A stretch of 64,000 bases of DNA from Verrucomicrobiota bacterium (lineage in GTDB: Bacteria > Verrucomicrobiota > Verrucomicrobiia > JAWXBN01 > JAWXCD01). The notes under the pieces are model-generated. The model was not told where the DNA came from. It saw nothing but the letters and a program-made list of their open reading frames with translations, and did no database searches. The DNA lies in NCBI GenBank assembly GCA_034440535.1, contig JAWXCD010000003.1, forward strand, positions 2,717 through 66,716. The letters are read 5' to 3'. Positions 1 to 64,000 of the stretch are shown one piece after another (positions within the stretch are counted from its first letter, which is position 1; every line of letters begins with the position of its first letter). Position numbers and translations under genes: made by a program.

Positions 1-1
1 T

Positions 2-1036
2 CTACTGCGAGGAATATGGGAACGTGGGCATCTGACCAACCGGGGCCCACTGGCTTGCGAATTGGAGATGAAGCTGTGCAGGTATTTGGGCTTGCACCAT
101 CTGCTATTTGTTTGCAATGGCACAATCGCTCTTCAGATTGCGATCAAGGCTCTTGACCTGAAGGGAGAGATCATTACGACTCCCTTTTCCTATGTAGCGA
201 CAACATCTTCAATTGTATGGGAGGGATGTACCCCAGTTTTTGTGGATATTGACCCGGAAACACTTTGTATCGATCCGGGTAAGATAGAGACGGCCATCAC
301 AGAGAAGACATCAGCCATTCTCGCGACGCATGTTTATGGAATTCCCTGTGACGTGGAGAGGATTGAAGTCATCGCCCGTAAGCATGGACTAAAGGTGATT
401 TATGATGCAGCTCATTGTTTTGGTGTGAAATACAAAGGGCAAAACCTCCTCAACTATGGAGATATTTCCACCATCAGCTTTCATGCTACAAAATTATTTC
501 ACACTGGTGAGGGCGGCGGGATTATAGCCAAAGAACCGGCCATTCAGGCGAAGATATTCTCGATGCACAATTTCGGGCATAATGGCCCCGAAGAATTTAT
601 TGATGTGGGAGTCAATGGGAAGGCATCCGAATTTCATGCGGCTTTGGGGTTGGCTGTGTTGCCTTACATAGATGAAATTCTTCAGGCACGCCGCAGATTA
701 AGCGAGCTTTACAAGAAACATCTAAATCTCGACAGGCTCAAGCTCCCCCTCATTCCCATCGGGACAGAATACAATTATGCTTATTTTCCAGTGATTTTTC
801 CATCGGAGAAATCAATGCTTGCGGCTCGTGATGCATTGAATCGCAATGGCATCAATCCACGACGGTATTTTTACCCAAGCTTGAACACACTGTGTTATCT
901 AGGAAAAAGCACCATGAAAATCAGTGATGAGATTGTAAAAAAAGTTTTGTGCCTTCCATTATTCCCAGAGTTGACAAAGACTGATGTGCTTTTAATCAGT
1001 CATCTTACTAATCAATCGCTGGATGGAGTTCTGTGA
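2..1036 (+). CDS. DegT/DnrJ/EryC1/StrS-family PLP-dependent sugar aminotransferase; 5' end lies outside the window (partial)
   Basis: The reading frame runs open from nt 2 with no upstream stop (LLRGIWERGHLTNRGPL...). It carries family-typical segments: VYGIPCD, AAHCFG, and a putative PLP-lysine context FHATKLF. It ends in a GTGA overlap with the next gene. Confidence 0.8.
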   Translation, partial: LLRGIWERGHLTNRGPLACELEMKLCRYLGLHHLLFVCNGTIALQIAIKALDLKGEIITTPFSYVATTSSIVWEGCTPVFVDIDPETLCIDPGKIETAITEKTSAILATHVYGIPCDVERIEVIARKHGLKVIYDAAHCFGVKYKGQNLLNYGDISTISFHATKLFHTGEGGGIIAKEPAIQAKIFSMHNFGHNGPEEFIDVGVNGKASEFHAALGLAVLPYIDEILQARRRLSELYKKHLNLDRLKLPLIPIGTEYNYAYFPVIFPSEKSMLAARDALNRNGINPRRYFYPSLNTLCYLGKSTMKISDEIVKKVLCLPLFPELTKTDVLLISHLTNQSLDGVL

Positions 1037-1731
1037 AGATAACCATTATGCAACCTTATTTTTTGCCTTATCTAGGATATTTTCAGCTCATGAATGCTGT
1101 GGACGAGTTTGTGATTTACGACAACATCAAATATACGAAGAAGGGCTGGATCAATCGCAACCGCATGCTGCTGAATGGTGCTGATGAAATGTTCTCGCTG
1201 CCCTTGAAAAAGGACTCGGACTCGCTCGATGTCGTGCAACGTGAACTATCCGCGGACTTCGACCGATCAACGCTGCTTAACCAATTCAAAGGGGCTTACG
1301 GCCGGGCGCCTTATTTCGCACAAACATTCCCGCTACTCGAACGCATTGTGGGGCACGAAGAAGGCAATCTGTTCCGCTATCTCTATCACTCCGTTATAGA
1401 AACCTGCCGACACATAGGCATCGATACGGAAGTACGCATCTCATCCAGTATCGCAATTGATCACGAACTGAAAGCGCAGGACAAGGTGCTCGCGCTGTGC
1501 GGTGCGCTGGGCGCGGATACATATATCAATACCATTGGCGGCACTGGCCTTTATGATAAGGGCGAGTTCGGTGTGCGCGGGATTGACCTTCAATTTATCA
1601 AAGCAAAGCCGTTTGAATATAAGCAATTCGACTCACCTTTCGTGCCCTGGCTCTCTATCGTCGATGTAATGTTTTTTAACCCTATTGAGAAGGTTAAAGA
1701 TCAAATTCGGCGGGGTTATGAATTGATATAA
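1033..1731 (+). CDS. WbqC-family protein (polysaccharide biosynthesis; putative N-acyl/N-formyl amino-sugar modification helper)
   Basis: The N-terminus MKITIMQPYFLPYLGYFQLM is the hallmark start of WbqC-like proteins. The GTG start overlaps the upstream stop (GTGA); an ATG alternative sits at 1048. Confidence 0.8.
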   Translation: MKITIMQPYFLPYLGYFQLMNAVDEFVIYDNIKYTKKGWINRNRMLLNGADEMFSLPLKKDSDSLDVVQRELSADFDRSTLLNQFKGAYGRAPYFAQTFPLLERIVGHEEGNLFRYLYHSVIETCRHIGIDTEVRISSSIAIDHELKAQDKVLALCGALGADTYINTIGGTGLYDKGEFGVRGIDLQFIKAKPFEYKQFDSPFVPWLSIVDVMFFNPIEKVKDQIRRGYELI

Positions 1732-1742
1732 AAAGGAAAAAT

Positions 1743-2465
1743 ATGGGCAACCCATTAGATAGTCATGTTTCCGCCTATAAGGGCGACAACCTGTACGACT
1801 TCGATAATGAGATTCTGCTGACGTGGTATCCGCAGCGCGTGCTTCACCATGCTGGCGCAGCGCGTTCCCTGCTGGAGCTTGGGCTCGGGCATGGCTACGC
1901 CACCGACATCTTCTCGTCCCGTTTTGAGCGACATTTGGTGCTAGAAGGTTCTCCTGCTGTGATAGGCAATTTCTACGACAAATACCCAGATTGCCGTGCC
2001 GAAATCATTGAAACTTGGTTCGAGAAATTTGTCACCCGCGAACGCTTTGACCTGATCGTTATGGGCTTCATTCTTGAGCATGTGGATGATCCGCTACTGA
2101 TACTTCGCCGCTTCTGCGAATTTCTAACTCCTGGAGGCCGAATATTTTTGGCCGTGCCCAACGCCGATGTGCTGAACCGCAGACTGGGCAAGCTTGCCGG
2201 GTTACTGGACGATGTCACCATACTGTCTGAAAACGATCATTTGCTCGGACATAAACGCTTTTATACCGTAAGTACCCTGAGCGCAGACATCGCCCTAGCG
2301 GGTTGCTGCGTAGACCGGCTGGAAGGTATTTACCTCAAGCCCTTCACCACACGGCAGGTCGTTTCCCTGAGGCTAGATCGCAAGATCATTGACGCGCTAT
2401 GCACCGTCGGAATTGACTATCCTGAGCTCAGTTGCGGTCTGCTCGCCGAGATTTCTACCCGATGA
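1743..2465 (+). CDS. class I SAM-dependent methyltransferase (type 11/12-like)
   Basis: It has a glycine-rich SAM-binding region (LELGLGHGYAT) and a downstream motif ILEHVDDP...GGRIFLAVPN. It is a paralog of the 6566-7327 product. ATG at 1743. Confidence 0.7.
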   Translation: MGNPLDSHVSAYKGDNLYDFDNEILLTWYPQRVLHHAGAARSLLELGLGHGYATDIFSSRFERHLVLEGSPAVIGNFYDKYPDCRAEIIETWFEKFVTRERFDLIVMGFILEHVDDPLLILRRFCEFLTPGGRIFLAVPNADVLNRRLGKLAGLLDDVTILSENDHLLGHKRFYTVSTLSADIALAGCCVDRLEGIYLKPFTTRQVVSLRLDRKIIDALCTVGIDYPELSCGLLAEISTR

Positions 2466-3310
2466 AAATATTGCTCACAGGCGGAAATTCCTCACTGGCT
2501 CAAGTTTTGCGCCCGGTGCTAGCCTCGTTCGCAGAGGTGCAGACGGCTGGGCGTAGTGGTTGCGATGTGATGTTGGATATGGCTTGGCCCGCCGAGCGAT
2601 TTGAACTGCCACAGGACGTGGACACCGTCATTCATCTAGCAGCGAATTTCGGTGGGCCGGATTTTGCATCCATTCTGGCCGCCGAAGAGATTAATGTGCT
2701 CGGTGCGCTTAAGTTGGCGCATACCTGTCATCGGGCTGGTGTCGGTCAACTTGTTCAGGTTTCCAGTATTTTTGCCGGACTAGGCATAAAATCCCCTTTC
2801 TATAACAGCTATGCACTGTCCAAGCGTCATGCCGAGGAACTAACAGGGTTGTATTGTCGCAGCGTCGGTTTGCCGCTGGTGATTCTGAGACCGGCGCAAT
2901 TTTATGGCGAAGGTCAAGTCTTTCGCCGCCATCAGCCCTTCCTTTACGCGTTGCTGGATAGCGCGCAATGCGGCAAAGACATCGTGCTCTATGGCCGCAA
3001 TGATGCCTTGCGGAATTTCATCCACGTCGATGATGTGGCCGAAATCATCGCCCGCGTGGTGCGACAGCGCATCGAAGGACTTTATGAATGCTCCAGCCTG
3101 ACCAATGTGCGTTTTTCCGAAATTGCGGCTGCAGCAGTGGCGGCCTTCGACAGCCCCAGTGCTATCCGTTTTGATACTGACAAAGCGGACATTCCCGACA
3201 ACGCCTTTGCGGCAGATGACGCCCTGTATCGCCGCATCGGTTACTTCCCGAAGATTTCGCTAGCGCAAGGGTTAATCCGTGAAGCCGAGCGCAGAAAGGG
3301 ATTACCATGA
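2462..3310 (+). CDS. NAD-dependent epimerase/dehydratase-family (SDR) protein
   Basis: The N-terminal Rossmann region MKILLTGGNSSLA and the catalytic YxxxK (YALSK) are present. I chose ATG 2462, which overlaps the upstream stop (ATGA), over the extended track start at 2432. Confidence 0.7.
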   Translation: MKILLTGGNSSLAQVLRPVLASFAEVQTAGRSGCDVMLDMAWPAERFELPQDVDTVIHLAANFGGPDFASILAAEEINVLGALKLAHTCHRAGVGQLVQVSSIFAGLGIKSPFYNSYALSKRHAEELTGLYCRSVGLPLVILRPAQFYGEGQVFRRHQPFLYALLDSAQCGKDIVLYGRNDALRNFIHVDDVAEIIARVVRQRIEGLYECSSLTNVRFSEIAAAAVAAFDSPSAIRFDTDKADIPDNAFAADDALYRRIGYFPKISLAQGLIREAERRKGLP

Positions 3311-4284
3311 AGCGGGTGCTTGTTTCCGGTGCCAGTGGAATTGTCGGGTACGGCGTATTACGTTCGCTGCGGCAGGCTGGGCAGCCGTGCTTTCTGGTTG
3401 GAACTTCTATTTATAACGACTCAGTCGCCCCCGCTTTTTGCGACGTATTCGAGCTAGCGCAGCCTACCAGTGCCCCGGAATATCTCGACTGGCTGATCGA
3501 CACGCTAGTGAAGTACCGAATTGAAATGCTGATTCCCGGCCTTGAGATCGACATGTACAACTGGGTTGAGCATGTTCCCGAGATCCGTGTTACTGGAGCA
3601 CTGCCATTGCTCAACGTGCCAGAACTGATCGCTCTGTGCAGGGACAAGTGGGGCTTTTACCAGCGGCTTGCAGCAGCTGGCGTGAGTTGCACCATCGAGA
3701 GTTCGCTGGAGCAGGATTTTACTGTGCTGGCGGCGCGGTTCGGACTGCCGTTTCTGCTCAAGCCGCGCCGGGGCTTCGGCTCCAGAGGCATCGTGCGGGT
3801 GACGTCGGAAGTAGAGTTTGAGCCGCATCGAGCCGACATCGGCCCGGCTCTGATGGCCCAGCCCATCGTCGGAAATGATGAAGAGGAATTCACTACTTCG
3901 GCGTTTTGCGATGGTCGCGGCGGCTATTTCGCCAGCATGACGCTGCGGCGCAAACTATCGCGCGATGGTTTCACCGACAAGGCTGAGGTGGCCGATTCGC
4001 TGGAATTCGCCGCAGCGATGGAAGAGTTGTGCCGTTTATTACGTCCTATGGGGCCAACCAATTTTCAGTTTCGCCGCTGCGCTAAAGGCCCCAAGCTGCT
4101 AGAAATTAACCCCCGAATTTCTTCCTCCACCTCCATCCGAACCGCATTTGGCTATAACGAAAGCGCGATGGCGATGGATTATTTTTTAGATCAGCGCGAT
4201 CCGTTGCAGCCAGCTCTCCGCCGTGGTCGTGCCGTACGCTATACCGACGAGCAAATTTTCTATGAGGACGGCGTTCATCTCTGA
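3307..4284 (+). CDS. ATP-grasp domain ligase (carbamoyl-phosphate-synthase L-chain-like fold)
   Basis: It has the ~325-aa layout with an N-terminal Rossmann-like region (VLVSGASGIVGYGV) and central ATP-grasp-type segments (LLKPRRGFGSRGI, LLEINPRISSS). ATGA overlap with the upstream gene. Confidence 0.7.
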   Translation: MKRVLVSGASGIVGYGVLRSLRQAGQPCFLVGTSIYNDSVAPAFCDVFELAQPTSAPEYLDWLIDTLVKYRIEMLIPGLEIDMYNWVEHVPEIRVTGALPLLNVPELIALCRDKWGFYQRLAAAGVSCTIESSLEQDFTVLAARFGLPFLLKPRRGFGSRGIVRVTSEVEFEPHRADIGPALMAQPIVGNDEEEFTTSAFCDGRGGYFASMTLRRKLSRDGFTDKAEVADSLEFAAAMEELCRLLRPMGPTNFQFRRCAKGPKLLEINPRISSSTSIRTAFGYNESAMAMDYFLDQRDPLQPALRRGRAVRYTDEQIFYEDGVHL

Positions 4285-4594
4285 CATTCACGGCAATTAC
4301 GAGGCACTCAAGGCGGTGCTAGTCAAAATTGACCGGCTGAGCGTGACACAAATCTACTGCGCGGGCGACGTAGTGGGCTATTACTCGCAGATCAACGAAT
4401 GCTGCCGCGAACTTCGAGAGCGCGAGGTTCTCTGCGTGATGGGCATTCATGATTGGTACATGGCGGGCGGTGGCTTCTGCTCCCGTTCGCAAAACGTGAA
4501 TGATTGTCTGGCCTATCAGCGCACCATCATTGAGCCGGGAGATCTAGACTGGCTGGGCAGCTTTCCAGTGCAGCGCGAAATTTGCGTCGTTTAG
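4262..4594 (+). CDS. metallophosphoesterase-like protein, short (111 aa), apparently C-terminally truncated or degenerate
   Basis: Motif I of calcineurin-like phosphoesterases (ISDIHGN) and motif II (CAGDVVGYY) are present. Motif III reads GIHD instead of GNHD/E. The GHxH motifs expected in the C-terminal half are absent. I took the internal ATG 4262 over the track start 4223. Confidence 0.5.
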   Translation: MRTAFISDIHGNYEALKAVLVKIDRLSVTQIYCAGDVVGYYSQINECCRELREREVLCVMGIHDWYMAGGGFCSRSQNVNDCLAYQRTIIEPGDLDWLGSFPVQREICVV

Positions 4595-4621
4595 CTGACT
4601 GACAAGAGTAAGGGGGATCAC

Positions 4622-5596
4622 ATGTTCAAATGGAAAAAATTAGGCAAGGTCTTTAACCCCAAGGATATGGCCAGCCCCAGCTGGATGCACGAATTCGCGC
4701 AGTCGCCCTCGGTGCTGGTCAGGGAAGATTGTGTGCGGGTGTATTTCTGCTCGCGACCGGCGCCCGGCCCGGACGGGCAATATCTAAGTTACATTGCCTT
4801 CATTGATCTTGACCGTCGCAATCTGTTTAACACCCTCCGGGTGTGCGAACGTCCTGTGCTGGAACTCGGCAAGTATGGGACCTTCGATGAGTTTGGCACC
4901 TATCCGGTGTCAGTGATCTGCGACGGCGACGAGATACGCGCCTACTACGCAGGTTGGACACGTTGCGAATCGGTCCCGTTCAACGCGGCCATTGGTCTGG
5001 CTGTCAGCCGCGACGGCGGAGAAACTTTTCAGCGGCTAGGCGATGGACCGGTGCTCTCCTACACGCATGATGAACCTTTTTTGCTTGGCAGTCCGCGCAT
5101 ACGCAAAATCAATGGGGGTTGGCAACTCTGGTATGTGGCAGGGCGAGAATGGCGTATGACAGACGGCAAACCTGAGCCGGTGTACAAAATCCGCCTGGCG
5201 ACTTCGGACAACGGAGTTGACTGGGTCAAACTAGGGCGTGATCTGATCCCTGATAAATTGGGCGATCACGAATGCCAAGCCTGCCCGGATGTAACTTACC
5301 GCAACGACCGTTACCACATGTTTTTTTCTTACCGGGACATCCGTAATTACAAGGGGCGCGAAGGTGGCTACCGCATCGGATATGCCTCGTCGCCAGATAT
5401 GGTGAACTGGAAGCGAGATGATGCGCGGATAGGCATTTGCTTGTCCGAAATCGGCTGGGATTCGGAAATGGTCAACTATCCACATGTTTTCTGGCTGGAT
5501 GGCAGAACCTACATGCTCTATCAGGGCAATGGGATGGGACGGGCCGGATTTGGGCTAGCAGTCCTCGAATCAGAAGACGCATGGGGGCAAGCATGA
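4622..5596 (+). CDS. five-bladed beta-propeller glycosidase-like protein (GH32/GH43-superfamily-like), paralog 1
   Basis: 324 aa. Conserved N-terminal WMHEFAQSP, mid (S)RDGGETF, and later HECQACP motifs recall the WMNDPNG/RDP/EC-type motifs of GH-J/GH-F propellers. The tandem paralog follows immediately downstream. Confidence 0.55.
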   Translation: MFKWKKLGKVFNPKDMASPSWMHEFAQSPSVLVREDCVRVYFCSRPAPGPDGQYLSYIAFIDLDRRNLFNTLRVCERPVLELGKYGTFDEFGTYPVSVICDGDEIRAYYAGWTRCESVPFNAAIGLAVSRDGGETFQRLGDGPVLSYTHDEPFLLGSPRIRKINGGWQLWYVAGREWRMTDGKPEPVYKIRLATSDNGVDWVKLGRDLIPDKLGDHECQACPDVTYRNDRYHMFFSYRDIRNYKGREGGYRIGYASSPDMVNWKRDDARIGICLSEIGWDSEMVNYPHVFWLDGRTYMLYQGNGMGRAGFGLAVLESEDAWGQA

Positions 5597-6546
5597 AGTG
5601 GAAGAAACTAGGCAAGATTTTTAATCCGACCGATCATGTGCTGCCGAATCGCTGTGTGGAATTCGCGCAATCTCCTCAGACGCTGGTATTGCAAGACCGG
5701 GTGAGAGTTTATTTCTCCACGCGTGAGCGAGATTTCACAGGCAAATATCTGAGTCATATTGCCTTTGCGGATTTTAGCCGAAACATGGGTGAACTGCTCG
5801 GTGTGTCCGCCGAGCAGGTGATGTCGCTGGGTGGCTTGGGTTGTTTCGATGAGCATGGGATATTCCCAATCAACCCGATGCGTGACGGTGATCGCGTGCT
5901 AGGCTACACCACAGGATGGAACCGCAAGGTCTCGGTATCGGCAGATGCATCGATCGGCTTGACGATCAGCAACGATGACGGATTGACTTTCAAACGGTAT
6001 GGCACCGGGCCAATCTTGAGCTCATCGCTAAAAGAACCATTTCTGGTGGCGGACGCTTTTGTCAGCCGTTACGGGGATAGGTATCACATGTGGTACATTT
6101 ATGGCACCAAATGGCAGAAGTTCACAGAAATCGAAGCGCCCGACCGTGTCTACAAAATATCGCACGCTTCCTCGTCCGACGGTGTTAATTGGCAGCGTGA
6201 CGGGCGGCAGATTATCAGCGACCAGTTAAATCCAGACGAATGCCAGGCACTTCCCACAGTTATCTGCCTGAATGACGTTTACCATATGTATTTCTGCTAT
6301 CGCGAGGCCTATGGATTCCGGACTGATCCTAGCCGTGGTTATCGTCTTGGTTACGCTTGGTCAACCGACTTAGAAAACTGGGTGCGTAACGATAGACTGG
6401 CGGGCATCGATGTTTCCGGAGAGGGCTGGGACTCGCAAATGCAGTGCTACCCGCATATCTTCGAATGCGACGGACGAATCTACTTACTTTACAACGGCAA
6501 CGAGTTTGGGCGTTATGGATTTGGCCTAGCCTTGCTGGAAAACTAA
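5593..6546 (+). CDS. five-bladed beta-propeller glycosidase-like protein, paralog 2
   Basis: It has the same motif set (CVEFAQSP, SNDDGLTF, DECQALP). I chose ATG 5593, which overlaps the upstream stop (ATGA), instead of the extended track start 5437. Confidence 0.55.
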   Translation: MKWKKLGKIFNPTDHVLPNRCVEFAQSPQTLVLQDRVRVYFSTRERDFTGKYLSHIAFADFSRNMGELLGVSAEQVMSLGGLGCFDEHGIFPINPMRDGDRVLGYTTGWNRKVSVSADASIGLTISNDDGLTFKRYGTGPILSSSLKEPFLVADAFVSRYGDRYHMWYIYGTKWQKFTEIEAPDRVYKISHASSSDGVNWQRDGRQIISDQLNPDECQALPTVICLNDVYHMYFCYREAYGFRTDPSRGYRLGYAWSTDLENWVRNDRLAGIDVSGEGWDSQMQCYPHIFECDGRIYLLYNGNEFGRYGFGLALLEN

Positions 6547-6565
6547 TTTTTCAGAAATTAAATGA

Positions 6566-7327
6566 ATGGAGAAAATAATGAATTCAAGAAACTACAACGC
6601 TGAACTGGACGATTCCAGCAATGCTGCGAACGAGAAGTATGTGTACAGCTTCGACTTCGACGTCATGCATCCTTTCATGATTCGGGCATTTTTGCCTTTG
6701 GCGAGACAAGGAAGTCTCTTGGAGTTAGGGAGCTTTAAAGGGGATTTTACGCGACGGCTTCTGGCACACTTTGCAGACATCACCTGCGTTGAAGCTTCAA
6801 GTGAAGCAGTAAAGGAGGCTTCTCACATACTCCAAGAAAAGGCCACGATTATTAATGCTCTTTTTGAGACAGTACAGTTGCCTCGTCAGTATGACAACAT
6901 TGTCTTAACACATGTTCTTGAGCATTTGGACGATCCTGTCGGCGTCTTGAGGCGTGTGAACAACGAGTGGCTCGCGGATGGAGGGCGTTTTTTTCTTGTT
7001 TGTCCGAATGCTAATGCTCCGTCTCGCCAAATTGCAGTGAAGATGGGGTTAATCAGTCAAAATTCTGCTGTAACGCCCGCGGAAAAAGAGCATGGGCACC
7101 GAATTACATATTCTCTTGATACTCTAGAGAGCGATGCGCGTGCCGCAGGTTTAAAAGTGGTATTTCGTTCAGGCATTTTCTTCAAAGCATTCGCAAATTT
7201 CCAGTGGGATCAGATCCTGCAAACAAATATAGTCAATCAGGATTATCTGGAGGGATGCTATCAATTGGGGCAACAATATCCTGATCTATGCTCAAGTATA
7301 TTTTTATTATGTGAAAAGGGGAAATAA
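6566..7327 (+). CDS. class I SAM-dependent methyltransferase (paralog of 1743-2465)
   Basis: Motifs LELGSFKGDF, VLEHLDDP, GGRFFLVCPNANAPSR are shared with the first methyltransferase. ATG start. Confidence 0.7.
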   Translation: MEKIMNSRNYNAELDDSSNAANEKYVYSFDFDVMHPFMIRAFLPLARQGSLLELGSFKGDFTRRLLAHFADITCVEASSEAVKEASHILQEKATIINALFETVQLPRQYDNIVLTHVLEHLDDPVGVLRRVNNEWLADGGRFFLVCPNANAPSRQIAVKMGLISQNSAVTPAEKEHGHRITYSLDTLESDARAAGLKVVFRSGIFFKAFANFQWDQILQTNIVNQDYLEGCYQLGQQYPDLCSSIFLLCEKGK

Positions 7328-8204
7328 TATCAAACCGCCACTGCTTTCTGTCTGTCTCATAACTTACAACCAGAGCAAGTACATCACACGCGCCCTTGAA
7401 GGCATTCTGATGCAAGAGTCTGATTTCCAGTGGGATATTATCATTGCCGATGATTGCTCCACTGATGGCACGCGCGAAATTATCATAGACTACAAGACCA
7501 GATATCCCGACCGGATCAAATTAATCATACAATCCCAAAATGTTGGAGCCGCGCGTAATTGGCTAGAATTAATTCAGGCACCCACAGGAAAATACACAGC
7601 TTACCTTGAAGGTGATGACTATTGGACTCAAAAGAACAAATTACAAAAACAAGTCGAATTCCTTGAACGCAACCCGGATTACGCCATGTGTTTTCACAAG
7701 GTTAAAATTGAAACTAGAGACGGACTTGTAGAAGACTTTATAACAAAAATACCACCGAACAGGGATTCATTTACAACGCACGATCTGGCCAGGACCAATT
7801 TTATACATTCACCTACGATTGTATTCAGAAACAAACTTATAGAAATTCCAGATTGGATATTAGATTCACCAATAGGAGACTATCCCCTCTATTTGTTACT
7901 TTCCTTGAAGGGGAAAATTAAACTGATCAACGAATGCATGGCTGTGTATCGCATTAACTCCGGCAGTTGGTCGCAGCACGACGATGTCTATCGTCTCATT
8001 AAGACATTAAACATGCTGTCTCTGGTAAAGTGTGACATGCCCCGACACATTATCAAAGAGTTGGCATATAATATCGAATCCGAATGCTTAAATAGCATCC
8101 AGATCGAATGGAGTAGGGTCAATGCCGGACTTACCAGAAAACTCTCAATAAAGGAGAAGCTCAAGGCCTGGTTGTTATTCAAACGGAATGCCCCTAAAAG
8201 ATAG
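7311..8204 (+). CDS. family-2 glycosyltransferase
   Basis: GT-A signature LSVCLITYNQ...(15 aa)...DDCSTDGT near the N-terminus. GTG start overlaps the upstream gene by 17 nt. Confidence 0.8.
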   Translation: MKRGNNIKPPLLSVCLITYNQSKYITRALEGILMQESDFQWDIIIADDCSTDGTREIIIDYKTRYPDRIKLIIQSQNVGAARNWLELIQAPTGKYTAYLEGDDYWTQKNKLQKQVEFLERNPDYAMCFHKVKIETRDGLVEDFITKIPPNRDSFTTHDLARTNFIHSPTIVFRNKLIEIPDWILDSPIGDYPLYLLLSLKGKIKLINECMAVYRINSGSWSQHDDVYRLIKTLNMLSLVKCDMPRHIIKELAYNIESECLNSIQIEWSRVNAGLTRKLSIKEKLKAWLLFKRNAPKR

Positions 8205-8289
8205 TGTGATTATCCCGCCCGATCGTCATTTCAATGTGGCGTTTGGATAAGTTAAGCAAAAAATTCAAATAACTTACTTTAACATCTGC

Positions 8290-9288
8290 ATGTCTTTAAT
8301 CTCGTCTGATCCGATCAACAAATGTGACATCTCGGTTGCCATGTGTACTTACAATGGTGAAAAATACATTCAACAACAACTCGAGAGCATTCGCCATCAA
8401 TCACATCTCCCACTGGAATTAATCATATGCGATGATGGCTCCACTGATAGCACCCTCGATATCATTAGGAGATTTTCTTTAAATTCACCCTTTCCTATCA
8501 AATTACACGTAAACGAGCGTAACCTAGGGTCGACGGCAAATTTTGAAAAAGCCATTGGTCTCTGCAATGGCGGAATTATAGCACTTTCAGATCAGGATGA
8601 TGTGTGGAGTAGTACGAAACTGGAGTGCATATCAAATAAATTTGCTGACTGTCAGGAGGCAGTCCTTGTTTTTACCGATGCCACCATAGTCGATCAACAG
8701 TTGAAGCCTTTGGGGTACACATTATGGGAATCCATCAATTTCGATCAGAGAGAAAAGGCGGCAATATCCATGGGGCTTTCTATGAAAGTCCTTCTGAAAC
8801 ATAATGTTGTCACGGGTGCCACCCTCGCATTTAAAAGTGAATACCGGAAACATATTTTACCGATTCCGAAGGATTGGGTTCACGATGCGTGGCTGGCATT
8901 GATCCTGTCATCATTCGCCAAGATTGATTTTATCGATCAACCATTAATATTGTATAGGCAACATCCTCGACAGCAACTTGGCGCACGCAAGCCAAATATT
9001 TGTGAATACATAAAAGATAGGCTGAAAAACAAATCCAAAATCTATATGCAGGAATATCAACGTTTTGAAACTGCGATTCAAAGGCTGGAATTATTGGATC
9101 AGACAAGTGCAAATAAGAATGCTAAAAATTTAGATCACCAAAGGTTAATGCACCTGAAATTACGTGGCACACTACCCGGAAAACTGATGAAAAGAATTCG
9201 TCCTGTAGTCCATGAGGTGTTAAACGGGCAATATCATAAATATTCAAATGGTTGGGTGAGCGCAATCAGGGATGTCGTTGGTTGGTGA
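8290..9288 (+). CDS. family-2 glycosyltransferase
   Basis: ISVAMCTYNGEKYI...CDDGSTDST plus a downstream DQDD(V)W motif. ATG start. Confidence 0.8.
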   Translation: MSLISSDPINKCDISVAMCTYNGEKYIQQQLESIRHQSHLPLELIICDDGSTDSTLDIIRRFSLNSPFPIKLHVNERNLGSTANFEKAIGLCNGGIIALSDQDDVWSSTKLECISNKFADCQEAVLVFTDATIVDQQLKPLGYTLWESINFDQREKAAISMGLSMKVLLKHNVVTGATLAFKSEYRKHILPIPKDWVHDAWLALILSSFAKIDFIDQPLILYRQHPRQQLGARKPNICEYIKDRLKNKSKIYMQEYQRFETAIQRLELLDQTSANKNAKNLDHQRLMHLKLRGTLPGKLMKRIRPVVHEVLNGQYHKYSNGWVSAIRDVVGW

Positions 9289-9360
9289 CAGGGACAAAGG
9301 TTCCGAATTGTGTGTAAGCATCATGCGTTACCCTTCTTTTAAAACAGGTTCAAAATTGAC

Positions 9361-10245
9361 ATGATCGCTCCAAAAAAGTCTAATACAATGGCCGTTATAA
9401 TATGGTACGAGCCTAGTGACTGTGTATATGAGAACATTGATAGAATCCTAATGGAGTTTGAACGAATTGCAGTCATTTCAAATGGACCATGCGATGCAGA
9501 TAAGATCAAATTCGCTAAGGTGAATAATATAGATTTTATTCAAAATGAAATAAATCTAGGAATTGCTGCCGCTTTAAATCAAGGGCTAAAATTAGCATTC
9601 GCTTCTAGTATTGAATGGGTTGTTTTTTTTGATCAGGACTCACAGCCGACAACTACTAATTTCATAGATAATCTTTCGACTGTATTGATGGAACATGCGA
9701 CACCTGAAAAAATTGCCGTAATCGGGGTGAATTATCATGATGCTTATAATAAATCAGTATTTGATCACCCTGAAAAGTGGCGGAATGTAAAAACGGTAAT
9801 CACATCAGGCAGTTTGGTAAATGTTGCACTGTCAAATAAGTTGGGTCAATTTAGAGAGGATTATTTTATTGATCATGTTGATCATGAATTTTGTTTGCGA
9901 GCACGCAAAATGAATTTATATGTGCTTTTAGCAAATTTCGTACGGATAAAGCATATGATTGGCAACCCGTTGATCGTGAATATTTTTTCCTGGAAGATTA
10001 CAAATAGCAGACATTCAGCAGTCAGAAGATATTATAGTTATAGGAATTTAATTTTATTAACTCGGGATTATCTCATGTTTGATCCTAATTTTTGCAAGAG
10101 GGAACTTTATATAAACTTTAAGATTATTTTTAAAATTCTACTATTTGAAAATGATAAATTTCTTAAAATTAAATACGTTTGTAAAGGACTTTACGATGGC
10201 CTGATGGGTGTATCTGGGCCAATAAAGTTTAAATCCAAACAGTAA
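9361..10245 (+). CDS. family-2 glycosyltransferase (rhamnosyltransferase/WbbL-like)
   Basis: AVIIWYEPSD...FFDQDS (DxD-like) ...DHVDHEFCLRARK. The segment is markedly AT-rich. An alternative ATG lies at 9388. Confidence 0.7.
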   Translation: MIAPKKSNTMAVIIWYEPSDCVYENIDRILMEFERIAVISNGPCDADKIKFAKVNNIDFIQNEINLGIAAALNQGLKLAFASSIEWVVFFDQDSQPTTTNFIDNLSTVLMEHATPEKIAVIGVNYHDAYNKSVFDHPEKWRNVKTVITSGSLVNVALSNKLGQFREDYFIDHVDHEFCLRARKMNLYVLLANFVRIKHMIGNPLIVNIFSWKITNSRHSAVRRYYSYRNLILLTRDYLMFDPNFCKRELYINFKIIFKILLFENDKFLKIKYVCKGLYDGLMGVSGPIKFKSKQ

Positions 10246-10266
10246 GAAATCCTTTTCATCCTATTT

Positions 10267-11172
10267 ATGCTCATTGCTGCCGTCATATTAAACTATCGAT
10301 GTCCAGCTGAAACTATTCAGTGCCTAAAATCAATTAGGGCTGTAAGAGGTGTTTTGATAAACGTTTGGGTTGTTGACAACGCGTCGCTTGATGACTCAGA
10401 AGATGTTGTTTTATCACAACTGAACCCCCTGGAAACATGGATTCAAACGGGGAGCAATCTTGGGTATGCCGGGGGCAATAACGCCGGGTTTAGGGAAGCT
10501 TTGAAAGCGGGGGCCTCACATATTTTAGTGATTAATCCTGATTGTGAAGTGGAATCAGGTTTTCTCGGCCCTTTACTAGAAGTCATGGAAAGGAATCCTG
10601 ACGCGGGCGTGGTATGTCCGATGATATTGGATCGAGAAACTGGGAAGGTTCAGGCATTTGGCGGAACCGGGAGCTTAAGTTCCGGACGATTTCATAGAGC
10701 CCATCATGATTCTTCCCCAGAGACTTTTGAGCATGGGACGATCTCGGAAACATATTTTCCACCGGGAGCTTGTTTTTTAGTCCGCCGAGAAGTCCTTGAG
10801 GAGTTAGGGGGATTTGATGAAAACTTCTTTCTTTATAATGAGGATGTGGACTTCGGCATAAGAACACGCAAGGCAGGTTGGAAAATTTTCGCAGTCTCTC
10901 ACTCCCGGGTCCGCCATAGAGATTCCACCTCGGATGGTCGCAAAAGCCCGGTCGTGAATTATTATGCTACTCGCAATACTCAATGGGTGGTGAAGCGACA
11001 TTGCAGTTGGCTCGATATAACCTTAAGTTATTTCATGGCTGTGGTTTATTTCTGGCCGCTTAAAATTTTGGCCCGCTTAATTTTGGGCTACCACCGTGGG
11101 GCATGGGCCGCTTTCAAGGGCGCCATTGACTCCTTTAAGCCCGTGCCGAATCAGCGCACTTCCCTTAAATAA
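10267..11172 (+). CDS. family-2 glycosyltransferase
   Basis: AAVILNYRCPAETIQCL...VVDNASLDDS...YAGGNNAGF...EDVDFG motifs typical of GT2. Confidence 0.75.
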   Translation: MLIAAVILNYRCPAETIQCLKSIRAVRGVLINVWVVDNASLDDSEDVVLSQLNPLETWIQTGSNLGYAGGNNAGFREALKAGASHILVINPDCEVESGFLGPLLEVMERNPDAGVVCPMILDRETGKVQAFGGTGSLSSGRFHRAHHDSSPETFEHGTISETYFPPGACFLVRREVLEELGGFDENFFLYNEDVDFGIRTRKAGWKIFAVSHSRVRHRDSTSDGRKSPVVNYYATRNTQWVVKRHCSWLDITLSYFMAVVYFWPLKILARLILGYHRGAWAAFKGAIDSFKPVPNQRTSLK

Positions 11173-11401
11173 ATTATTTTTCTTCAACGTGGCTCTCCTC
11201 ACGATCTGACCCTTTCAGGGGCTTTCTTGCCCGTTGATCTATACGACCCCATCTCGGGCAGATTGTGTCCTTAAAAAAATCGCATAAACCATTTGCATCA
11301 GTGGTTCGCCTGCGTTAAAAACTTCCGCCTTTTGTGCGGTACAATTTTTAAGGTGTCCCGCCCTAGTAAAGGCAAGTAACCAAAGTGTAAGAGGTAATAA
11401 A

Positions 11402-14400
11402 ATGCAATCCCAAGGATTATACGACTCGCGGTACGAACATGATTCCTGTGGCGTAGGCTTCATTGTCCACGTCAAAGGAAAAAAGTCCCATGATATCGTT
11501 CAACAGGGGTTACAGGCCCTTTTGAATCTTGAGCACCGGGGAGCTTGTGGATGCGAAATTAATACGGGCGATGGAGCCGGTATTCTGATCCAGATGCCCC
11601 ACGACTTCATGGTCAAGGCTGCTGGTGAAGTGAAATTGTCCCTTCCCGACTTCGGTCACTACGGCACGGGAATCTTTTTTATGCCTCCCAAAGAAGAGGA
11701 CCGTAAGGCGGCTGAAGCCAAATTTGAGCAAATCGTCAAAGAAGAAGGACAAGCCTTCTTAGGTTGGCGTTCTGTCCCGACAAACAATCAATCACTGGGA
11801 CCAACAGCCATTGCCGCACAACCAGAGGTTCGGCAACCCTTTATTATCCGGTCGAGTGCCATCCTAGATGAGACAGCATGGGAACGGAAACTCTACGTCA
11901 TTCGTAAACGCGCTGAAAACGAAATTAAACGGTCGGGCAAATTTGTTGGCTCTGAATTTTTTTATCCGGTCAGTCTTTCTTATAAGACGATCATTTATAA
12001 AGGGATGCTTATGACCGAACAGGTCGCCAAGTTTTATCCTGACTTAAACGACCCGGCGGCGACGAGTGCTTTGGCCCTTGTCCACTCCCGGTTCAGCACC
12101 AACACGTTCCCGAACTGGAACAGGTCCCATCCTTACAGGTACATTGCACACAATGGTGAAATCAATACCCTAAGAGGCAACGTCAACTGGATGCATGCCC
12201 GGGAATCACTTTTGTGCTCGCCAGTCTGGGGCGAAGACCTCAAGAAAATCGTACCGATTATCGACGAAGATGGATCTGACTCGGCGATGTTTGATAATTG
12301 TTTTGAGTTCCTTGTGCTCTCAGGTCGTTCCCTGCCGCATACCATGATGATGATGGTGCCCGAGCCTTGGGAAGGCCATGAAAGTATGAGCGCAGAAAAG
12401 AAAGCGTTCTACGAATATCATGCATGTATGATGGAACCTTGGGACGGCCCCGCATCGATGGCTTTTACAGACGGATTTCAGATGGGCGCCACGTTGGATA
12501 GAAATGGTCTGAGGCCCTCTCGGTATTACGTAACCAAAGACGACCTTGTCATCATGGCTTCTGAAGTCGGGGTGCTGGATGTAGCGCCTGAAAACATAAA
12601 AGAAAAAGGGCGTTTAACCCCAGGCAAAATGTTTCTTGTTGATACACGTGAAGGCCGGATTATCTCTGATGAGGAGATAAAAAGCCGAATCGCAACCGAA
12701 CAACCGTACCGGCAGTGGTTAAATGAAAACATCATCGAACTTGATGCGCTTCCGGAACCTCCGCATGTGCACGAACCTGACCATAAGTCCGTTATGCAAC
12801 GTCAAAAGGCTTTTGGGTACTCCTTTGAAGACCTACGTATTATAGTGGGTCCGACGGCTCGTGATGGCGTCCAACCTTTGGGGTCTATGGGGACAGATAC
12901 CCCTTTGGCAGTTTTATCCAACAAACCGCAACTTTTGTTTAGCTATTTTAAACAGCTTTTTGCCCAAGTCACAAACCCACCTATTGATTGTATTCGTGAA
13001 GAAATTATTACTTCGACGGAAATCACGGTTGGTTCGGAAGGCAACCTACTCAGCCCTGGCCCCGAAAACTGTCGGCAGATCAAGTTGCATTACCCGGTTT
13101 TGAGCAATGAGCAGTTTGAAAAACTGAGGCACATCGATCGCAATGGTTTTAAAGCGGTGACCTTGCCTATCTTGTTCGATCCTCGCAAAGCCGGCGCGGG
13201 TTTACATGCCGCGATGGACGAACTGTTTGCCAAAGCTTCCGCCGAAATTGCTGCAGGGGTAAACATTATCGTCCTTTCTGACCGTGGCGTGAGTGGGGAA
13301 CTCGCTCCCATTCCATCATTGTTGGCTGTGTCCGGACTGCATCATCATTTGATCCGTGAAGGGACACGGACTCGGATTGGTATCGTCCTCGAATCAGGCG
13401 AACCTCGGGAAGTTCATCATTTCAGCCTGCTGATTGGTTACGGCGCCACGGCGATTAATCCTTATTTGGCTTTTGAGACAATCGCCGATTGCATTCACCA
13501 AGGGTTACTGAAGGACATCGATCACAAAACAGGCGTGAAGAACTTTATCAAGGGCATCGTTAAAGGCGTGGTTAAAACCATGTCAAAAATGGGGATCTCC
13601 ACGATTCAAAGTTACCATGGCGCACAGATTTTTGAGGCTATTGGAATTAATAAAGCCGTCATTGATCGATATTTTACTTGGACGGCTACACGGATTGAAG
13701 GAATTGATATGAATATCATCGCGAAGGAAGTTCTCCTTCGTCATGAAGAGGCGTACCCAGTTCGGTCTATTGAATCCAACGATACTCTTGAAGCAGGTGG
13801 CCAATATCAATACAGGAAAGACGGTGAATATCATTTGTTTAACCCTGAAACGGTGCACCGCCTTCAAACGGCTTGTCGGACGAATAGCGCAAAAGTGTTC
13901 GGTGAATATTCAAAATTGGTCGATAAACAGGACAAAAACCTCGCAACGCTCCGCGGTCTCCTTGACTTTAATTTTGCTGCCAACCCGATTTCCATAGATG
14001 AGGTTGAGTCAGTTGAAACTATTGTTAAGCGGTTCAAAACAGGTGCCATGTCTTACGGGTCAATCAGCTCAGAAGCCCACGAAGCGTTAGCTATTGCGAT
14101 GAATCGGATTGGTGGAAAAAGCAACACAGGCGAAGGGGGCGAAGATCCTGATCGTTATGCGTGGTCTGAAAATGGTGATTCCAAGAATAGCGCCATTAAA
14201 CAGGTGGCTTCTGGTCGGTTTGGTGTCACAAGCCTTTACCTGACAAAAGCACGGGAAATCCAGATCAAGATGGCGCAAGGCGCAAAACCCGGCGAAGGCG
14301 GCGAACTCCCGGGCACAAAAGTGTATCCGTGGATAGCCAAAACGCGGCACGCAACGCCTGGAGTTGGGCTCATCTCCCCTCCTCCGCATCACGATATTTA

Positions 14401-15988
14401 TTCGATCGAAGATTTAGCTGAACTTATTCATGACCTTAAAAACGCAAACCGCGCAGCAAGAATTAGTGTTAAATTGGTTTCTGAAGTAGGCGTCGGAACA
14501 ATTGCAGCGGGTGTAGCAAAAGCGCATGCTGACGTCATCCTGATCAGTGGTCACGATGGTGGCACGGGCGCCTCACCGTTGTCTTCGATTAAGCATGCGG
14601 GAATTCCATGGGAACTGGGTCTTGCGGAGACGCACCAAACTCTCGTTTTGAACAACCTCCGGAGTCGGGTGGTTGTTGAAACAGACGGCCAGCTTAAAAC
14701 CGGAAAAGATGTGGTTGTTGCCGCTTTGTTGGGCGCAGAAGAATTTGGCTTTGCCACAGCACCCTTAGTAGTGCTCGGATGCATCGTCATGCGTGTTTGT
14801 CACTTGAACACCTGCCCTGTCGGTGTAGCGACTCAAGATCCAAAACTTCGGGCCAAATTCATGGGAAGTCCTGATCATGTGGTCAATTTCATGCGTTTTA
14901 TCGCCCAAGAAGTGCGTGAACTCATGGCTCAACTCGGCATTCGCACGGTCAACGAACTTATTGGGCGCACGGATTTACTGAAGGTAAACAATGCAGTCGA
15001 CCACTGGAAAGCTAAGGGTCTGGATTTGAGTAAGATTCTGTATCAGCCTAAGTCAGGACCAGAAGTTGGTCGGTATGCCCAAGTCGAGCAGAATCATGGG
15101 CTGGATAAATCCCTTGATCTCACGGTGCTCCTAGAGAAGTCTAAACCTGCTTTAGAACGCGGTGAAAAGGTCATCATCGAAAGCCCAGTCAGAAATGTGA
15201 ATCGCGTGGTGGGCACGATTCTCGGCAATGAAGTCACTAAAAAATACGGGGCCGCAGGTTTACCAGAAGATACCATCCAACTGAAATTAAAAGGTTCAGC
15301 TGGGCAATCACTGGGCGCGTTCATTCCCAAGGGACTTTCAATTCAACTCGAAGGAGACGCCAACGATTACGTGGGTAAAGGCCTGTCGGGCGGTAAGATT
15401 GTGATCTTTCCTCCTAAAGGTTCATCGTTTGCCCCAGAAGACAATATTATCATTGGTAACGTCGCGTTTTACGGTGCGACAGCGGGCGAAGCCTATATTG
15501 GCGGAATGGCCGGGGAACGGTTTGGCGTGCGTAACAGTGGCGTAAGAACGGTTGTCGAATCTGTGGGTGACCACGGTTGCGAGTACATGACCGGCGGCCG
15601 CGTTGTGGTTTTGGGTAATACAGGACGCAACTTCGCTGCGGGTATGTCCGGGGGCATTGCCTACATCCTCGACATTGACGGGAATTTTAAAATCAAGTGT
15701 AACACCCAAATGGTCGGACTCGAAAAATTGGTGTCTCAATCAGAAATCTTGGAAGTCCGGGGCATGATTGAAAAGCACGTTCATTACACCGGCAGTGAGC
15801 GGGGTAAAAACATCCTCAAGTTATGGGATGACATGGTTCCCAAATTTGTAAAAGTCATGCCGAAAGATTATAAGCGTATGCTGGAAGCCATTGAGCGCGT
15901 TGAAAAACAAGGGCTTACGGCGGACGATGCCATCATGGCCGCGTTTGAAAGTAACGCCCATGACTTGGCTCGTGCTGGCGGAAACTAA
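11402..15988 (+). CDS. gltB: glutamate synthase (NADPH) large subunit
   Basis: 1528 aa. The N-terminal Ntn-amidotransferase Cys context ([16 protein letters not shown]), the FMN/3Fe-4S central domain and the C-terminal GXGXG-rich domain are all recognisable. ATG at 11402. Confidence 0.95.
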
Positions 15989-16170
15989 TATTAAAGTCCG
16001 GAAAGTTCGTAGAATCCCTACGAATCTTCCATGGACTTAAATGAAATTAATTTAAGGGCTTGTGGATATTGCGCTTGACGAATTTTGTCGGGGCTTTTGT
16101 ATCTATCGCGGTGCTCGGAATGGGATTAACCTGGTGCGAACATCACCCCACTCAAGTAGTTAAGGAAAAA

Positions 16171-17658
16171 ATGGGTAAACCAACTGGTTTTTTAGAAATA
16201 AATCGTGAACTTCCTGCGGATGCAAATCCAAAGGATCGCATTCACCATTGGGAAGAATTCCACGAACACCTTGGGGAGGACAAACTCCGTCAGCAAGGCG
16301 CGCGGTGTATGGATTGCGGCATACCCTTTTGTCACACAGGCACCTTGATTGGCGGCATGGCTTCTGGTTGTCCAGTAAACAATTTGATTCCCGAATGGAA
16401 CGATCTTGTTTATCGCGGTCTTTGGAAAGAAGCGCTTGAGCGACTCCACCGCACAAACAACTTCCCTGAATTTACCGGCCGTGTGTGCCCAGCCCCATGC
16501 GAGGGTTCCTGCGTTCTTGGAATGAACGAACCCGCGGTAACTATCAAGAATATCGAATGTTCGATTATTGACCGGGGTTGGGACGAAGGCTGGGTAAAGG
16601 TTATGGTCCCCATAAATCGCACCGGCAAAAAAGTGGCCGTTGTAGGTTCAGGCCCAGCAGGACTTTCTGCAGCAGATCAACTCAATAAAGCCGGGCACCT
16701 TGTCACTGTATTCGAACGCGCTGACCGCATCGGAGGTCTTCTCATGTACGGGATTCCGAACATGAAACTCGACAAAAAAGAAGTCGTTCAACGGCGCGTG
16801 GATCATATGGCCGCTGAGGGAGTTAACTTTGTCACTAAAACAGAAATCGGAAAAGATATCCCCGCAGAGAAACTTGTTAAGGATTTCGATGCTGTTGTTC
16901 TCTGCGGCGGTGCGACAAAACCTCGCGACTTACCAATTGAAGGCCGAAATTCAAAGGGCGTTCATTTTGCCATGGAATTCCTTCACGCTAACACCAAGGC
17001 TTTGCTTGATGATAACCATGTAAGTGGAAATTATATTTCTGCTAAGGATAAAAACGTCATCGTTATTGGCGGTGGAGATACCGGCACTGACTGCGTGGGA
17101 ACATCCATGCGACACGGCTGCAAATCCGTTATTCAATTAGAAATTATGGCCCGCCCACCCGAGGCGCGTGCTACCGATAATCCATGGCCTCAATGGCCAA
17201 AGGTGTACAAACTTGATTACGGTCAAGAAGAAGCCGCAGCTGTTTTCGGATCAGACCCACGGGCCTATTTGGTGACTGCGAAGAAATTTGAAGTTGATGA
17301 AAATAACCAAGTTAAAGCCGTGCACATTGTCGGGGTCGAATGGGCCAAAGACGATAAAGGCCGTTTTTATCCAAAGGAAATCCAAGGCACAGAAAAGGTT
17401 TTACCTGCTCAGTTAGTGCTTTTGGCCATGGGATTTCTTGGGCCCGAAGATACGGTCCTCGCACAACTCAAAGTGGATCGTGACGAGCGCTCTAATGCGA
17501 AGGCTGAATTCGAAAAATATACCACAAATATTACCGGTGTTTTCGCTGCTGGTGACATGCGCCGTGGTCAATCCCTTGTCGTCTGGGCTATTAACGAAGG
17601 TCGTGGAGCAGCCCGTGAGTGCGATAGATATTTGATGGGTAAAACCCAGCTTCCTTAA
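16171..17658 (+). CDS. gltD: glutamate synthase (NADPH) small subunit
   Basis: The [11 protein letters not shown]-terminus is typical of GltD. It has Cys clusters ([18 protein letters not shown]) and an FAD/NAD(P) GxGxxG ([10 protein letters not shown]). I took ATG 16171, which follows a purine-rich SD (aaggaaaaa), over the extended track start 16060. Confidence 0.9.
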
Positions 17659-17779
17659 TCTGCTTAAAATTGATACGCCTCGATGTCGGGTCCCTGACCC
17701 CTTCGATGTCGTAAAATTATCTCGCTACCCAGTCGGGCGGAGATCCCCATCTTTGACCCTTTATCGGTCCGCAATTATA

Positions 17780-18445
17780 TCAGAATCCAATGACGATTCG
17801 GCTGCCTGACGGGGTTTCGCAATGTGGATGTATGGGTCTGGTAAATCCACTCCCCTGATCGAAGTCAGGTTGGATCATATGGTAAATCGGTTGGTACTGA
17901 ATAAGACTGATGTACGATTGCTGAGCTTCCATCTCATAAGCGCGCTGGCGATTTTCACGATCAACGCCCGCGTCCTCTTCGATTCGGGCCATTTTCTCTT
18001 TTAATTCCTTGTTGGCCTCTTTTATCGCGACTCTAGTATCCACATCTGGATAATGCTTAGAAAACAAGCGAAGCCGTTCCAACTTTAAATCTGGGTCGGC
18101 TAGGACATAAGAACGCGATGCCACAAGCAACTCCAATTCCCGTTGGCCCGCTTCTCTTTGTTGTTGGGCGTAAACTTTGCCGGAAACCGCTGCTTTAGCG
18201 GCAATCTCGCTGTAACGCTTATTTTGGGGCAGAAGCTCCACCGCTTTGACTACACCATTCACCACGGTAACTTCACCACGGTCAAAAACGTAAACTGTTT
18301 CAGTGTCAGACTTTATGATCCCACCGGGCTCTCCTAAAACCTCAATGACATGATCAAGCGTATCGCCTTCTTTGACCTGACCCTGGGCAAAGTTTAGGGC
18401 GGTAAAAGCTAAAAGGTAAACGATGATGGTAAAATAGCGGTGCAC
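17780..18445 (-). CDS. hypothetical secreted/periplasmic protein with a charged, coiled-coil-like C-terminal half
   Basis: The ORF is open from 18493 (GTG). An in-frame GTG at 18445 gives MHRYFTIIVYLLAFTALNFAQG, a clean signal peptide, and removes the overlap with the divergent glyoxalase gene. I recognise no domain. Confidence 0.45.
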   Translation of the reverse strand: MHRYFTIIVYLLAFTALNFAQGQVKEGDTLDHVIEVLGEPGGIIKSDTETVYVFDRGEVTVVNGVVKAVELLPQNKRYSEIAAKAAVSGKVYAQQQREAGQRELELLVASRSYVLADPDLKLERLRLFSKHYPDVDTRVAIKEANKELKEKMARIEEDAGVDRENRQRAYEMEAQQSYISLIQYQPIYHMIQPDFDQGSGFTRPIHPHCETPSGSRIVIGF

Positions 18446-18500
18446 GATGGATTTATCCTTGTGTCTGACGGTTGAAACCTGCTCTATATTCACAAAAATT

Positions 18501-18884
18501 ATGGCCGTTATTAAATTGCTCCATACTCGCTACCGTGTCAACGACTTGGAAAAAACCGTGACTTTTTACAAGGAAATCCTTGGCCTCCAAGAAGTTACGC
18601 GCCACAAGTCCCCGCGCGGCTCAGAACTTGTCTTCCTGAAAACCCCGGGGAGCGAAGAGCTTATTGAACTTTGTTCATTTCCTGCCAGTGGCCCAGTCCA
18701 AGTTCAAGCAGACCTCACGCACCTCGCATTCCAAGTTGAAGATATGAATACTTTCGTCGAAACATTAAAAGCTAAGGGTGTTCCCCTCTCAGATGGACCT
18801 ACAGAAACTTCCTCTGGGAATATCATTGCTTTTATTGATGCCCCCGAAGGTTACGAAATTGAGATCATCCAGAAGCGCTCATGA
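18501..18884 (+). CDS. VOC (glyoxalase I/bleomycin-resistance fold) family protein
   Basis: MAVIKLLHTRYRVNDLEKTVTFYKEILGL is a typical glyoxalase-fold N-terminus. I took ATG 18501 over the track start 18447. Confidence 0.7.
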   Translation: MAVIKLLHTRYRVNDLEKTVTFYKEILGLQEVTRHKSPRGSELVFLKTPGSEELIELCSFPASGPVQVQADLTHLAFQVEDMNTFVETLKAKGVPLSDGPTETSSGNIIAFIDAPEGYEIEIIQKRS

Positions 18885-20227
18885 GATTCATTAACCTCAC
18901 CGGCCGGAATGAAATCGGGGCGAACTGCTACTTCCTCGAGATTGAAGACCGTGGTTTTATTCTGGATGCAGGACTTCATCCGAAACTTGCAGGGTTCACA
19001 GCACTGCCCGAATTGGAATGGATCCGTGATGAAATTATTCACGGTATTTTACTGACTCATTGTCATCTCGATCATATTGGATCTCTCCCAGTGGTCATGC
19101 GCGAACATCCCGCTGTCCCTGTGTACATGACACAAGCTTGCTATCAACTTTCCCCCATCGTACTCCATAATTCATGCAACGTCATGATCAAGGAACGTGA
19201 CGAAAAACATATTCGCGAATATCCGCTCTTTGGGCACCGAGAGGTCGATGAACTTCTGGAACGATGGTTTACCCTTCGATATAAGGACCCTGAGAAAATT
19301 GCCGGGGGTTCAATCGAATGTACACTTTTTGATGCGGGCCACGTACTCGGCTCTGCCGGGGTACAGTTAAAAGGAAAAACCGAATCCTTTTTCTACACGG
19401 GTGATATTAATTTTACCCCACAAACAATCACCTTGCCCGCCGATTTTCCAGAGGAGTCACCCGATGTCCTCGTCATCGAAACCACCCGTGGAGCTCAAGC
19501 CGCTACAGAGGGTAAAACCCGACAAACTGAAATCGAGCGACTCGGACGAAGGCTCAAAGAAGTCTTCGATCGAGGTGGCTCAGTCCTGATTCCTTGTTTC
19601 GCCCTCGGCAAACAACAGGAAGTTTTAGCTATTCTTCATCAAATAATGACCCAAGGTTTGATTGAACGCAAAACCGTGTTCTTTGGGGGCCTCGGAAAAC
19701 AGTTCAGCCAACTTTACGATAAACTGGCCCCGCACACTCGGCGACTTTTGCCTGACCTCCAATTCTTCGATGACATGGACCTCGCTGTTTTTGCAAGGGG
19801 GGAAAGTGATTCCATCAAACTTGGCGGTGGAAAAATCTTTGCTGTTTCCGCAGGAATGATGACCGCTCCCACCCATTCGTTTGTTATTGGACAACGCATG
19901 TTGCAGACGGAGAATAACGCCATATTTTTCGTAGGTTACCTCGATCCGGAATCACCCGCAGGGCTCATCAAAGCGGCAGGCCGTGGTGGAAAAGTTAAAT
20001 TGGGTCGCGACATCCCCGAACAAACCGTTCGCTGTGATATGGATAGCTTCGACCTAACCACGCACGCCAATCGCGAAGATATTCTCAACTACATCTTAAA
20101 GGTTAAGCCGAAAACGACCATCCTTGTCCATGGAGACCCCACCGCTTCCGAATGGTTTGGGGACCAGCTCGACAAACAAAACATGAAATGGATCATCCCT
20201 ACTCCGGGGAAAGAATACCATTTGTAA
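18881..20227 (+). CDS. metallo-beta-lactamase-fold RNA-metabolising hydrolase with beta-CASP domain (RNase J / CPSF73-like)
   Basis: HxHxDH motif (THCHLDH). Downstream Asp/His segments (FDAGHVLGS, TTHANRED, LVHGDP) are characteristic of beta-CASP nucleases. ATGA overlap with the upstream gene. Confidence 0.8.
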   Translation: MRFINLTGRNEIGANCYFLEIEDRGFILDAGLHPKLAGFTALPELEWIRDEIIHGILLTHCHLDHIGSLPVVMREHPAVPVYMTQACYQLSPIVLHNSCNVMIKERDEKHIREYPLFGHREVDELLERWFTLRYKDPEKIAGGSIECTLFDAGHVLGSAGVQLKGKTESFFYTGDINFTPQTITLPADFPEESPDVLVIETTRGAQAATEGKTRQTEIERLGRRLKEVFDRGGSVLIPCFALGKQQEVLAILHQIMTQGLIERKTVFFGGLGKQFSQLYDKLAPHTRRLLPDLQFFDDMDLAVFARGESDSIKLGGGKIFAVSAGMMTAPTHSFVIGQRMLQTENNAIFFVGYLDPESPAGLIKAAGRGGKVKLGRDIPEQTVRCDMDSFDLTTHANREDILNYILKVKPKTTILVHGDPTASEWFGDQLDKQNMKWIIPTPGKEYHL

Positions 20228-20703
20228 TACTAATAAGATCCTCGAAGGCTAGTGTAGTCCATCAAACAGAACGTAACTTATCAAATTTCGCCCAGGCCGC
20301 GTTTTTTTGGTGATGGTCAATTGAAGGTGTAATCTTATGGGTGCACAACCCCTTTGGGATTGTGTGTTTGCTGACTTTTACCCCAGTGGCATCTCGTACC
20401 CGATCGACCCTAGACTGTGTGACGAAATCCCTTTTGGGATTCGCTCTCACGTCCTTTCTTCCTTAGTGGGATCAGTGTCTTTAAACGCATAGTTTGTACG
20501 TCCCTTCGGATACGAAGACACGAAAGGGGAAGCAGGACAAAAAAGGATTTCTTCGTGCCTTCGTGTGAGTCTAATTCTTTCCCTCATTTCCCTTGTAGGT
20601 GCGGGGACACCGGCCGAGTATGCGCCAGCATACGATCGCCTGAGAATAAAAGGCTGAAGGAAAAGCCTAACACAGGAATGAAACCCGTGCTTTTTCACGT
20701 GGA

Positions 20704-20810
20704 AAATGGGTTTCCCTACCCGTTTTCCTCCGTGTTTCCACACACGGGAGTTTAAGGAGTGTATAAGCCTCCTTAAAAAGGCCACGGGTAAGGAGACCCG
20801 TGCTCCACGT
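20704..20810 (-). repeat. ~105-nt structured inverted-repeat element, copy 1 (conserved 5' and 3' arms, variable central hairpin)
   Basis: It aligns to 24160-24261. The 5' arm gggtttccctacccgt pairs with the 3' arm acgggtaaggagaccc. An inner conserved hairpin ccgtgt-ttccac-acacgg is present. The central hairpin is ttaaggag/ctccttaa. The element ends 7 nt before the TAG stop of the 719-aa gene. Confidence 0.6.
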
Positions 20811-20816
20811 CCTGAT

Positions 20817-22976
20817 CTATTTCACCGTCACACGACCGTACTTGGAGGCGTCGAGGTAGGCGGGTTGGCTCTGGAATGTCGAGCCGCGAAGCGAAACGCC
20901 CTTCTCGTCGAATGTGGAGAGCGTGAACTCGATATAAAATTGCTTGGTGAGAGGGTCAATTTTAAGACGTGATAACGGGATCACAGCGAAGAGGCGGTAT
21001 CCGTAAGGTGCGTTTTCGGAGGTAATCTGGATGTCCGCCGCTGAAGTGGGGACATCACCCTCCTTGTAGAGTGCCCGCGCGGTTTGTTTGTCGATACCAG
21101 GAATTAAAAAGGCCTGGCCTGTGGGCTTATCGGGTTTGAGAGCGGTGAATATTTCAAGATCCGATCCTTCCCAGGGGTTTGCGTTCAACTGAGGATTTTT
21201 ATCGTTTACCTTAGCGGCGACAATCAGATGTCCGGCGGCCAATCCAAAACGCACCACACCCAGAACTTCATTCTTGTTGTTATTATAAATGGGGAGCGCA
21301 GGAGAATCTTTAAGGAACTCCTGAACATCTTTCAGTTCAGGAACAGTGGGGACCATGGCAACAGTCACTTTCCGGGAAAGATCGATGTGTCCAAGCACCG
21401 CCTGAGTAGATCCTTCCTTTTTTAACCGGGCCCGCACGGCAAGGCGCGATTCCATCTGCGCCACATCAAACTCATAATTCATTCGTTGGCCCGCGGCCAA
21501 GGTCACCTGCTTTCTGCCCCTCTCGAAGGAAATTCCGGCATCGTGAGGGAGCATATCCAAAACGACTTCATCAGATATCGGTTCCTTCCCTTTGTTTTCG
21601 ATGGTCACTTGAACCCGCCCTTTTTCTCCCATACCTTCAGGTTTGCGCAGCCATGACATCGTCAACGTAGTGGGGGACACCTTCACCGCAACTGCGGGTT
21701 CATTATCGCGAATCATCGTTTTTCCACCGCTGCCGTCACGAATACGAACGCCTTGCTTCCCGTTGTTATCACTCAAGATCGCATGCACAACGCCGGGAAG
21801 CACATCGATGGAAGGTTCGGTCGTATGGAAAGTACACCCCCGCACCTGCAATCGACCCGCCGAGGCTTCCACAAGCGCGCGCCCGGAATGTTCTCCGCGC
21901 GAACTCGAAAAATAACAGTTCTCCAGGGACACATACCCTTCGGGAGCGCTCGACACGACACATTGTTCTGACGGACCCCAGAATGCACAATTAGAAAAGC
22001 GCACTGAACCGGCGCAATTCGGTCCAATCAAAACCTGAATCGGGTCGGGGCCGCTCATGGAAACGAACTCGCCATTAGATATCAAAAGGCCCATCGGTTG
22101 AATATCTTCAACCACAATTGCGTTCCATGTCGCATCGGCACCGATTCCAGAAAACTGGCCGTTACAAGCCCCGTTTGCGGTTTTTACAAATTTATATCCG
22201 ACACGCGCCGGGAACACGAAGGTGTTGTGAACGTAAGCCCAATCAATTCGCCCGAAAGTAAAGGCCTCAAAGTTTTTCGACATGTAATCGAACACCAAAT
22301 CCCAATCTCCACCGACCCCCGAATGAAACCATTCACAATGGAAATGCACGTTATCGAGGCGCCCGATGTCCACGCAGTTGTCCACATAAAATCCACGGCG
22401 CAATGCGCATCCGTACACATTGCGAACCTGAAACCGTATATTAACTTCCGGACCCACGCGGATTGCATTGTAACTGTTGAAGAGGGTGATGTCTTCGAGC
22501 CGGTTATCACGTCCCTGCAGATGAAAGGTCCAAGGATAAGGTTGAATATCTTTAGCGACCTGATCGGGATAAAGAACGGACAGACCAATAACCGCCGCGT
22601 TGTTCCCGAGTTCGAAAAGGGCGGGACCGTCCTCGCGGCCGCGTCCCGCGGTGGACATGACGATGGTTCCCACTTGCGGATCTGAAAAGTGATTAGCCTC
22701 GTTAACCCCCACCAGAGCGACACCTTCAGGAATTCGCAAACTTCCTGAGACCAGAATTTTACCAACGGGTAACTGCACACGCCCGCCTCCCTTTTTCCGG
22801 ACCTCGTCCATGGCCTGTTGAATGGTTTGAGTGTTATCAGTTTTCCCATCAGCAACAATCGACGCGGCTTTCGAAAGACCACAGGCCCTGAACTTGAAAC
22901 AAGGCTTACAAAATATCCAGCAGGCAGCGGCCAGGACAACAATGACGAGTAAGATGGCGATGAGTTTTACTTTCAT
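20817..22976 (-). CDS. secreted right-handed parallel beta-helix protein (pectate-lyase-superfamily-like N-domain) with CBM9/DOMON-like C-terminal domain
   Basis: Signal/anchor MKVKLIAILLVIVVLAAA. The segment ADGKTDNTQTIQQAMDEV...GGGRVQLP is typical of the Pectate_lyase_3-type N-terminus. The C-terminal ~190 aa are CBM9-like. ATG verified. Confidence 0.65.
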   Translation of the reverse strand: MKVKLIAILLVIVVLAAACWIFCKPCFKFRACGLSKAASIVADGKTDNTQTIQQAMDEVRKKGGGRVQLPVGKILVSGSLRIPEGVALVGVNEANHFSDPQVGTIVMSTAGRGREDGPALFELGNNAAVIGLSVLYPDQVAKDIQPYPWTFHLQGRDNRLEDITLFNSYNAIRVGPEVNIRFQVRNVYGCALRRGFYVDNCVDIGRLDNVHFHCEWFHSGVGGDWDLVFDYMSKNFEAFTFGRIDWAYVHNTFVFPARVGYKFVKTANGACNGQFSGIGADATWNAIVVEDIQPMGLLISNGEFVSMSGPDPIQVLIGPNCAGSVRFSNCAFWGPSEQCVVSSAPEGYVSLENCYFSSSRGEHSGRALVEASAGRLQVRGCTFHTTEPSIDVLPGVVHAILSDNNGKQGVRIRDGSGGKTMIRDNEPAVAVKVSPTTLTMSWLRKPEGMGEKGRVQVTIENKGKEPISDEVVLDMLPHDAGISFERGRKQVTLAAGQRMNYEFDVAQMESRLAVRARLKKEGSTQAVLGHIDLSRKVTVAMVPTVPELKDVQEFLKDSPALPIYNNNKNEVLGVVRFGLAAGHLIVAAKVNDKNPQLNANPWEGSDLEIFTALKPDKPTGQAFLIPGIDKQTARALYKEGDVPTSAADIQITSENAPYGYRLFAVIPLSRLKIDPLTKQFYIEFTLSTFDEKGVSLRGSTFQSQPAYLDASKYGRVTVK

Positions 22977-22988
22977 AATTTTGCTTTT

Positions 22989-23359
22989 TTAAGATCTTTT
23001 TTCTTTGCTGTACCTTGGACATTTTTCACGGCTGGGCGCTTTTGCCCCGGTAACGTCTACCCCAAAATTCGAACCAATGGAAATCCCTGAATAAGGAACG
23101 TGATGAATGTGGTTTCGAGCCACGATGGTTTCGCGGGCCAGGGACACGAAAATGGGAACCACCCCGTAACTGCTCCAACCCATGTTATAAATATGGTTAT
23201 CTGAAATAACCGTACCTGTCGGTAAAACTGACGGATCTGAAGCTGTCGTCGCGTTCCCCCAACAAAAACCCCGCCGCGTGTCGATACATGAATTTCCGAT
23301 TCGGTAATCAGGTTAGAAAGCAGAAACACAACGAGTCCCGCGCGAATGATGATAATCAT
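22989..23359 (-). pseudogene. possible frameshifted remnant of a small secreted beta-helix-repeat protein
   Basis: Two overlapping minus-strand ORFs in different frames. 23057-23359 begins with a signal-peptide-like MIIIIRAGLVVFLLSNLI. 22989-23183 contains beta-helix-like ARNHIHHVPYSGISIGSNFGVDVTG. They could be joined by a single frameshift. Confidence 0.2.
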
Positions 23360-23446
23360 TTAACTTGCGCGAAACCATACCGAATCATATTCCCTTTTCA
23401 AGTCCAAAGTCTCCTGGGTCGATATGAGTACTCCGCAACCTCGTTA

Positions 23447-23680
23447 CTTGGTCATATCATTAAAACGAAGTCGAAACTCCCTCGGGGTCATTCGTTTCTT
23501 TTTGGAAAAGAGGCGGTTGAAATTTGAGAGGTTTGAAAAACCACAGAAAAAGGCGATCAAAGTAATCGAGCGCGACGACTCCAGAAGCTGCTGACAGACG
23601 TGGTTTAATTTTAAATCGATGACAAAATCGGTAAAGATCGTTTTGGAATGACGTTTAAAATACGTTTCCGTCCTCCTCTT
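23447..23680 (-). pseudogene. AraC/XylS-family transcriptional regulator remnant (C-terminal HTH only, no start codon)
   Basis: The minus-strand frame between two in-frame stops translates to KRRTETYFKRHSKTIFTDFVIDLKLNHVCQQLLESSRSITLIAFFCGFSNLSNFNRLFSKKKRMTPREFRLRFNDMTK. This is a textbook AraC second-HTH signature (IA..CGFS..S.F.R.FK...G.TP.EFR). There is no Met or alternative start and no N-terminal domain. Confidence 0.55.
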
Positions 23681-24159
23681 TTACCTTTCTTAAATGGAAA
23701 CACTTTCTCACAAACAAACCGTCATTCAACCCTCGGCCTCGGAAATTCTTTCTTTTCGCAATAATGGCCACGTCAAAATCAAAAATGTTTTTTCAAAAGA
23801 CGAGATTCAGGGGTGGGAACCTAAGATAACACGTGCCTATTGGAACCTGCCAACAAGGACCAGCAAAACGATCTCAAGTCGTGGATGCCAGGGGCTACCG
23901 TCAGAAAACCCGGGCCCTGTTGCTCTTCCCCGGTTTTATATTGAAACTAAACAGCCCCTGTTACCCCGAAAAAACCTGTCACGTAACAACCGGGGGCCTT
24001 TATGTGGCCCTTCAGAATGATGGCCAACAACCCGCCATAGTCGCCTTGACCCTCCACAGCCAAACCTTCACCGGCGAAGTTCCGCAGCAGTCAACACGCG
24101 CCTGGTGGTTCGACCCGGAATCCAATAAAACCGAGACTTTGGTTTTTTAAAACCTAGAA

Positions 24160-24261
24160 CATGGGTCTCCCTACCCGTGTTCCTCCGTGTTTCCACACAC
24201 GGCTATCCACGGGGGGTAAGCCCCCCTCAAAGCACACGGGTAAGGAGACCCGTGCTCCACG
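24160..24261 (-). repeat. ~105-nt structured inverted-repeat element, copy 2
   Basis: It has the same arms as copy 1 and the same inner hairpin. The central hairpin has a different sequence but an equivalent structure (ggggggtaagcccccc). The 3' boundary lies 1 nt from the TAA stop of the giant gene. Confidence 0.6.
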
Positions 24262-27200
24262 TTAAGTCGTTTTGCGTGTGCGGGATTTCATCCAGGCGAG
24301 TGCAGGTTTGCGACCATAGAAGGCAAGAACGATTAAAGTGAGGATGATAACCATCCACTCTTCGGGTTCAGGTGTTTCATAACCCGGTGTCGCGTAAGCA
24401 TAACCGGTGTTACCAAGGCTATTATTGGCAATTCCAGTGATGTAATCGGATGTAGAATTGTTATATCCAACCCGTGTAGCGACTAGGTTGCCAGAAAGAT
24501 CCGCGCCCAAACCGGTGTTCAGTGCTGAGTACTGTAAATTGACGACTCCGCTGGAAGGATCCCAGAAGTTTTGGAAATTGGCTTGCCAACCCGCGCCACC
24601 GCCAAAGTCGAGGGCAAACTGGCTAGTCCCTCCAATCATGGTCAGATCGTAATTAGCCCCGTCATTGTTGTATGTGAATACATCGACCACAGCCCCTAAG
24701 TTATCGTAAAGAACCATATAATCCGCGTTGCTGTCCGGGTTGCCCATAAACCCATAAGCGTCCGTCCAGTTATTGAAATAACTATCAGTTAAGTAACCCG
24801 AATCGGCATTAGCGACGATCAGAGTACCGCCCTGACCGCTGACAAGATTTGTATAAGGATCGCCGGACTGAGTCCAGCTACTTCCAGTTTGTGTGGTGTA
24901 TGTCACGCTTGGGCGGAAAGGACGTCCACCTTGAACACCTCCGTTATGTTCGTCAGCACCGAAAGTAAACGAGTCAGAAGGGGCACCTACCATACCCATA
25001 ACCAAGAATTCGTTGTTTGTGCCTCCTAAGTTACCAGCGCCGGAGATACTAAAGTTGGCTGCAAGATAACCGTTCTGATCGTATGCACGAACTTTATATC
25101 CAGAAAGATCCAAGCCTCCTCCACTGCCCAAAGTCTGGGAATGGGCGAGGTTCGTTCCAAGTTTGAGTTCGAGCCATTCATGATTCTTGTCAACTGCGTT
25201 TGCTCCCGCATTGACCATAAATTCGTTGAAGTAAACAGACCCGCGATTTGCTGAGGCTGTTCCCGAACCAATCCCGGTCCCTGGCTGAACCTGTTTACGC
25301 ATATCGTTAGTGACTACCGCGCCCGTTACGTTTTCCACAAAACCTTGGTTAACCGACAATGCCATTGCAGCACTCGCAGCGCCTTGGGCGGAATAGAATC
25401 GGCCACCTTCGCGCACATCATTTAAGCCTGTACCGTTAGTGCCAGTACCGGTCGAAGTAAGGTTGTTAATTGTGTTTACGTTAGCGATTGTTCCGCCATC
25501 AGCCAAAACGTTAGCCGCCACGTTATCGGTCTTTAATCGCCCATTCAACACTGACACTGTCGAATAAAGGGCGTTCGTAAGAACCGCTGTGTAGCCTTGA
25601 CCTGAGCCGACATTTGTCACAATAAAGACCTCCGAGTGGCCCAAAGTACCCTTGAAGGTGGAAGCTGAATCCAATACAGGACTATCCGTGACTTGAACTT
25701 GAAGGTTCACAGATCCTGAAACCTGATTTGTCGTTACAGCCCAGTATGATCCGTCCGCTGCGATGACTTGTAAGTTAGCACCGCCCAAATTGGTTACGTT
25801 CCCGAACATCCCAGTTTGTTTAGTGACGTCGAAACCATTAATAAGCCGGTAGGTGTTTGTATCGGTTGTCGGTGTGGTATTGAGATAAAGTGCTCCACCG
25901 AAGACCAAGTTACCACTCGAACCCGCACTCGAAATAACGTCACGCACGTTTGTGGTAGCGCCGATGTTGAAGTAATTTGTTGAGCCCGCAAGACTCACGT
26001 AGTTAAACCCGCTCCCTACTGTCAGTGTCCCAGTATTCGTTGTTGTCCCTGCGCTGACAGTACCTGCGTTTGTTAAGTGTCCAAAGATAGTTGAACTGGT
26101 ACCGATCAGCAGACCGTTACTCTGGACGTTAAGACCATCGGAGAATCTGGCATTAACCGATTGAAGATTCAAGGTGCCCCCATTTGATAATACCACTTGG
26201 CTGCCATTTGTGAAAGTAACGCCACCAGCCCCGGTTAAAGTGAGTTGTTTATTCGATACGTTCACTGTGCCCGCGAGAACAAGCGTGCTCCCAGCAGCAT
26301 CCCAGGTCTGGGACGCGCCAACAGTCACTCTATTACTAATGAATTGGGCGACGCTGCTATTCTGGTATATCCCCACTCCATTTGTCCCCATGATAGTCAA
26401 GTTGCTGCCACCGATTGCATGGGTGCTCATTCCGGCAAGGTTACTAAAGGTCATCTGCGAAATTGAATAAGGAGTATCAATAATCGAATTTGTCTTCGTG
26501 CTATTAGCCGCAATGATAATACTTGCTGTTCCATCATTCACTGGAGCCGCGTCAAACACCCAGTTAACCCCTGTTGACCAGTTGCTGTTTCCCGTTCCAT
26601 TATTTCCATCCCAAATATAGGGCGCTTGTGAGAATACAAGATTGGTCAACCACACATCGTTTGCAATATTCAGGATCTGACCACCAAAAACGTTAGCCCC
26701 TTGGAAAACAAATCCGCTAAAGTCGTTTGAACTTCCAGCCCACGTAGTGTTATCAAATAAACGGAATCCAGCGGTGGCGAGCGGGGAATAATTAAATGTG
26801 AAATCAAGGACACCTCCGCCAAAGAAGGTTCCATTTACCGCGACGTTATCAAAGGACGCTGCACTGTTGAAATTAAAGAAGTTGGTAGAAGTCGCACCCA
26901 AAATCATGTTGCCATTGATCGTGAGCGTTCCCACATCAGCGCCCGATGAAGTGCCAAGATTCATGTTACCACGATTTGTCACATTACCCGCGATGGTTGC
27001 ACCAGCCGCGTAAATGCTCGCGTTTGTATTGACGAGCAATCCCCCGGTAAAGGTATGAGCGGCTGTCGTATCCACATAAAGGCGGGCATTTTGTGTCCCA
27101 CTACCCACCGTAAATGTGCTGCCCGTATAATTCATCCCACCGCCACCAATGATCAAGGTGCCGTCTTGGTGGCTAATCGAGTTATTCGCTTTGACCACGA

Positions 27201-30200
27201 TGTTACTGGAGTAAACAGTTGCGCCTGTATTGAGAACGAGTGTGTTACCTGTAGCCAATCCACCGGTCCCCTGACCTACTGTGATTGTACCGTAGTTTGT
27301 TAGTCTACTTCCCGTGCCACTGACAAGAAGGCTGTTGCTGTTAGCCAAAGTCGCTTCGCCGATAATGGTATTTGATACCGCAAGAATGGCTCCGCCCAAA
27401 ACCTGAGCGTTGTTGCTTGACCCTGCAAAACCCACGTACATCAAGCTTATATTTGATAACGTGGATGAAGCACCGGTGAGCACCAAGCTGTTGCTATTAG
27501 CTCCTGAAGCGCGGCCTAAGTACAAGGCCCCATCTGCTGCTGTGCTGTATAAAGTCCCACCATTGCTGACGAGCACCGAGTTCATTGTGCTATTTGAACC
27601 AATGTAAATTCCTTGAGATCCAGCCGCGCTCGCGTTGACGGCCACCACGCCGCCGTTTTCAACGATCAAACGATTCGTAGCGCCGCTTGCACCTACGACC
27701 AATGATTGCGCGTTGCTCCAAAGTGAACCCGCACCAGTCACAATAGCGTTGTTGCTATTGTTTCCTGAGCCAAGACCAATAATACCCATCCGGTTCAGGA
27801 CATCGCCACCATTGGTTACAGTCAGCAGCGTGTTGGTTCTAGAAGAGACAAAGTCGGATGTCAGATGATTTATCAAACCAGACCCAGTTACAATCAACGT
27901 TCCGTTGCTCAGGATAGTACCGCTATTGCTGTTTGTGCCGAGTACCGTCATCGACCCTGCTCCGACCTTCGTTAATGCGAAAGCACCTGAAACCGTTGAG
28001 TTACTTAATGTGAGGTTTGCTCCGCTATCCGCTCCGAAAGCGGATGCACTTCCTAAAGTGACAGCACCCGTCACCGTATTGTTCAGTCCTGAAACAGCAC
28101 GTATAGCACCCGTGTTGTTTGACCCAGCCCCGTTAACAGTGAAGCTTCCAGCAGCAACATTTAAAGTTCCATTTGATAAACCGAACGACCCGCCGGTATT
28201 AACCACATAACCGTTGGCTCCTTGGAGGTTAAGAATATTACTTCCGATGTAAGTTGCCCCGCCCAGATTCAAGTTACCACCAGTGGCATACCAAGACTGA
28301 GTGGATGACGCGACCGTCATATCATTATTGATCGTCTGAGCCACCGAGGCATTTTGCCAGATACCCGTACTAATGATCCCGCTATTGGAAGCAAACCCAG
28401 TCAAAGTAATGTTACTACCGGACAAGGTGTGACTACTCATTCCAGCCAAGTTACTATATGCAAGCATGGACACGCTCCAGTTGGTGTTTACAAATGGAGT
28501 AGTCTTACTGCTATTATCCGAGAAAAGAATACGCGCTTGACCCGAATTAATTGGAGCCCTGTCATCTACCCAATTGAGGGAGTTACTCCAATTATTGTTA
28601 CCCACACCGTTGTTACCATCCCATACGGACCATGATGACACCATGTTTGTGATCACGACGTTACCGCCAATATTAGTGATAGTGCCGCCGACAATGTAAT
28701 TGCCGTACCAGTTAATTGCGCTCCAGTTATTAGACGCCCCCGTCCACTGGGCGTTGTTATTCACGATAACAAACCAGTCATTTGGTGTCATATCGTAATC
28801 AAACCGAAGATTAAGAACACCCGCCGCAACGTAAGTTCCTGCAACGTAATTGCTATCGAAGAACCCTGGAGCTTGACCCAAGAAATTGAACGACTGAGTC
28901 GAACTCGCAGTGTTTATATAACTGTTGTTGAAAGTGAGTCTCCCAACTGAGCTTGCATTGGTGGTACTGTCCATACCCGGCGTCAATAACCCGCGGTTGG
29001 TGACCGAGCCATTAAATGTTGCGTTCGCACCATAAAGTGTTGCGCCGTTATTAATCACAAGGTTACTTGCAAACGTGTGCGTCCCACCAATGAGCCCAAG
29101 TGTTGCACTCTGACTTCCGTCACCCACCGTGTACAGACCCGGGTTGTAAGTCGTGCCGCCATTGCTGATGACCAGCGTGCCGCCGTAGTGCTGAACCGAG
29201 TTATTGAGAATGGCAGCCGAAAGTTGATTGAGAGCGACGCTACCAGCATTGTCGATTCTTAAGACATTGCCCGTACCACCTGAAGTTCCCAGATTGAGGA
29301 TGCCCGAGGCTGAGAATGTCCCACCGTTAACAACGATGGAATTGTTGGTACCGGACACACCCACGTAATTATTAACCCCGGAGGCAGTAACCGTTGCTCC
29401 GTTGGATACGATAAGGCTGTTATAATTCGCCCAAGCGCCAGCACCCACGAAAATTTCGGCGGATCGCAGTATGGACCCCGCACCCTCGACGGTAATAGTA
29501 TTACTCTCGCCCGCCCAGCCAGCTACCGTTTGAAATAAGGGGTTATTAGTAAAATTAGCGATGGCGCCCGAGTTGATCAGGACCGAGTTACCGTTGGCAC
29601 GAAAAACGCCACCGTCGCCCACAACCAATTGCGAACCATTGATGATGGCATTACTGCTGAGAACAAGACTGTTATTCAATGCACGTATGTTTCCTCCGAC
29701 CTTGATGACACTGCCCAGATCCCAGCGAGTGCCGGACCCTGTTACAAGTGCCATGTTGCCTGTTCCCCCCGAGTATGGGCCGTCTTCGCTTCCTCCAATA
29801 AAAGCGCCTCCTCCATTGGAAAGGTAGCTCCCGCCGGAGACTTCGAGGAGGTTACTCCCAGCGCCACTGAAACCAACATAGATATGACTGTTCAACAAGA
29901 CCGAGGCCCCATTGCTGACCAGAGCTTTGTTGCTGCTCCCCGTCCATCCAATGACTAGGGAGGAAGCTTTCACGACAGAACCGGCACCGTCGACGATCAT
30001 CTTATTGCTCGATGCAGCATTATCACCCACAAACAGGTCGCCGCCACTATGCATCGCGTACAGACCCCCATTGGAAACAATCAATGTGTTGTTCCCTCCG
30101 CTATGACCTATCCAACTTTTACCAAATATGGAATTTGAAATTATGCTGCCAGCTCCCGTGACTATGGCGAGGTTGTTGGATGCGCTAGCGACGGCTCCCA

Positions 30201-33200
30201 TAAGCATGGTGGGGGTCAATATGCTGCCGCCATTGCTCACCAGTAGATAATTGTCGCTGGCCCCTGCTTCGGTGCCAATAAAGAGGTAATTACCATTGGT
30301 CATCCGGGCACCATTTATGACCTGCATGACGTTGCCCGTGGAATTGTATCCTAAATAAAAGTAATTCTTATTGGTCAGAACGGTGGCCACACCATCAAGG
30401 ATCACGGACCCACGTGCACCCGTCGCTGCGCCAACCCTGGTGTCGCCCACGTACCAGGTATTCAAGCCCCCGTTAACATACATCGTCATCGTCTGCCCCG
30501 CCGTGCGCCCGATTTCTAAGGACCCATTGGCACCGTAAGCGATAGTAGACAACTTGTTGGTCAGGACCCCGTAGTTAAGCATGATCGTGGAATTGGCACT
30601 GGCGACGGAGGCGTCGATGTTATCCACCACGCTGGTACCGCCCATGCTGACAAAGGAACCGGGAGAACCAGCAGCTCCAATATAGAGGCGGTTGTTAGCG
30701 GCGTAGTTAAGGCTGGTGACGACAAGCATACCGCCCGCATTGGTCAGGGACCCACCCGAGCCGGCCGCGCCACTGGATCCAATCCGGAGATCGTTGGCCA
30801 CGACCAGCCCGCCGTTGGTCAGGATGACATAGTGGCTATTCCCGGCGTTACCGATCTGGAAGCCACGGTCGATGGAGTTATTCATGATGAGCTTCGAGCC
30901 GGACCCGCTGACAATCACACTACTGTTGTTCCCGCCGTTACCAACGACATTATAATTTCCCGCGAAGGTCATGACAGCCCCGTTACTGACAACAAGCTGG
31001 TTATTGATCGCCCCAGCAACCTGACCGATGAGCAACTCATTGCCAGAATCCCAGCGCGTGCCCGACCCGGTGACTAATACGGAGTTATTGCTGCTGCTGG
31101 CATTATTCCCAATCACCACGTGAGTTTGGTTGGTAACATAAGCACCCCCGGCGACAATCATGCGGTTGCTCTGGTCGCCCGAGCCCACATAGAAAGTACC
31201 ATTTATGCCGCCAAACAGGCTCATGTTAGCGCCATTTGAGACCACGAGCAGATTGTTGGAAGCCCCGGCATTCTGTCCGATATAAAAATCACTGTTATAT
31301 AGTTTCCAACCGGATCCTGCGCCTGTGATGGTGGCGCTATTACCCCGGCTGTTCACGCCCACGACACCGGCGGTATTCGTGATTCTGCCCCCTGAAGTCA
31401 CGGACAGAGAATTGGAGGCTCCATCGTATCCGATGTAGAGGGATGAGGCAGTATTGATGATGGCATTGCTGCTGACGACCAGAGAGTTATTTAAGGCGCT
31501 GGCACGGTAACCAATATTGATATCACCACTTGTATTAGAGACAGAAGTCCCGTTGCCAGATACAAGAATGGTACTATTGGATGCATAGTCGATTATGATC
31601 CCGCTGACAGTACTCAGCGTCCCCCCATCCAAGACGTGTAGGACATTGCTTTGACTGGCCCCCGTGAAACCCATGCGCAATGCCGCACCGACATTAACGA
31701 CTGAATTGCCTCCCGTGATCATCAACGTGTTACCGTTAGCGGAAGCGTTTTCGCCCATTCTGATATCGCCACTGACATTCAGAGTACCCCCGTTAGAAAC
31801 GAGCAACCGACTGTTGGTTCCATAAAGACCGACATTCAGAACGCCCGCATTGGTGAAAAAGGTTCCAGCCCCACTGACAAGAAGCGTGCCGGAGGAATTG
31901 GTGATGGCACCAAGGGTGACTCCTCCCCCAGCCGTGCCGACGTAATTGCTTCCTCCTAGGACATTCCATGTGAAGTTTTGACCCGCCACACGTCCTATAA
32001 GCAGGCCTCCTCCGTTATCCACCGTGATGCGTGAGTCACCCAGAGTCGTCAGGGTCCCGTTGCTCATCATGTACTGGTTGCCGTTGGTCACAAAGAGATG
32101 ATCCGCGCGGATATTGACGTTGTTGCTGTGCGCGAAGGCCACGCCGAAAACGTTGAACACACTGTTGCCCCCGTTGGTGATATTCAATGTCCCGTTATTG
32201 GTGATTTGCACCACCCCAGCTGCGAGGTGCAATCCGCCGATCGTATTGGCATTCTGACCGTCGAAGATTAAATTACCCGCCCCGATATTGGAGACGGCCG
32301 CCCCGCCTGAGACGGTGTTGGTAAACCTGATCTGCTTACCAGTCCCCGCATTGAGGGTCCACTGATAGTTAGAAGCGATGGAACCGGAATCGATTGTCCC
32401 GCCGAGGAGCAGATTCCCGCCGTTGGTTGTGGTCCAGGACTGATTGGCCGCAAGCGTCATGTTGTTAAGGATCGTCTGATTGCTAGCCGTGGCATTGAAG
32501 ACCCCCGCCTGGCGGACCGTGATATTGCTGCCCAAGATCGTATAGCTTTGAACCGTCAGCGGCGCATTGCTGAAAGTTATACCACGCACATCCCAATTGG
32601 TGTTGACGAAGGGCGCGGTGCTGACGTTGTTCGAGGCAAAAACAACCCGGGCACGACCATCATTGAGTGGGGCCACCCCGCGTGACCAGTTGGCGGAATT
32701 GCTCCAGTTGGCATTGGCCCCCGCGCCGTTCCAGACGTAGGAAGATGCCGTCACATTTGAAATGATGACGTTATTGCCGCCGGACTGGTTATAGAGAACC
32801 GTTCCGTTTTCGGCACCGCCCAACCAGAGGTTTGTGAAGAAGGTTCCATTTACATTGGCCGCACCGGCCGTGTAAATTGTCCACGTGTCGGAGGAGAGGA
32901 AATTGTCGTTATCGAAGAAAAGTTGCAGCGCGCCACCCGCGAAGAGCGTGCCATTGACGCGGTTGCTGTCAAAGTTGCCCGCCGTGGTGCCGCCGAAGCT
33001 GAAGAGGTTCGTGGAGGATGCTGTGTTGACCAGATTGCTGTTGAAAGTGAAGGTTCCGTATCCTGACCCGCCCAAATTGGTTCCCATGGTCAGAGTACCA
33101 CGGTTGGTGACAATAGGTGTTGTACCACTAATTGTGCCTTGGCCGTAGAAGGTCGTGTTGGTATTGACAAGAATACCGCCGTTGAATGTGTGGGTGGTGT

Positions 33201-36200
33201 TGCCACCTGCACCGAGGACGGCTGTCTGACTGCCGTCACCGGCCACGTACTGGATTGTCGAATTGTAGGTGAAGGCCCCCGCCCGGGCTTCCACGGTTCC
33301 GCCGGATTGAGTAATGGAGTTATTGGCAGCCACGGTAATCGCATTGGCTGTGGCCTTGGCTTCGCTGGAAACAGACAACCAGTTGCCTGTCGTCCCGTTA
33401 CCGATCACAAGGGTGTTGACATTACTCAGTATGGATCCGGAATTCTGGAGTAACACCCAGTTATTCTGCCCATTGTTACCGACCATCGTATTGCCCCCCA
33501 TCACATTGACGACGCCCCCGTTAGAAATAACCAAGCCGTTGCCGTTGCCGCCGCCACTGTTACCGATATTCAGCGCGTTGCCGATCGTGGCGGATGAGCC
33601 CGACCCATTGACGACCATCAGATTCGATTTACCCTGGTCACCCACGTTGAAGATACCGCCATTACCGAAGGTGCCGCCATTCGATATGGTCAGGGTGTTG
33701 TAATCACCAAATCCGTAATTGAGCCCGCCATTGCCGGTATTGGTAAAGTAGCTACCCGCGCCATCGATGACCGTTGTATTATAAAAGCCGCCATAAGACA
33801 GACGGAGATCCGCCGTGTACATCTTTCCACCAGATGCAATGGTCAGCATATTGCTGTATTCGGTCCCATTGCCGCTGCCGATAGCGAACGCATTCACCCC
33901 TGTGAGAACACCATTATTAGTGACAAAGATGTAGTTATTGGTTCCGGCACCATAGGCGATGCTCATGTTCCCATTGGCATTGGAGTAGATCGAGCCAGCC
34001 CCCTCAACGACCATAATATTACCGCGACCGCCGTAGCCGATGCGGGTGTCAGAAGCGCGCATATAGCCACCGGAAGAAATAATCAATTTGTTACTTGTCG
34101 CCGTTCCACCGCCGCCGCCCAGGAACATGCCTGTAGTATTATCAACACGGCCGCCATTGGTCACCCACAGGCTGTTAAAGGCCTGGTCGAAGTAGGCCAG
34201 ATTGATGCCACCGGAGTTGGTCCAGTAAGAATTCGCCCCAGCGACGACGAAGGTGTTGTTGCTCCCCTGATACGAAATACGGGCATCCGTCGTCTGCAGG
34301 CGGCCTCCTGCCACAACCAGAACCGTATTACTATTGGCCACGACGTTATCACCGATATACATCACCCCGCCGCCCACAGTCGCATTATTGGAAACCACCA
34401 GGAGGTTGTTATCTGTGCGGAAATAGAAGTTCCGATAATTGGTCCATGTGGTCGCCGATCCCTCCACCATCACATTGGCCTTGCCTCCACTACTCGCAGG
34501 ACCAAATACAACATCACCGCTACCCGAGAAGGTGTTGAGACCCCCGTTCATATACCAATTCATCGTCTGGCCGGACGTGCGCCCAATTTCCAGACTTCCG
34601 TTATTGCCGTAGTTGATCGTGGAAGTCTTGGTTGTCAATATGCCGGAGTTGAGGAATACACGCGAATCACCCACCGTGGTATTGGCAGCCCAAAGATTAT
34701 CGACAATGGATGTCCCCCCGACATTATAAAAATCGCCCTTCCCAGACCAACCCACATAGAAGTTATTAGCCACACCCGTCCAGTTTGTGACAACCAATAG
34801 ACCGCCTGCATTCGTCAGGAAGGCCGCCCCGGTGGTTCCCTGGTAACCAATATTCAAATCGCCTCCGACTTTGATTAGGCCGCCATTTGTAGCCACCATA
34901 CCATTGCCAGAACCCACCCCACCTCCACTTTCCCATTGTACTATAAAACCATTGGTGATGATGAAGGCCGAGCCGGGATCGGACACCGTCAGAATATTGC
35001 GACTCCCACTGGCACCCAAAGTGGACCCGTTATTAATCCGCCATGTGCCTCCGTTTGTGACGAAGAAGCGGTTGTCGTTGGCACCAGCCCTATAGCCCAT
35101 GCGGACACTGACCTGATCCAGAATCGACCCCGTGCCAGCCACGACGACGGTGTTTAAACTGCCTTCGTCACCCAGAGCGCTCGCCCCCACAATCATCTGC
35201 CCGCCGTCGAGGATCAAAAGTTTATTGCTGACCTGTCCGCCACCGCCGACAACACCCGCCAAGCTCATATCGTTGGGCGAGAGATATTGGGCGCTGTTGG
35301 ACACTATGAAGGTATTTCCTGTGACCGCGCCATAAGCCATGGTATTGCCGCCGGCATTCGTCCAGACAGTGCCCGCACCTGTCACGAGGAAATAGTTGCT
35401 ATTACCGGTAAAACCCATGCGGGATGCGTTCAGGTTAGTCATCTTGGCACCGGCGCTGAGCTCAAAGTAGTTTGTGGAAGATTGAGCCCAGACACCATTG
35501 CCGAAGAGCCCGTAGGTGCCCGCGCCGGTCATGATGAAAGTGTTTCCGCCGTTACCATTGAAGTTGAGGTCGCCCCCGACAGCCAAGCTCCCGATGACCA
35601 AGCCCGCACCGTTGCTGACAACGATACGGTTACTTATTCCGCTGGCAAAGGATAGGCTGCTACCGCTGATGGCCAATAGGGATCCAGTGTCGGAAAGGGT
35701 CATTGTGTTATTGCTGGAACCAGCGGCATTACCGAATGTCATTGCCCCACCGACCCGGACGATTCCTCCCGAATTAATGGTGACAGTATTGTTGCTTGAA
35801 CTGCTCGCGTTGCCCACGGTCAAGACTCCACTATTGCTGACGTAACCGCCATTGGTCACGGTCAGACTGGATTGGGCTCCGGCACTCCCTACATCCAGAG
35901 CCCCATTATTCACCCATGTTGAGTTCGTGCCCGTGACAATCACACTGTTGTTGCTCGATCCCGCAATGCGCCCGATATAGCTGGCTCCCACATTAGTCAC
36001 ATAACCGCCGTTAGAAATGATCATTTGGTTGAAGGAACCGTCATACCCGACATTGATACCAAAAGCCGACTGACGTAACGTTGATCCCGCCCCGGAGACG
36101 GTCACAGTGTTACTGCGTGATCCGGCTACATTGCCTATCCGAAGTCCTTCCGCCGCGGAGGTATTACTGTAGGTGCCGCCCGCCAGAATGTTCATCGTAT

Positions 36201-39200
36201 TGAAGGAGGAGACATCACCGACGTACAAACCGCTATTGGTCATGGTGAGAAGCGAACTGCTTCCATGAATCGTCAGTGTATTGTTTGAGGAAGAAGCCGC
36301 TGCACCCATGGAAAGGTACGAGCCGTTGCGGTAGGCATTCACGCGACCGCCGTTACTAATGGCTAAAGAGTTCCCATTTGCAGTATCACCTAAATTAAAA
36401 GCTCCTCCAACGTGAAGCACGGAACCATTGTCATTCACAATGACTGTCGTATTCGAATTCGCAACGTTGTTATACCCAAGGTAGAGCGCGTTATTGGTCA
36501 CTTTCGCACCATCATACACTCCAAATGTTGCTCCGGTACCCACGAGCGCGATATCTGCAGCAGCGTGGTTAATCCGAGCCAAACTTCCCGTGACAGCCAA
36601 GGTACCGTTACTAATCACAGTTCCAAACCCAGAGGCGGGAGCGTAGGTGTTGGCACCTTGGAGTCCCACAGTACCAGGACCCACTTTTGACAATATGAAG
36701 TTTCCTGAAATGCCACCTTGAATGTAAAGAACACCTACATCAGATCCTAAAGACGAATTCCCCAGCATAGCCACATTTCCTTCGAGTGCGGCTGGGTATG
36801 TCCCATTGATGTTTTTGACTACCCCGCTATTCCCTGCTCCGGAACCCATAATATAGATCGTTGAACTACCCGGCCCAATTTTTCCACCATCCATGACCAA
36901 CGCTGAACTTCCGTTGGTAAAGTAATAATTATTAGCTCCATACAAATTCAAATCAAACGGCACACGCAGCTGACCGTTAAAGACGAGATGCCCGCTGTTG
37001 GCATACCAATTCTGATTCTGCCCGACGACAACGTTATTGTTAAAAAATTGGGCGGAAGAACTATTTTGAACGATCCCTGTTCCGTTGTACCCGTTGATTG
37101 TTAACGCACTGCCATTCATCGTGTACGACCCCATTGATGCAAGGTTACTGAATGTCAACGTGGCGATGCTCCAAGGAACATCGACATTCGGGCTGGTACG
37201 CAGATTAGTACTGGCAATAACGATCCTCGCAGCTCCATTGTTGACGGGCGCCAAGTTGTTAAGCCAATTTGTCGCGGTGCTCCAATTATTATCTGAGCCT
37301 GAATATCCGCTCCAAACAGAAGCGGCAAGGCTCAAATTCGATACGACAAAATTCTGACCTACGTATCCTGCAAACCCTCCATCAACGTACCCACTCCAGT
37401 TAATCGTGGAGAAACTGCCGCTCCCAGTCGTGTTTTGGAAGACAATAAAGGAGTCGGTTAAGGCCGCCCCATATCCAAAGTCTAAATTTAATATACCGCC
37501 GGCGGTAAATACGCCTGAAACAAAATTGCTATCAAAACTCCCAGCACTGGCAAAGTTGAGAACAGAAGTTGAGCTCCCGCCAAAAAATAACCCATTATTA
37601 AAACTCGCCGTCCCCACTCCCGATCCATTGTTGGAAAGCGTACCTCGGTTTGTCACGATCCCACTGAAAGTTGCTCCAGAGGCATTCAAAGTGGCATTCG
37701 TATTAATAAGCAAGTTGTTACCAAAAGTGTGCGTCCCGCCATTTGTCACAACGAGAGCTGCCGTTTGCACCCCGTTACCTGCGGTGTAAAGAGAGCCCGC
37801 ATTGTATGTCATTCCGGCTGACCCAATTTGAATCGTGCCTCCATCATGTTGGATTGTATTTCCCGAATTGACCGCAATAGTTGATGACCTGACTACTGCA
37901 CCATTCGAGACCACCATTCGATTCCCCGAACCTGCTCCACCGATCGTGAGCGTACCTGCGTTTGTGAAAAGTGTATTGCTATCGGAAACCACCATCAAAT
38001 TGTTATTCGCCGTCGCATTATTGCCGATGGTGCTGTTTCCAGAAACACTGATCATACCACCATTGGTAAGGTGAATTCGGTTGTCAGTACTTCCTGCTGA
38101 ATTTCCTACAATCAGTGTAGCGCTCCGAAGAATCGAACCTGATCCTTGAACAATACCCGTGTTACCTACGCCATTGCCACCGATGTAGACCGCTCCAGCA
38201 CTAGTCACTGTCCCGCCTGAACCGATGAAAAGGTTATTGGCGGAAGATCCATTCCCAACATTAATATCCCCAACAACTGACAGCAGACCGCTATTGGAAA
38301 CAAACAGGCTGTTATTGATCGCATTGGCGGCATTGCCCACCACCACAGATCCACCCACCCGCGCCAGTGCTCCTGCACCGGATATTACGGCTATATTACT
38401 GACAGAGGCACTCGTTGCACCGATGGTAAGGGAACCTGTTGAATTTGTGAGTTTCCCGCCATCCATCACATACAACGCGTTGTTTGTCCCACTCGCTGCG
38501 TTTCCGAGCGTCGTGGAGTTAGTGACAAACAACACACCGTTATTTGAAACAATGGTTTGGTTAAAATTCGCGGCGTTTCCGTTTCCTATCGCTAAGGAGG
38601 AAACGTTCATTTCACTACTGGAACCGGCCACTTGTAAAGTGTTACTCTGTGCGTTTGCAAGGGTACCGACGGACACTGCTGCTACGGTGACTCGCCCACC
38701 ATTTGTCACTGACAACGTTCCGTTTGTCGTGTCGAAAACAATATTAGCTCCAGTATGGTTAATCCGTCCTCCACCTCTGACTAGCAAGGTGCCGTTACTG
38801 ATGGATGTCCCCGTGCCTGCCCCTGGTCCGTAGGTGTTTACCCCATCCAATATAACTGTTCCGGCGCCTACTTTTGTTAACGCGCTTGATCCGGCAACCA
38901 CGTTGCTGACGATTAATGTTCCTGCGTCAGACCCGAGAGCGATCGCTCCGCCACTCATTGTGAGGGTGCCACCACTGATAACACTAGTGCCTGAAAGATT
39001 ACGGAGAACTCCAGTATCACTTATTCCTGAGCCTGCAAGCGTTCCGCCCCCAGCAAAAACAAGCGTGCCGTCTGCAAGCAAAACAGCATTTCCATTCAAT
39101 ACTGATAACTGATTCCCCGTCACTCGTGCACTATTACTCACAACCAACGATGATCCAGTTCCTGAAATTACAACATTAGCTCCGGAATGGTTAATTCGCC

Positions 39201-42200
39201 CTGATCCACTCACAACAAGCGTTCCATTACTTACCGCTGTTCCAATTCCACTGGCAGGATTGTAGGTGTTCGATGAAAGCATGACGATCGTACCAGCTCC
39301 CACTTTTGTCATTTGGAAATTACCGGCCACCGCATTTGAAAGATATAAGACAGCCCCGGAATCCGCACCCAAGCCCGAGGCACTCGCCATGGTCACCACG
39401 CCTGATACTGATCCTGATCCACCTAATAATCTAATGGCGCCTGCGTTATTGGTTCCATACCCATTAATTTGAAAGGTTGTTCCCGCTAAAATTTTTCCAC
39501 CATTGGTCAGGTATATGGCACCGTTATTATTGAGCGCTACGGTATTGAGTCCCGTTATAGTTAAGGTTCTGGTTCTTGCATCAACTACGCCACCAAAATT
39601 GATATTTCCTTGGCTCGCATTAAAAATATTATCGGCCGCTAGGATAAGATTGTTATTGATCGTCTGAGCGGCTGAATTGCTCTGCATGATCCCTACTCCG
39701 GAATCACCTTGAAGTGTGATGGTTTGACCGCCCAATGTATAAGACCCCATTGATCCAAGGTTACTAAATGTGAGCGACTTTACATTCCATGCCACGTCCA
39801 CATTGGGGGAAGGACGCGTATTATTAGCGGCGAAAATGACCCCTGCATTTCCATCATTTGCTGGAGTGGTGTCGCCTACCCAGTTCGCGCTTGCGCTCCA
39901 GTCGTTATTGACACCGGATCCCCCGTCCCAAACGGTAGTCACTAAACTTGAGAAATTGGAAATGACGTAATTCTGCCCGATAAACCCTGACCATCCTGCC
40001 GTCACCTGTCCTAGCCAATTGACTTGTGAGAATGATCCTAAGCCGGTGGTATTCTGGAAAATGGTAAAAGAGTCATTGGCAGCAGGAACGTATGAGAAAT
40101 CCAAATTAAGCACACCCGCAGCTAAAAAAGTTCCGCCAACGTAGTTACTATCGAAAAGGGATGAGCTTAAAAATTTAAACACTGAAGTTGAGGAAGCTTG
40201 GTTAATCAAATTGTTGTTAAATGTCATGGTTCCAATACCAGCTCCGGCCGAACCTCCCGATGACAGAACACCGCGATTTGTCACGTGCCCATTAATCGTC
40301 GCCGTCCCGTAAAGGGTGGCATTGGTATTGATGATCAAATTTCCGGCCGAGAAAGTATGGGTCCCGCCCCCGAGGCCCAGGGCCGCTGTCTGCGAACCAT
40401 CGCCTATGGTATAGACCGTCGTGGGATTGTAAGTGATATTGTATCCGTTCCGGGTTTCCAGCGTTCCGCCGGAATGATTGATCCGCGAAGCGGCATTCAC
40501 TGTCATGGTGTAAGTATTATCCAGAATGACCAAGCCATTGCTGTTAATGTTGAGTTGGTTCTGACTTCCACCGGCCCCCACATTAACAGCCCCTTTATGA
40601 TACAGGACTGAACCCGAGTCTTGGACTGTGACTATGTTACTATAAGCGGACCCACTTTCACCGATGTGTAAAGCTGAACCCGATACATTCGTATATTTAC
40701 CGCCACTCGCTAAGATAAATTGATTACTATAACTTGACCCTTGATAGCCTAAAGTCAGTTTGGATCCGGTTTGTATAGTGGCGTTATTACTAACGACTAA
40801 ACGATTGTTATAGGAAGGATTCCCAAACCCCACGTATAACTCGCCAGGAGTATAGAGGTAAGAATTAGCACCTCCGACGACGAGTTCATTATTAAAACTT
40901 CCCGCGCCCTCACCAATCGTTATCCCAGAAGCGTCACTAATGAGTCGACCACCATCCATCACTAAAATCTTGTTGTTCGTGCTGGCACCTTGAAAACCCG
41001 CGCGGATTTGACCATTGGCACGCATGAACCCTGCGTTACTGACAATTAAAAGATTGTTATGTGAGGGATTGCCATATCCAACACTGATGTCTCCAGCTCC
41101 GTACCATACAGAACCGGTCCCGCTGACCATGATAATATTGCTCAAACTATTCGCGCCTTCACCCATGTTGACGCTCCCTTGAAAGTTTGTAATTTTACCG
41201 CCGGCTAAAACAAAGGCCCGATTGTTGGTCGAAGCACCCTGGTAACCTACCCGCATAGTGCCCGTACGCAGTGTTCCCCCATTACTGACGACAAGACTAT
41301 TGTTGTAGGATGGGCTGCCGTACCCGACATTGACCTCGCTATTATTCCAGTACAGGGCCCCGTTATCTACTTGAACGTAGTTACTCGCCGAATTCGCCGT
41401 TTCCCCAATTTGAAGGGAAGCACTATTACTGACAAGTGACCCGGACCCGGAAATGATTAAAGAATTTGTCCCGCCTGTGCTGCCACCTTGAGCGATATGG
41501 ATTGTAGAAGCGTTAATAAATTGACCCCCATTACTCACCACCATCCGCTGACCTCCAGCGCCACCAATTCCCCAATAAAATTCCAAATTACTGTTATTCC
41601 ACAACGAATTGGCTCCAGATATTTCCATGTAATTGTTACTTGATGCTGCATGCTCACCCAAACGTGTATCACCTCCAAGAACCGAAACTCGTCCACCATT
41701 GCTAACAATAACGCGGTTGCTGGCTCCACCACTTTGACCAATTCGAAAATAAGATTCAGTCGAATAGGTTGATCCTGCTCCGTCGACAACCAGCATGCTA
41801 TTACTGGCAGCAATATTGAAACCTATATCGGTCTGTGATCCCCCAGGATAAATAGTTACAAAGTCCGCCCCATTGCTAATGGCTAACACCCCGCGGCTGT
41901 TATGACCCACGCTTAAATGTGCACGATTGGTTACGAGAGTGGTGTTTCCAGTCACATTCAGCACGCCCGACCCTGTTCCTCCAGAAACATTTCCTAAATA
42001 AGTGCGATCATTTGAATCAATCAAGTTTGAGTTACCACCACTGATCGTCCATGTCATGTCCCGGTTAAGGGTGTTGCCCACATAAAACTCATAACCATTC
42101 ATTGTAAAATGACTCTTGGTTTCAAAAGTCCCGTAGTCCAGGAAGAGGCGAGAACTGCCACCGTTTGTCACAAACACTCGGTCAGCCAATATATTTCCAT

Positions 42201-45200
42201 TACTAATATAAAAACTTGAAGACTGCGGCACAAAATCGGCATTGCCAGCCGCATTCGTAAAGGCCACCGTGTTGCCGTTCGTGATAAAAAGGTTGCCCCC
42301 ATTGATCAGCCAGCCCCCACCCACCGCGCCGCTCCCGCGCAAGGCCACGTTTCCTGCGGATTGGGTCACTTTACCGGTTCCAGAAAGACCACCCCACACA
42401 CTCAATCCACCCGCGCCACTCACGTTCCACGTCTGGTCAGACACGAGATTTAAATTGTTGCTTATCGTCTGCACCGTATCGTCAGCCTGGGTAATTCCAC
42501 CGGCGCGAATCGTGATATTACTGCCCCACAAGGTAAAGGCACTCGCGTTGTTACTAAATACAATCGCCCGCACATCCCAATTGGTGTCAGTAAACGGTGT
42601 TAATCGAGTGCTCCCTTGGAATGTGACTTTTGCCCGACCGTCATTAATGGGAGGAATGTCACTGATCCAGTTTGCATTGGATGACCAATAATCACTGGAC
42701 CCATGTCCGCCGTCCCACACGTAATTCGCAAGTGAAACGTTGCTCACAATAACATTATTGCCCGAATAAAGGACGCTTCCTGATAAAGCTGCTCCAAGCC
42801 AATTAACGTTAGCAAAGGTTCCAGCTACCGTTGAGGATCCCGCAAAAACCGTAAAGGCGTCGATGAGGTTTGGATCAAAATCAAATTGAAGGTTGAGTGT
42901 TCCATCCACTCCCAATGAACCGGCTGTCGCACTTGTGATACGGTTTGAATCAAAGTTTCCTGCCCCTGTTCCGTTAAAACTAAATAGCGACGTCGCATTA
43001 TTTGCTAGGAAAAGAGAACTCATGACCATCGCGCCCACGCCTGCGCCGCCATTTGTTCCAATGGAGAGGTAACTTCCGCGATTTGTAACAGCTCCAATAA
43101 TGGTTCCGTTTCCGTAAAGCGTCGCATTCGTATTCACCAATAATCCACCACTAAAAGTCTGCGCGTTGGCTCCGTTGATCCCAATCGCGGAAGCTTGGGA
43201 GCCATCACCTACAGTATATGCCGGAGTAATCGTCCCAGCTACCCCGCCGTTGATAACGAGTGTTCCGCCGTTGTGCGTCACGCTATTGTTTGCACTTACA
43301 TTCAGCCCATTAGCATACACCGTCGCGTTGGAATTGATCGTCAGTTGATTGCCGCCATTCACATTAATATTTAAAGCGCCTGCATTGCTCCAAGTCGAAC
43401 CCGCTCCGGTCACAATCACTTTGTTCGTCGAACCCGTGCCCGCCCCGATGGCAGAAGCGGTGCTTGAAAATGAATTAACGTTAGCACCATTACTAATAAC
43501 CATCTGGTTACTCACAGTGGAATTGCCCAGCGTAAACGCGCCGACCATGTTCCAGCGTGAACCTGCACCAGTGATCAGGGCTATATTATTGGAACTCGTC
43601 GTTTGACCAATGATGGTCGTTCCCGTGTTAGTCAGAGAAGCCCCGCTCGATACCGTCAACCGGTTATTCTGCGCACTCGCATTGTTACCCATCAGAAAGT
43701 TTCCGCCAACGTACCAGGCGGAATTGTTGCCATCCAAAACAACGGAACTGTTACTTCCGCCAGCGGCATTACCGATCGTTCCAGCCAGACTCATGACTTG
43801 GGCTCCGTTGGAAACGAGGAGTTGAGATCCCCCGCCCGCTTCGCCCACTGTCAGCGTGCCCCGGTTTGTCCAATAGGCGGTTGAACCACTTAACGAAACA
43901 AGACTGTTGCTCCCGCTCACAGCAGAACCGATGCGCGCATTGTTGGCCGCGGCCCGTCCTCCGTTTGTGACAAACATTCGCCCTAGACCATCCTCACCCA
44001 CGTAGAGGTCGTTAACATTGCTAAACGAACCAAACTCACCAACGACGTTAACAATCCCTGTTGAACCCGCTACTGACCCGATGTGAGTGGCGGCTCCGGG
44101 GGTAATGGTATGAATTCCACCATTAACCACCCAGATCGCTTGCTGGGCGGCGGTCGCGCCTATCTCCAAAGTAGTAGATCCAGAACCATAATTAAGCACG
44201 GCTGTGCGGGTTGTTAAGAGTCCATAGTTTAAATAAACAGAAGAATTGGCGTCCGTGCGTGGGGCGTTTAAGTAATCAATAACACTCGTTCCGCCCGACT
44301 GCACAAACATACCGCCCCCTTGTCCCACCACACCCACGTCAAATGTCGCTGTGCCTGATGTATTAGTGACCAGTAAAATCCCACCTGCGTTGGTGACGTT
44401 GTTGTTGCCTTCCCCATTTTCACCCAAACGCATGTAAGGCGTGTAAACAAGGCCGCCATTGGTGACGATCAATCGGTTATTTGTGGTATCCCAACCGATT
44501 CGAATGCCTACGCCAGATTGATTAATCGAATTATTGATCAGTTTAGACCCATCACCTGTGACAAGAATTGTATTGTCTCCAGAACCTCCTGCGGGGCTGA
44601 TTCCCAAATAAATATTGTTTCTATTGGTCACCACACCACCGTTAGAAACAATCAGGCTCCCACGCTGAGCTGAGCCCCCTTCACCGATCCGAATTTCCGT
44701 GCCCACATTAACTTGTGCTCCACTCCCCGAAACAAGGAGCGAGTTACTGTTTCCGGAATTATTCCCAGAAATATAAAGCGTACCCCCAACGTTCACCACA
44801 CCACCATCCATCACGAGGGCTTGATTACTAAATCCCCCATTACCCACATGAAGTTGGGCGCCGATTGTAGCCAACGCGTTGTTACTCACTATGAACCGGT
44901 TCAGGCCATTCCCGGCCGCGTTTTCTTGCGCGATCACGAAACTTGAATTGAGACCTGCATCCCAAGAACTGCCAGTGCCCGTAATAATAAACTGGTTATT
45001 ACTACTGCTGCGACCAAGGTAGTGCGTCTGCCCGGCAGCAAGCGAAGTTACGACGGCACCGTTGCTGACAATTAAAATATTTGTGGAGGACCCGCTCTGT
45101 CCGATATTAAGCGCAGAGGTATGTGAGAACCGGGTACCACTGTCCGCGATCAGCATGTAGTTACTGTTGCCGTTTTCACCAACATTCAGGACGCCACCCG

Positions 45201-47058
45201 CATACATAGTGGCTCCATTGGTCAGAATAAAAGTATTCCATGAACTACCTTGGCCCACTCGGAAATTCGAAGTGTTAGTGATGTTTACACCACTCCCCTG
45301 GGCCAGAACGAAGTTATTGCTGGAACCGATGGAGAAACCCACATTAAATTCGCCAACAATGTTCAGGCTCGATCCATTCGTGACTACCATTCGATTGTTT
45401 GCCCCATTCGCACCGAAAATAAAGGTACCATTAGCCCTCCAACTCGCTCCATCCAAAATCAATACGTTGTTGCTCCCAGTCACTTGGTCCCCAACCCAAA
45501 CCCCTGCGCTAGCAATAGTAGCCGAGTTGGACACAGTCATGACATTCCTGCCGCCATTATAGCCCAGATAGAAGGTACTCCCATTGCTCCACATCGAACC
45601 GGCGCCCGCGACCAATACGGAGTTACTATTGGCCCCTGCCACGGCCCAGCCCACGCGAGCCACTCCAAGATTGATTAACTTTCCACCGTTGGTCACCACC
45701 AGTGTCTGACTCCCTGCGTTATCTCCTAAGTAAAAATCACTCCCGCCTCTAAATAACGATCCTGCATCCTTAATAACCAGAGTATTATTTGAGGCAGTTG
45801 ATTGTTGTCCTAAATAAATTGTACCCGCATTCGAAATCTGACCCCCGCTGGCCACGAGCGCGTAATTGAATGCACCCGCCTGCCCTATACGAATTTCACT
45901 CCCGCTATTGAGAAAACCATTATTCGTTACGAATAATTGATTGTAATTGGCACCCACACTATTACCGAGATAAACGAAGTAGCCTGCTCCGGCATTGTAC
46001 ATGGAAGCTCCACTGCCGCTGATCATAAGCAGGTTACTGGATGACCCCGCCGCCTGCCCAACGTACACATGGCCATTGGTCATCTTCCCGCCATCCATGA
46101 TGTAAAGTGAGTTGTTACTGCTGTTGTTGCCGACGTAAATCCAGTCGCTTAGTCCGGCATCAAACACACCATTGTTGGAAACAATGACTGTATTCCCATT
46201 TGCCGCCGTGGCCTCACCAATCCGGAGACCATGAGTTCCCGACCATTTAGCCCCGGTTCCGGAAACAATAAATGTGTTGTTACTTGCTCCGCTGGCTTGA
46301 CCAACTTGGATGTAGGCACCACTCATTGTGCCAGTGGACGTCCCCATCAACCTCATGGTTGCATTCGTGCCATCCAGGTAGAGCTGATTGCCCGCGTTCA
46401 GTGTAAAATTTGCATTTGTAAAAACCAAATTCGCTCCGTTACGCACATACGTCGTAGCCAACCCGCTCGCATTGCCGCGCATTGTAAATGTTCCAGGTCC
46501 ACCGACGGTCCACGTGTTCCCACCTCCTGTCAATGTACCTAGAAAGGTCATTCCACCACCCGCATCAAACCAAGTGTTTGCCCCACCAAAGGTGAGATTA
46601 TTATTAAATGTCTGGAGATTGGTTGTGCTTAAATTGGTAAGGCCGGTGTTAATGGTCAAAGCGTTGTTGGTAAAAGTAAACGTTCCGGCACTGTTACTAA
46701 AAGTCAGCGTGCTCACGGTTTTCCCTGCTTCAAGATTGATGGTTGTTCGTGTCGTGCCATCAATTCCAACCGCAGATCCCGAAGTTGGAACCACATCAGT
46801 ACTCCAGTTGGTCGCGGTGCCCCATTGATTATCTGCTCCACCCCCGTCCCAAGTCTGCGCTAAAGTTGGATTAATAAATGCAGAAACAATAACGAAACAA
46901 ATTAACGATCTTATTGTTACAGCTAAGTGACGCTCAGCAAAAGCATTGGACAAAAGTACACCTGACGTGCGCACGGCACCCCGTAAACAAGACTGAAAGT
47001 GTTGATGATTAAGAGACAATACGTTGTGTTCCAATTCTAATTGTCTGAAGAGAAACAA
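24262..47058 (-). CDS. giant (~7,560-7,598 aa) PEP-CTERM-anchored cell-surface beta-helical repeat protein (adhesin-like), with autotransporter-associated beta-strand-type repeats and a lamin-tail-like domain
   Basis: A single uninterrupted 22.8-kb ORF. A TTG at 47058 follows a stop directly; a likelier start is GTG ~46974, preceded by GGGGTG, giving a long signal peptide ...SLICFVIVSAFINPTLAQ. There are seven head modules (W[DNS]GG...NWS...NW...P.N.G.A) at aa 69, 1446, 2375, 3247, 4773, 6143 and 6814. There are dozens of G/N/S/T-rich ~20-25-aa coils with [LIV]VSNGG motifs, and canonical TKVGAGT..L.G.NTY.G.T.ISNGTL repeats. Six tail modules read H.GGTL...VGDGSQTAALG..GGTHTF...INTNATLYG...VTNRG. 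The C-terminus is ...ETPEPEEWMVIILTLIVLAFYGRKPALAWMKSRTRKTT. Confidence 0.85.
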   Translation of the reverse strand: MFLFRQLELEHNVLSLNHQHFQSCLRGAVRTSGVLLSNAFAERHLAVTIRSLICFVIVSAFINPTLAQTWDGGGADNQWGTATNWSTDVVPTSGSAVGIDGTTRTTINLEAGKTVSTLTFSNSAGTFTFTNNALTINTGLTNLSTTNLQTFNNNLTFGGANTWFDAGGGMTFLGTLTGGGNTWTVGGPGTFTMRGNASGLATTYVRNGANLVFTNANFTLNAGNQLYLDGTNATMRLMGTSTGTMSGAYIQVGQASGASNNTFIVSGTGAKWSGTHGLRIGEATAANGNTVIVSNNGVFDAGLSDWIYVGNNSSNNSLYIMDGGKMTNGHVYVGQAAGSSSNLLMISGSGASMYNAGAGYFVYLGNSVGANYNQLFVTNNGFLNSGSEIRIGQAGAFNYALVASGGQISNAGTIYLGQQSTASNNTLVIKDAGSLFRGGSDFYLGDNAGSQTLVVTNGGKLINLGVARVGWAVAGANSNSVLVAGAGSMWSNGSTFYLGYNGGRNVMTVSNSATIASAGVWVGDQVTGSNNVLILDGASWRANGTFIFGANGANNRMVVTNGSSLNIVGEFNVGFSIGSSNNFVLAQGSGVNITNTSNFRVGQGSSWNTFILTNGATMYAGGVLNVGENGNSNYMLIADSGTRFSHTSALNIGQSGSSTNILIVSNGAVVTSLAAGQTHYLGRSSSNNQFIITGTGSSWDAGLNSSFVIAQENAAGNGLNRFIVSNNALATIGAQLHVGNGGFSNQALVMDGGVVNVGGTLYISGNNSGNSNSLLVSGSGAQVNVGTEIRIGEGGSAQRGSLIVSNGGVVTNRNNIYLGISPAGGSGDNTILVTGDGSKLINNSINQSGVGIRIGWDTTNNRLIVTNGGLVYTPYMRLGENGEGNNNVTNAGGILLVTNTSGTATFDVGVVGQGGGMFVQSGGTSVIDYLNAPRTDANSSVYLNYGLLTTRTAVLNYGSGSTTLEIGATAAQQAIWVVNGGIHTITPGAATHIGSVAGSTGIVNVVGEFGSFSNVNDLYVGEDGLGRMFVTNGGRAAANNARIGSAVSGSNSLVSLSGSTAYWTNRGTLTVGEAGGGSQLLVSNGAQVMSLAGTIGNAAGGSNSSVVLDGNNSAWYVGGNFLMGNNASAQNNRLTVSSGASLTNTGTTIIGQTTSSNNIALITGAGSRWNMVGAFTLGNSTVSNQMVISNGANVNSFSSTASAIGAGTGSTNKVIVTGAGSTWSNAGALNINVNGGNQLTINSNATVYANGLNVSANNSVTHNGGTLVINGGVAGTITPAYTVGDGSQASAIGINGANAQTFSGGLLVNTNATLYGNGTIIGAVTNRGSYLSIGTNGGAGVGAMVMSSLFLANNATSLFSFNGTGAGNFDSNRITSATAGSLGVDGTLNLQFDFDPNLIDAFTVFAGSSTVAGTFANVNWLGAALSGSVLYSGNNVIVSNVSLANYVWDGGHGSSDYWSSNANWISDIPPINDGRAKVTFQGSTRLTPFTDTNWDVRAIVFSNNASAFTLWGSNITIRAGGITQADDTVQTISNNLNLVSDQTWNVSGAGGLSVWGGLSGTGKVTQSAGNVALRGSGAVGGGWLINGGNLFITNGNTVAFTNAAGNADFVPQSSSFYISNGNILADRVFVTNGGSSRLFLDYGTFETKSHFTMNGYEFYVGNTLNRDMTWTISGGNSNLIDSNDRTYLGNVSGGTGSGVLNVTGNTTLVTNRAHLSVGHNSRGVLAISNGADFVTIYPGGSQTDIGFNIAASNSMLVVDGAGSTYSTESYFRIGQSGGASNRVIVSNGGRVSVLGGDTRLGEHAASSNNYMEISGANSLWNNSNLEFYWGIGGAGGQRMVVSNGGQFINASTIHIAQGGSTGGTNSLIISGSGSLVSNSASLQIGETANSASNYVQVDNGALYWNNSEVNVGYGSPSYNNSLVVSNGGTLRTGTMRVGYQGASTNNRAFVLAGGKITNFQGSVNMGEGANSLSNIIMVSGTGSVWYGAGDISVGYGNPSHNNLLIVSNAGFMRANGQIRAGFQGASTNNKILVMDGGRLISDASGITIGEGAGSFNNELVVGGANSYLYTPGELYVGFGNPSYNNRLVVSNNATIQTGSKLTLGYQGSSYSNQFILASGGKYTNVSGSALHIGESGSAYSNIVTVQDSGSVLYHKGAVNVGAGGSQNQLNINSNGLVILDNTYTMTVNAASRINHSGGTLETRNGYNITYNPTTVYTIGDGSQTAALGLGGGTHTFSAGNLIINTNATLYGTATINGHVTNRGVLSSGGSAGAGIGTMTFNNNLINQASSTSVFKFLSSSLFDSNYVGGTFLAAGVLNLDFSYVPAANDSFTIFQNTTGLGSFSQVNWLGQVTAGWSGFIGQNYVISNFSSLVTTVWDGGSGVNNDWSASANWVGDTTPANDGNAGVIFAANNTRPSPNVDVAWNVKSLTFSNLGSMGSYTLGGQTITLQGDSGVGIMQSNSAAQTINNNLILAADNIFNASQGNINFGGVVDARTRTLTITGLNTVALNNNGAIYLTNGGKILAGTTFQINGYGTNNAGAIRLLGGSGSVSGVVTMASASGLGADSGAVLYLSNAVAGNFQMTKVGAGTIVMLSSNTYNPASGIGTAVSNGTLVVSGSGRINHSGANVVISGTGSSLVVSNSARVTGNQLSVLNGNAVLLADGTLVFAGGGTLAGSGISDTGVLRNLSGTSVISGGTLTMSGGAIALGSDAGTLIVSNVVAGSSALTKVGAGTVILDGVNTYGPGAGTGTSISNGTLLVRGGGRINHTGANIVFDTTNGTLSVTNGGRVTVAAVSVGTLANAQSNTLQVAGSSSEMNVSSLAIGNGNAANFNQTIVSNNGVLFVTNSTTLGNAASGTNNALYVMDGGKLTNSTGSLTIGATSASVSNIAVISGAGALARVGGSVVVGNAANAINNSLFVSNSGLLSVVGDINVGNGSSANNLFIGSGGTVTSAGAVYIGGNGVGNTGIVQGSGSILRSATLIVGNSAGSTDNRIHLTNGGMISVSGNSTIGNNATANNNLMVVSDSNTLFTNAGTLTIGGAGSGNRMVVSNGAVVRSSTIAVNSGNTIQHDGGTIQIGSAGMTYNAGSLYTAGNGVQTAALVVTNGGTHTFGNNLLINTNATLNASGATFSGIVTNRGTLSNNGSGVGTASFNNGLFFGGSSTSVLNFASAGSFDSNFVSGVFTAGGILNLDFGYGAALTDSFIVFQNTTGSGSFSTINWSGYVDGGFAGYVGQNFVVSNLSLAASVWSGYSGSDNNWSTATNWLNNLAPVNNGAARIVIASTNLRTSPNVDVPWSIATLTFSNLASMGSYTMNGSALTINGYNGTGIVQNSSSAQFFNNNVVVGQNQNWYANSGHLVFNGQLRVPFDLNLYGANNYYFTNGSSALVMDGGKIGPGSSTIYIMGSGAGNSGVVKNINGTYPAALEGNVAMLGNSSLGSDVGVLYIQGGISGNFILSKVGPGTVGLQGANTYAPASGFGTVISNGTLAVTGSLARINHAAADIALVGTGATFGVYDGAKVTNNALYLGYNNVANSNTTVIVNDNGSVLHVGGAFNLGDTANGNSLAISNGGRVNAYRNGSYLSMGAAASSSNNTLTIHGSSSLLTMTNSGLYVGDVSSFNTMNILAGGTYSNTSAAEGLRIGNVAGSRSNTVTVSGAGSTLRQSAFGINVGYDGSFNQMIISNGGYVTNVGASYIGRIAGSSNNSVIVTGTNSTWVNNGALDVGSAGAQSSLTVTNGGYVSNSGVLTVGNASSSSNNTVTINSGGIVRVGGAMTFGNAAGSSNNTMTLSDTGSLLAISGSSLSFASGISNRIVVSNGAGLVIGSLAVGGDLNFNGNGGNTFIMTGAGTYGLFGNGVWAQSSTNYFELSAGAKMTNLNASRMGFTGNSNYFLVTGAGTVWTNAGGNTMAYGAVTGNTFIVSNSAQYLSPNDMSLAGVVGGGGQVSNKLLILDGGQMIVGASALGDEGSLNTVVVAGTGSILDQVSVRMGYRAGANDNRFFVTNGGTWRINNGSTLGASGSRNILTVSDPGSAFIITNGFIVQWESGGGVGSGNGMVATNGGLIKVGGDLNIGYQGTTGAAFLTNAGGLLVVTNWTGVANNFYVGWSGKGDFYNVGGTSIVDNLWAANTTVGDSRVFLNSGILTTKTSTINYGNNGSLEIGRTSGQTMNWYMNGGLNTFSGSGDVVFGPASSGGKANVMVEGSATTWTNYRNFYFRTDNNLLVVSNNATVGGGVMYIGDNVVANSNTVLVVAGGRLQTTDARISYQGSNNTFVVAGANSYWTNSGGINLAYFDQAFNSLWVTNGGRVDNTTGMFLGGGGGTATSNKLIISSGGYMRASDTRIGYGGRGNIMVVEGAGSIYSNANGNMSIAYGAGTNNYIFVTNNGVLTGVNAFAIGSGNGTEYSNMLTIASGGKMYTADLRLSYGGFYNTTVIDGAGSYFTNTGNGGLNYGFGDYNTLTISNGGTFGNGGIFNVGDQGKSNLMVVNGSGSSATIGNALNIGNSGGGNGNGLVISNGGVVNVMGGNTMVGNNGQNNWVLLQNSGSILSNVNTLVIGNGTTGNWLSVSSEAKATANAITVAANNSITQSGGTVEARAGAFTYNSTIQYVAGDGSQTAVLGAGGNTTHTFNGGILVNTNTTFYGQGTISGTTPIVTNRGTLTMGTNLGGSGYGTFTFNSNLVNTASSTNLFSFGGTTAGNFDSNRVNGTLFAGGALQLFFDNDNFLSSDTWTIYTAGAANVNGTFFTNLWLGGAENGTVLYNQSGGNNVIISNVTASSYVWNGAGANANWSNSANWSRGVAPLNDGRARVVFASNNVSTAPFVNTNWDVRGITFSNAPLTVQSYTILGSNITVRQAGVFNATASNQTILNNMTLAANQSWTTTNGGNLLLGGTIDSGSIASNYQWTLNAGTGKQIRFTNTVSGGAAVSNIGAGNLIFDGQNANTIGGLHLAAGVVQITNNGTLNITNGGNSVFNVFGVAFAHSNNVNIRADHLFVTNGNQYMMSNGTLTTLGDSRITVDNGGGLLIGRVAGQNFTWNVLGGSNYVGTAGGGVTLGAITNSSGTLLVSGAGTFFTNAGVLNVGLYGTNSRLLVSNGGTLNVSGDIRMGENASANGNTLMITGGNSVVNVGAALRMGFTGASQSNVLHVLDGGTLSTVSGIIIDYASNSTILVSGNGTSVSNTSGDINIGYRASALNNSLVVSSNAIINTASSLYIGYDGASNSLSVTSGGRITNTAGVVGVNSRGNSATITGAGSGWKLYNSDFYIGQNAGASNNLLVVSNGANMSLFGGINGTFYVGSGDQSNRMIVAGGAYVTNQTHVVIGNNASSSNNSVLVTGSGTRWDSGNELLIGQVAGAINNQLVVSNGAVMTFAGNYNVVGNGGNNSSVIVSGSGSKLIMNNSIDRGFQIGNAGNSHYVILTNGGLVVANDLRIGSSGAAGSGGSLTNAGGMLVVTSLNYAANNRLYIGAAGSPGSFVSMGGTSVVDNIDASVASANSTIMLNYGVLTNKLSTIAYGANGSLEIGRTAGQTMTMYVNGGLNTWYVGDTRVGAATGARGSVILDGVATVLTNKNYFYLGYNSTGNVMQVINGARMTNGNYLFIGTEAGASDNYLLVSNGGSILTPTMLMGAVASASNNLAIVTGAGSIISNSIFGKSWIGHSGGNNTLIVSNGGLYAMHSGGDLFVGDNAASSNKMIVDGAGSVVKASSLVIGWTGSSNKALVSNGASVLLNSHIYVGFSGAGSNLLEVSGGSYLSNGGGAFIGGSEDGPYSGGTGNMALVTGSGTRWDLGSVIKVGGNIRALNNSLVLSSNAIINGSQLVVGDGGVFRANGNSVLINSGAIANFTNNPLFQTVAGWAGESNTITVEGAGSILRSAEIFVGAGAWANYNSLIVSNGATVTASGVNNYVGVSGTNNSIVVNGGTFSASGILNLGTSGGTGNVLRIDNAGSVALNQLSAAILNNSVQHYGGTLVISNGGTTYNPGLYTVGDGSQSATLGLIGGTHTFASNLVINNGATLYGANATFNGSVTNRGLLTPGMDSTTNASSVGRLTFNNSYINTASSTQSFNFLGQAPGFFDSNYVAGTYVAAGVLNLRFDYDMTPNDWFVIVNNNAQWTGASNNWSAINWYGNYIVGGTITNIGGNVVITNMVSSWSVWDGNNGVGNNNWSNSLNWVDDRAPINSGQARILFSDNSSKTTPFVNTNWSVSMLAYSNLAGMSSHTLSGSNITLTGFASNSGIISTGIWQNASVAQTINNDMTVASSTQSWYATGGNLNLGGATYIGSNILNLQGANGYVVNTGGSFGLSNGTLNVAAGSFTVNGAGSNNTGAIRAVSGLNNTVTGAVTLGSASAFGADSGANLTLSNSTVSGAFALTKVGAGSMTVLGTNSNSGTILSNGTLIVTGSGLINHLTSDFVSSRTNTLLTVTNGGDVLNRMGIIGLGSGNNSNNAIVTGAGSLWSNAQSLVVGASGATNRLIVENGGVVAVNASAAGSQGIYIGSNSTMNSVLVSNGGTLYSTAADGALYLGRASGANSNSLVLTGASSTLSNISLMYVGFAGSSNNAQVLGGAILAVSNTIIGEATLANSNSLLVSGTGSRLTNYGTITVGQGTGGLATGNTLVLNTGATVYSSNIVVKANNSISHQDGTLIIGGGGMNYTGSTFTVGSGTQNARLYVDTTAAHTFTGGLLVNTNASIYAAGATIAGNVTNRGNMNLGTSSGADVGTLTINGNMILGATSTNFFNFNSAASFDNVAVNGTFFGGGVLDFTFNYSPLATAGFRLFDNTTWAGSSNDFSGFVFQGANVFGGQILNIANDVWLTNLVFSQAPYIWDGNNGTGNSNWSTGVNWVFDAAPVNDGTASIIIAANSTKTNSIIDTPYSISQMTFSNLAGMSTHAIGGSNLTIMGTNGVGIYQNSSVAQFISNRVTVGASQTWDAAGSTLVLAGTVNVSNKQLTLTGAGGVTFTNGSQVVLSNGGTLNLQSVNARFSDGLNVQSNGLLIGTSSTIFGHLTNAGTVSAGTTTNTGTLTVGSGFNYVSLAGSTNYFNIGATTNVRDVISSAGSSGNLVFGGALYLNTTPTTDTNTYRLINGFDVTKQTGMFGNVTNLGGANLQVIAADGSYWAVTTNQVSGSVNLQVQVTDSPVLDSASTFKGTLGHSEVFIVTNVGSGQGYTAVLTNALYSTVSVLNGRLKTDNVAANVLADGGTIANVNTINNLTSTGTGTNGTGLNDVREGGRFYSAQGAASAAMALSVNQGFVENVTGAVVTNDMRKQVQPGTGIGSGTASANRGSVYFNEFMVNAGANAVDKNHEWLELKLGTNLAHSQTLGSGGGLDLSGYKVRAYDQNGYLAANFSISGAGNLGGTNNEFLVMGMVGAPSDSFTFGADEHNGGVQGGRPFRPSVTYTTQTGSSWTQSGDPYTNLVSGQGGTLIVANADSGYLTDSYFNNWTDAYGFMGNPDSNADYMVLYDNLGAVVDVFTYNNDGANYDLTMIGGTSQFALDFGGGAGWQANFQNFWDPSSGVVNLQYSALNTGLGADLSGNLVATRVGYNNSTSDYITGIANNSLGNTGYAYATPGYETPEPEEWMVIILTLIVLAFYGRKPALAWMKSRTRKTT
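24265..24387 (-). other. PEP-CTERM sorting domain (exosortase recognition tail) of the giant protein
   Basis: PEP tripeptide, then a ~13-aa hydrophobic helix (WMVIILTLIVLAF), then a basic cluster (GRKPALAWMKSRTRK) at the extreme C-terminus. Confidence 0.8.
24919..25247 (-). other. lamin-tail-domain (LTD)-like segment within the giant protein
   Basis: The pattern SVYFNEFMVNAG...KNHEWLELKLGTN...LSGYKV matches the LTD signature (INE...N..EWIEL.N....L.G). Confidence 0.5.
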
Positions 47059-47674
47059 TTAGAGTTGTTGCTGATAATTTGTTTTCGATCTCTTAAGGGT
47101 AGGTCACTCTATCCGTAAGGCAAGGTTTTTTTGAGATCATTTTGGCAAAGAGGGACTCCCCACTGCACAATTATTCATTTTTTATTGAGCATCTCTAAGA
47201 TTTATTCTTTTAAAACAAAATATAAATGATAAATCATACTTATATTTGTTAAATATTAACAAAAAAGCATTTTTACCAATTTTTGCATTTCAATTGCAAG
47301 ATGCTCCGCTCCATGAAAAATTAGGTGTTTAACCAGTCCAAAACACATTGATTGAGTTGGAATATTCTTAAGCCAAAGATAACCATTGGGAATGTCATAT
47401 CTTCATATTGTGTGCGTTACTAATTCTGAAATCAAATCCAAAAGTGCTTTCGTCGTACAGCCCAGTGTTGCACGGCTACGAGAAATCCTGGTTAAAAGTC
47501 ATCCGACAACCACAAATGCAATGAGCTTGCGTCCATGAACCCAAGGGTAGCTTCGGAACCATAGGATTTGGTGCGACCAACTTACCTACAAAACTTTGAT
47601 GCAACTCAGAATAGACTAAACTAACTTTAACGTTAAATTAAACATATAAATGATAAATTTAAGGTCTATTTAGA
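47059..47674 (-). promoter_or_regulatory. 616-bp AT-rich leader/promoter region of the giant gene, containing a 14-nt direct repeat and an inverted repeat
   Basis: tataaatgataaat occurs at 47221-47234 and again at 47645-47658. An inverted repeat ttgcatttcaattgcaa sits at 47291-47307. There is no ORF with a recognisable product. Confidence 0.35.
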
Positions 47675-48459
47675 TTAATGAGCTGCACTTGCAGCCGTTG
47701 GGGGAGGCACGGGTGCGACAAACTTAGGGGGGGTCGTTTTGGAATCGGCACCTGAACTTGCAGATACTGCTGGAGCAGCTTTCACTTTTGCCAATTCAGG
47801 TCCAGTAAAAACTGGATGCCCGGCATACGCCGTCCTGATGGAGGCAACTTGTTCAGTAGTAATGGGGTCTGCCTTATTTCCCCATTCACTCCGAATGTAC
47901 GTCAAAATAGAGGCAATCTGATCGTCCTTTAATGATCCACTCCAAGCAACCATGGCTCCGTTATAAGGCTCGCCCTTGACAGTGATTGGGCCTTCTAATC
48001 CATAAAGCACTAACGCAGCAAGTTGATTGGGATCGCCGAGAACGTATTCGGAACCCGCCAATGGAGGATATTGGGAAGGCACCCCTGCTCCAGAAGCTTG
48101 ATGGCAACTCACGCAATTAGCGGTAAAAAGCTTTTTGCCCTTTTTTGCAATTTCTTTTGGATCATTTGGATCCACCTTGGCATGCGCCGACCCGAGATCA
48201 TCCCTGCTAAACAAACGTTCGTCGAAGCGATTTCCTTTAAAACCCGCTGAGTACCATACCAAATAAAAGCCTCCCCAAAAAATGACGATGGCAAACAAAC
48301 CTACCAGCCAAAGAGGAACGGGCTCAGCGCCATCAGTTGGCTCCTGCTTTTCGCGCATGATAGATCCATGCACCTGACCCACATCAAATCGTTCATGTGA
48401 TTCAATATCTGAATAATCGACCGGTTTTTTATCATCCGGGCTAGGAAGTTGAGGATCAA
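47675..48459 (-). CDS. membrane-anchored mono-heme cytochrome c (cbb3 oxidase subunit III / CcoP-like) with Pro/Ala-rich C-terminal tail
   Basis: Single CXXCH (CVSCHQ). An N-terminal TM helix (LWLVGLFAIVIFWGGFYLVW) follows a DYSDIESHE segment resembling the CcoP N-terminal region. The GTG start at 48459 overlaps the ccoO stop (GTGA); the track start at 48571 would overlap ccoO by 116 nt. Confidence 0.6.
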
Positions 48460-49067
48460 TGCTCACTGGTCGGGGCCTCCGGCAAAGAATAATTCTGGTT
48501 AAGTGATAACAGGTAAGCCACGAGATCTTCAGCTTCTTTCGTTGGGACGATTTCGTAACCTGTTTTGACATCTTTAACTTTCAAAGCGTTAATAGATGAA
48601 GACCCGACAATCTTTCGTTCTTCGTACAGAAACCGAAATGAGGGCATGATGGAACTTTTGTTTCTCAACCTTGCATTATAAATCTGCACATGCAGCTCAC
48701 CAGTAATGGATTGATATTTTGTTCCAACATTACGCAGGTCAGGTCCGGTGCGCATGGTGCCCAAAAACACGGTGGTATCATCTTTATAATCTCTTGCCAC
48801 ACTGGCTCGCGCACCCCAACCACGGGCAATATCAGAGCCACCATGTTCAGGTCGCACTTGTTGCGTATGACAATAGACGCATCCTTGCGCCGCATACACA
48901 CGCGCTCCAGAACTCACTCCGGGCTTACCCACGGCAACCAAGGTCCCCGACTCATCTTCAATGGGTCCTAACTTTCCCAATTGAACATACGGAATCATGA
49001 CCAATCCTACCCACGAAAAGAGGAAAGTAGCTGTGATCCCTATTAAAAGGGTGGGAAGTTTATTCAT
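48456..49067 (-). CDS. ccoO: cbb3-type cytochrome c oxidase subunit II (mono-heme)
   Basis: N-terminal TM helix, CVYCHTQ heme motif and a RTGPDL motif. ATGA overlap with ccoN. Confidence 0.85.
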   Translation of the reverse strand: MNKLPTLLIGITATFLFSWVGLVMIPYVQLGKLGPIEDESGTLVAVGKPGVSSGARVYAAQGCVYCHTQQVRPEHGGSDIARGWGARASVARDYKDDTTVFLGTMRTGPDLRNVGTKYQSITGELHVQIYNARLRNKSSIMPSFRFLYEERKIVGSSSINALKVKDVKTGYEIVPTKEAEDLVAYLLSLNQNYSLPEAPTSEH

Positions 49068-50533
49068 AGAACGTTACCTCCACGTGTGGGTTCCTCAAAT
49101 AATGTGGGAGTCGTTTTATTTTTACCAAGTCGCATGAGAATCATAACAAACGATGCCGCAAACACAAAGTGTCCAACCATCATTAACGCTCCGGAAAGTG
49201 ATCGCATCCATAACCAAGGTTTGGTGCTGTTCATAATCACATTAAAATCAGTCGTCCTCAAATTCATATGAATACCCTGCTGAATGCCCGCGATGGTCAA
49301 CGCTCCGAACATCAACAGTATTCCAATGGCTGTTGTCCAGAAATGTATCTTGATCAGTTTCGCACAAGGCCACTCCCAATTTACCAAACGTGGAACGATA
49401 TAATACATGGCTCCAAACATCACCATGGTAAAAAAGGCGTACAATCCCAGATGCGCATGGGCGACTGTTAGATGAGTAAAATGCGAGGCTTTGTTTATGG
49501 TGCGAAACGCCATCGAGATCCCTTGCAAACTCACCAGGGTATAACACATGGCTCCGAACACGATAAACCGGAGTGTCGGACTATAACGAAGCGCGCCAAA
49601 ACTTCCTTTCATCGTCAAATGATGATTTATCGCAACAGTTGTCACGGGAATAATCATCATCACGCTGGCGACGATACTCGCAGTCTGTAACCAAGCTGGC
49701 AGTGGTCCATAGATAAGATGATGAATTCCGTTCCATGAGTAAAAGAAAGCCAGCGTCCAAAATCCAATGATAGACAGGTAATAGCTATGAATAGGTTTTC
49801 CTAAAACTTTTGGAATCATGTAATAAACTGTTCCAACGCCAATAGTCGTGAACCACAAACCAATAATATTATGTGCGAACCACCAATTAACGGCGGCTTG
49901 AACAACACCTTGAACAGGATGCGCGACTAATAAAATCTGCGCTGTCCCATAAACCCATGGGAACCACAATACAGCAGCAAGGAGATACCATTGAGTGACG
50001 TAAACGTGGCCCGGCCTACGATTGATAAACATCAGAAGTGTCCACAACCCGATAAATGAGTATGCGATAAAAAGTAAAGGAGTCGAATACCCTGGCAGTT
50101 CCAACCACTCAATCGAAGTTCCATGCCCCGCAAAAATACCAAGGATCCCCAAGGTCAAACCTAGGTTCCAAATACACCCGGCAATAATGAGAAGTGACCC
50201 GTTTTTTAAACGCGTGTGGCATAGTCGGGCCATCAACCAAATGATGGTTCCTATACCGGCCATTGAAGCCCACCCATAAATGACGGATGTCAAATGAGCT
50301 GGGCGGACTCGCCCGAAAGTGGTGAAAGACCACGCATCCAAAAACCCTGGAGCATTAAATTTAAGTGCGGTGACCAACCCCAAAATCGTTCCAACCAATA
50401 GCCAAAGTATGGCCGAAGCATAAAAGAAAAGAACAGGACCTCGGGTTGACGCGTCAATGGCAACGCGTTCAATCCGGTCCAATTCGGCCCGGCTATCCGT
50501 GGATTGTTCTGGCATGGCTACCGTATTCATCAT
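49064..50533 (-). CDS. ccoN: cbb3-type cytochrome c oxidase subunit I (heme-copper oxidase catalytic subunit)
   Basis: A 489-aa polytopic membrane protein. His ligand contexts include HLTVAHAHLG, WFAHNIIGLWF and HHLIYGP, typical of CcoN. Confidence 0.85.
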   Translation of the reverse strand: MMNTVAMPEQSTDSRAELDRIERVAIDASTRGPVLFFYASAILWLLVGTILGLVTALKFNAPGFLDAWSFTTFGRVRPAHLTSVIYGWASMAGIGTIIWLMARLCHTRLKNGSLLIIAGCIWNLGLTLGILGIFAGHGTSIEWLELPGYSTPLLFIAYSFIGLWTLLMFINRRPGHVYVTQWYLLAAVLWFPWVYGTAQILLVAHPVQGVVQAAVNWWFAHNIIGLWFTTIGVGTVYYMIPKVLGKPIHSYYLSIIGFWTLAFFYSWNGIHHLIYGPLPAWLQTASIVASVMMIIPVTTVAINHHLTMKGSFGALRYSPTLRFIVFGAMCYTLVSLQGISMAFRTINKASHFTHLTVAHAHLGLYAFFTMVMFGAMYYIVPRLVNWEWPCAKLIKIHFWTTAIGILLMFGALTIAGIQQGIHMNLRTTDFNVIMNSTKPWLWMRSLSGALMMVGHFVFAASFVMILMRLGKNKTTPTLFEEPTRGGNVL

Positions 50534-50746
50534 CTACCCTTTAATTATTCCGACGTTCTTACGTTTAGGTTCACCCGGGAAACAATCACTCATTTGGCCC
50601 AGAGGTTCGTCATCATTAAAAATTGATTTGGCCCCGTTTTCGAGACTGGTCATTTGTCCATTTTTAACAGCCCAATACAATGCCCATACCCCACTCCCCC
50701 CGAGGAGAATCGTGAATACTAAAATAATGATTAGATAAAGGGTCAT
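50534..50746 (-). CDS. ccoS: cbb3 oxidase maturation protein CcoS/FixS-like (70 aa)
   Basis: A single TM helix followed by WALYWAVKNGQ...LE.GA..IFNDDEP matches the FixS/CcoS consensus (fWA.ksGQ.ddle.pa..il.DD). It abuts the ccoN start. Confidence 0.6.
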   Translation of the reverse strand: MTLYLIIILVFTILLGGSGVWALYWAVKNGQMTSLENGAKSIFNDDEPLGQMSDCFPGEPKRKNVGIIKG

Positions 50747-50751
50747 GGAAT

Positions 50752-51261
50752 TTATGGAATCGTTGTTTTGGTGGCTGGTGTTACTTGCGCAGGGAGTCCA
50801 AGAGCAGGCACCTTCGAAGCTACACTTGGAAGGGCTACAGGAACAGGAAGTGGGTTTCCCGCACGCACAGGTTTTTTACCAAGTTCAACAATGGTCTTTT
50901 CCATCGCTTTTTCGATAGGAATACGAGTGATTCCTGCTTGCTCATTAATCCATCCGTATTGTTCCAAAATCCCAGCATCTGTTTCGTTGCGTTTCTTTAA
51001 CTTTTCGATGCGCCCGTCATTGCGGTGACTATCGTAACTCTGTTCCGTGAGGAACTTGCTAAATGATTTGAATACCCCTGGCTTTTTAGCATGACCCTCT
51101 TCACCCTCAACATGCTCGGCAGTGTCATGCGCAGGTTTCTCATGCACGTGAAAGTTCACAAGCATTATGGATAAAAGTGGCAGCACCCCGAAAAAAGCGA
51201 GAATCGCAATATAAACCGGCAGGTTCGTCAAAAAATGATTGTCGTGATTGTCTTCAGCCAT
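50752..51261 (-). CDS. hypothetical single-pass membrane protein with His/Glu-rich segment, encoded between actF and ccoS
   Basis: TM helix VYIAILAFFGVLPLLSIMLV. Then HVHEKPAHDTAEHVEGEEGHAKK (a metal-binding-like His/Glu cluster). Then a Pro/Val/Ala-rich tail. The ATG lies 1 nt after the actF stop. Confidence 0.5.
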   Translation of the reverse strand: MAEDNHDNHFLTNLPVYIAILAFFGVLPLLSIMLVNFHVHEKPAHDTAEHVEGEEGHAKKPGVFKSFSKFLTEQSYDSHRNDGRIEKLKKRNETDAGILEQYGWINEQAGITRIPIEKAMEKTIVELGKKPVRAGNPLPVPVALPSVASKVPALGLPAQVTPATKTTIP

Positions 51262-51262
51262 A

Positions 51263-52537
51263 CTAGTTCTTCAGGTTGATGGACTCCAATAAACGTGGAT
51301 CTTTGATCGGGATAAGCGAATGGTTACCAAGGCTCCGCAAAAAGAAAAACGCCAAAATACCAAACACCGAAACCAGACATAAGACGTCCAAAAGCGAAAG
51401 GCATAGGAACGAAGCGATTGAGTTGTAATATGGTTTTGGGAAGATCAACCAATACAAATCTATGGCGTGCATCACCAAAACCCACACTGCCACTGAGACT
51501 AGCATAGCGGGTTTACGCTTAATCCACTGAGTTAAAAGCAAAATAAACGGGACGAAGAAATGGCCCAACACAATAAAGATAATGGTAAAATAACGCCAGA
51601 ACCCACCGTCTCTGTTACTGAGAAATCCTTCATTACGAAACCTGTAAAAAGTCGTTTCCTCTGGGATGTTAGCATACCAGATCAAGAAATACTGACTAAA
51701 CACGATGTATCCCCAGAAAACCGTAAAGGCAAAAAGTAATTTGCCCATGATATGATAATGCTCTGAATTCGTTATTGAAGTCATATGACCCTTTGAACGA
51801 AGCCAAGTGAGCAGAATGATCAACACGGCCATTGAACTCCCTGCTGACCCCGCAAAAATATAAACCCCGAACATTGTCGAATACCACTTGAAATCAAGCC
51901 CCATCAAATAATCAATCGACCAGAATGTAATTCCCAATCCAAAGAACGGAAGAGCGGCACAAGCAATCCGACGAAGCTTTAAGGAAATATTAAGATCACC
52001 GGTCACATCCTGACGAGTCGATAATGCCTTCACTAAGTACGCAACAAGGCCAAAGACCACAAAATAAAAGAAGAGCCTAAAGTAAAAGAAGTCGGGGTAA
52101 TTATATGAGAGCAAATAATAATAACTTTTTTTAGCGGCGAAGAGAGAATAGTACTTGTTACTAGGATCGATGGTCATCCATTCATAAAGGTATTTACCCA
52201 AAACAAACATGGCCGGGATAAATAGAACCGCCAAAACCAGAAACAACGAAGCCACGTTTTCAGCCAAACGTCGGATCACGGTAGACCAAGCGGCGTTTGA
52301 CGCATGATGCAAGAGCACCCAAAAGAGGGATCCTGCGCATATCGTGATGGCGATCGAACAAGCCCAAAGCCAGGACCGACCCAATTGAGCCGCTGTACCA
52401 GGCCCGAACTTCACGAATAAAAGGGCTACTATCGCAGCGATAATACCCGCAATCAAAAATCCAATCACCCCGCTACAGTGGCGAGTGACATCAAACCGCT
52501 CTTCAACAAGTTTGGTTTCGTGCAAAGGGTTACTCAT
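51263..52537 (-). CDS. actF: Alternative Complex III subunit F (NrfD-like polytopic membrane protein)
   Basis: A 424-aa multi-TM protein in the canonical position after actE. It overlaps actE by 8 nt. Confidence 0.7.
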   Translation of the reverse strand: MSNPLHETKLVEERFDVTRHCSGVIGFLIAGIIAAIVALLFVKFGPGTAAQLGRSWLWACSIAITICAGSLFWVLLHHASNAAWSTVIRRLAENVASLFLVLAVLFIPAMFVLGKYLYEWMTIDPSNKYYSLFAAKKSYYYLLSYNYPDFFYFRLFFYFVVFGLVAYLVKALSTRQDVTGDLNISLKLRRIACAALPFFGLGITFWSIDYLMGLDFKWYSTMFGVYIFAGSAGSSMAVLIILLTWLRSKGHMTSITNSEHYHIMGKLLFAFTVFWGYIVFSQYFLIWYANIPEETTFYRFRNEGFLSNRDGGFWRYFTIIFIVLGHFFVPFILLLTQWIKRKPAMLVSVAVWVLVMHAIDLYWLIFPKPYYNSIASFLCLSLLDVLCLVSVFGILAFFFLRSLGNHSLIPIKDPRLLESINLKN

Positions 52538-53141
52538 ATGGATTCACATCTCCTTCGTCCTCAGGAATATCTGCGGCGGTCCCGTGCTGACTACGCTGCA
52601 ACGCACGAAGGTAAGCGACAATAAGCCAACGATCCTGAACTGAAATATTTCCTCCGTAAGCGCCCATTTGCCCCTTACCATGGGTAATAATGTCAAAGAG
52701 TTCGCCATCGGACATTTTCAGTATTCGATCACTTTGCAAATTGGCCACACCTGCGAAACCGTACTCAGTTACCACACCATTACCCGCACCCGTGGCTCCG
52801 TGGCAGACGGCACAATAAATTCCAAATCGTTCCTGTCCCCTCTTCATCGCCGCTAGATCAATCTTAACGGGAATGCCATCGCCATACGTTGTTTTCATTT
52901 TACCGGTACTTAAATATTCGTCCTCTGAATAACCACCTCGTGGGACTGTCCCAGCGACAGGATGGCGTGTTCCTGAACCATCGGAAAAAAAGGTGCTGCC
53001 CTGTTGTGCCTTAACTTTATATTGCCGGTCCATGTCATTAAAAACTTCAACGGGCGGTTTTGTACTCCTCTGCCCACGGAAACCCACCACGCATACAGTG
53101 GCGATGACCAAGAAAATGAATGTGTATATAAAAATCTTCAT
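52530..53141 (-). CDS. actE: Alternative Complex III subunit E (mono-heme cytochrome c)
   Basis: N-terminal TM/signal and a single CAVCHG heme motif, ~200 aa. ATGA overlap with actD. Confidence 0.75.
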   Translation of the reverse strand: MKIFIYTFIFLVIATVCVVGFRGQRSTKPPVEVFNDMDRQYKVKAQQGSTFFSDGSGTRHPVAGTVPRGGYSEDEYLSTGKMKTTYGDGIPVKIDLAAMKRGQERFGIYCAVCHGATGAGNGVVTEYGFAGVANLQSDRILKMSDGELFDIITHGKGQMGAYGGNISVQDRWLIVAYLRALQRSQHGTAADIPEDEGDVNPYE

Positions 53142-53701
53142 GCTTCGTCGTCGTGATTAATAACAGTGATATCGCTTGCACAAAGAGTCTGCAACAGGTC
53201 GCGCGTTGCAGATTCCGAAAAATTTGTGTCCTCTGCTTCTATGACAACAAAAAAACCATCGTCAGTGCTTTTTTGCAATAAATCCCAATTAAAAGAGGGA
53301 TGATTCAATCGTGGCAACCGGTTAATTCCCAACATTCCAAATACAGTCGCAAAGGCGCAAAATAGGATCGTTAATTCGAACATAATTGGGAAAAACGCTG
53401 GTAAACTGAGGAATGGTTTCCCAGCTACAACCATTGGATATAAGAAAACTGAGGGAATCACTTGCAATAGAAACGCCGTGAGCAATCCCGTAATCCCACC
53501 GATGAGCGAAAGTACTGACACTTTTGAATTTCCAAGACCCATGGCGGCATCCATTCCATGAACGGGGAAGGGAGAAAACACATCCCATTTTTTATACCCG
53601 GCATCCCGAATTTTCTCGGCAGCATGAAGCAAGGCGGCGGTATTTGGAAATTGCGCCCCGATTCCGTAGACCTTGTTACCGGTAATAGCAGCTGTGGTCA
53701 T
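53138..53701 (-). CDS. actD: Alternative Complex III subunit D (DUF3341-type membrane subunit)
   Basis: ~187 aa with two C-terminal TM helices. I took ATG 53701, directly after the actC stop, over the extended track start 53785. Confidence 0.65.
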   Translation of the reverse strand: MTTAAITGNKVYGIGAQFPNTAALLHAAEKIRDAGYKKWDVFSPFPVHGMDAAMGLGNSKVSVLSLIGGITGLLTAFLLQVIPSVFLYPMVVAGKPFLSLPAFFPIMFELTILFCAFATVFGMLGINRLPRLNHPSFNWDLLQKSTDDGFFVVIEAEDTNFSESATRDLLQTLCASDITVINHDDEA

Positions 53702-53702
53702 C

Positions 53703-55142
53703 TTAATGCGCCTCCTTACCGTGGTCCTGATGACCCGTTTCAGAATGGTGCAGCGGACTGTGCGGATCTGATTCCGGCAAGACACCTTTGACCTCAGAAA
53801 TAGCGATCATCGGTAAAAACCGTACGAACAAAAGGAAAAGGCTTAGGAAAATACCAAAAGTTGAAAGGAACGTCCAAATATCGACCCATGTAGGCGAAAA
53901 GTAGCCCCATGATGACGGCAGAAAGTCGCGATGAAGCGATGTGACAATAATAACAAAGCGTTCGAACCACATACCTGCATTTACGAACATACACACCGCA
54001 AAAACAACGTATACATTGTGGCGACAGGCCTTAAACCAGAACAACTGAGGAGAAAGTACGTTACAGCTCATCATGGCGAGGTATGCCCACCAATAGACGC
54101 CTGTGGCTCGATTAAAAAACGCGTACTGCTCAAAAAAGTTGCCGCTGTACCATGCGATGAAAAATTCCATGGTGTACGCATAACCAACAATAGTGCCGGT
54201 TAATAAAATGATCTTGGCCATGTTGTCTATATGCTTAGGCGTTATCACATCATGCAAACCATAAAGCGCACGCGCAGGGAGCATCAGCGTGAGCACCATC
54301 GCAAAACCACCAAAGATTGCGCCGGCGACAAAATAAGGAGGGAAGATCGTGGTGTGCCATCCAGGAATAACCGAAGTGGCGAAATCCATAGAAACGACTG
54401 TGTGCACCGAGAGCACTAGGGGAGTCGAAATACCGGCCAATACAAGGTACGCTTTCTCGTAGTTATGCCAATGACGGTTCGCCCCACGCCAGCCCATCGC
54501 TGCGATTCCATAAGCCATTTTGCGAAATTTGTTCGTTGCGCGATCACGTAATGTCGCAAGATCAGGGATGAGGCCTACGTACCAGAAAAGAACAGACACG
54601 GTAAAGTAAGTTGAGACGGCAAAGACGTCCCAAAGAAGCGGGCTTCGGAAGTTTGGCCAAATAGCATTGGAATTTGGAATAGGTGCCAGATACCAAGCCA
54701 TCCACACACGCCCGACGTGAACCGCAGGAAAAATTCCGGCGCACATCACGGCAAATAAGGTCATGGCTTCAGCGGCTCGATTAATGGATGTCCGCCATTT
54801 TTGGCGCGTCAAAAACAAAATAGCAGATATCAACGTTCCAGCATGTCCAATTCCAATCCAGAAAACGAAATTCGTAATGTCCCATGCCCAACCAACAGGA
54901 TGATTCAATCCCCATACTCCCACGCCAGTGCTGATCAGGTATCCGATGGTAAACATCGAGACTGATGCCAAAAGTGCGGAAGGAATAAAAGCGATCCACC
55001 ACCACAATGGAGTGCCTCCTTCAACTATTCCGCAAATTTTTTCCGTGACCCAATTGTACTTGCGATTGTTCAGTACCAATGGAACACGTATGACCGAGTC
55101 CTCTATCTCCGGATCACCTTTAGTGAGGGTTTCCTGTGACAT
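53703..55142 (-). CDS. actC: Alternative Complex III subunit C (NrfD/PsrC-like quinol-interacting membrane subunit)
   Basis: 479 aa with ~10 TM helices. The N-terminus [23 protein letters not shown] is typical of ActC. Confidence 0.8.
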
Positions 55143-55144
55143 AC

Positions 55145-58100
55145 CTAGTGATTCCCTCCACCTTGAACGGGAGTTCGATGACCGGCAGGTTGCACGGCTG
55201 GAGTGGTCGGATGTGCGTGTTCACCTTCTGGTGCATGCCCGTGAGCTGCACTGTGGTCACCACCATGATGCCCAACGCCACCGCTCATTTTGCCTACATC
55301 GTCAATATCAGGCATAATAAAGCCTGCCCCTTCTTTCATAAGATTCGGGTTACGTAACCGAGCTAAATAGGAGGTTCGTGGTTTTGTGTTCAGATAGGAC
55401 AGGACCGAGTAATCACGCCCACTCGCTTTCCACTCCGAAACACGGCTGTTCGGATCTGATATATCCCCAAATACAATCGCGTCCGCAGGGCAAGCCTGTT
55501 GACATGCGGTGGTGATTGTTTGATCGGGAACTTTTATGTTATCCGATGCTGCAGCCTTCACCTTTTGATCAATCTTTGCTGTTTCGATTCGTTGAACACA
55601 ATAGGTACATTTTTCCATGACCCCGCGCATACGAACTGTCACGTTTGGATTGCTGCGCAACTTCATCATTTCAATGTCTTCACGAGGTCTATCCGCCAAT
55701 GGTCCAAGATAAAGGGAATCAAGCGGGCGCTTATTGTAATCAAAGAAATTAAAGCGGCGCACTTTGTATGGGCAGTTGTTAGCGCAGTATCGAGTTCCGA
55801 TACAGCGGTTATAAGCCATCACATTCAAACCTTCTTCACTATGCACGGTCGCGTTTACAGGGCATACTGTTTCGCAAGGAGCATTTTCACAATGCACGCA
55901 AGCCATAGGCTGGAAAATCATCTCGGTGTCGTCCAACTCAATGACTTCATCCAAGTTTGATCCTAGAGGAATTTTCGAAGCATCGCGTTTACTGCTAAAA
56001 TAACGGTCAATACGCAGCCAATGCATTTCGCGTCCGTTCTGAACCTGTTCTTTCCCAACGATCGGAATGTTGTTCTCACTCTGGCAGGCAATGGTGCAGG
56101 TGTTGCATCCGATGCACGTATTAAGGTCAATCGCCATTCCCCATTGATGCACCGGTGGGCGTATCGAAGAGTGTTGGCCGTTTTCAAAATAAGGATTCTT
56201 ATGGATCGATATGTTTTCAGGAATATGCGCATCCATTCCCTGATGCTTTGCGAAGTCAGGCACAGCCACAAAATCTTCAACGGTCCCTTCGCGTACAAGA
56301 GCGCGCCCTTCCATTGACCCGTGTTCCTGCGTGATCGCGAGATCGAAGCGCTTGCCGGTTTTTTCTACTGTGACACCGGTTGTAATATAAGGATTTGTTG
56401 AACTCCGTAAGGCGTAGGCATTGGCGCCAAGATTGGAAGCAATCCGTAACCCATGCGCATCCGAAGCAACTCGTCCGTACCCAACTGAAAGTGATATAGA
56501 ATTGTCCGCGTGTCCTGGCACAATTAAGATCGGAGCTTCCAATGATTTGCCATTGGCTTTTATCCGAATAACGTCGGATTGATAAATCCCTTTCTCTAAC
56601 ACACTCTTAAGGTTCAAGTCGTTCGCGGTTTTCTGACTGATCAATGCCGCGTTCCCCCAAGTATTTTTGGTGATGGGATCTGGCAATTCCTGCATCCAAC
56701 CATTGTTGGAATACCGTCCATCATCGACTTTATAATCAGCCATGATGACCAATTCGAGACTCTGCGGACTCAGTGGAACGGTATCAATTTGAACGGGTAC
56801 AGGCGTTACCGTGGCGACATTACCTGCGGCAACAGGAGCGGCAATGCGCGCCCCAGAATAAAACCCGTCATGGACAAACTTTTTCCAAGCAGAAGTAATA
56901 TCTCCACCAGCAACCTGCTTAAATGTTTCTGAAACCAATTCAGGCCCATCGGTTATCGCAAACCCAGCGAGCGCGCCTAATAGTTGAGTGGTCGATATGC
57001 CACCAAACAAGGGGAGGATCATCGGCTGAATCGAAAGGAGCGTTCCATCTTCACTTAAGGTGTCACCCCAAGTCTCAAGGAAATGAGACATGGGTAACTG
57101 AATATTCGCTAAACCTTTTTCAGATGATTCATCGTTATGGAATCCAAGGCGATATACTTTCCCGATTGAAGCCACCTTCTTCTGAAGGTTCGTCCAATCC
57201 AAATCATTAGGAGCGTTATAAACGGGGTTACCGCCAGCAATAATGAGTGTGCTGATCTTACCCGATCGAATCAATTCCGCCGCCTGAACGATGTTAAGTC
57301 CCGTAAATGCAGAGGCGACCGCAGCCTGTGGTGCCGCCGTTACCGAGGCATTTATCGCCGCAACAATCTGATGCACCAGCGCAGGTTGATGAGCTCCCGC
57401 CACAATCATTGCCTTACCGGAGTTCGCTTGAAGGTCCTTGGCTAATCCAGTCAACCACCGGTTTAAAAATGAATTGGCAGCTAGATCCAACAATGGAACA
57501 GGTTTCCCGTTGACCGCAGGGACAGCGACCCCAAGTTTCTGCGCAAGCGTGGCCGCAAAGTTAATGACCTGACTCGCTGCAAGCCGTAAGCGATGATCCG
57601 CCACAGCGCCAGTGTTCGTGTACCGATTTTCCACGACATACAATCGGTTCATCGGATCGCCCGGATTTTTTACGCGCCGTTTATCAGTGAAACTCTTGAT
57701 CGATTGCAGCCCGCCTTCGTCGAAATTTAGGAAGTCACAGTCCAAAGAAAGAATGACATCCGCTTTTTCAAAACGCGGTATGGCCTTCGGGGCGTTGTTG
57801 AGTTGTTCAGCCAGCATCATCGGCTCGTAAACCGCGATATTGATTTGAGGAAACTGCTTTTGAAGTTCACGCACTAACCGCGCTTGAGTAGGAGAATTCG
57901 CCTCATCCAAGAGAACTAGTACATCCTTTCCTTGAGATGCTACTAATTGATTCCGGAGACTTTCTAAAATAGTTTTAATCTCTGAATTTGATTTGGCAAC
58001 ACCCTCTACGATAAGAGTTTTGGAGCGGTCTGGGTCGTATAAATCGAGAATAGAGGCCTGAGCAAAAGTTGAACTGCCGCCATTGCTTTGAGGGTAAAGA

Positions 58101-58480
58101 TTATTACCTTCAATCTTAACCGGACGCCCATCAAAAGTGGTTACGATCAAAGGTTGAGCCCCGCGACGTCTAGGCATCGCAGACGCATACAACAACGCGC
58201 GTCCAGGAACCATCCACTCGGGAGTTTTGACCAATGGCACGACATACGCCTCGGGACGACGGCAACCCGCAAGCGATCCTATTCCTGCCAGAGCCATTGA
58301 TGCTCCCATCAATTTGAGGAAACTGCGACGAGATTGGCCATCGGTAAACTCGGAAGCGTTGTCGGGGAATTCACGATCTAGCCACTGCTTAAACTCAGCG
58401 GAGTCCGAATACTCCTCAAGACTACGCCAATACTTTTTCCCGGTAACAGGACCTTCTGGATGTTGGAAAACTCTTTTCAT
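55145..58480 (-). CDS. actB: Alternative Complex III subunit B (fused molybdopterin-oxidoreductase-like domain + 4Fe-4S ferredoxin domain), Tat-exported
   Basis: Tat motif [18 protein letters not shown] large MopB-like domain is followed by [25 protein letters not shown] and [12 protein letters not shown] clusters. The ATG at 58480 overlaps the actA stop (ATGA). Confidence 0.85.
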
Positions 58481-59130
58481 CGGTGACAACCTGCGCAATT
58501 TATAGGTGGATTGACTTTCCAATCATGAACTAAATTTTTACCGAGGCTTTCCTGCCTTTGTTCGCGCCCCGGCTTCCAATCCAGATTAAAAACATCCTCA
58601 TTTTTTCTTACCGCATGCTCGGGATTTTTATGACATTCCAGACAGAAATCCATACTAAAAGTTTTAACATGCTCCACAACGTCCATCTCATTGACCTGTC
58701 CATGGCAACTCACGCAACTCACACCGCGATTGACGTGAACGGAATGGTTAAAATAAACGTAATCAGGCAACTGATGCACCTTAACCCATTTAATAGGTAT
58801 CCCCTTTTCATGGCTCTCTCTAAGTACAGCCAACTTGGGGTTATCTTTCTGAACGTGACTGTGACAGTTCATACAAGTCTGTGTCGTCGGAATATTTGAA
58901 TGCCCTGATACCTCAACAAATGAGTGACAATACCGACAATCCATACCCAATTGTTTAACGTGAATGGCATGACTAAATGGGATGGGTTGCTCAGGTTGGT
59001 ACCCCACACGGGTAAATTTTGGGGTAAACCAGTACCAAATGCCCAAGACATTAAACGTTGCAATAAGAACGACCCCGATAAGGATCTGCACCGGTAATTT
59101 ATTAGTCCACTTTGGAAAAAAATTCGCCAT
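58477..59130 (-). CDS. actA: Alternative Complex III subunit A (penta-heme cytochrome c)
   Basis: Five CXXCH motifs (CRYCH, CMNCH, CVSCH, CLECH, CAGCH) and an N-terminal TM anchor, 217 aa. Confidence 0.85.
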   Translation of the reverse strand: MANFFPKWTNKLPVQILIGVVLIATFNVLGIWYWFTPKFTRVGYQPEQPIPFSHAIHVKQLGMDCRYCHSFVEVSGHSNIPTTQTCMNCHSHVQKDNPKLAVLRESHEKGIPIKWVKVHQLPDYVYFNHSVHVNRGVSCVSCHGQVNEMDVVEHVKTFSMDFCLECHKNPEHAVRKNEDVFNLDWKPGREQRQESLGKNLVHDWKVNPPINCAGCHR

Positions 59131-59423
59131 ATTATCAAACGAAAAACACTGCTTTCCGTTACCTGAACATCATTCGTCTTCCGCGATCGAAACTTTCGAG
59201 CATCGACTCAAGACAAACCTTTGCAACCTAGGTAATCACAACAGGAAAGCTATTTGGGTTACCTTCGCTATTTTAGCTCTTCGACCTGAGCCGAAGACCA
59301 TTAAAACAGAGAGCTAAATCCCTTAAAGCGCGCTATTCCTAGCATTTGCCATTTTAGCGTGCAAGGACTTTGTGAAAAAAATCACAATCTTTTTGCAGTA
59401 CGCACTTTCTTCCCAATTTTTCA

Positions 59424-59460
59424 CCAAAAAGTCGTTTGAGTTTTTCACTTCAAACGACTT
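59424..59460 (-). terminator. Rho-independent terminator downstream of the peroxiredoxin gene
   Basis: A perfect 11-bp stem aagtcgtttga/tcaaacgactt with a 10-nt loop. On the minus-strand RNA it is followed by UUUUUGGUG. Confidence 0.5.
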
Positions 59461-59519
59461 GAAAATGACCTTACTTCGACTCCCAGAATCCACCGCCCTT
59501 TCTAGGCAGTCGTGAAGTC

Positions 59520-59996
59520 TTACTGGATTTTCTTAAGAACTTCCTGAATTTTATCAAATCCTGGCAAATCCTTCGGCGTGGCGGTCTGTTCGCTATATTG
59601 AACAACGCCTTCTTTATCGATGACAAATGCAGCGCGGGCACTAACGGATCCTAATCCAGCCAAATCAGGAAGCAAAACGCCGTATGCTTCAGCAACTTGC
59701 TTATTGAGATCGCTCAAGAGAGGAATGTTAATTTTTTCTTTGGTCGCCCATTGTTCCTGTGCAAAAGGACTGTCAACACTCACTCCATATACTTCGGCGT
59801 TTAAGTTACTGTAAACATTCATTCCAGCTGTCACATCGCACATTTCCTGAGTACAAACCCCAGTAAACGCCAATGGAAAAAACAGAAGAACGGTGTTCTT
59901 TTTGCCAAAATTTTCACTCAACTTGATGTCTTTTAAATCACCTTTTTTCGATTTAAGTGTGAAATCCGGTGCTTTTGTTCCAATACCAATTGCCAT
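59520..59996 (-). CDS. peroxiredoxin (AhpC/TSA-redoxin family, BCP/PrxQ-like)
   Basis: APDFTL...VLLFFPLAFTGVCTQEMC contains the peroxidatic Cys in the T/S-x-x-C context. ATG verified. Confidence 0.8.
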   Translation of the reverse strand: MAIGIGTKAPDFTLKSKKGDLKDIKLSENFGKKNTVLLFFPLAFTGVCTQEMCDVTAGMNVYSNLNAEVYGVSVDSPFAQEQWATKEKINIPLLSDLNKQVAEAYGVLLPDLAGLGSVSARAAFVIDKEGVVQYSEQTATPKDLPGFDKIQEVLKKIQ

Positions 59997-60227
59997 AGTT
60001 TTATTCCTTCTTTGTTAAAAGTTAGCCCGACATTAACCATCGCCCCCTTTCCGTCAAGGAGTCATCCGTGCGCTCCCCAAAAAAATCAGCCGCCAATCTG
60101 GCTGAAGCCCACCACTTTCCAAATATTCAGCCGCAAAATACACAAAATTGAATCCAAGAAAGGAGAATGAAAAGACCTTATGAAACTCTACTGCCTAAGC
60201 TTTCCCTTAATCTGCGTCTGTCTGCGG

Positions 60228-61118
60228 TTATCTATTCCCAAACCTTCGCGGCTTCGCGGCTTTGCTCCTTCGCGTGAAATTCCCTGTTCCCAGTTGCGCC
60301 TTTTCGCGGCCACATCCTTCACCCTTCGTCGGCCCCTTCCACCCCAGGAGGCCACTGATGCTTGCCACAGATTCCAGCAGAAGCGCAGCCACCTCTTTTT
60401 GACGGGGTTTGAGCCTGTGCGAAATCCCAGATACACCGAGTGCTCCTACGATAGAACCGTGATAATCCCGCACTGGAGCTGCCATGCAAAAGACCCCTTC
60501 ATCACGTTGGTTATCATCTATACTCACTCCCTCTTTTTTATGTGCCGAAATTTGCTGGAAAACGTCTTTAATGGTGTGAGGCGTATGCGATGTGAATTTT
60601 TTAAGAGGTGACGAGCCGAGCAATTCTTTCAATGTGGCGAGAGAGTGATCCATCAGGAGCGCCTTGCCGACAGCGGTGCAATGAAGGTCAACTGAATCCC
60701 CTACTTCGTGGCGGATGGTGACCGGTTGACGTCCAGTCACTCCCTCAATAAACACCGCACGATTTCCCGACAGGACCGCGAGATGCGCTGTTTCTCCAAA
60801 AACTTTTTGCAGGTTATGAAGATGGGGACCCACCAAACCTGGAAGGCGGAGGTGCCGTCCAGCCAACCCTGCAAGCGCGAACACCGCGGTTCCGAGCTGA
60901 TATTGGCGATTGCTCTGGTTATAACTCACTAACTTATGCTGGGCAAAAGTGTTCAACATACGAAAGATGGAACTCCGGTCCATGTCCATGAGTTTAGCGA
61001 GATCGCTCAGTTGAGGTAACGTTCCATCAGGAGGCGATCCCACGTGTTCCAATAAAGTCAGTGCGCGGTCAAGTGATTGAATTGTGGAAACGGGGGAAGA
61101 TTTAGCCTTGCCTTTCAT
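60228..61118 (-). CDS. IclR-family transcriptional regulator
   Basis: N-terminal wHTH (IQSLDRALTLLEHV...LSDLAKLMDMDRSSIFRMLNTF) and a C-terminal effector-binding domain. ATG 61118 is preferred over the track start 61172. It is divergent from the cyclase gene. Confidence 0.75.
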   Translation of the reverse strand: MKGKAKSSPVSTIQSLDRALTLLEHVGSPPDGTLPQLSDLAKLMDMDRSSIFRMLNTFAQHKLVSYNQSNRQYQLGTAVFALAGLAGRHLRLPGLVGPHLHNLQKVFGETAHLAVLSGNRAVFIEGVTGRQPVTIRHEVGDSVDLHCTAVGKALLMDHSLATLKELLGSSPLKKFTSHTPHTIKDVFQQISAHKKEGVSIDDNQRDEGVFCMAAPVRDYHGSIVGALGVSGISHRLKPRQKEVAALLLESVASISGLLGWKGPTKGEGCGREKAQLGTGNFTRRSKAAKPRRFGNR

Positions 61119-61175
61119 TGATGTATATAATACAATACCATTGCATAATACGCAATACCAAAAAAAGGACAACCA

Positions 61176-61868
61176 ATGAACCCCGATGTATTTGACGGTT
61201 TTGAAATGATCGATCTCTCACTACCCATTTATCATGATGCCCCGATCTGGAGCGCCGAACCCCAGTGCATCGTCCATGATTGGATTCGTAAAGGGCGCTG
61301 TTATGGCCGGCCAGAACCCTTGAATATGAAATATTTCTGTATGGCGGGACATCAAGGCACTCATACCGATGCCCCGTATCATATGAATAACGATGGGGTT
61401 AAACTTGATCAGATCCCCCTCCGCCGTTACATGGGTTGGGCTCGGTGCCTTGACTTTACGCACAAAAAACTGGGTGACCACTTTACCGCCGAGGATCTCA
61501 AAAAGGCTGATGTTAAGCCGGGCGAACGCATTCTTCTCTACACCGGGTGGGACCGTTATTTGAACCCATTTGATGAAACCTATTTCAACCTTGATCACCC
61601 TCATTTTTCCGAAGATGCCATTTACTGGATCCTCGATAATAAATTGGAGCTTGTGGGCATGGACGTTCCTTCGACCGACCCTTCCCTCGTTGATCATCCT
61701 AAAATTTTTGAGCGTCTGGAGCATTTCCCTATTTTACTGGAGCTGATGACTAACCTCAAACCACTCGCTGGCCGGGAGTTTTATCTCATGTGCCTGCCCT
61801 TGAATGTACAAGAAGGTGATGGCTCCTGGGTGCGCGCAGTCGCTATGGTACCACCCGTTAAGAAATAA
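61176..61868 (+). CDS. cyclase-family protein (kynurenine-formamidase-like metal hydrolase)
   Basis: HxGTHxDAPxH motif (HQGTHTDAPYH), length 230 aa. Confidence 0.75.
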   Translation: MNPDVFDGFEMIDLSLPIYHDAPIWSAEPQCIVHDWIRKGRCYGRPEPLNMKYFCMAGHQGTHTDAPYHMNNDGVKLDQIPLRRYMGWARCLDFTHKKLGDHFTAEDLKKADVKPGERILLYTGWDRYLNPFDETYFNLDHPHFSEDAIYWILDNKLELVGMDVPSTDPSLVDHPKIFERLEHFPILLELMTNLKPLAGREFYLMCLPLNVQEGDGSWVRAVAMVPPVKK

Positions 61869-61893
61869 TACTTAAACACTTACGAGGAAATAT

Positions 61894-62184
61894 ATGAAAG
61901 TTGAACACATGGTTTGGTTTAAATGGAATGAAGGCGTCACACCCGCTCAAATTGAGCAGCATCTCAGCGGGCTTCGGAGTTTAACAGAAAAGGTGCCGGG
62001 TATTATCGCTCTTAAATGTGGGCTCAACTTTACCGATCGCGCCCGTGGTTTTACTCATGGCCTTTCGGTCACTTTAGAGAGCCTGGAAGGCTTAAAGATT
62101 TATGCGGACCATCCTGAACATATGGCCGTGGCAACTAAAATCAGATCCGATGCCGAGGTTATGGCAATGGATTTTGAATTCTAA
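61894..62184 (+). CDS. Dabb (stress-responsive dimeric alpha+beta barrel) family protein
   Basis: A 96-aa protein with HMVWFKW...GIIALKCG...HPEHMAV, the pattern typical of Dabb domains. Confidence 0.65.
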   Translation: MKVEHMVWFKWNEGVTPAQIEQHLSGLRSLTEKVPGIIALKCGLNFTDRARGFTHGLSVTLESLEGLKIYADHPEHMAVATKIRSDAEVMAMDFEF

Positions 62185-62202
62185 TTCAATCGCAAAAAAT
62201 TT

Positions 62203-63795
62203 ATGACTCATCATGGCGGCCAATTTATTAACGGACACTGGGTTCGTTCGGGATCTGTTACGTTCGACGCGGTTAATCCAGCGACGGGCGAGAAAATAGG
62301 TTCTTCATTTGCTCAAGCCACTGCTGAGGAAATTGAGGCAGCCCTAGCCGCAGCAGTGACGGCGCACATCCAAATGCGTGAGCTCGAACCAGAGCACGTG
62401 GCTACGTTTATAGAGGCCGTTGCTTCAGAACTCATGGCATTGGGTGACGAGTGGTTACAGGTCGCTTCGGCGGAGTCAGGGCTTTCGATTAAACCACGTC
62501 TCGAAGGCGAACGCGCGCGCACGTGCGGGCAGTTAAATCTCTTTGCCTCGGTCGTGCGTGAGGGAAGCTGGCGTGAGGCAAGGATCGACACGGCTTTACC
62601 CAATCGTCAACCCCTGCCCCGACCGGATTTACGCATGTCTCTTGAAGCCTTGGGTCCAGTTGTCATTTTCGATGCCAGCAATTTCCCTCTTGGTTTCGGG
62701 GCGTGCGGCAATGATATGGCGTCCGCTATCGCTGCGGGTTGTCCTGTCATCATTAAAAGTCACACGCTGCATCCGGGAACGAATGAATTGGCCGCTCGCG
62801 CTGTTGCGACTGCCATGGAAAAAACCAAATTCCCAAAGGGTGCTTTCTCCCTTCTCCAGGGTTCAGGTCGTGAGGTGGGTGCCTCTCTTGTAAAACATCC
62901 CAAAACGGCGGCTGTGGGTTTTACGGGTTCTGAAAGTGGTGGACGTGCGTTATTTGATCTCGCCTCCGCGCGACCACTTCCCATTCCTGTCTATGCAGAA
63001 ATGGGCAGTTTAAATCCATTGATCATCATGCCTGGCGCCACAAACACTCGCTCGGAGGTTTTAGCCAAGGGTCTTGCTCAATCTCTACTTCTCGGCGCGG
63101 GCCAGTTTTGCACGAAGCCGGGTTTAATCTTTCTCTTGGAGACTGAAGCGACCGACGCTTTTATTAAGTCATTAACTCAAGAAGTAAGCGCTGCAAATTC
63201 TCTGACTTTACTTGGAAAAACGATGCAGGATGCCCTCTCCAAGGTAACTCAATCTATGGAAGCTGTGAGTGGTGTCTCAAAACTCATTTCCGGCAAACCT
63301 TCCGGTTATGCAGGGCATTCAGCTTGCCTTTACATGGTCGAATCATCTGTCTGGAAGTCCCAATCGAATCTTCATTGCGAGGCTTTTGGCCCGGCGGGTG
63401 TCATTGTGCGGGTCAAAAACCTAAGCGATTTACTTGAGTGCTTACAATGTATACCAGGCACACTGACCGCCACGTTGCACCATGGTGAGGGCGATCATGC
63501 GAATGACCTTAAAAATATCGTGGCCAGCTTATCAATTCGAGCGGGCAGAGTCATTTTCAACGGTTTCCCCACAGGAGTCGAAGTCAGCCATGCCATGATG
63601 CATGGAGGCCCCTATCCTGCAACAACTCAGAGCCTTTTTACGTCTGTCGGAACTCAGGCCATTAAACGCTTTGCACGCCCGGTTTGTTATCAGAACATTC
63701 CCGAACGTTTTCTTCCGCCTACGCTTCACAACGCTAACCTCTTAAAAGTTATGCGTCTCGTAAACGGCGAATACACCCGCGACGCAATTTCCTGA
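62203..63795 (+). CDS. NAD(P)-dependent aldehyde dehydrogenase (2,5-dioxovalerate/alpha-ketoglutarate-semialdehyde dehydrogenase-like)
   Basis: A 530-aa ALDH-superfamily protein. It has the N-terminus FINGHWV...AVNPATGE, a cofactor region GFTGSESGGR and a catalytic Cys context GQFCT. Confidence 0.8.
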   Translation: MTHHGGQFINGHWVRSGSVTFDAVNPATGEKIGSSFAQATAEEIEAALAAAVTAHIQMRELEPEHVATFIEAVASELMALGDEWLQVASAESGLSIKPRLEGERARTCGQLNLFASVVREGSWREARIDTALPNRQPLPRPDLRMSLEALGPVVIFDASNFPLGFGACGNDMASAIAAGCPVIIKSHTLHPGTNELAARAVATAMEKTKFPKGAFSLLQGSGREVGASLVKHPKTAAVGFTGSESGGRALFDLASARPLPIPVYAEMGSLNPLIIMPGATNTRSEVLAKGLAQSLLLGAGQFCTKPGLIFLLETEATDAFIKSLTQEVSAANSLTLLGKTMQDALSKVTQSMEAVSGVSKLISGKPSGYAGHSACLYMVESSVWKSQSNLHCEAFGPAGVIVRVKNLSDLLECLQCIPGTLTATLHHGEGDHANDLKNIVASLSIRAGRVIFNGFPTGVEVSHAMMHGGPYPATTQSLFTSVGTQAIKRFARPVCYQNIPERFLPPTLHNANLLKVMRLVNGEYTRDAIS

Positions 63796-64000
63796 GTTGT
63801 TTTCTAATTTAACCATGTGGCATAGACAATCCTGTCTGTGCTCCTGAGTTTTCACAGATTTCATCTTCCTCCGCCTTTATAAAATCTGGCTTAATCTTGC
63901 GCTCCTTAGTCTTTTTTGCGTCTTTTGCCCCTTTCGCGGCTATTTTCCTAATGCGAGTGGGTAATGGCTCAACTCTGATGAATTTTGGTCTCACACGAAG

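Follow-up and report, generated by a model that had tools for sequence, protein, structure and literature searches.

Two palindromic elements in a Verrucomicrobiota genome are very probably inverted doublets of RAYT-associated REP units

The 64-kb stretch of Verrucomicrobiota DNA analysed here (the window) carries two elements of about 108 nt with near-identical arms, at positions 20699-20808 (copy 1) and 24154-24260 (copy 2). Both are intergenic and in the same orientation, and each lies directly downstream of a gene on the minus strand. The gene upstream of copy 1 (20817..22976, minus strand) specifies a 719-aa protein with a pectate-lyase-like fold, annotated at NCBI as hypothetical protein SGI71_00345 of a Verrucomicrobiota MAG, and the GTGG head of the element starts 8 nt past the TAG stop codon (20817-20819) on the sense strand. 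Upstream of copy 2 is a giant, repetitive ORF of 7598 aa (24262..47058, minus strand) with internal repeats, the last 1499 aa of which have no Pfam match, and here the GTGG head starts 1 nt past the TAA stop codon (24262-24264), again on the sense strand. A 1590-aa upstream gene in contig L002 was considered as a biological variant and rejected, the first 671 nt of that contig being unalignable to the window.

A direct-repeat search matched 20697-20747 to 24152-24202 (51 nt, 90% identity) and 20777-20810 to 24229-24262 (34 nt, 94% identity). Allowing three mismatches, neither arm occurs elsewhere in the 64-kb window; each is present exactly twice, where chance would give none. The original prediction of two copies at these places was correct, with a 3' arm identical at 27/27 positions and a 5' block matching at about 39/41, and the inner hairpin it described (CCGTGT-TTCCAC-ACACGG) is present at 20730-20747 and 24185-24202. 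It had also recognized that the arm ends are complementary, and these do fold as a long stem, but the element is longer than was noted, with inverted arms of 26 nt each that pair 20699-20724 with 20783-20808 in copy 1 and 24154-24179 with 24235-24260 in copy 2.

By minimum free energy (MFE) folding, both copies form a long outer stem around two hairpins on either strand, and the structure is significant (z-scores of -6.6 to -8.1 over both copies; 0/200 shuffles equally stable). The calculated energies are -61 kcal/mol (plus strand) and -60 kcal/mol (minus strand) for copy 1, and -59.1 kcal/mol (plus) and -72.8 kcal/mol (minus) for copy 2, and a preference for the minus strand is therefore seen only in copy 2. 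The argument for that strand had been built on an arm mismatch of copy 2 said to become a G-U wobble only in the minus-strand reading, and it proved weak: within the core arms of copy 2, one mismatch wobbles on the plus strand and one on the minus strand. In a hand count of the independent arm differences across both copies, three favour the minus strand and two the plus strand.

Each arm is a small palindrome, CACGGGT-N6-ACCCGTG, with GTGG on the outer side. This palindromy of the single arm, the key to the identity of the elements, was overlooked in the first description. As each arm is itself a hairpin unit, the element is better read as an inverted doublet than as a single two-armed fold. 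The well-preserved unit of copy 1 (20783..20808, minus strand) reads GTGG-AG-CACGGGT-CTCCTT-ACCCGTG and is identical to that of copy 2 (24235..24260, minus strand). The distal arms, one per doublet and both on the plus strand, are decayed. That of copy 1 (20699..20724; GTGGAAAATGGGTTTCCCTACCCGTT) is degenerate, with six mismatches to the window REP unit, and forms the outer stem with 20783-20808 in the predicted fold, while that of copy 2 (24154..24179; CTAGAACATGGGTCTCCCTACCCGTG) is partly degenerate, with five mismatches. Adjoining copy 1 is a third degenerate unit (20671..20698, minus strand; CACAGGAATGAAACCCGTGCTTTTTCAC on the plus strand), which aligns locally to the REP unit with a score of 23, a value reached by 0/2000 shuffles, and makes copy 1 a cluster of three REP units.

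The same type of unit was found in at least 119 metagenome stretches by a pattern scan with CACGGGTNNGGAGACCCGTGC, and in one Opitutae MAG, which was the one match in a scan of a genome collection where the pattern carried the window-specific loop (TAR) rather than the consensus. The family consensus is 24 nt long, GTGG-CACGGGTC-TCCN-GACCCGTG, in which a GT(G/A)G head precedes a hairpin with 8 bp in the stem and 4 nt in the loop. Among the matches listed (157 cores), the borders of the unit are sharp, with information content near zero just beyond the 24 nt, and the G, T and G of the head, which are the three head bases left free by the search pattern, are 94-97% conserved. The hairpin of the unit covaries. 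Pairing holds in 92.9% of cells across 63 distinct units, and changes on both sides of a pair are found in 19 cells, compared to 4.0 in shuffles (0/500 reach the observed count) and 1-7 in slid controls. For example, C-G is replaced by U-A at pair 7/22 in nine units. The covariation was confirmed by an independent count.

After removal of self-overlap artefacts, at least 73 head-out inverted doublets were counted in the family, with a modal spacer of 10-11 nt and a tail extending to 83 nt. Units are also found as tandem pairs and as singletons, their spacing varying from 4 to 83 nt, and among the matches listed there are 2-6 units on each of the other contigs. The Opitutae MAG has two doublets 360 nt apart with a spacer common to both (about 25/29 positions by eye). 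According to a crude GC3-based gene caller, and again among the matches listed, 62/101 family elements are intergenic, versus 17% at random placement, and 51/59 lie downstream of at least one gene.

To this family the window arms were compared using a covariance model of units from other loci, from which the window sequence was excluded. The model matches the well-preserved unit of each copy, at 20783-20806 and 24235-24258, with 27.4 bits and an E-value of 7e-5 in both cases. Of the distal arms, that of copy 2 is matched over 24160-24179 (18.6 bits, E=0.012) and that of copy 1 weakly (9.4 bits, E=3). The window arms are statistically recognizable members of the GTGG-CACGGGTC-TCCN-GACCCGTG family, and their host, a Verrucomicrobiota MAG, fits the range of the family. 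They depart from the consensus in having two extra nucleotides where the GTGG head meets the stem and a CTCCTT loop that leaves a stem of 7 bp in place of the 8 bp of the family. The next match of the model, at 14559-14580, is a GGTGA-coding motif within glutamate synthase and was rejected as a REP unit. Beyond the four arms, no REP unit was detected in the window by mismatch scans or by an unfiltered covariance-model search, and the adjoining sequence of this organism, about 18 kb, yielded none. In the roughly 82 kb of this organism there are five units in total, all within 3.6 kb.

The genes associated with the family unit encode RAYT transposases. An E. coli RAYT sequence, serving solely as a tblastn query, led to ORFs in three of the metagenome contigs (L014, L093 and L108), all of which match Pfam Y1_Tnp. 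With the NCBIfam model NF047646 (REP-associated tyrosine transposase, cutoff 80 bits), the ORF of L014 scores 89.5 bits, that of L093 82.9 bits and the truncated ORF of L108 53.9 bits. The L093 ORF (762-1493) is positioned between doublets at 706-779 and 1419-1514, and the L108 ORF (2013-2615), which is 65% identical to it, has a unit on one side (1976-1999) and a doublet on the other (2797-2856). A third gene (2178-2828), from a Verrucomicrobia MAG (L123) and 69% identical to that of L093, is found between 2029-2112 and 2830-2923. All three (3/3) RAYT loci retrieved for this clade are bracketed by the exact family unit. At E<=1e-20, 959 homologs of the L093 protein were counted, their sources including Verrucomicrobia, Opitutae, Opitutus, Phycisphaeraceae and Terriglobia, and the name given to them by JGI is 'REP element-mobilizing transposase RayT'. 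RAYT relatives of 57-58% identity, on Phycisphaeraceae and Terriglobia contigs, are flanked on both sides by units of related but not identical sequence, GTAGCACGG(C/G)CATCCTGGCCGTGC and GTGCCACGGGCATCCTGCCCGTGCTCC, and the related form near distant RAYT relatives can be written GTAGCACGG...CCGTGC. The presence of diverged units beside diverged RAYT genes fits a picture in which unit and enzyme may be diverging together. The unit family and its RAYT clade are widespread, being found on Verrucomicrobiota-like, Phycisphaerae and Terriglobia metagenome contigs. No RAYT gene was detected in the 64-kb window by tblastn, nor was one found in the adjoining 18 kb or so.

Taken as a whole, each element is very probably an inverted doublet of RAYT-associated REP units, that is, a REPIN-type hairpin or 'HH dimer', with copy 1 carrying a third, decayed unit. 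The elements are not a new RNA family, and the finding is real but ordinary; what is atypical in the window copies is a long, structured spacer of 55-58 nt. The TnpA transposase of IS200/IS605 elements recognizes hairpins in single-stranded DNA in combination with a tetranucleotide close by. By extension from this and from what is known of RAYT proteins, the enzyme would bind the hairpin in single-stranded DNA and cut at the GT(A/G)G head or close to it, and, acting in trans, it would copy units or doublets by IS200/IS605-type chemistry with no target duplication. The window copies would then be ageing, non-autonomous relics.

The resemblance to the REP/REPIN-RAYT systems of Proteobacteria (REP/BIME of E. 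coli, and Pseudomonas fluorescens SBW25; REPINs are defined in PMC3337134, and see Bertels & Rainey 2011, PMC3116915) extends to several features. A REP is defined as an imperfect palindrome of 20-40 nt that carries a conserved GT(A/G)G tetranucleotide at one end. In both cases an inverted pair of such short units makes a long hairpin, and in both the elements are extragenic, are situated mostly at the 3' ends of genes, lack a target duplication and include units that bracket the RAYT gene. The differences are the host, which belongs to the Verrucomicrobiota (PVC group) rather than the Proteobacteria, the sequence of the unit, and the spacer, which is usually only 10-11 nt in this family, whereas the window copies have structured spacers of 55-58 nt and a head displaced by 2 nt. 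With the subterminal hairpins of IS200/IS605 the elements have in common the Y1 HUH superfamily (Pfam Y1_Tnp) and the absence of a target duplication, but the window copies encode nothing between their ends, and these ends are inverted copies of one unit and not a distinct left and right end. REP/REPIN-RAYT systems have been studied almost only in Proteobacteria, and the present results add the PVC group, where the hairpin of the unit covaries and related unit variants stand beside diverged RAYT genes.

A further precedent is provided by the GTAG-tagged REPs of Di Nocera et al. (2013, PMC3733652), which are present in eight phyla and highly enriched in Opitutus terrae (Verrucomicrobia), one family of which mostly carries GTGG as its tag. 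That paper gives 'HH' as the name for dimers with the tag outside, describes these as the preferred type, and puts typical spacers at 20-100 bp. The O. terrae GTAG families thus have in common with the present elements a Verrucomicrobia host, a tag mutated to GTGG and HH dimers. They are numbered GTAG-17 to -19 in the supplement and include a 'GTAG-20' in the main text, and some of their units, as in the present family, are intragenic, those of GTAG-19 encoding the peptides GTGVPPV and WHGRPAR (PMC3733652 supplement). Back-translation of these peptides yields GGCACGGGCGTGCCGCCCGTG, from which we infer that the head and outer stem, GTGGCACGGG...CCCGTG, are probably common to both families. The inner stem and loop are different, GGGTC-TCCN-GACCC here and roughly GGGCG-TGC-CGCCC in GTAG-19, a comparison made by way of the encoded peptides in the supplement and not with a published consensus. 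A full-text search for the literal unit sequence returned it in no searchable paper (only unrelated primer matches). The marking of GTGG-CACGGGTC-TCCN-GACCCGTG elements in genomes keeps palindromic doublets from passing as new RNAs, terminators or CRISPR-like repeats.

The spacers of the two window copies are at the upper tail of the family distribution. That of copy 1 (20725..20782, 58 nt) contains the conserved hairpin at 20730-20747 and a variable hairpin at 20751-20777 (TTTAAGGAG...CTCCTTAAA), and that of copy 2 (24180..24234, 55 nt) contains the conserved hairpin at 24185-24202 and a variable hairpin at 24211-24226 (GGGGGG-TAAG-CCCCCC). Folded alone, they reach -20.0 kcal/mol (z=-3.5) and -20.8 kcal/mol (z=-3.75), respectively, unlike 14/15 of the other long spacers of the family, which have no significant structure. 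The first 23 nt or so, including the CCGTGT-TTCCAC-ACACGG hairpin, are identical in the two copies. The centres had been described as unrelated in sequence, each with its own hairpin; the hairpins are there, but the remainder of the spacer is about 59% identical between copies in a hand alignment, and a 15-nt block, TAAGCC[T/C]CC[T/C]T[A/C]AAA, aligns in both centres (p=0.011). On that alignment, 2/6 stem pairs shared by the central hairpins differ, being A-T in one copy and G-C in the other. Within the copy 1 spacer there is also a stretch, CACGGG-AGTT-TAAGGAG, similar to the beginning of a REP unit (p=0.0035), and the window spacer may, judging from this REP-like start, be derived from REP material. 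The inner-hairpin motif, CCGTGTTTCCACACACGG, is absent from the other family loci (about 850 kb), apart from two contigs that duplicate the window.

It had been suggested that the elements represent a selected RNA fold of no known family. Such a fold, whether or not it uses the REP as a scaffold, could act as a 3'-UTR stabilizer, a terminator, a ribosome-stalling or processing signal, or an sRNA precursor, with the spacer hairpins being functional, and we consider this unlikely. What speaks for it is the common orientation of the copies, the position of their heads 1 and 8 nt past sense-strand stop codons, spacers that are more structured than 14/15 of the other long ones in the family, and a pair of spacer hairpins of which one is identical between copies and the other differs at two pairs (A-T versus G-C). 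Copy 1 also looks terminator-like, in that GCCUUUUUAA comes after its stop-proximal hairpin in the minus-strand reading. However, with two sequences only, the covariation comes down to those two pairs, and template switching in DNA palindromes can also yield compensatory changes. The inner-hairpin motif occurs nowhere else in the roughly 850 kb of family loci, the arm mismatches have no consistent strand bias, and copy 2 has no U-tract. The elements had no overlapping Rfam match at E<=5, and the window as a whole had none at the gathering threshold. At the level of class, there is also a match to known elements, the GTAG/GTGG-tagged REP dimers, some of which have spacers with small stem-loops (PMC3733652), including two stem-loops in an Agrobacterium family. 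[quoted passage not shown] Rho-independent terminators and 3'-UTR stabilizers are likewise comparable in having a GC-rich hairpin directly past the stop codon, with a T-run after the stop-proximal unit in copy 1, but differ in that the T-tract is missing from copy 2, the structure greatly exceeds a terminator in size, and the sequence is common to a dispersed repeat family.

Two DNA-level alternatives to REP doublets are considerably less probable. A classical MITE, the deletion derivative of a DDE-type IS with terminal inverted repeats and target-site duplications, is very improbable here, even though 26-nt imperfect terminal inverted repeats, a length of about 108 nt, an intergenic position and two copies would all suit one. 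A target-site duplication, proposed at the outset as a sign of a MITE, is absent at the elements, the matching 4-5-mers being their own palindromic ends. The terminal repeats are hairpins in their own right, headed by GTGG, the family unit also occurs singly and in tandem at spacings of 4 to 83 nt, and the associated gene is a Y1/HUH RAYT and not a DDE transposase. Thus, of the early label 'REP/MITE-like mobile palindrome', the REP half is retained, given the RAYT-associated units, and a plain MITE with target-site duplications is excluded. No orthologous empty site was available for comparison among known proteins, since the 719-aa protein lacks a close ortholog, its next best match being 59% identical across 54% of the length. 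Paired operators, where a dimeric regulator would sit on each CACGGGT-N6-ACCCGTG palindrome and the two sites would loop the DNA between the genes, are more improbable still. Each arm does have a dyad-symmetric 20-mer, and the arms are about 60 nt apart, but the sites are at the 3' ends of genes and not at promoters, the conserved GTGG head is asymmetric, and the covariation of the stem indicates that structure is conserved rather than sequence. The unit is also scattered over at least 119 unrelated metagenome stretches and brackets RAYT genes.

If the elements are REP doublets, as we favour, an RNA-level role may still be layered on them, and is allowed by the proximity to stop codons, the excess structure of the spacers and the two compensatory pairs. 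With heads 1 and 8 nt past the sense-strand stops, the elements probably form part of the transcript as hairpins of -60 to -73 kcal/mol in the 3' UTR, and such hairpins would block 3' exonucleases or help termination. At 1-8 nt from the stop codon they could also disturb the terminating ribosome, in the manner of E. coli, where REPs stabilize the upstream mRNA and ribosomes stall at those lying <=15 nt from a stop codon (Liang et al. 2015, as cited in PMC12306157). A more specific proposal, which we regard as unlikely, is that in this lineage the REP doublet has been exapted as a 3'-UTR RNA module, in which the arms would clamp two spacer hairpins, one invariant and one covarying. Sitting 1-8 nt past the stops of two neighbouring genes, one giant and surface-protein-like and the other with a pectate-lyase fold, it would link the end of translation to the formation of transcript 3' ends and to mRNA decay. 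The invariant hairpin, CCGUGU-GUGGAA-ACACGG, would be read by a shared protein or RNase. The structured spacer near stop codons is a modest lead for the exaptation of REPs at the RNA level, and it opens no new question.

Two other types of repeat were considered and rejected. For integron attC sites, the R''/R' motifs (RYYYAAC...GTTRRRY) were sought by eye, and GTTAAGT follows copy 2 only, copy 1 having GTCCTGA at this place; the upstream 'cassette' would also be a gene of 22.8 kb. A CRISPR reading was rejected by eye on sequence and arrangement. On the minus strand of copy 1, the stop-proximal REP hairpin and the T-run that follows it (GCCUUUUUAA) have the look of a terminator, and a further terminator-like hairpin is found at 20668-20651, on the same strand as the stop-proximal unit.

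The GTGG doublet, a head-out inverted pair of the family REP units, is itself enclosed at some of the metagenome loci by another inverted pair. The enclosing unit, GTAGGAGCCTGCTTGCAGGCGA, is GTAG-tagged and different from the GTGG unit, and the arrangement was seen in at least five loci (L019, 601-717; L034, 7856-7973; L045, 5031-5148; L116, 23-140; L119, 375-491). The two inverted GTAGGAGCCTGCTTGCAGGCGA units lie about 96 nt apart, giving a doublet inside a doublet, and the GTAG-tagged family as a whole comprises 21 units in 16 loci. At locus L075 (213-343), the doublet has a long spacer that holds two additional hairpins, GGACGATC-TCCC-GATCGTCC and GGCCCGTC-GGGA-GACGGGCC, with the same loop as the family and different stems. 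These hairpins look like stem-swapped REP variants within a cluster of four units.

A second, distant REP-associated tyrosine transposase (RAYT) is encoded on the minus strand of locus L014 (307-828), and scores 89.5 bits against NF047646, the NCBIfam model for these proteins (cutoff 80 bits). It shares 26% identity with the L093 clade, the RAYTs that are bracketed by the family unit. A GTGG doublet is 1.8 kb away and does not bracket the gene, which presumably serves another REP family of the same genome.

The top non-REP match of the family covariance model in the window, at 14559-14580 (GTGGCACGGGCGCCTCACCGTT), lies within the glutamate synthase gene and was rejected as a REP unit. It codes for the GGTGASP stretch of that enzyme. 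This stretch is a predictable false positive in any scan with the GTGG family unit.

Adjacent to REP copy 2 (24154-24260), a single minus-strand ORF of 7598 aa (24262-47058) contains many degenerate repeats. Its final 1499 aa had no match in Pfam, and the ORF probably encodes a very large protein of the surface or adhesin-like type. The REP doublet of this giant gene is separated from a 64-aa ORF and a 719-aa gene by about 1 kb (23184-24153), where the annotation of the public contigs has no gene, plus-strand ORFs gave no Pfam match, and Rfam matches were at noise level only. Possible readings of this interval are a decayed gene and an extended leader or promoter region.

Another motif that recurs between genes consists of TTCGTG hexamers in tandem, spaced about 10-11 nt apart, with TTCGTGG at the end of the array (e.g., ATTCGTGTNNATTCGTGTGATTCGTGGG). 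A regular expression search (TTCGTG.{2,5}TTCGTG) of the loci and the window returned 34 matches, compared with 0.67 expected. The two arrays in the window (20511-20527, minus strand; 20552-20572, plus strand) form an inverted pair 130-190 nt away from REP copy 1 (20699-20808). Such arrays could be regulator-binding sites or another repeat family, and outside the window they occur in L007, L016, L029, L056, L078, L090, L121 and other loci.

Follow-up and report, generated by a model that had tools for sequence, protein, structure and literature searches.

Stop-codon-abutting structured repeats in a Verrucomicrobiota genome are very probably inverted REP dimers of a GTGG-tagged lineage

A highly structured element that lies directly behind the stop codons of two minus-strand genes, in the same orientation each time, raises the question of whether it is a regulatory RNA dedicated to the messages that carry it or a repeat of a known kind for which such a position is ordinary. 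The element occurs twice in a 64-kb stretch of a Verrucomicrobiota metagenome-assembled genome (MAG) (herein referred to as the window, i.e. the whole stretch of DNA that was analysed), and a preliminary description of the locus had argued for the former from the precision of the placement. Here, we conclude that the element is very probably an inverted-REP dimer, a non-autonomous selfish repeat of the BIME/REPIN type that belongs to a GTGG-tagged Opitutae lineage and has generic REP effects. The assignment to the Opitutae lineage is supported by the Verrucomicrobiota MAG that hosts the element (MDZ4814698.1) and by the sole genome match to its arm, which lies in an Opitutae MAG.

The positions given in the preliminary description are borne out by the sequence and by alignment of the two copies (table 1). 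In copy 2, the block held in common with copy 1 runs to position 24261 and borders the stop codon of the 7598-aa gene; the last A of this TAA itself belongs to an ACGTGG block common to both copies, and the mRNA strand reads TAA-C-GTGG-AG-CACGGGTCTCCTTACCCGTG, such that the GTGG tag begins 1 nt past the stop. For copy 1, the shared block stops 7 nt short of the 719-aa gene's TAG, with the GTGG tag beginning 8 nt past that codon. Both elements are read on the minus strand, share their orientation relative to their own gene (n = 2) and stand at the start of the 3' UTR. The first 28 nt (ACGTGGAGCACGGGTCTCCTTACCCGTG) are identical between the copies in the alignment, and a 17-mer taken from the arm has four matches in the window at three or fewer mismatches against 0.09 expected. 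When each element is placed uniformly inside its own intergenic space (589 nt and 1285 nt), coordinate arithmetic gives a chance of ~3e-4 that both fall 8 nt or less from a stop codon. The contention that a random insertion would not land in this way hence holds insofar as the placement is non-random; however, the non-randomness is of a kind typical for REPs. Two assemblies of the same organism (L123 and L124) show an arrangement identical to the window with no polymorphism, and a search for orthologues of the 719-aa gene for an empty-site comparison gave a nearest relative that is 59% identical over about half the length, a match that permits no synteny comparison.

The anatomy of the element identifies the class of repeat to which it belongs. 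In each arm, which is a REP unit, a 2-nt linker joins the GTGG tag to a 7-bp palindrome with a 6-nt loop, and the unit of the window's family can be written in model form as GTGG-NN-CAYGGGTYTCCYTACCCGTK. Two such tagged palindromes stand in inverted orientation, their GTGG tags at the outer ends and a spacer of 55-58 nt between them, and the element is therefore a tail-to-tail REP dimer (BIME/REPIN-like). The stop-proximal unit of copy 2 is made up of GTGG (24260-24257), an AG linker and the palindrome CACGGGT-CTCCTT-ACCCGTG (24254-24235), the 20-mer being identical to one arm at the Opitutae MAG locus L001. Three of the four window arms carry GTGG (linker AG or AA) and the fourth carries CTAG. 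A degenerate third REP head follows immediately after copy 1, making copy 1 a small BIME-like cluster; in total, the 64 kb of the window contain two dimers and one remnant, and a search of the window with the family arm profile recovered just the four known arms (E = 2.6e-4, 2.6e-4, 4.3e-3 and 1.2).

The spacer of copy 2 contains two small hairpins. One of these, CCGUGU-GUGGAA-ACACGG, is the same in copy 1, the hairpin CCGUGUGUGGAAACACGG being invariant between the copies; the other is GGGGGG-CUUA-CCCCCC in copy 2 and has another sequence in copy 1 (GGGGGGCUUACCCCCC versus AAGGAG...CUCCUU), yet is a hairpin in both. The mRNA strand folds at -72.8 kcal/mol in copy 2 (z = -9.1) and at -60 kcal/mol in copy 1 (z = -6.3) relative to shuffled sequences, and the opposite strand also folds stably (z = -6.8 in copy 2 and -7.5 in copy 1).

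Table 1. Coordinates of the repeats, their units and the genes that they adjoin (window positions unless a locus is named)
Feature	Position	Strand	Basis or remark
Giant gene ORF, 7598 aa	24262..47058	-	ORF list; ends at same base in gene calls of an independent assembly
TAA stop of 7598-aa gene	24262..24264	-	Sequence; stop agrees with other assembly
719-aa beta-helix gene ORF	20817..22976	-	ORF list; stop base matches independent assembly
TAG stop of 719-aa gene	20817..20819	-	Sequence, ORF list and other assembly
Copy 2, complete REP dimer: REP, 55-nt spacer, inverted REP	24152..24261	-	Repeat search, alignment, folding
Copy 2 stop-proximal REP unit	24235..24260	-	Family arm profile, nhmmer E = 2.6e-4
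Copy 2 spacer with two small hairpins	24180..24234	-	Alignment, folding
Copy 2 distal inverted REP unit CATGGGTCTCCCTACCCGTG, tag degenerated to CTAG	24152..24179	+	Arm search, 1 mismatch; profile E = 0.0043
Copy 1, complete REP dimer, 58-nt spacer	20697..20809	-	Repeat search, alignment, folding
Copy 1 stop-proximal REP unit GTGG-AG-CACGGGTCTCCTTACCCGTG, then GCCUUUUUAA	20783..20808	-	Sequence, terminator scan, profile
Degenerate third REP head GTGAAAAAGCACGGGTTTCATTCC	20677..20698	-	Repeat search and sequence reading
L081 RAYT gene	762-1493	-	Y1_Tnp and NF047646 above cut-offs
In-frame REP dimers	L007 7488-7544; L114 1731-1789; L089 7527-7615; L076 2037-2097		Also L024, L037, L060, L084, L040

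Relatives of the element come from one sequenced genome and from metagenomes. A scan of species-representative genomes with the 20-mer arm (a set to which the window's own genome does not belong) returned one match, at locus L001 of the Opitutae MAG, where two dimers stand in tandem upstream of tgt. A metagenome scan with the arm returned at least 119 stretches that carry it, mostly in the form of short hairpin dimers, and a single contig among the matches listed has up to three sites. Together with L001, the listed matches comprise at least 94 inverted dimers and at least 53 single units. The loops of the dimers among the matches listed are mostly 9-11 nt long with a tail to 83 nt (range 4-83 nt), which places the 55-58-nt spacer of the window copies inside the range of the family.

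The family logo, drawn from 174 half-sites among the matches listed, is GTGG-CACGGGTC-TCCC-GACCCGTG. GTGG is present at 96-98% of these half-sites, although its last G is the first base of the search pattern and only GTG is independent of the search, and conservation drops sharply just outside the tag. Since the relatives were retrieved with the window's own arm, their similarity to it is partly by construction; the GTG of the tag, the dimer layout and the link to a RAYT gene are independent of this mode of retrieval. The window copies depart from the family consensus in having TT for CG in the palindrome loop, a 2-nt linker and a long spacer, and the window has a GC content of 48% versus ~65% for the family. 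Positions flanking the half-sites are weakly biased, and both a target-site duplication and a stop codon fixed within the element termini were considered and rejected, TGA occurring at -4 or -3 in 19 of the 174 half-sites among the matches listed. Two arm matches in viral contigs lie inside coding sequence without a second arm and were discarded as chance, and an alignment-query search for further copies of a small ORF encoded by the element (MGLPTR...) gave no candidates.

Many dimers are embedded in other repeats (at L022, L027, L047, L054, L069, L088, L100, L122 and others, and at L015, L030, L038, L099 and others), the nesting families being GCCGCAACCnAnGTGGCAC (at least nine loci) and GCCTGCnnGCAGGCGA (at least 13 loci), such that composite mosaic repeats result. 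At L103 (10058-10162), the 57-nt spacer of a dimer includes GGTTCGAGTCC, a tRNA T-arm-like sequence.

The family is associated with a transposase of the expected kind. An approximate E. coli RayT sequence, used in tblastn as a probe only, pointed to ORFs in L012, L081 and L001. The L081 ORF scores 32 bits against Pfam Y1_Tnp (cut-off 23) and 83.4 bits against NCBIfam NF047646, "REP-associated tyrosine transposase" (cut-off 80), and the L012 ORF scores 24.6 and 89.5 bits against the same models and cut-offs. Family dimers at 706-779 and 1419-1514 of L081 overlap both ends of the RAYT gene, and L081 706-1514 is a complete REPtron, in which a RAYT gene is flanked by dimers of the family. A 355-aa ORF in L001 (5853-6930) has a Y1-transposase-like N-terminus, scores 64 bits against NF047646 (below the cut-off of 80) and is bordered by perfect-looking 25-nt inverted repeats (GGGGTCATGGCAGGATTCGGGATAT), an arrangement that resembles the "TIRtron" layout of Di Nocera et al. 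(2013; PMC3733652). Searches of the 64-kb window revealed no RAYT gene; the flanking of such a gene by REP units is a feature of the family, as seen at L081, and not of the window.

The genomic contexts of the relatives, counted with a crude GC3-based gene caller, indicate where these repeats are tolerated. Intergenic dimers with two called neighbours occupy 9 convergent, 26 tandem and 6 divergent regions among the matches listed. Within the tandem regions they are closer to the stop codon in 18 cases and to the start codon in 7 (binomial P = 0.04, among the matches listed). Of 54 distances to a stop codon among the matches listed, 14 are 10 nt or less, and a null of uniform placement within each intergenic space gives 6.5 elements expected against 10 observed with a stop codon this near (P ~0.05, again among the matches listed). 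The preference of the family for the stop side is modest, and much of the apparent abutting in relatives follows from an element of ~60 nt filling a short intergenic spacer. The proposition that other copies would show no positional preference, raised in the preliminary description as a reason for abandoning a dedicated function, is therefore half right: every kind of context is occupied, but the modest bias in the tandem regions is present.

About a dozen copies among the matches listed lie in frame inside real genes (table 1), to which they contribute ~20 residues (e.g. VARVSRPV...TGQETRAT). Pfam domains are found on both sides of the insert in a UvrA-like ORF and a RecD2 helicase; a class I/II aminotransferase with an insert has two matched stretches, and a DUF255 protein is matched on one side only. 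A WD40-like protein and a recurrent membrane protein are also among the hosts.

These features closely match repeats that have been described previously. A REP is an imperfect palindrome of 20-50 nt that can fold into a stem-loop, bears a conserved tetranucleotide tag (GTAG or a variant) at one end and is dispersed in many, mostly intergenic copies. REP and BIME elements are classically described as such tagged palindromes arranged as inverted pairs or small clusters (PMC8266576), and the same source, which also defines the REPtron, describes Marinomonas REPs that have a 2-nt linker. Opitutus terrae, in particular, is rich in GTAG-type REPs in which the tag is mutated to GTGG, and in the genomes surveyed REP dimers are common and their spacers variable (Di Nocera et al. 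2013; PMC3733652). REPs in that survey lie mainly between convergent and unidirectional ORFs near ORF 3' ends, the convergent REPs of P. entomophila and S. wittichii being mostly less than 20 bp from both ORF ends; near-stop placement is stated to hold in other REP-rich genomes, and the stop codon is often supplied by the REP termini. Likewise, PMC12306157, citing Liang et al. 2015, places many E. coli REPs 1-20 nt past the stop codon. Given that REP families typically sit just downstream of genes, the placement of the window copies is ordinary and is not a special signal of secreted-protein mRNAs. Placement against the stop codon, which the preliminary description took as an argument for a dedicated function, is thus a published property of REP families (PMC3733652; PMC12306157) and does not serve that argument.

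The likeness to O. terrae extends to several features. Both repeats have a verrucomicrobial host, a GTGG tag and short palindromes of 7-8 bp, and both often form inverted dimers with variable spacers (PMC3733652). Intragenic GTAG REPs are most numerous in O. terrae, where both uvrA genes and the exodeoxyribonuclease V alpha gene are among the hosts, and in-frame copies inside uvrA and recD-type genes recur here in the metagenome relatives. The O. terrae peptides GTGVPPV and HGRHARAT (PMC3733652, supplement) imply the unit GTGGCACGGGCGTGCCGCCCGTG, which shares GTGGCACGGG...CCCGTG with the window unit; compared through these peptides, the O. terrae unit is the apparent sister of the window unit. 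The inner stem and loop differ, being TCTCCCGA or TCTCCTTA in the window's family, and, unlike the O. terrae REPs, the window copies have a 2-nt linker and a structured spacer of 55-58 nt and reside in a genome of 48% GC.

Other repeat classes offer parallels of organization but differ in sequence. E. coli REP/BIME elements share the tagged imperfect palindrome, the pairing of REP and inverted REP with a linker and the location in 3' UTRs, but are dissimilar in sequence; their stem is bulged, their tag is GTAG, and their effects are extended to the window by analogy. Pseudomonas REPINs, according to Bertels and Rainey 2011 (PMC3116915), are two inverted REPs that form one hairpin of ~100 nt, with conserved arms, a variable middle and a single-copy Y1 transposase flanked by repeats, all of which recall the present family. 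They differ from it in sequence and in phylum, mobilisation of the present family is putative, and many of the relatives among the matches listed sit within coding sequence, a position uncommon for Pseudomonas REPINs. In this last respect, the metagenomic relatives resemble Rickettsia palindromic elements (RPE) in residing in frame in conserved genes and adding ~20 residues; by contrast, the window copies are extragenic and RPEs are longer and unrelated in sequence.

We hypothesize that a RAYT encoded in the genome of the window copies the hairpin units as single-stranded DNA and that the copies survive where they are least harmful, mainly a few bases past a stop codon. In the transcripts, both window copies probably open the 3' UTR, where each would fold into a very stable stem of ~110 nt with two inner hairpins. 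By analogy with E. coli, such a stem would hinder exonucleases that work in the 3'-to-5' direction and thereby stabilise the message upstream, REPs being credited with the stabilisation of upstream mRNA against 3' exonucleases in PMC12306157, which cites Newbury 1987. It may in addition delay the ribosome at termination and so reduce the amount of protein made: REPs 15 nt or less from the stop codon stall ribosomes and lower translation, as PMC12306157 relates from Liang 2015, and the stem of the window copies begins within this distance. These effects on the mRNA, judged by the same analogy, are probably generic by-products of a selfish repeat and not a signal of secreted-protein mRNAs. The view that the element has a function tied to its transcripts accordingly survives in part, stabilisation of the mRNA 3' end being a plausible and classical REP effect, but not as a mark of secreted messages.

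Among the alternatives, the reading that fares best, improbable as we consider it, is that the element is the intrinsic (Rho-independent) terminator of both genes. A GC-rich hairpin does lie immediately past each stop, the first REP hairpin of copy 1 is followed by GCCUUUUUAA in a terminator-like manner, and a role in transcription termination has been reported for E. coli REPs (as cited in PMC3733652). However, the full structure is without a U-tract in both copies, the inner hairpin of copy 2 has just UGCUUUG after it, and the region holds 7 terminator-like sites against a shuffled expectation of 6.2; moreover, the in-frame relatives inside essential genes would be lethal there if they terminated transcription. 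The remark in the preliminary description that neither copy is followed by an obvious U-tract is accordingly true of the whole element but overlooks the sequence behind the first inner hairpin of copy 1, and this first unit with its GCCUUUUUAA could, from its sequence, also terminate some transcripts.

It is likewise improbable, in our estimation, that the window copies are a domesticated form of the REP dimer. In such a form, the long spacer and its invariant CCGUGUGUGGAAACACGG hairpin would make a three-way junction where the 3' UTR begins, and selection would maintain this junction either because it tunes how very long messages or those of secreted proteins are terminated or stabilised, or because it binds a protein. 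The invariance of CCGUGUGUGGAAACACGG in both copies could mean a constraint beyond selfish spread, and this hairpin has no match outside the two window copies in the scans made, including that of viral contigs.

The reading favoured by the preliminary description, namely a dedicated 3'-UTR RNA element for exported or PEP-CTERM mRNAs that would serve localisation, regulation or the stabilisation of very long messages, we also consider improbable. Its premise is reasonable, since both copies lie in the same orientation directly past the stops of two gene products that are plausibly secreted, as predicted from their sequences: the 7598-aa protein has T5SS/PEP-CTERM-associated repeats (TIGR04393, above cut-off) and a PEP-CTERM-like C-terminal tail (PEPEEW, a hydrophobic stretch and basic residues; sub-threshold score), and the 719-aa protein combines a hydrophobic segment at its N-terminus with weak matches to pectate lyase and CBM9. 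With n = 2, however, a shared orientation arises by chance half of the time. The mRNA strand of copy 2 is 14 kcal/mol more stable than the opposite strand, and one spacer hairpin is identical in the two copies while the other, changed in sequence, remains a hairpin; against this, copy 1 folds equally well on both strands, and among the matches listed the sense strand is more stable in 15 and less stable in 30 of 46 oriented relatives. Strand asymmetry was hence rejected as a sign of RNA-level function, the family showing no sign of selection on RNA. The relatives are also in the wrong places for such a role, as they flank or interrupt housekeeping genes and occupy divergent regions; among the matches listed, they adjoin or interrupt tgt, uvrA, recD2, aminotransferase and other genes and also lie upstream of genes. 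Specificity for secreted or PEP-CTERM transcripts is therefore not upheld, and the relatives listed show no enrichment near genes for such proteins, a pattern that the preliminary description had itself named as contrary to its proposal. In addition, the arms are predicted transposase substrates, and neither an Rfam gathering-score scan of the window and 10 related loci nor an Rfam E-value scan of 20400-24400 produced a match to the element.

We give next to no credence to a MITE, that is, an internally deleted IS moved by a DDE transposase instead of a RAYT, for although terminal inverted repeats of ~27-30 nt around a non-coding core of ~55 nt and a total length of ~110 nt would suit one, no target-site duplication lies beside copy 1 or copy 2, each "terminal inverted repeat" is itself a tagged palindrome that is also found singly (at least 53 singles), the same units border a Y1 transposase gene, and the spacer of the family varies from 4 to 83 nt among the matches listed.

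The inverted-REP dimer reading has practical consequences for annotation. A structure that abuts a stop codon in this manner is to be annotated as a REP/BIME-type repeat and not as a new regulatory RNA. The GTGG-tagged lineage known from O. terrae is extended to a Verrucomicrobiota MAG of 48% GC and to many environmental contigs, and is linked to a RAYT gene flanked by its repeats (L081). The locus also provides a natural test case, in which a very stable REP hairpin 1 nt past a stop codon may influence how a 22.8-kb message is terminated or how stable it is.

Several features of the surrounding sequence are recorded here in their own right. The ~1.2 kb between the two genes (22977-24150) is without a supported gene and looks like decayed genes, with an AraC-type C-terminal fragment on the minus strand at 23444-23560. 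A plus-strand ORF of 105 aa (23833-24150), which ends 1 nt before copy 2, was considered as a convergent gene and rejected, having no Pfam match and no convincing homologues. The 589-nt convergent spacer upstream of copy 1 contains (20340-20560) the sequence CCCCTTTGGGATT twice, 80 nt apart, and the region also has a 15-nt inverted pair at 20421/20540 and a weak, sub-threshold CRISPR-DR25 match at 20426-20442. Lastly, the second assembly of the same organism, L124, matches the window at 99.94% except over its positions 1-671. This segment contains an AdoMet decarboxylase gene and meets the remainder within the giant gene; the join is probably an assembly chimera due to the internal repeats of the giant gene.

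Follow-up and report, generated by a model that had tools for sequence, protein, structure and literature searches.

A 22.8-kb gene in a Verrucomicrobiota genome encodes a modular, seven-unit repeat protein with a PEP-CTERM-like tail

The window analysed here, a 64,000-nucleotide stretch of a contig from an uncultured Verrucomicrobiota bacterium, carries one uninterrupted open reading frame of about 7,598 codons (22.8 kb) on its minus strand at 24262-47058. All features described below lie on that strand, and all coordinates are window positions. The earlier note on this DNA had described the frame as intact and free of frameshifts, and our reading-frame check agrees: the only stop is the terminal one, at 24262-24264. 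It represents one true gene, whose product, hereafter the giant, is a secreted protein of ~7,600 residues with a modular, all-beta repeat build. That one real modular protein is encoded here, as had been proposed, is borne out by its matches to the TIGR04393 repeat family and by an all-beta model of one of its junctions. Promoter and terminator scans at both ends of the gene returned nothing above chance. Neighbouring genes are respiratory and metabolic, and the adjoining proteins, NCBI MDZ4814693 and MDZ4814702, carry the label "MAG: Verrucomicrobiota bacterium".

Translation more likely begins at the TTG at 46953 (aa 36) or the GTG at 46974 (aa 29) than at the first TTG of the frame, judging from the sequence. 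An AGGTG motif lies ~7 nt upstream of the TTG at 46953. Either start would give a signal peptide of 33-40 aa that ends in TLAQ directly before TWDGGG, like those of relatives. Read by eye from aa 36 to 68 (46855-46953), the predicted Sec-type signal peptide has a basic n-region and a hydrophobic SLICFVIVSAFI, and ends with TLAQ before TW. The signal peptides of two relatives, P0001 and P0004, are 25-26 aa long and also stop directly before TW, in agreement with the cleavage position predicted for the giant.

Beyond the signal peptide, the protein is organised by two recurring modules. The head is ~125 aa (W-x-G-G...NW...P.N.G.A), and the tail is ~210 aa (H.GGTL...GDGSQ.A...THTF...NTNATLYG...VTNRG...FDSN...NW). 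Our own head HMM places seven heads, beginning at aa 68-69, 1446, 2375, 3247, 4773-4774, 6143-6144 and 6814, just where the earlier note had put them. Alignment and a tail HMM place tails 1-6 (207-221 aa) immediately ahead of heads 2-7. The unit lengths computed from the head positions (1377, 929, 872, 1526, 1370 and 671 aa) are as uneven as first claimed. Comparison of the protein with itself gives six tail-plus-head junction blocks at 40-58% identity and leaves the last ~600 aa unique. The earlier note had counted six super-repeats. The repeated modular build stands, but the count does not: head 7 is followed by a degenerate tail (aa ~6944-7115), making a seventh unit of a short head and a degenerate tail.

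Head 1 (aa 68-187; 46498-46857) is of a "first-head" subtype: it groups with the heads at the N-termini of P0001, P0004 and P0005, while internal heads form a separate subtype in the same clustering. The coils of unit 1 (aa 188-1231; 43366-46497) match TIGR04393 at 93.6 bits in 8 stretches with a 26/53-aa periodicity, and tail 1 (aa 1232-1445; 42724-43365) closes the unit. Unit 2 comprises head 2 (aa 1446-1569; 42352-42723), coils that score 39.2 bits and have the strongest 28-aa periodicity, 0.41 (aa 1570-2160; 40579-42351), and tail 2 (aa 2161-2373; 39940-40578). Unit 3 begins with head 3 (aa 2375-2503; 39550-39936), which together with tail 2 forms the junction that we modelled. Its middle (aa 2504-3039; 37942-39549) scores 21.7 bits against TIGR04393, just under the cutoff of 23, and holds two PATR-like motifs (39205-39309 and 38773-38877); tail 3 follows (aa 3040-3246; 37321-37941). 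After head 4 (aa 3247-3374; 36937-37320), the middle of unit 4 (aa 3375-4552; 33403-36936; 64.1 bits) contains one PATR-like motif (36586-36690) and the best Pfam PATR stretch of the giant, and ends at tail 4 (aa 4553-4773; 32740-33402). Head 5 (aa 4774-4903; 32350-32739) leads into coils with a 27-aa periodicity (aa 4904-5923; 29290-32349; 53.4 bits) and tail 5 (aa 5924-6143; 28630-29289). Unit 6 has head 6 (aa 6144-6280; 28219-28629), a short middle (aa 6281-6598; 27265-28218; 30.8 bits) with a PATR-like motif at 27868-27972, and tail 6 (aa 6599-6811; 26626-27264). The last unit is coil-less, consisting of head 7 (aa 6814-6943; 26230-26619) and the degenerate tail 7 (25714-26229), which gives a weak tail-HMM match over aa 6886-7115 and has tail-like residues visible in the tail alignment. 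Behind it lie an orphan C-terminal region of ~450 aa (aa 7116-7562; 24373-25713) and a PEP-CTERM-like tail (24265-24372).

The coils belong to NCBIfam TIGR04393, the T5SS/PEP-CTERM-associated repeat, which has a 27-residue period. When the ORF is searched as two halves, the model scores 98.8 bits (14 stretches) and 77 bits (8 stretches) against the cutoff of 23; five of the seven units (1, 2, 4, 5 and 6) also exceed it on their own, unit 3 falls short of it and unit 7 has no match. Autocorrelation of hydrophobicity is highest at 26-28 aa (0.13, compared to a shuffle maximum of 0.067). The coil repeats that the earlier note described are supported by these matches in both halves. The canonical autotransporter-associated (PATR) repeats that it placed in each of the first six units are not: TKVGAGT-type motifs occur only four times (aa 2584, 2728, 3457 and 6363, in units 3, 4 and 6), Pfam PF12951 reaches 18.6 bits in the first half and nothing in the second (cutoff 27), and TIGR02601 finds no match in the giant.

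The AF2 model of the junction of tail 2 and head 3 is all beta with a pLDDT of 71, and its sole low-confidence segment is the tail-head linker (residues 223-249). A Foldseek search of this model against the PDB returned weak matches, none significant (best E 0.39), mostly to right-handed beta-helices, with the autotransporter passenger Ssp (PDB 8e7f) at the top. At the sequence level, neither the C-terminal region nor the junction profile nor the unit-1 coils found a match in the PDB. A beta-solenoid is the tentative fold of the giant.

A profile built from the six tail-head junctions of the giant retrieves 2,615 representatives of protein clusters at E<=1e-3. Among the best 150 of these, the head lies within 70 aa of the N-terminus in 128 of the 146 head-bearing proteins, and 116 of the 146 have a single head. 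A head normally stands at the N-terminus of a stand-alone protein of the PEP-CTERM or autotransporter kind. From one end to the other, P0094 (962 aa) and P0136 (887 aa) can be aligned with aa 2377-3248 of the giant, which is unit 3; in both, the tail module directly precedes the PEP-CTERM. Since one unit of the giant is a complete stand-alone surface protein elsewhere, the giant is a covalent concatemer. Other relatives have several heads: P0018 has 8 in 6,558 aa, P0014 has 6 and P0007 has 5. In a Pfam scan of nine proteins, the head-bearing relative P0057 proved to be a true autotransporter, with the PF03797 barrel at 144.7 bits and six PATR repeats. Neither Pfam nor NCBIfam has a model for the head or the tail module. 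A word-indexed protein search with one junction (311 aa) gave no match at E<=1, and a genome scan with one junction gave three weak, distant loci.

We consider it probable that the giant is a Sec-exported, segmented beta-solenoid fibre of seven units with a PEP-CTERM-like tail, probably sorted by an exosortase and possibly adhesive. The Sec signal peptide would export the chain, and the mature protein of ~7,500 residues would be a string of seven passenger-like units, each running from a head through a variable number of 27-residue coils to a tail, with a PATR-like turn as well in some units. The stand-alone counterpart in relatives consists of signal peptide, head, coils, tail and PEP-CTERM. 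Heads and tails may act as caps or folding nuclei, in which case each unit would fold as its own rod. With 27 residues and an assumed rise of ~0.48 nm per coil, the segmented fibre would be ~100-130 nm long. Anchored in the inner membrane by its C-terminal tail, the giant would stay there until cleavage by an exosortase-type enzyme released it to the cell surface or the exopolysaccharide layer. A surface location is proposed, and adhesion or matrix building is the likely role; the adhesin or S-layer function offered in the earlier note is likewise a suggestion from the size and the anchor.

The C-terminus consists of P7563-E-P, a hydrophobic stretch of 15 residues (W7568-G7582) across which AF2 predicts a helix, and the basic residues R7583, K7584, K7591, R7593, R7595 and K7596. 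It has all parts of the published tripartite PEP-CTERM signal, namely Pro-Glu-Pro, a transmembrane helix and a basic cluster (PMC3237569), and falls outside recognition by TIGR02595 and PF07589 at their curated cutoffs. The "PEP-CTERM anchor" of the earlier note agrees with the motif; the generic models give no match on the giant tail even at E<=10. In support of an exosortase anchor, the tail does match that of TIGR04477, the model of an exosortase XrtN substrate, at E 1.6e-4. Among relatives, TIGR02595 is passed in the same search by the tails of P0001, P0002, P0006, P0136 and P0021, and P0029 passes PF07589 in the nine-protein Pfam scan. The organism label of P0002 (MDZ4817070.1; 22.8 bits, cutoff 16) and its close accession number make it an apparent paralogue in the same MAG.

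It is also conceivable, and in our judgement rather unlikely, that the giant is a real beta-solenoid but not a canonical exosortase substrate, its helix being a plain anchor or a variant sorting signal. The silence of both generic models on a tail whose relatives they detect favours this. So does the best tail match, TIGR04477 (20 bits, E 1.6e-4), which describes substrates of the specialised exosortase XrtN, as do the acidic EEW directly after PEP and the long basic extension, with 14 additional residues beyond the first basic pair. A scan of the ORFs of at least 150 aa in the 64-kb window turned up no exosortase gene. Against this, PEP, helix and basic cluster stand at the C-terminus of a protein with a signal peptide, which is the published arrangement, and PEP-CTERM HMMs are known to be non-exhaustive (PMC3237569). 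P0009 and P0100, both with a visible PEP motif, were missed by the generic models too, so the test is not exhaustive here either. Most complete relatives, and the apparent paralogue P0002, carry clear PEP-CTERM tails.

The region ahead of this tail has no detectable relatives. Searches with it found nothing in Pfam, the protein database, the PDB or a metagenome scan, and the last 640 or 259 aa of the giant drew no match at E<=1 when used as queries in word-indexed protein searches. NF038129 gives a weak match (20.8 bits, cutoff 65), and AF2 run on the C-terminal 498 aa as a single sequence without an alignment reached a pLDDT of 33.7. The earlier note had listed a lamin-tail domain (LTD, PF00932) for checking. 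Pfam gives no match at E<=10 in the last 640 or 280 aa, and the resemblance at aa ~7340-7420 is visual only.

It is very improbable that the giant is a polyprotein whose tail-head junctions are cleaved to yield seven proteins of one unit each, working separately or joining up again head to tail. Each unit does match a stand-alone protein elsewhere, the linker is the lone low-confidence part of the junction model, and the internal heads differ in subtype from first heads. However, Pfam and NCBIfam scans and the alignment reveal neither a protease domain nor a cleavage motif at the junctions, nor any internal PEP or hydrophobic segment, and cutting there would leave units 1-6 without the sole anchor. 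We found no precedent for such a polyprotein in the literature searched.

At the DNA level the units are diverged. The longest exact direct repeat in the gene is 19 nt, and the best blastn self-matches span 118 nt (69%) and 45 nt (82%). The divergence reported in the earlier note is thus confirmed, but its view of an old array needs qualifying because a 6.2-kb internal block (30169-36348, codons ~3570-5630) has foreign codon usage. GC3 changepoints delimit this block, with GC3 at 0.64 against 0.48 elsewhere in the ORF and a two-changepoint log-likelihood ratio of 75. GC1 and GC2 are unchanged, C-ending codons are enriched, and an anomaly in GC and GC skew is visible. The block carries one tail-head junction.

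Other assemblies of the same organism cover 39064-47058 and 19707-31358. A contig of GCA_964384395.1 (L001) is 99.93% identical over 21.5 kb (39064-60533), and the gene call of that assembly is an uninterrupted partial ORF of 5,376 aa that runs up to the contig end at 30929. A Logan contig is 100% identical over 10817-31358, and a contig of ERZ505514 (3.4x coverage) is 99.94% identical over 19707-29654, where it departs; it also has a 1-nt insertion. From 31359 to 39063 (codons ~2666-5233), outside support consists of the GCA_964384395.1 gene call alone. It is highly improbable that the ORF is an assembly artefact, whether a chimeric join or a collapse of paralogous genes at a place such as ~29.6-31.4 kb. 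True, the three other assemblies end or change within 1.7 kb (at 30929, 31358 and 29654), the ERZ505514 contig joins unrelated DNA there at a short repeat (family D5) besides its insertion, and an apparent paralogue, P0002, exists in the same MAG. But the frame is open across the whole ORF, and a chance join that was in frame and free of stops is unlikely. The Logan contig is identical throughout 24262-31358 and overlaps the GCA_964384395.1 ORF, as placed by gene call, by 430 nt, and the ERZ505514 contig has low coverage. With 19 nt as the longest exact repeat, no repeat in the gene is able to mislead an assembler, and the absence of DNA repeats rules out a repeat-collapse misassembly.

The closest known proteins are those of the TIGR04393 group, which PGAP names [quoted passage not shown] and which occur in Verrucomicrobiota and Planctomycetota; P0002 and P0018 bear names of this group. 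They share the coil repeat and the head module with the giant and use PEP-CTERM or autotransporter C-terminal anchors. The giant differs in concatenating seven units, where most members (the 116 of 146 noted above, among the best 150) have one, and in having a divergent PEP-CTERM-like tail preceded by the ~450-aa orphan region. We found no experimental study of the group in the literature searched, which holds only incidental mentions of the product name. The giant is a large but recognisable member of this known, uncharacterised family.

Type Va autotransporter passengers (pertactin, Ag43, Ssp) share its likely fold, a Gly/Asn-rich right-handed beta-helix. In contrast to them, the giant is far longer and multi-unit and has a PEP-CTERM-like helix anchor in place of a C-terminal beta-barrel. 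An autotransporter was rejected, as PF03797 finds no barrel in the giant and works on P0057. The long extracellular rods of two-partner-secretion fibres (FHA/TpsA, CdiA) are also beta-helical and built of short coils, which makes them an analogy to the giant with a different anchor. A TpsA protein was rejected as well, with no TPS-domain Pfam family in the giant (PATR only was reported) and no TpsB neighbour, as was an RTX or type 1 secretion adhesin, whose domains are absent from it. With PEP-CTERM/exosortase substrates (Haft et al.; PMC3237569) the giant shares the signal peptide and the tripartite C-terminal signal, and it differs from them in a tail that generic HMMs do not recognise. A preprint reports that very large, repeat-rich proteins, probably at the surface, are common in the PVC phyla, Verrucomicrobiota among them (West-Roberts et al. 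2023, bioRxiv 10.1101/2023.11.21.568195). Those giants are mostly from Omnitrophota and have many transmembrane helices and SecA-like, dockerin and carbohydrate-active domains, whereas the present protein is built on one repeat family and lacks enzymatic domains.

On the fibre reading that we favour, unit number would have changed through recombination inside the coil regions. A further idea, distinctly unlikely in our view, is that the giant corresponds to a head-to-tail polymer made covalent. Separate head-coil-tail PEP-CTERM proteins would stack tail to head at the surface, seven would be fused in this lineage, and the interface would be kept by the first-head and internal-head subtypes. 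Unit number would then vary actively between strains by coil recombination; in favour of such variability are the foreign-codon block with its one junction and three independent assemblies that break at the block edge. Were this true, each strain could evolve its own fibre length as a surface trait.

The protein class, giant genes in PVC phyla and exosortase sorting were already known, and current understanding of them is unchanged. The giant shows that generic PEP-CTERM models overlook plausible tails, and its foreign-codon block is a testable handle on unit gain in such genes. Defining the head and tail modules, which the junction profile finds in at least 2,600 clusters, would improve the annotation of many surface proteins in Verrucomicrobiota and Planctomycetota. 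The giant itself is a fully assembled example of a large surface protein made by stringing together copies of a whole protein.

The giant protein is encoded on the minus strand by one ORF of 7,598 codons (window 24262-47058), whose only stop is the terminal one in the ORF listing, and the 22.8-kb gene is thus intact, as the earlier note had it. Its composition is extreme: 16% G, 12% N, 11% S, 10% T and two Cys residues. Called mechanically, the ORF begins with a TTG at 47058. The true start probably lies further in, either at a TTG (46953) preceded ~7 nt upstream by AGGTG or at a GTG (46974), because the signal-like hydrophobic segment ends with ...FINPTLAQ immediately before TWDGGG (aa 68/69 in ORF codons), and the signal peptides of relatives are 25-26 aa long and end immediately before the same TW motif.

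The protein is built from units, each a head module, a run of coils and a tail module. Head motifs were recovered at aa 69, 1446, 2375, 3247, 4773, 6143 and 6814, the positions originally proposed. A dot plot from chunked self-BLAST showed six conserved tail+head blocks (~1200-1560, 2110-2600, 3000-3500, 4500-4900, 5900-6400 and 6550-6970) with 40-58% identity among them; the coil regions resemble one another more weakly, and the final ~600 aa are unique. Aligned with MAFFT, the six junctions (the tail of one unit with the head of the next) returned the consensus already described. Neither module has a Pfam or NCBIfam model, in the giant or in its relatives. HMMs built from the window's own copies mapped seven heads, six full tails and a weak seventh tail match at aa 6886-7115, and in the junction alignment the sequence after the seventh head visibly follows the tail consensus. 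On these grounds the protein has seven units rather than six, the last consisting of a head and a degenerate tail without coils. The repeat copies are thoroughly diverged at the DNA level, as had been claimed: the longest exact direct repeat within the gene is 19 nt, and blastn of the gene against itself gave at best 118 nt at 69% and 45 nt at 82%.

The coils belong to a known family. TIGR04393, the 'T5SS/PEP-CTERM-associated repeat', is the sole strong NCBIfam family on the giant, scoring 98.8 bits over 14 stretches in aa 1-4000 and 77 bits over 8 stretches in aa 3601-7598 (cutoff 23). By unit, scores are 93.6, 39.2, 21.7 (below cutoff), 64.1, 53.4 and 30.8 bits for units 1 to 6, with no match in unit 7. 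Hydrophobic residues of the coil regions show autocorrelation at spacings of 26-28 aa and 53-55 aa, with a peak of 0.13 against a maximum of 0.067 among 200 shuffles. One coil is therefore 27 residues, and the TIGR04393 repeat is two coils. The description of canonical autotransporter-associated beta-strand repeats (PATR) in every unit was overstated. Pfam PATR reaches at most 18.6 bits on the giant (gathering score 27), TIGR02601 finds no match, and the TKVGAGT...NTY...GT.ISNGTL motif occurs in four copies (aa 2584, 2728, 3457 and 6363), confined to units 3, 4 and 6, where the first copy lies ~210-220 aa past the head start of the same unit. Of the domain models searched, TIGR04393 scored above its cutoff, and PATR, TIGR02601, TIGR02595, PF07589 and the lamin-tail domain (LTD) did not.

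An exhaustive search of 1.84 billion cluster representatives with a profile of the six junctions matched 2,615 proteins at E<=1e-3, 17 of them at E<=1e-30. Heads and tails were mapped in the best 150 of these (designated by P numbers). A head is present in 146 of the 150, its first copy within 70 residues of the N-terminus in 128 of the 146; 116 of the 146 have one head and 30 have several, among them P0018 (6,558 aa, 8 heads, JGI name 'autotransporter-associated beta strand protein'), P0014 (4,567 aa, 6 heads) and P0007 (4,321 aa, 5 heads). Full tails are less common than heads. At least 2,600 cluster representatives match the junction profile containing the ~125-aa head (W-x-G-G...NW...P.N.G.A...FSN, e.g. 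window 39550-39936), most of the best 150 match it via the head, and in relatives the head usually lies directly after the signal peptide, ahead of the first PATR repeat.

Two single-unit relatives, P0094 (962 aa) and P0136 (887 aa), carry a tail directly before their PEP-CTERM. Both can be aligned end to end with aa 2377-3248 of the giant (its unit 3), to which they are 25-26% identical, so one super-repeat corresponds to a whole stand-alone protein without the signal peptide and the anchor. The closest relatives of the giant reach 35-40% identity at most. P0001 (2,201 aa) has three units and a PEP-CTERM and is collinear with aa 42-525, 4217-5376 and 6387-6963. The organism label and accession of P0002 (MDZ4817070.1, 2,673 aa, 'autotransporter-associated beta strand repeat-containing protein'), near the window's MDZ4814693 and MDZ4814702, suggest a paralogue from the same MAG. 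A rough neighbour-joining tree (no support values) groups the N-terminal heads of P0001, P0004 and P0005 with that of the giant, whose six internal heads are mixed among the internal heads of P0001-P0005; the tails show the same pattern. The multi-unit design with separate 'first' and 'internal' heads seems to predate the giant gene.

By simple pattern, 50 of the best 150 relatives end in a PEP-CTERM-like sequence, 7 in F-Y-R-x...P and 4 in F/W. P0029 contains PF07589. P0057 is a true autotransporter by Pfam (PF03797, 144.7 bits, with six PATR repeats). P0011, P0019, P0022, P0024, P0038, P0111 and P0119 share a conserved ...(R/A)FYR(V/A)xxP end without PEP-CTERM or autotransporter barrel; it may represent another kind of C-terminal domain or of sorting signal.

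For aa 7116-7562 of the giant, Pfam returned nothing at E<=10, leaving the proposed LTD without a match, and neither the word-indexed protein database (even at E<=1), the PDB nor JGI metagenome contigs held relatives. The sole hint there is a sub-threshold match to the PEP-CTERM family NF038129 (20.8 bits, cutoff 65), and a single-sequence AF2 model has a pLDDT of 33.7. The final 36 residues, TPEPEEWMVIILTLIVLAFYGRKPALAWMKSRTRKTT, contain PEP, a 15-residue hydrophobic stretch (a helix by AF2) and basic residues, and so share the published tripartite architecture of PEP-CTERM signals: PEP, helix, basic residues (PMC3237569). The proposed PEP-CTERM anchor fits this motif but not the family models, as TIGR02595 and PF07589 are silent on the isolated tail at E<=10. 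As a control, tails of relatives were put through this search: those of P0001, P0002, P0006, P0136 and P0021 passed TIGR02595, and P0009 and P0100 failed despite an obvious PEP; the giant aligned best with the final ~38 positions of TIGR04477, which models an XrtN-sorted protein (20 bits, E 1.6e-4). Given the intact motif, the two missed relatives and the TIGR04477 match, we regard the tail as PEP-CTERM-like but divergent, and the HMM failure as not decisive. The silent models and the XrtN match would also fit a non-exosortase anchor or a variant sorting enzyme, which is unlikely given the tripartite architecture and the models' failure on P0009 and P0100.

An AF2 model of the junction between units 2 and 3 (6-row alignment) is all beta with a pLDDT of 71; confidence is low over just one long stretch, residues 223-249, which coincides exactly with the linker from tail to head and the W-x-G-G motif. 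It is quite improbable that the giant is a polyprotein cut at such junctions. Foldseek found no significant match in the PDB (top, autotransporter Ssp, 8e7f, E 0.39); its non-significant list of mostly right-handed beta-helices (Ag43, pectate lyases, tailspikes, HxuA, EspP) lends qualitative support to that predicted fold. PDB sequence searches with the giant's parts gave no matches.

The gene is also a codon-usage mosaic. Codons ~3570-5630 (window 30169-36348), from the start of the unit 4 coils through the next junction into the unit 5 coils, have a GC3 of 0.64 versus 0.48 elsewhere in the ORF (two-changepoint log-likelihood ratio 75) and are rich in GCC, ACC, GTC and GGC, with GC1 and GC2 unchanged; housekeeping neighbours have a GC3 of 0.44-0.51. 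The simplest reading is recombination from a relative with other codon usage, which would have split one ancestral unit in two. No donor was found, P0001 being just 35% identical there. Elsewhere, a glycosyltransferase island (window 8001-10300, plus strand; GC 0.33-0.41, GC3 down to 0.30) in a sugar-modification cluster that otherwise reaches GC 0.55 appears to be a further segment of foreign composition.

The integrity of the gene can be checked against three other assemblies. A 21,470-bp stretch (L001) of GCA_964384395.1, contig CAYLKY010000004.1, is 99.93% identical to window 39064-60533 without gaps, and the contig's gene call keeps the ORF open over 5,376 residues to the contig end (window ~30929). 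A Logan contig (SRR6448214), possibly built from the reads that also gave the window's MAG, is 100% identical to window 10817-31358, covering the last 2,364 codons. Nucleotide comparison covers these two intervals, and window 31359-39063 is represented by the gene call on the first contig. ENA contig ERZ505514 NODE_16693 (3.4x coverage) is 99.94% identical to window 19707-29654, with a 1-nt insertion near 28975; at 29654, within a short DNA repeat (family D5, one of few in the gene), it switches to unrelated DNA with an AdoMet decarboxylase gene. We read this switch as a low-coverage artefact, though it could conceivably be a structural variant. The breakpoints at 29654, 30929 and 31358 lie within 1.7 kb of each other and at most ~1.2 kb from the 3′ edge of the high-GC3 block (rough chance probability ~0.02); no long DNA repeat accounts for this, and it may reflect strain-level heterogeneity or coincidence. 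An assembly chimera, to which these three breakpoints could point, is very improbable, as the first two contigs, overlapping by 430 nt, together span the whole gene if the gene call is accepted; the gene is probably not an artefact. Seven of the 15 differences between L001 and the window fall in the 8 kb of the giant gene that the two share (39064-47058), five of them in the mature protein, with four amino-acid changes (S1962N, F2022Y, N2404T, V2407L), counts too small for interpretation.

Directly upstream on the same strand lies a contiguous respiratory cluster (47675-59130) encoding alternative complex III (multihaem cytochrome, Fe-S subunit, NrfD-like, ActD, a cytochrome c) and then a cbb3-type oxidase (FixS, CcoN, FixO, a c-type cytochrome). 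Immediately downstream, 1.3 kb (22977-24261) has no long ORF. It includes a 64-aa ORF (22989-23183), called in other assemblies and without a Pfam match, and an AraC-family HTH (HTH_18, 60.4 bits; ~23444-23680, minus strand), probably pseudogene debris because only the last ~78 aa remain, preceded by a stop. Further downstream are a 719-aa protein with a hydrophobic N-terminus and a weak pectate-lyase-like match, a beta-CASP RNase, GltB/GltD and a sugar-modification and glycosyltransferase cluster. Among its scanned ORFs of 150 aa or more, the 64-kb window holds no exosortase, Omp85/TpsB-type transporter or type 1 secretion genes, and promoter and terminator scans at both gene ends were not above chance.

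PVC phyla, Verrucomicrobiota among them, are reported to carry giant genes frequently (bioRxiv 10.1101/2023.11.21.568195; PMC12057145). Neither the repeat family nor its alternative anchors (T5SS or PEP-CTERM) nor the PGAP name is new, and databases already contain multi-head relatives. The literature searched contains no description of the head and tail modules, the concatemer logic in which a unit equals a stand-alone protein, or the codon-usage mosaic.

Finally, we propose as the likeliest mechanism that the giant would be exported via Sec and fold as seven beta-solenoid rods with short linkers between them. Heads and tails may be end caps or folding nuclei, by analogy with autotransporter passengers. 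At ~7,000 residues, 27 per coil and an assumed rise of ~0.48 nm per coil, the fibre would be roughly 100-130 nm long. No enzymatic or ligand-binding domain was found in the giant to narrow its role. The C-terminal helix would keep the giant membrane-bound until its PEP site is processed by an exosortase-type enzyme. After processing, the protein would reside at the surface or within the exopolysaccharide layer, adhesion or matrix scaffolding being the role usually assumed for such proteins.

Follow-up and report, generated by a model that had tools for sequence, protein, structure and literature searches.

The act-cco operon and its junction

On the minus strand of the window (the whole 64-kb stretch of DNA that was analysed), the genes actA, actB, actC, actD, actE and actF are followed by a small gene for 169 aa, here called ORF169, and then by ccoS, ccoN, ccoO and a ccoP-like cytochrome c gene, all in a single operon (Table 1). 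The initial annotation had described ORF169 as a single-TM protein wedged between actF and ccoS, and the ORF list and an inspection of the junctions confirmed both borders: the TAG of actF is separated by 1 base from the ATG of ORF169, whose TAA stop codon in turn lies 5 nt ahead of the ATG of ccoS. A promoter and terminator scan detected no promoter-like or terminator-like site inside or adjoining ORF169; the sole nearby match was a plus-strand, antisense promoter-like site within ccoS.

The CcoP-like protein of the window has one CxxCH motif and one cytochrome c domain with a weak FixP_N match, and gene callers place the start of its gene later, which gives a product of 263 aa. Canonical CcoP is a dihaem protein. 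No ccoQ, ccoG, ccoH or ccoI was seen near the cco genes of the window. Just downstream of them lies a giant ORF with repetitive Gly/Asn/Ser/Thr-rich units and a PEP-CTERM-like motif (TPEPEEWMVIILTLIVLAFYGRK) at its end.

Table 1. Position of the act and cco genes, the segments of ORF169 and neighbouring features in the window
Feature	Position	Strand	Remarks
actA	58477-59130	minus	
actB	55145-58522	minus	
His-rich C-terminus of ActB	55148-55312	minus	
actC	53703-55142	minus	
His-rich C-terminus of ActC	53706-53780	minus	
actD	53138-53785	minus	
actE	52530-53141	minus	
actF	51263-52537	minus	424 aa; directly upstream of ORF169, translationally coupled; 6f0k_F, E 7.5e-69 (phmmer vs PDB)
ORF169 (actG-like gene)	50752-51261	minus	169 aa and stop codon; seventh act gene
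ORF169 residues 1-13	51223-51261	minus	short acidic N-terminal segment (MAEDNHDNHFLTN); composition
ORF169 residues 14-37	51151-51222	minus	single TM helix; hydropathy, AlphaFold, aligns with the 8K9E_G TM helix
ORF169 residues 38-73	51043-51150	minus	lineage-specific insertion: His/Glu-rich linker and amphipathic helix PGVFKSFSKFL
ORF169 residues 74-131	50869-51042	minus	conserved ActG core; matched by all 153 homologues, aligned to 8K9E_G
ORF169 residues 132-169	50755-50868	minus	Pro/Ala/Val-rich disordered tail; composition, pLDDT about 50
ccoS	50534-50746	minus	70 aa; TIGR00847, E 1.7e-9; Pfam FixS, E 1.5e-7
ccoN	49064-50533	minus	
ccoO	48456-49067	minus	
ccoP-like cytochrome c gene	47675-48571	minus	
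Giant repetitive ORF	24262-47058	minus	7598 aa

The only hydrophobic segment of ORF169 (about residues 14-37) reaches Kyte-Doolittle values of up to 2.5 and corresponds to a helix in the AlphaFold model (residues 14-39; pLDDT 80-93). The acidic segment in front of it would be cytoplasmic, a topology assigned by homology only. The His/Glu cluster after the TM helix and the Pro/Ala/Val-rich tail that had been pointed out earlier were both found, with HVHEKPAHDTAEHVEGEEGHAKK at residues 38-60 and the tail at the C-terminal end, while the core between insertion and tail comprises, in this order, a long helix, the YGWINEQAGITRIPIEKAME motif and a short helix. The protein contains no Cys.

Conservation and family of ORF169

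A word-indexed search with ORF169 returned a single match, an identical "hypothetical protein" from an NCBI MAG labelled Verrucomicrobiota, and identical copies are present on 7 contigs. An exhaustive phmmer search of 1.84 billion cluster representatives (50% clustering) yielded 153 homologues with E <= 1e-3, most of them 110-230 aa long. Since nearly all of these align their own residues ~40-135 to residues ~74-165 of ORF169, the conserved part of the protein is the region after the His/Glu stretch. One protein of 2274 aa with 12 matched stretches to residues 46-86 (P0125) was left out of the alignments; its match is taken to be a repetitive or compositionally biased region. A profile search added 90 further members, all annotated as "hypothetical" and without a Pfam domain, and the named ones among them are assigned to Chthoniobacterales, Terrimicrobiaceae or Verrucomicrobiae.

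The verrucomicrobial members (profile A1) share a common plan, i.e., a short N-terminus, one TM helix, a linker of ~30 residues leading into a helix with the consensus YD..RA..R.EKL, the core motif L..YGWVDK.KG.VRIPI.RAMEL and a Pro/Ala-rich tail of variable length. Near-invariant columns correspond to R84, L99, Y102, W104, G110, I114, P115, I116 and A119 of ORF169. The tails of the GTDB homologues are 93 aa long in the median and consist to 71% of Pro/Ala/Ser/Thr.

A synteny scan for the motif Y[AGH]W[VI]D[KR]x[KA]G[TVI] in one genome per GTDB species, with confirmation by tblastn, showed that at least 454 species genomes encode a homologue, and the possibility of a spurious ORF was rejected because of this conservation. 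The best 80 of these loci are labelled Verrucomicrobiota, Chthoniobacterales, Udaeobacter or Spartobacteria, with the exception of one Dormiibacterota bin. With its identical copies, its 153 homologues and a constant slot in the operon, ORF169 is a real gene. In Pfam and NCBIfam scans, no model matched ORF169 and no consistent family emerged among the other members; scattered weak hits (SieB, DUF4381, FixQ, DUF2095) were dismissed as noise from the TM helix or from coiled regions.

Homology to ActG

When all PDB chains were searched with hmmsearch, chain G of 8K9E, the "ActG" of the ACIII from Chloroflexus aurantiacus, was the top match of all three family profiles. This and the related C. aurantiacus structures presumably represent the photosynthetic complex. 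The E value was 0.0017 for the Verrucomicrobiota-only profile A1 and 2.5e-5 for profile A2, whose match takes in both the TM helix and the motif and covers residues 31-105 of the 112-residue chain. For profile A3, it was 3.4e-5, and the chain, again matched across TM helix and motif, was the sole one with E < 1. A comparison of the 8k9e_G residues with the family by hhalign, for which the ActG query consisted of the residues printed in the hmmsearch alignments, resulted in probabilities of 96.9% (A1) and 96.7% (A3). Homology is also detectable between the two single sequences by BLASTP (E 2e-5; 33% identity over 58 aa), with the aligned segments ...LEQYGWINEQAGITRIPIEKAMEKTIVELG and ...LNSYGYT--MEGKVHIPIDRAMD-LIVERG. 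This match covers the motif L..YGW(V/I)D..G..RIPI.(R/K)AME, and the similarity to C. aurantiacus ActG is concentrated in this motif of ~35 residues plus the TM helix. A single-sequence phmmer search of the PDB with ORF169 returned nothing even at E 10.

The verdict of the initial annotation that ORF169 is not a recognisable ActG must hence be revised. It was missed there and by the annotation pipelines because neither Pfam nor NCBIfam has a matching model. Points against the assignment to ActG are the small extent of the match and a Foldseek search in which neither AlphaFold model, both of only moderate confidence (pLDDT 69 and 72), retrieved a PDB structure; for an extended subunit modelled outside its complex, this null result is uninformative. 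Both models consist of the TM helix, a disordered linker, a helix of 17-26 residues, a small hairpin formed by the YGW/RIPI region and a short helix.

ActG has been described as the seventh subunit of ACIII, exclusive to this complex, with one predicted TMH and no redox cofactor, and actG is the sole act gene that some act clusters lack (PMC5928083). ORF169 is the last act gene after actF, has one TM helix without a cofactor motif and is homologous to 8K9E_G; a CxxCH motif occurs in none of the 78 GTDB homologues. We consider it very probable that ORF169 is ActG, a structural ACIII subunit devoid of cofactors, from a deeply branching verrucomicrobial lineage. In the two nearest syntenic relatives of ORF169 (L007:8519-8935 and L008:9221-9619), most of the YGW...RIP loop has been lost and the amphipathic-helix insertion has been kept, so the motif is not indispensable in this subclade.

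Association with act rather than cco genes

According to blastx comparisons with the proteins of the window, the best 80 of the at least 454 loci have the order actB-C-D-E-F, homologue and ccoN-O-P wherever the contig extends, and the distance from the end of the actF alignment to the start of the homologue is 2-11 nt in all but two of them. The suggested co-occurrence with act and cco clusters was thereby borne out, the gene being present after actF in all of the best 80 loci with adequate flanks. The two closest ActF relatives (L007 and L008; 48-50% identity) encode a protein of 132-138 aa between actF and fixS.

Distant members are found in other surroundings. A homologue of 205 aa (P0351) is encoded after actF in an operon with a split ActB and is followed by SCO1/SenC without any cbb3 genes. 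One of 133 aa (P0354) also follows actF and precedes SCO1, COX2, COX1, COX3 and COX4; the same five genes lie downstream of a third homologue of 163 aa (P0350, locus L089), which is encoded after an ActB-like gene. The fourth (P0353; 465 aa) follows actF and has no oxidase genes downstream. Three of these four distant homologues are thus directly preceded by actF. Because the slot after actF is constant and the downstream oxidase is of the aa3 type or absent in distant members, the gene belongs to act and not to cco. At L089:5413-13574 and L090:28-6588, SCO1/SenC and COX2-COX1-COX3-COX4 come after an ActG-like gene; no actC, actD or actF was called in the former cluster, a layout like that of the "Cr" operon of C. 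aurantiacus.

In many loci of Chthoniobacterales and Udaeobacter (L009-L088), the gap between the stop of the actG-like gene and the ccoN match measures only -7 to about 80 nt, which leaves no room for ccoS there. The ccoS gene appears to be confined to some lineages, in which the gap measures about 175-270 nt. That ACIII genes directly adjoin cbb3 genes in Verrucomicrobia has been described (PMC8498564); in papers on verrucomicrobial act-cbb3 clusters, e.g., the one just cited, we found no discussion of a small gene between actF and ccoS or ccoN.

Predicted topology and proposed role

Arg/Lys-rich N-terminal segments are found in C. aurantiacus ActG and in distant members of the family. The verrucomicrobial members have 1.6 Lys and Arg residues before the TM helix versus 3.9 in the 15 residues after it, so that the positive-inside rule is ambiguous here. 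In P0353, which stems from a 26.9-kb contig of JGI metagenome 3300047160, an ActG-like N-terminus with TM helix and a YGP...RIPVERAMDL motif is fused to two cytochrome c domains with CxxCH motifs, which follow a Pro/Ala linker and match CcoP (TIGR00782; E 2.7e-14); the same operon has a fused actC-actD. c-type cytochromes mature on the periplasmic side. The Arg/Lys-rich N-termini and the cytochrome fusion of P0353 together suggest a cytoplasmic N-terminus and a periplasmic core, and a periplasmic location is most likely for the conserved core of ActG.

ORF169 would be translated from the actABCDEF operon directly after actF, and its N-terminal helix may anchor the protein beside the membrane arm formed by ActC, ActD and ActF. 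The core, i.e., the helix, the YGW...RIPI.(R/K)AME motif and the short helix, would dock on the rest of the complex, probably on its periplasmic side, and the Pro/Ala-rich tail would be a disordered extension. The protein lacks a redox cofactor and presumably acts as a structural subunit that stabilises ACIII. In C. aurantiacus, the newly resolved ActG and ActI are reported by Xin et al. (2024) to contribute to complex stability.

The alternative that retains most weight, although it is unlikely, is a role of the ActG family in connecting ACIII with the terminal oxidase (cbb3 in the present case), as a tether or docking subunit of a supercomplex, instead of stabilising ACIII. The family is located at the act/oxidase junction whatever the type of oxidase, homologues have long flexible Pro/Ala tails, and in P0353 the ActG-like part is fused to a dihaem cytochrome c of the CcoP kind. 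Both in L089 and in the Cr operon of C. aurantiacus (Caur_2139-2144: actB, actE, actA, actG, SCO1, cox; PMC3150298), an actG-like gene has moreover remained beside SCO1 and cox genes, though actC, actD and actF are missing, and supercomplexes of ACIII and oxidase exist in other bacteria (PMC5928083). However, ActG is a resolved chain in the ACIII structures of C. aurantiacus, and if these represent the photosynthetic complex, its operon actABCDEFG (Caur_0621-0627) is listed without oxidase genes (PMC3150298); the operon of P0353 is likewise devoid of downstream oxidase genes, and the ACIII-aa3 supercomplex of F. johnsoniae is formed with ActA-F only (PMC8552683). The initial annotation had envisaged a novel subunit or tether of an ACIII-cbb3 supercomplex or a copper/heme-delivery factor: the tie to the ACIII genes holds, but the relatives that occur with aa3-type oxidases or with no oxidase at all speak against a cbb3-specific role. 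A stabilising subunit of ACIII is the preferred reading.

The His/Glu insertion and other His-rich segments

In 77 GTDB homologues, the TM helix and YGW are separated by 30-36 aa, of which no more than one is His, versus about 65 aa with 6 His in ORF169. The insertion of ~32 aa is common only to ORF169, P0122 and the L007/L008 proteins, which form a small subclade. Within it, the amphipathic helix has been kept (PGVFKSFSKFL, PGFFENIYTTL, SGLIKKLQSFF) and the acidic, His-bearing spacer in front of it varies: ORF169 and P0122 (36% overall identity) share several His residues (FH at the end of the TM helix and GHA before the amphipathic helix), and the spacers of L007 and L008 contain one His each. 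The AlphaFold pLDDT across the insertion is 52-61. Judged by these comparisons, the His/Glu insertion is lineage-specific and situated in a predicted flexible linker. The Pro/Ala tail is a common feature in Verrucomicrobiota. The cluster cannot define the function of the family because it is absent from nearly all members.

Among the other real genes of the 64-kb window, at least 5 His within 25 residues were detected only in a metallo-beta-lactamase-like ORF and in the tails of ActB and ActC. Among the verrucomicrobial loci L007-L088, the last 55 aa of ActB contain at least 3 His in 24 of 58, and the tail of ActC has at least 1 His in 39 of 73 and at least 3 in 32, with a typical PEADPHH..P..HH-like pattern. 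In R. marinus, the ActC termini face the cytoplasm (PMC5928083). The ACIII subunits of Verrucomicrobiota thus have His-rich low-complexity ends as a general trait, on both sides of the membrane, which argues against a periplasmic copper site dedicated to cbb3.

Two explanations build on this cluster. In the first, which we regard as quite improbable, the His/Glu insertion and the His-rich tail of ActB would provide a metal-binding or electrostatic surface that couples ACIII to cbb3, as a supercomplex interface or copper reservoir, and the ActG family would serve as an adaptor to the downstream oxidase. It is very improbable that ORF169 is a periplasmic delivery or buffering factor that supplies metal (copper) or haem to cbb3 by means of the cluster. 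Its residues 38-73 do comprise 5 His and 7 acidic residues, several of the His are common to P0122, and the gene adjoins the cbb3 maturation gene ccoS. Yet the cluster is an insertion that the 77 GTDB homologues with their short linkers do without and that retains one His in L007/L008, ORF169 has neither Cys nor a match to a Pfam or NCBIfam chaperone model, and the His-rich tails of ActB and ActC suggest that such clusters are a general compositional trait. Membership in a copper chaperone family (SCO1/SenC, PCuAC) was rejected for want of a domain match, of Cys and of conservation of the His cluster.

That ORF169 is a small subunit or assembly factor of cbb3 of the CcoQ/FixQ or CcoH/FixH type, which are likewise single-pass and encoded among cco genes, is extremely improbable: the position just upstream of ccoS and ccoN would suit such a protein, and weak FixQ hits were obtained for 2 of 64 family members (best E 0.026), but these are noise-level and driven by the TM helix, ORF169 itself has no significant FixQ or FixH match, as the initial annotation had correctly stated, and the family is not limited to cbb3 contexts, since members occur with an aa3-type oxidase or without an oxidase.

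Relevance for annotation

The ActG assignment introduces no new protein type or mechanism, and ORF169 is to be regarded as a divergent, unannotated member of the known ActG family. ActG is nevertheless the least understood ACIII subunit, and with no matching Pfam or NCBIfam model, hundreds of verrucomicrobial copies and those in other act contexts are labelled "hypothetical". The definition of ActG by the sequence YGW(V/I)D..G..RIPI.RAM, which current domain libraries lack, together with a position at the act/oxidase junction offers a simple annotation rule. It also provides a target for gene deletion and structural studies in the ACIII-cbb3 systems of soil Verrucomicrobiota.

Comparison with known systems

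The closest characterised counterpart is ActG of C. aurantiacus (chain G of 8K9E, 8K9F, 8X2J and 9ILT; Caur_0627), which is, like ORF169, encoded by the last act gene after actF and is also small, with a single TM helix near the N-terminus and without a cofactor motif. Both have the motif L(N/E)xYG(W/Y)...G..(R/H)IPI(D/E)(R/K)AM(D/E) about 35-65 residues after the helix. C. aurantiacus ActG comprises 112 aa and stops just behind the motif, whereas ORF169 adds the ~32-aa insertion and a tail of 38 aa; the loop after YGW is two residues longer in ORF169, and beyond the motif the two proteins have negligible identity.

ActG of R. marinus, which was identified by mass fingerprinting and was not seen in the 6F0K map (PMC5928083), has one TMH and no cofactor as well and is likened to ORF169 by description. 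Among the solved structures, the ActF of the window is closest to that of R. marinus. In their layout, the verrucomicrobial act-cbb3 clusters described for Methylacidiphilum and Opitutaceae (PMC8498564) are the same as that of the window.
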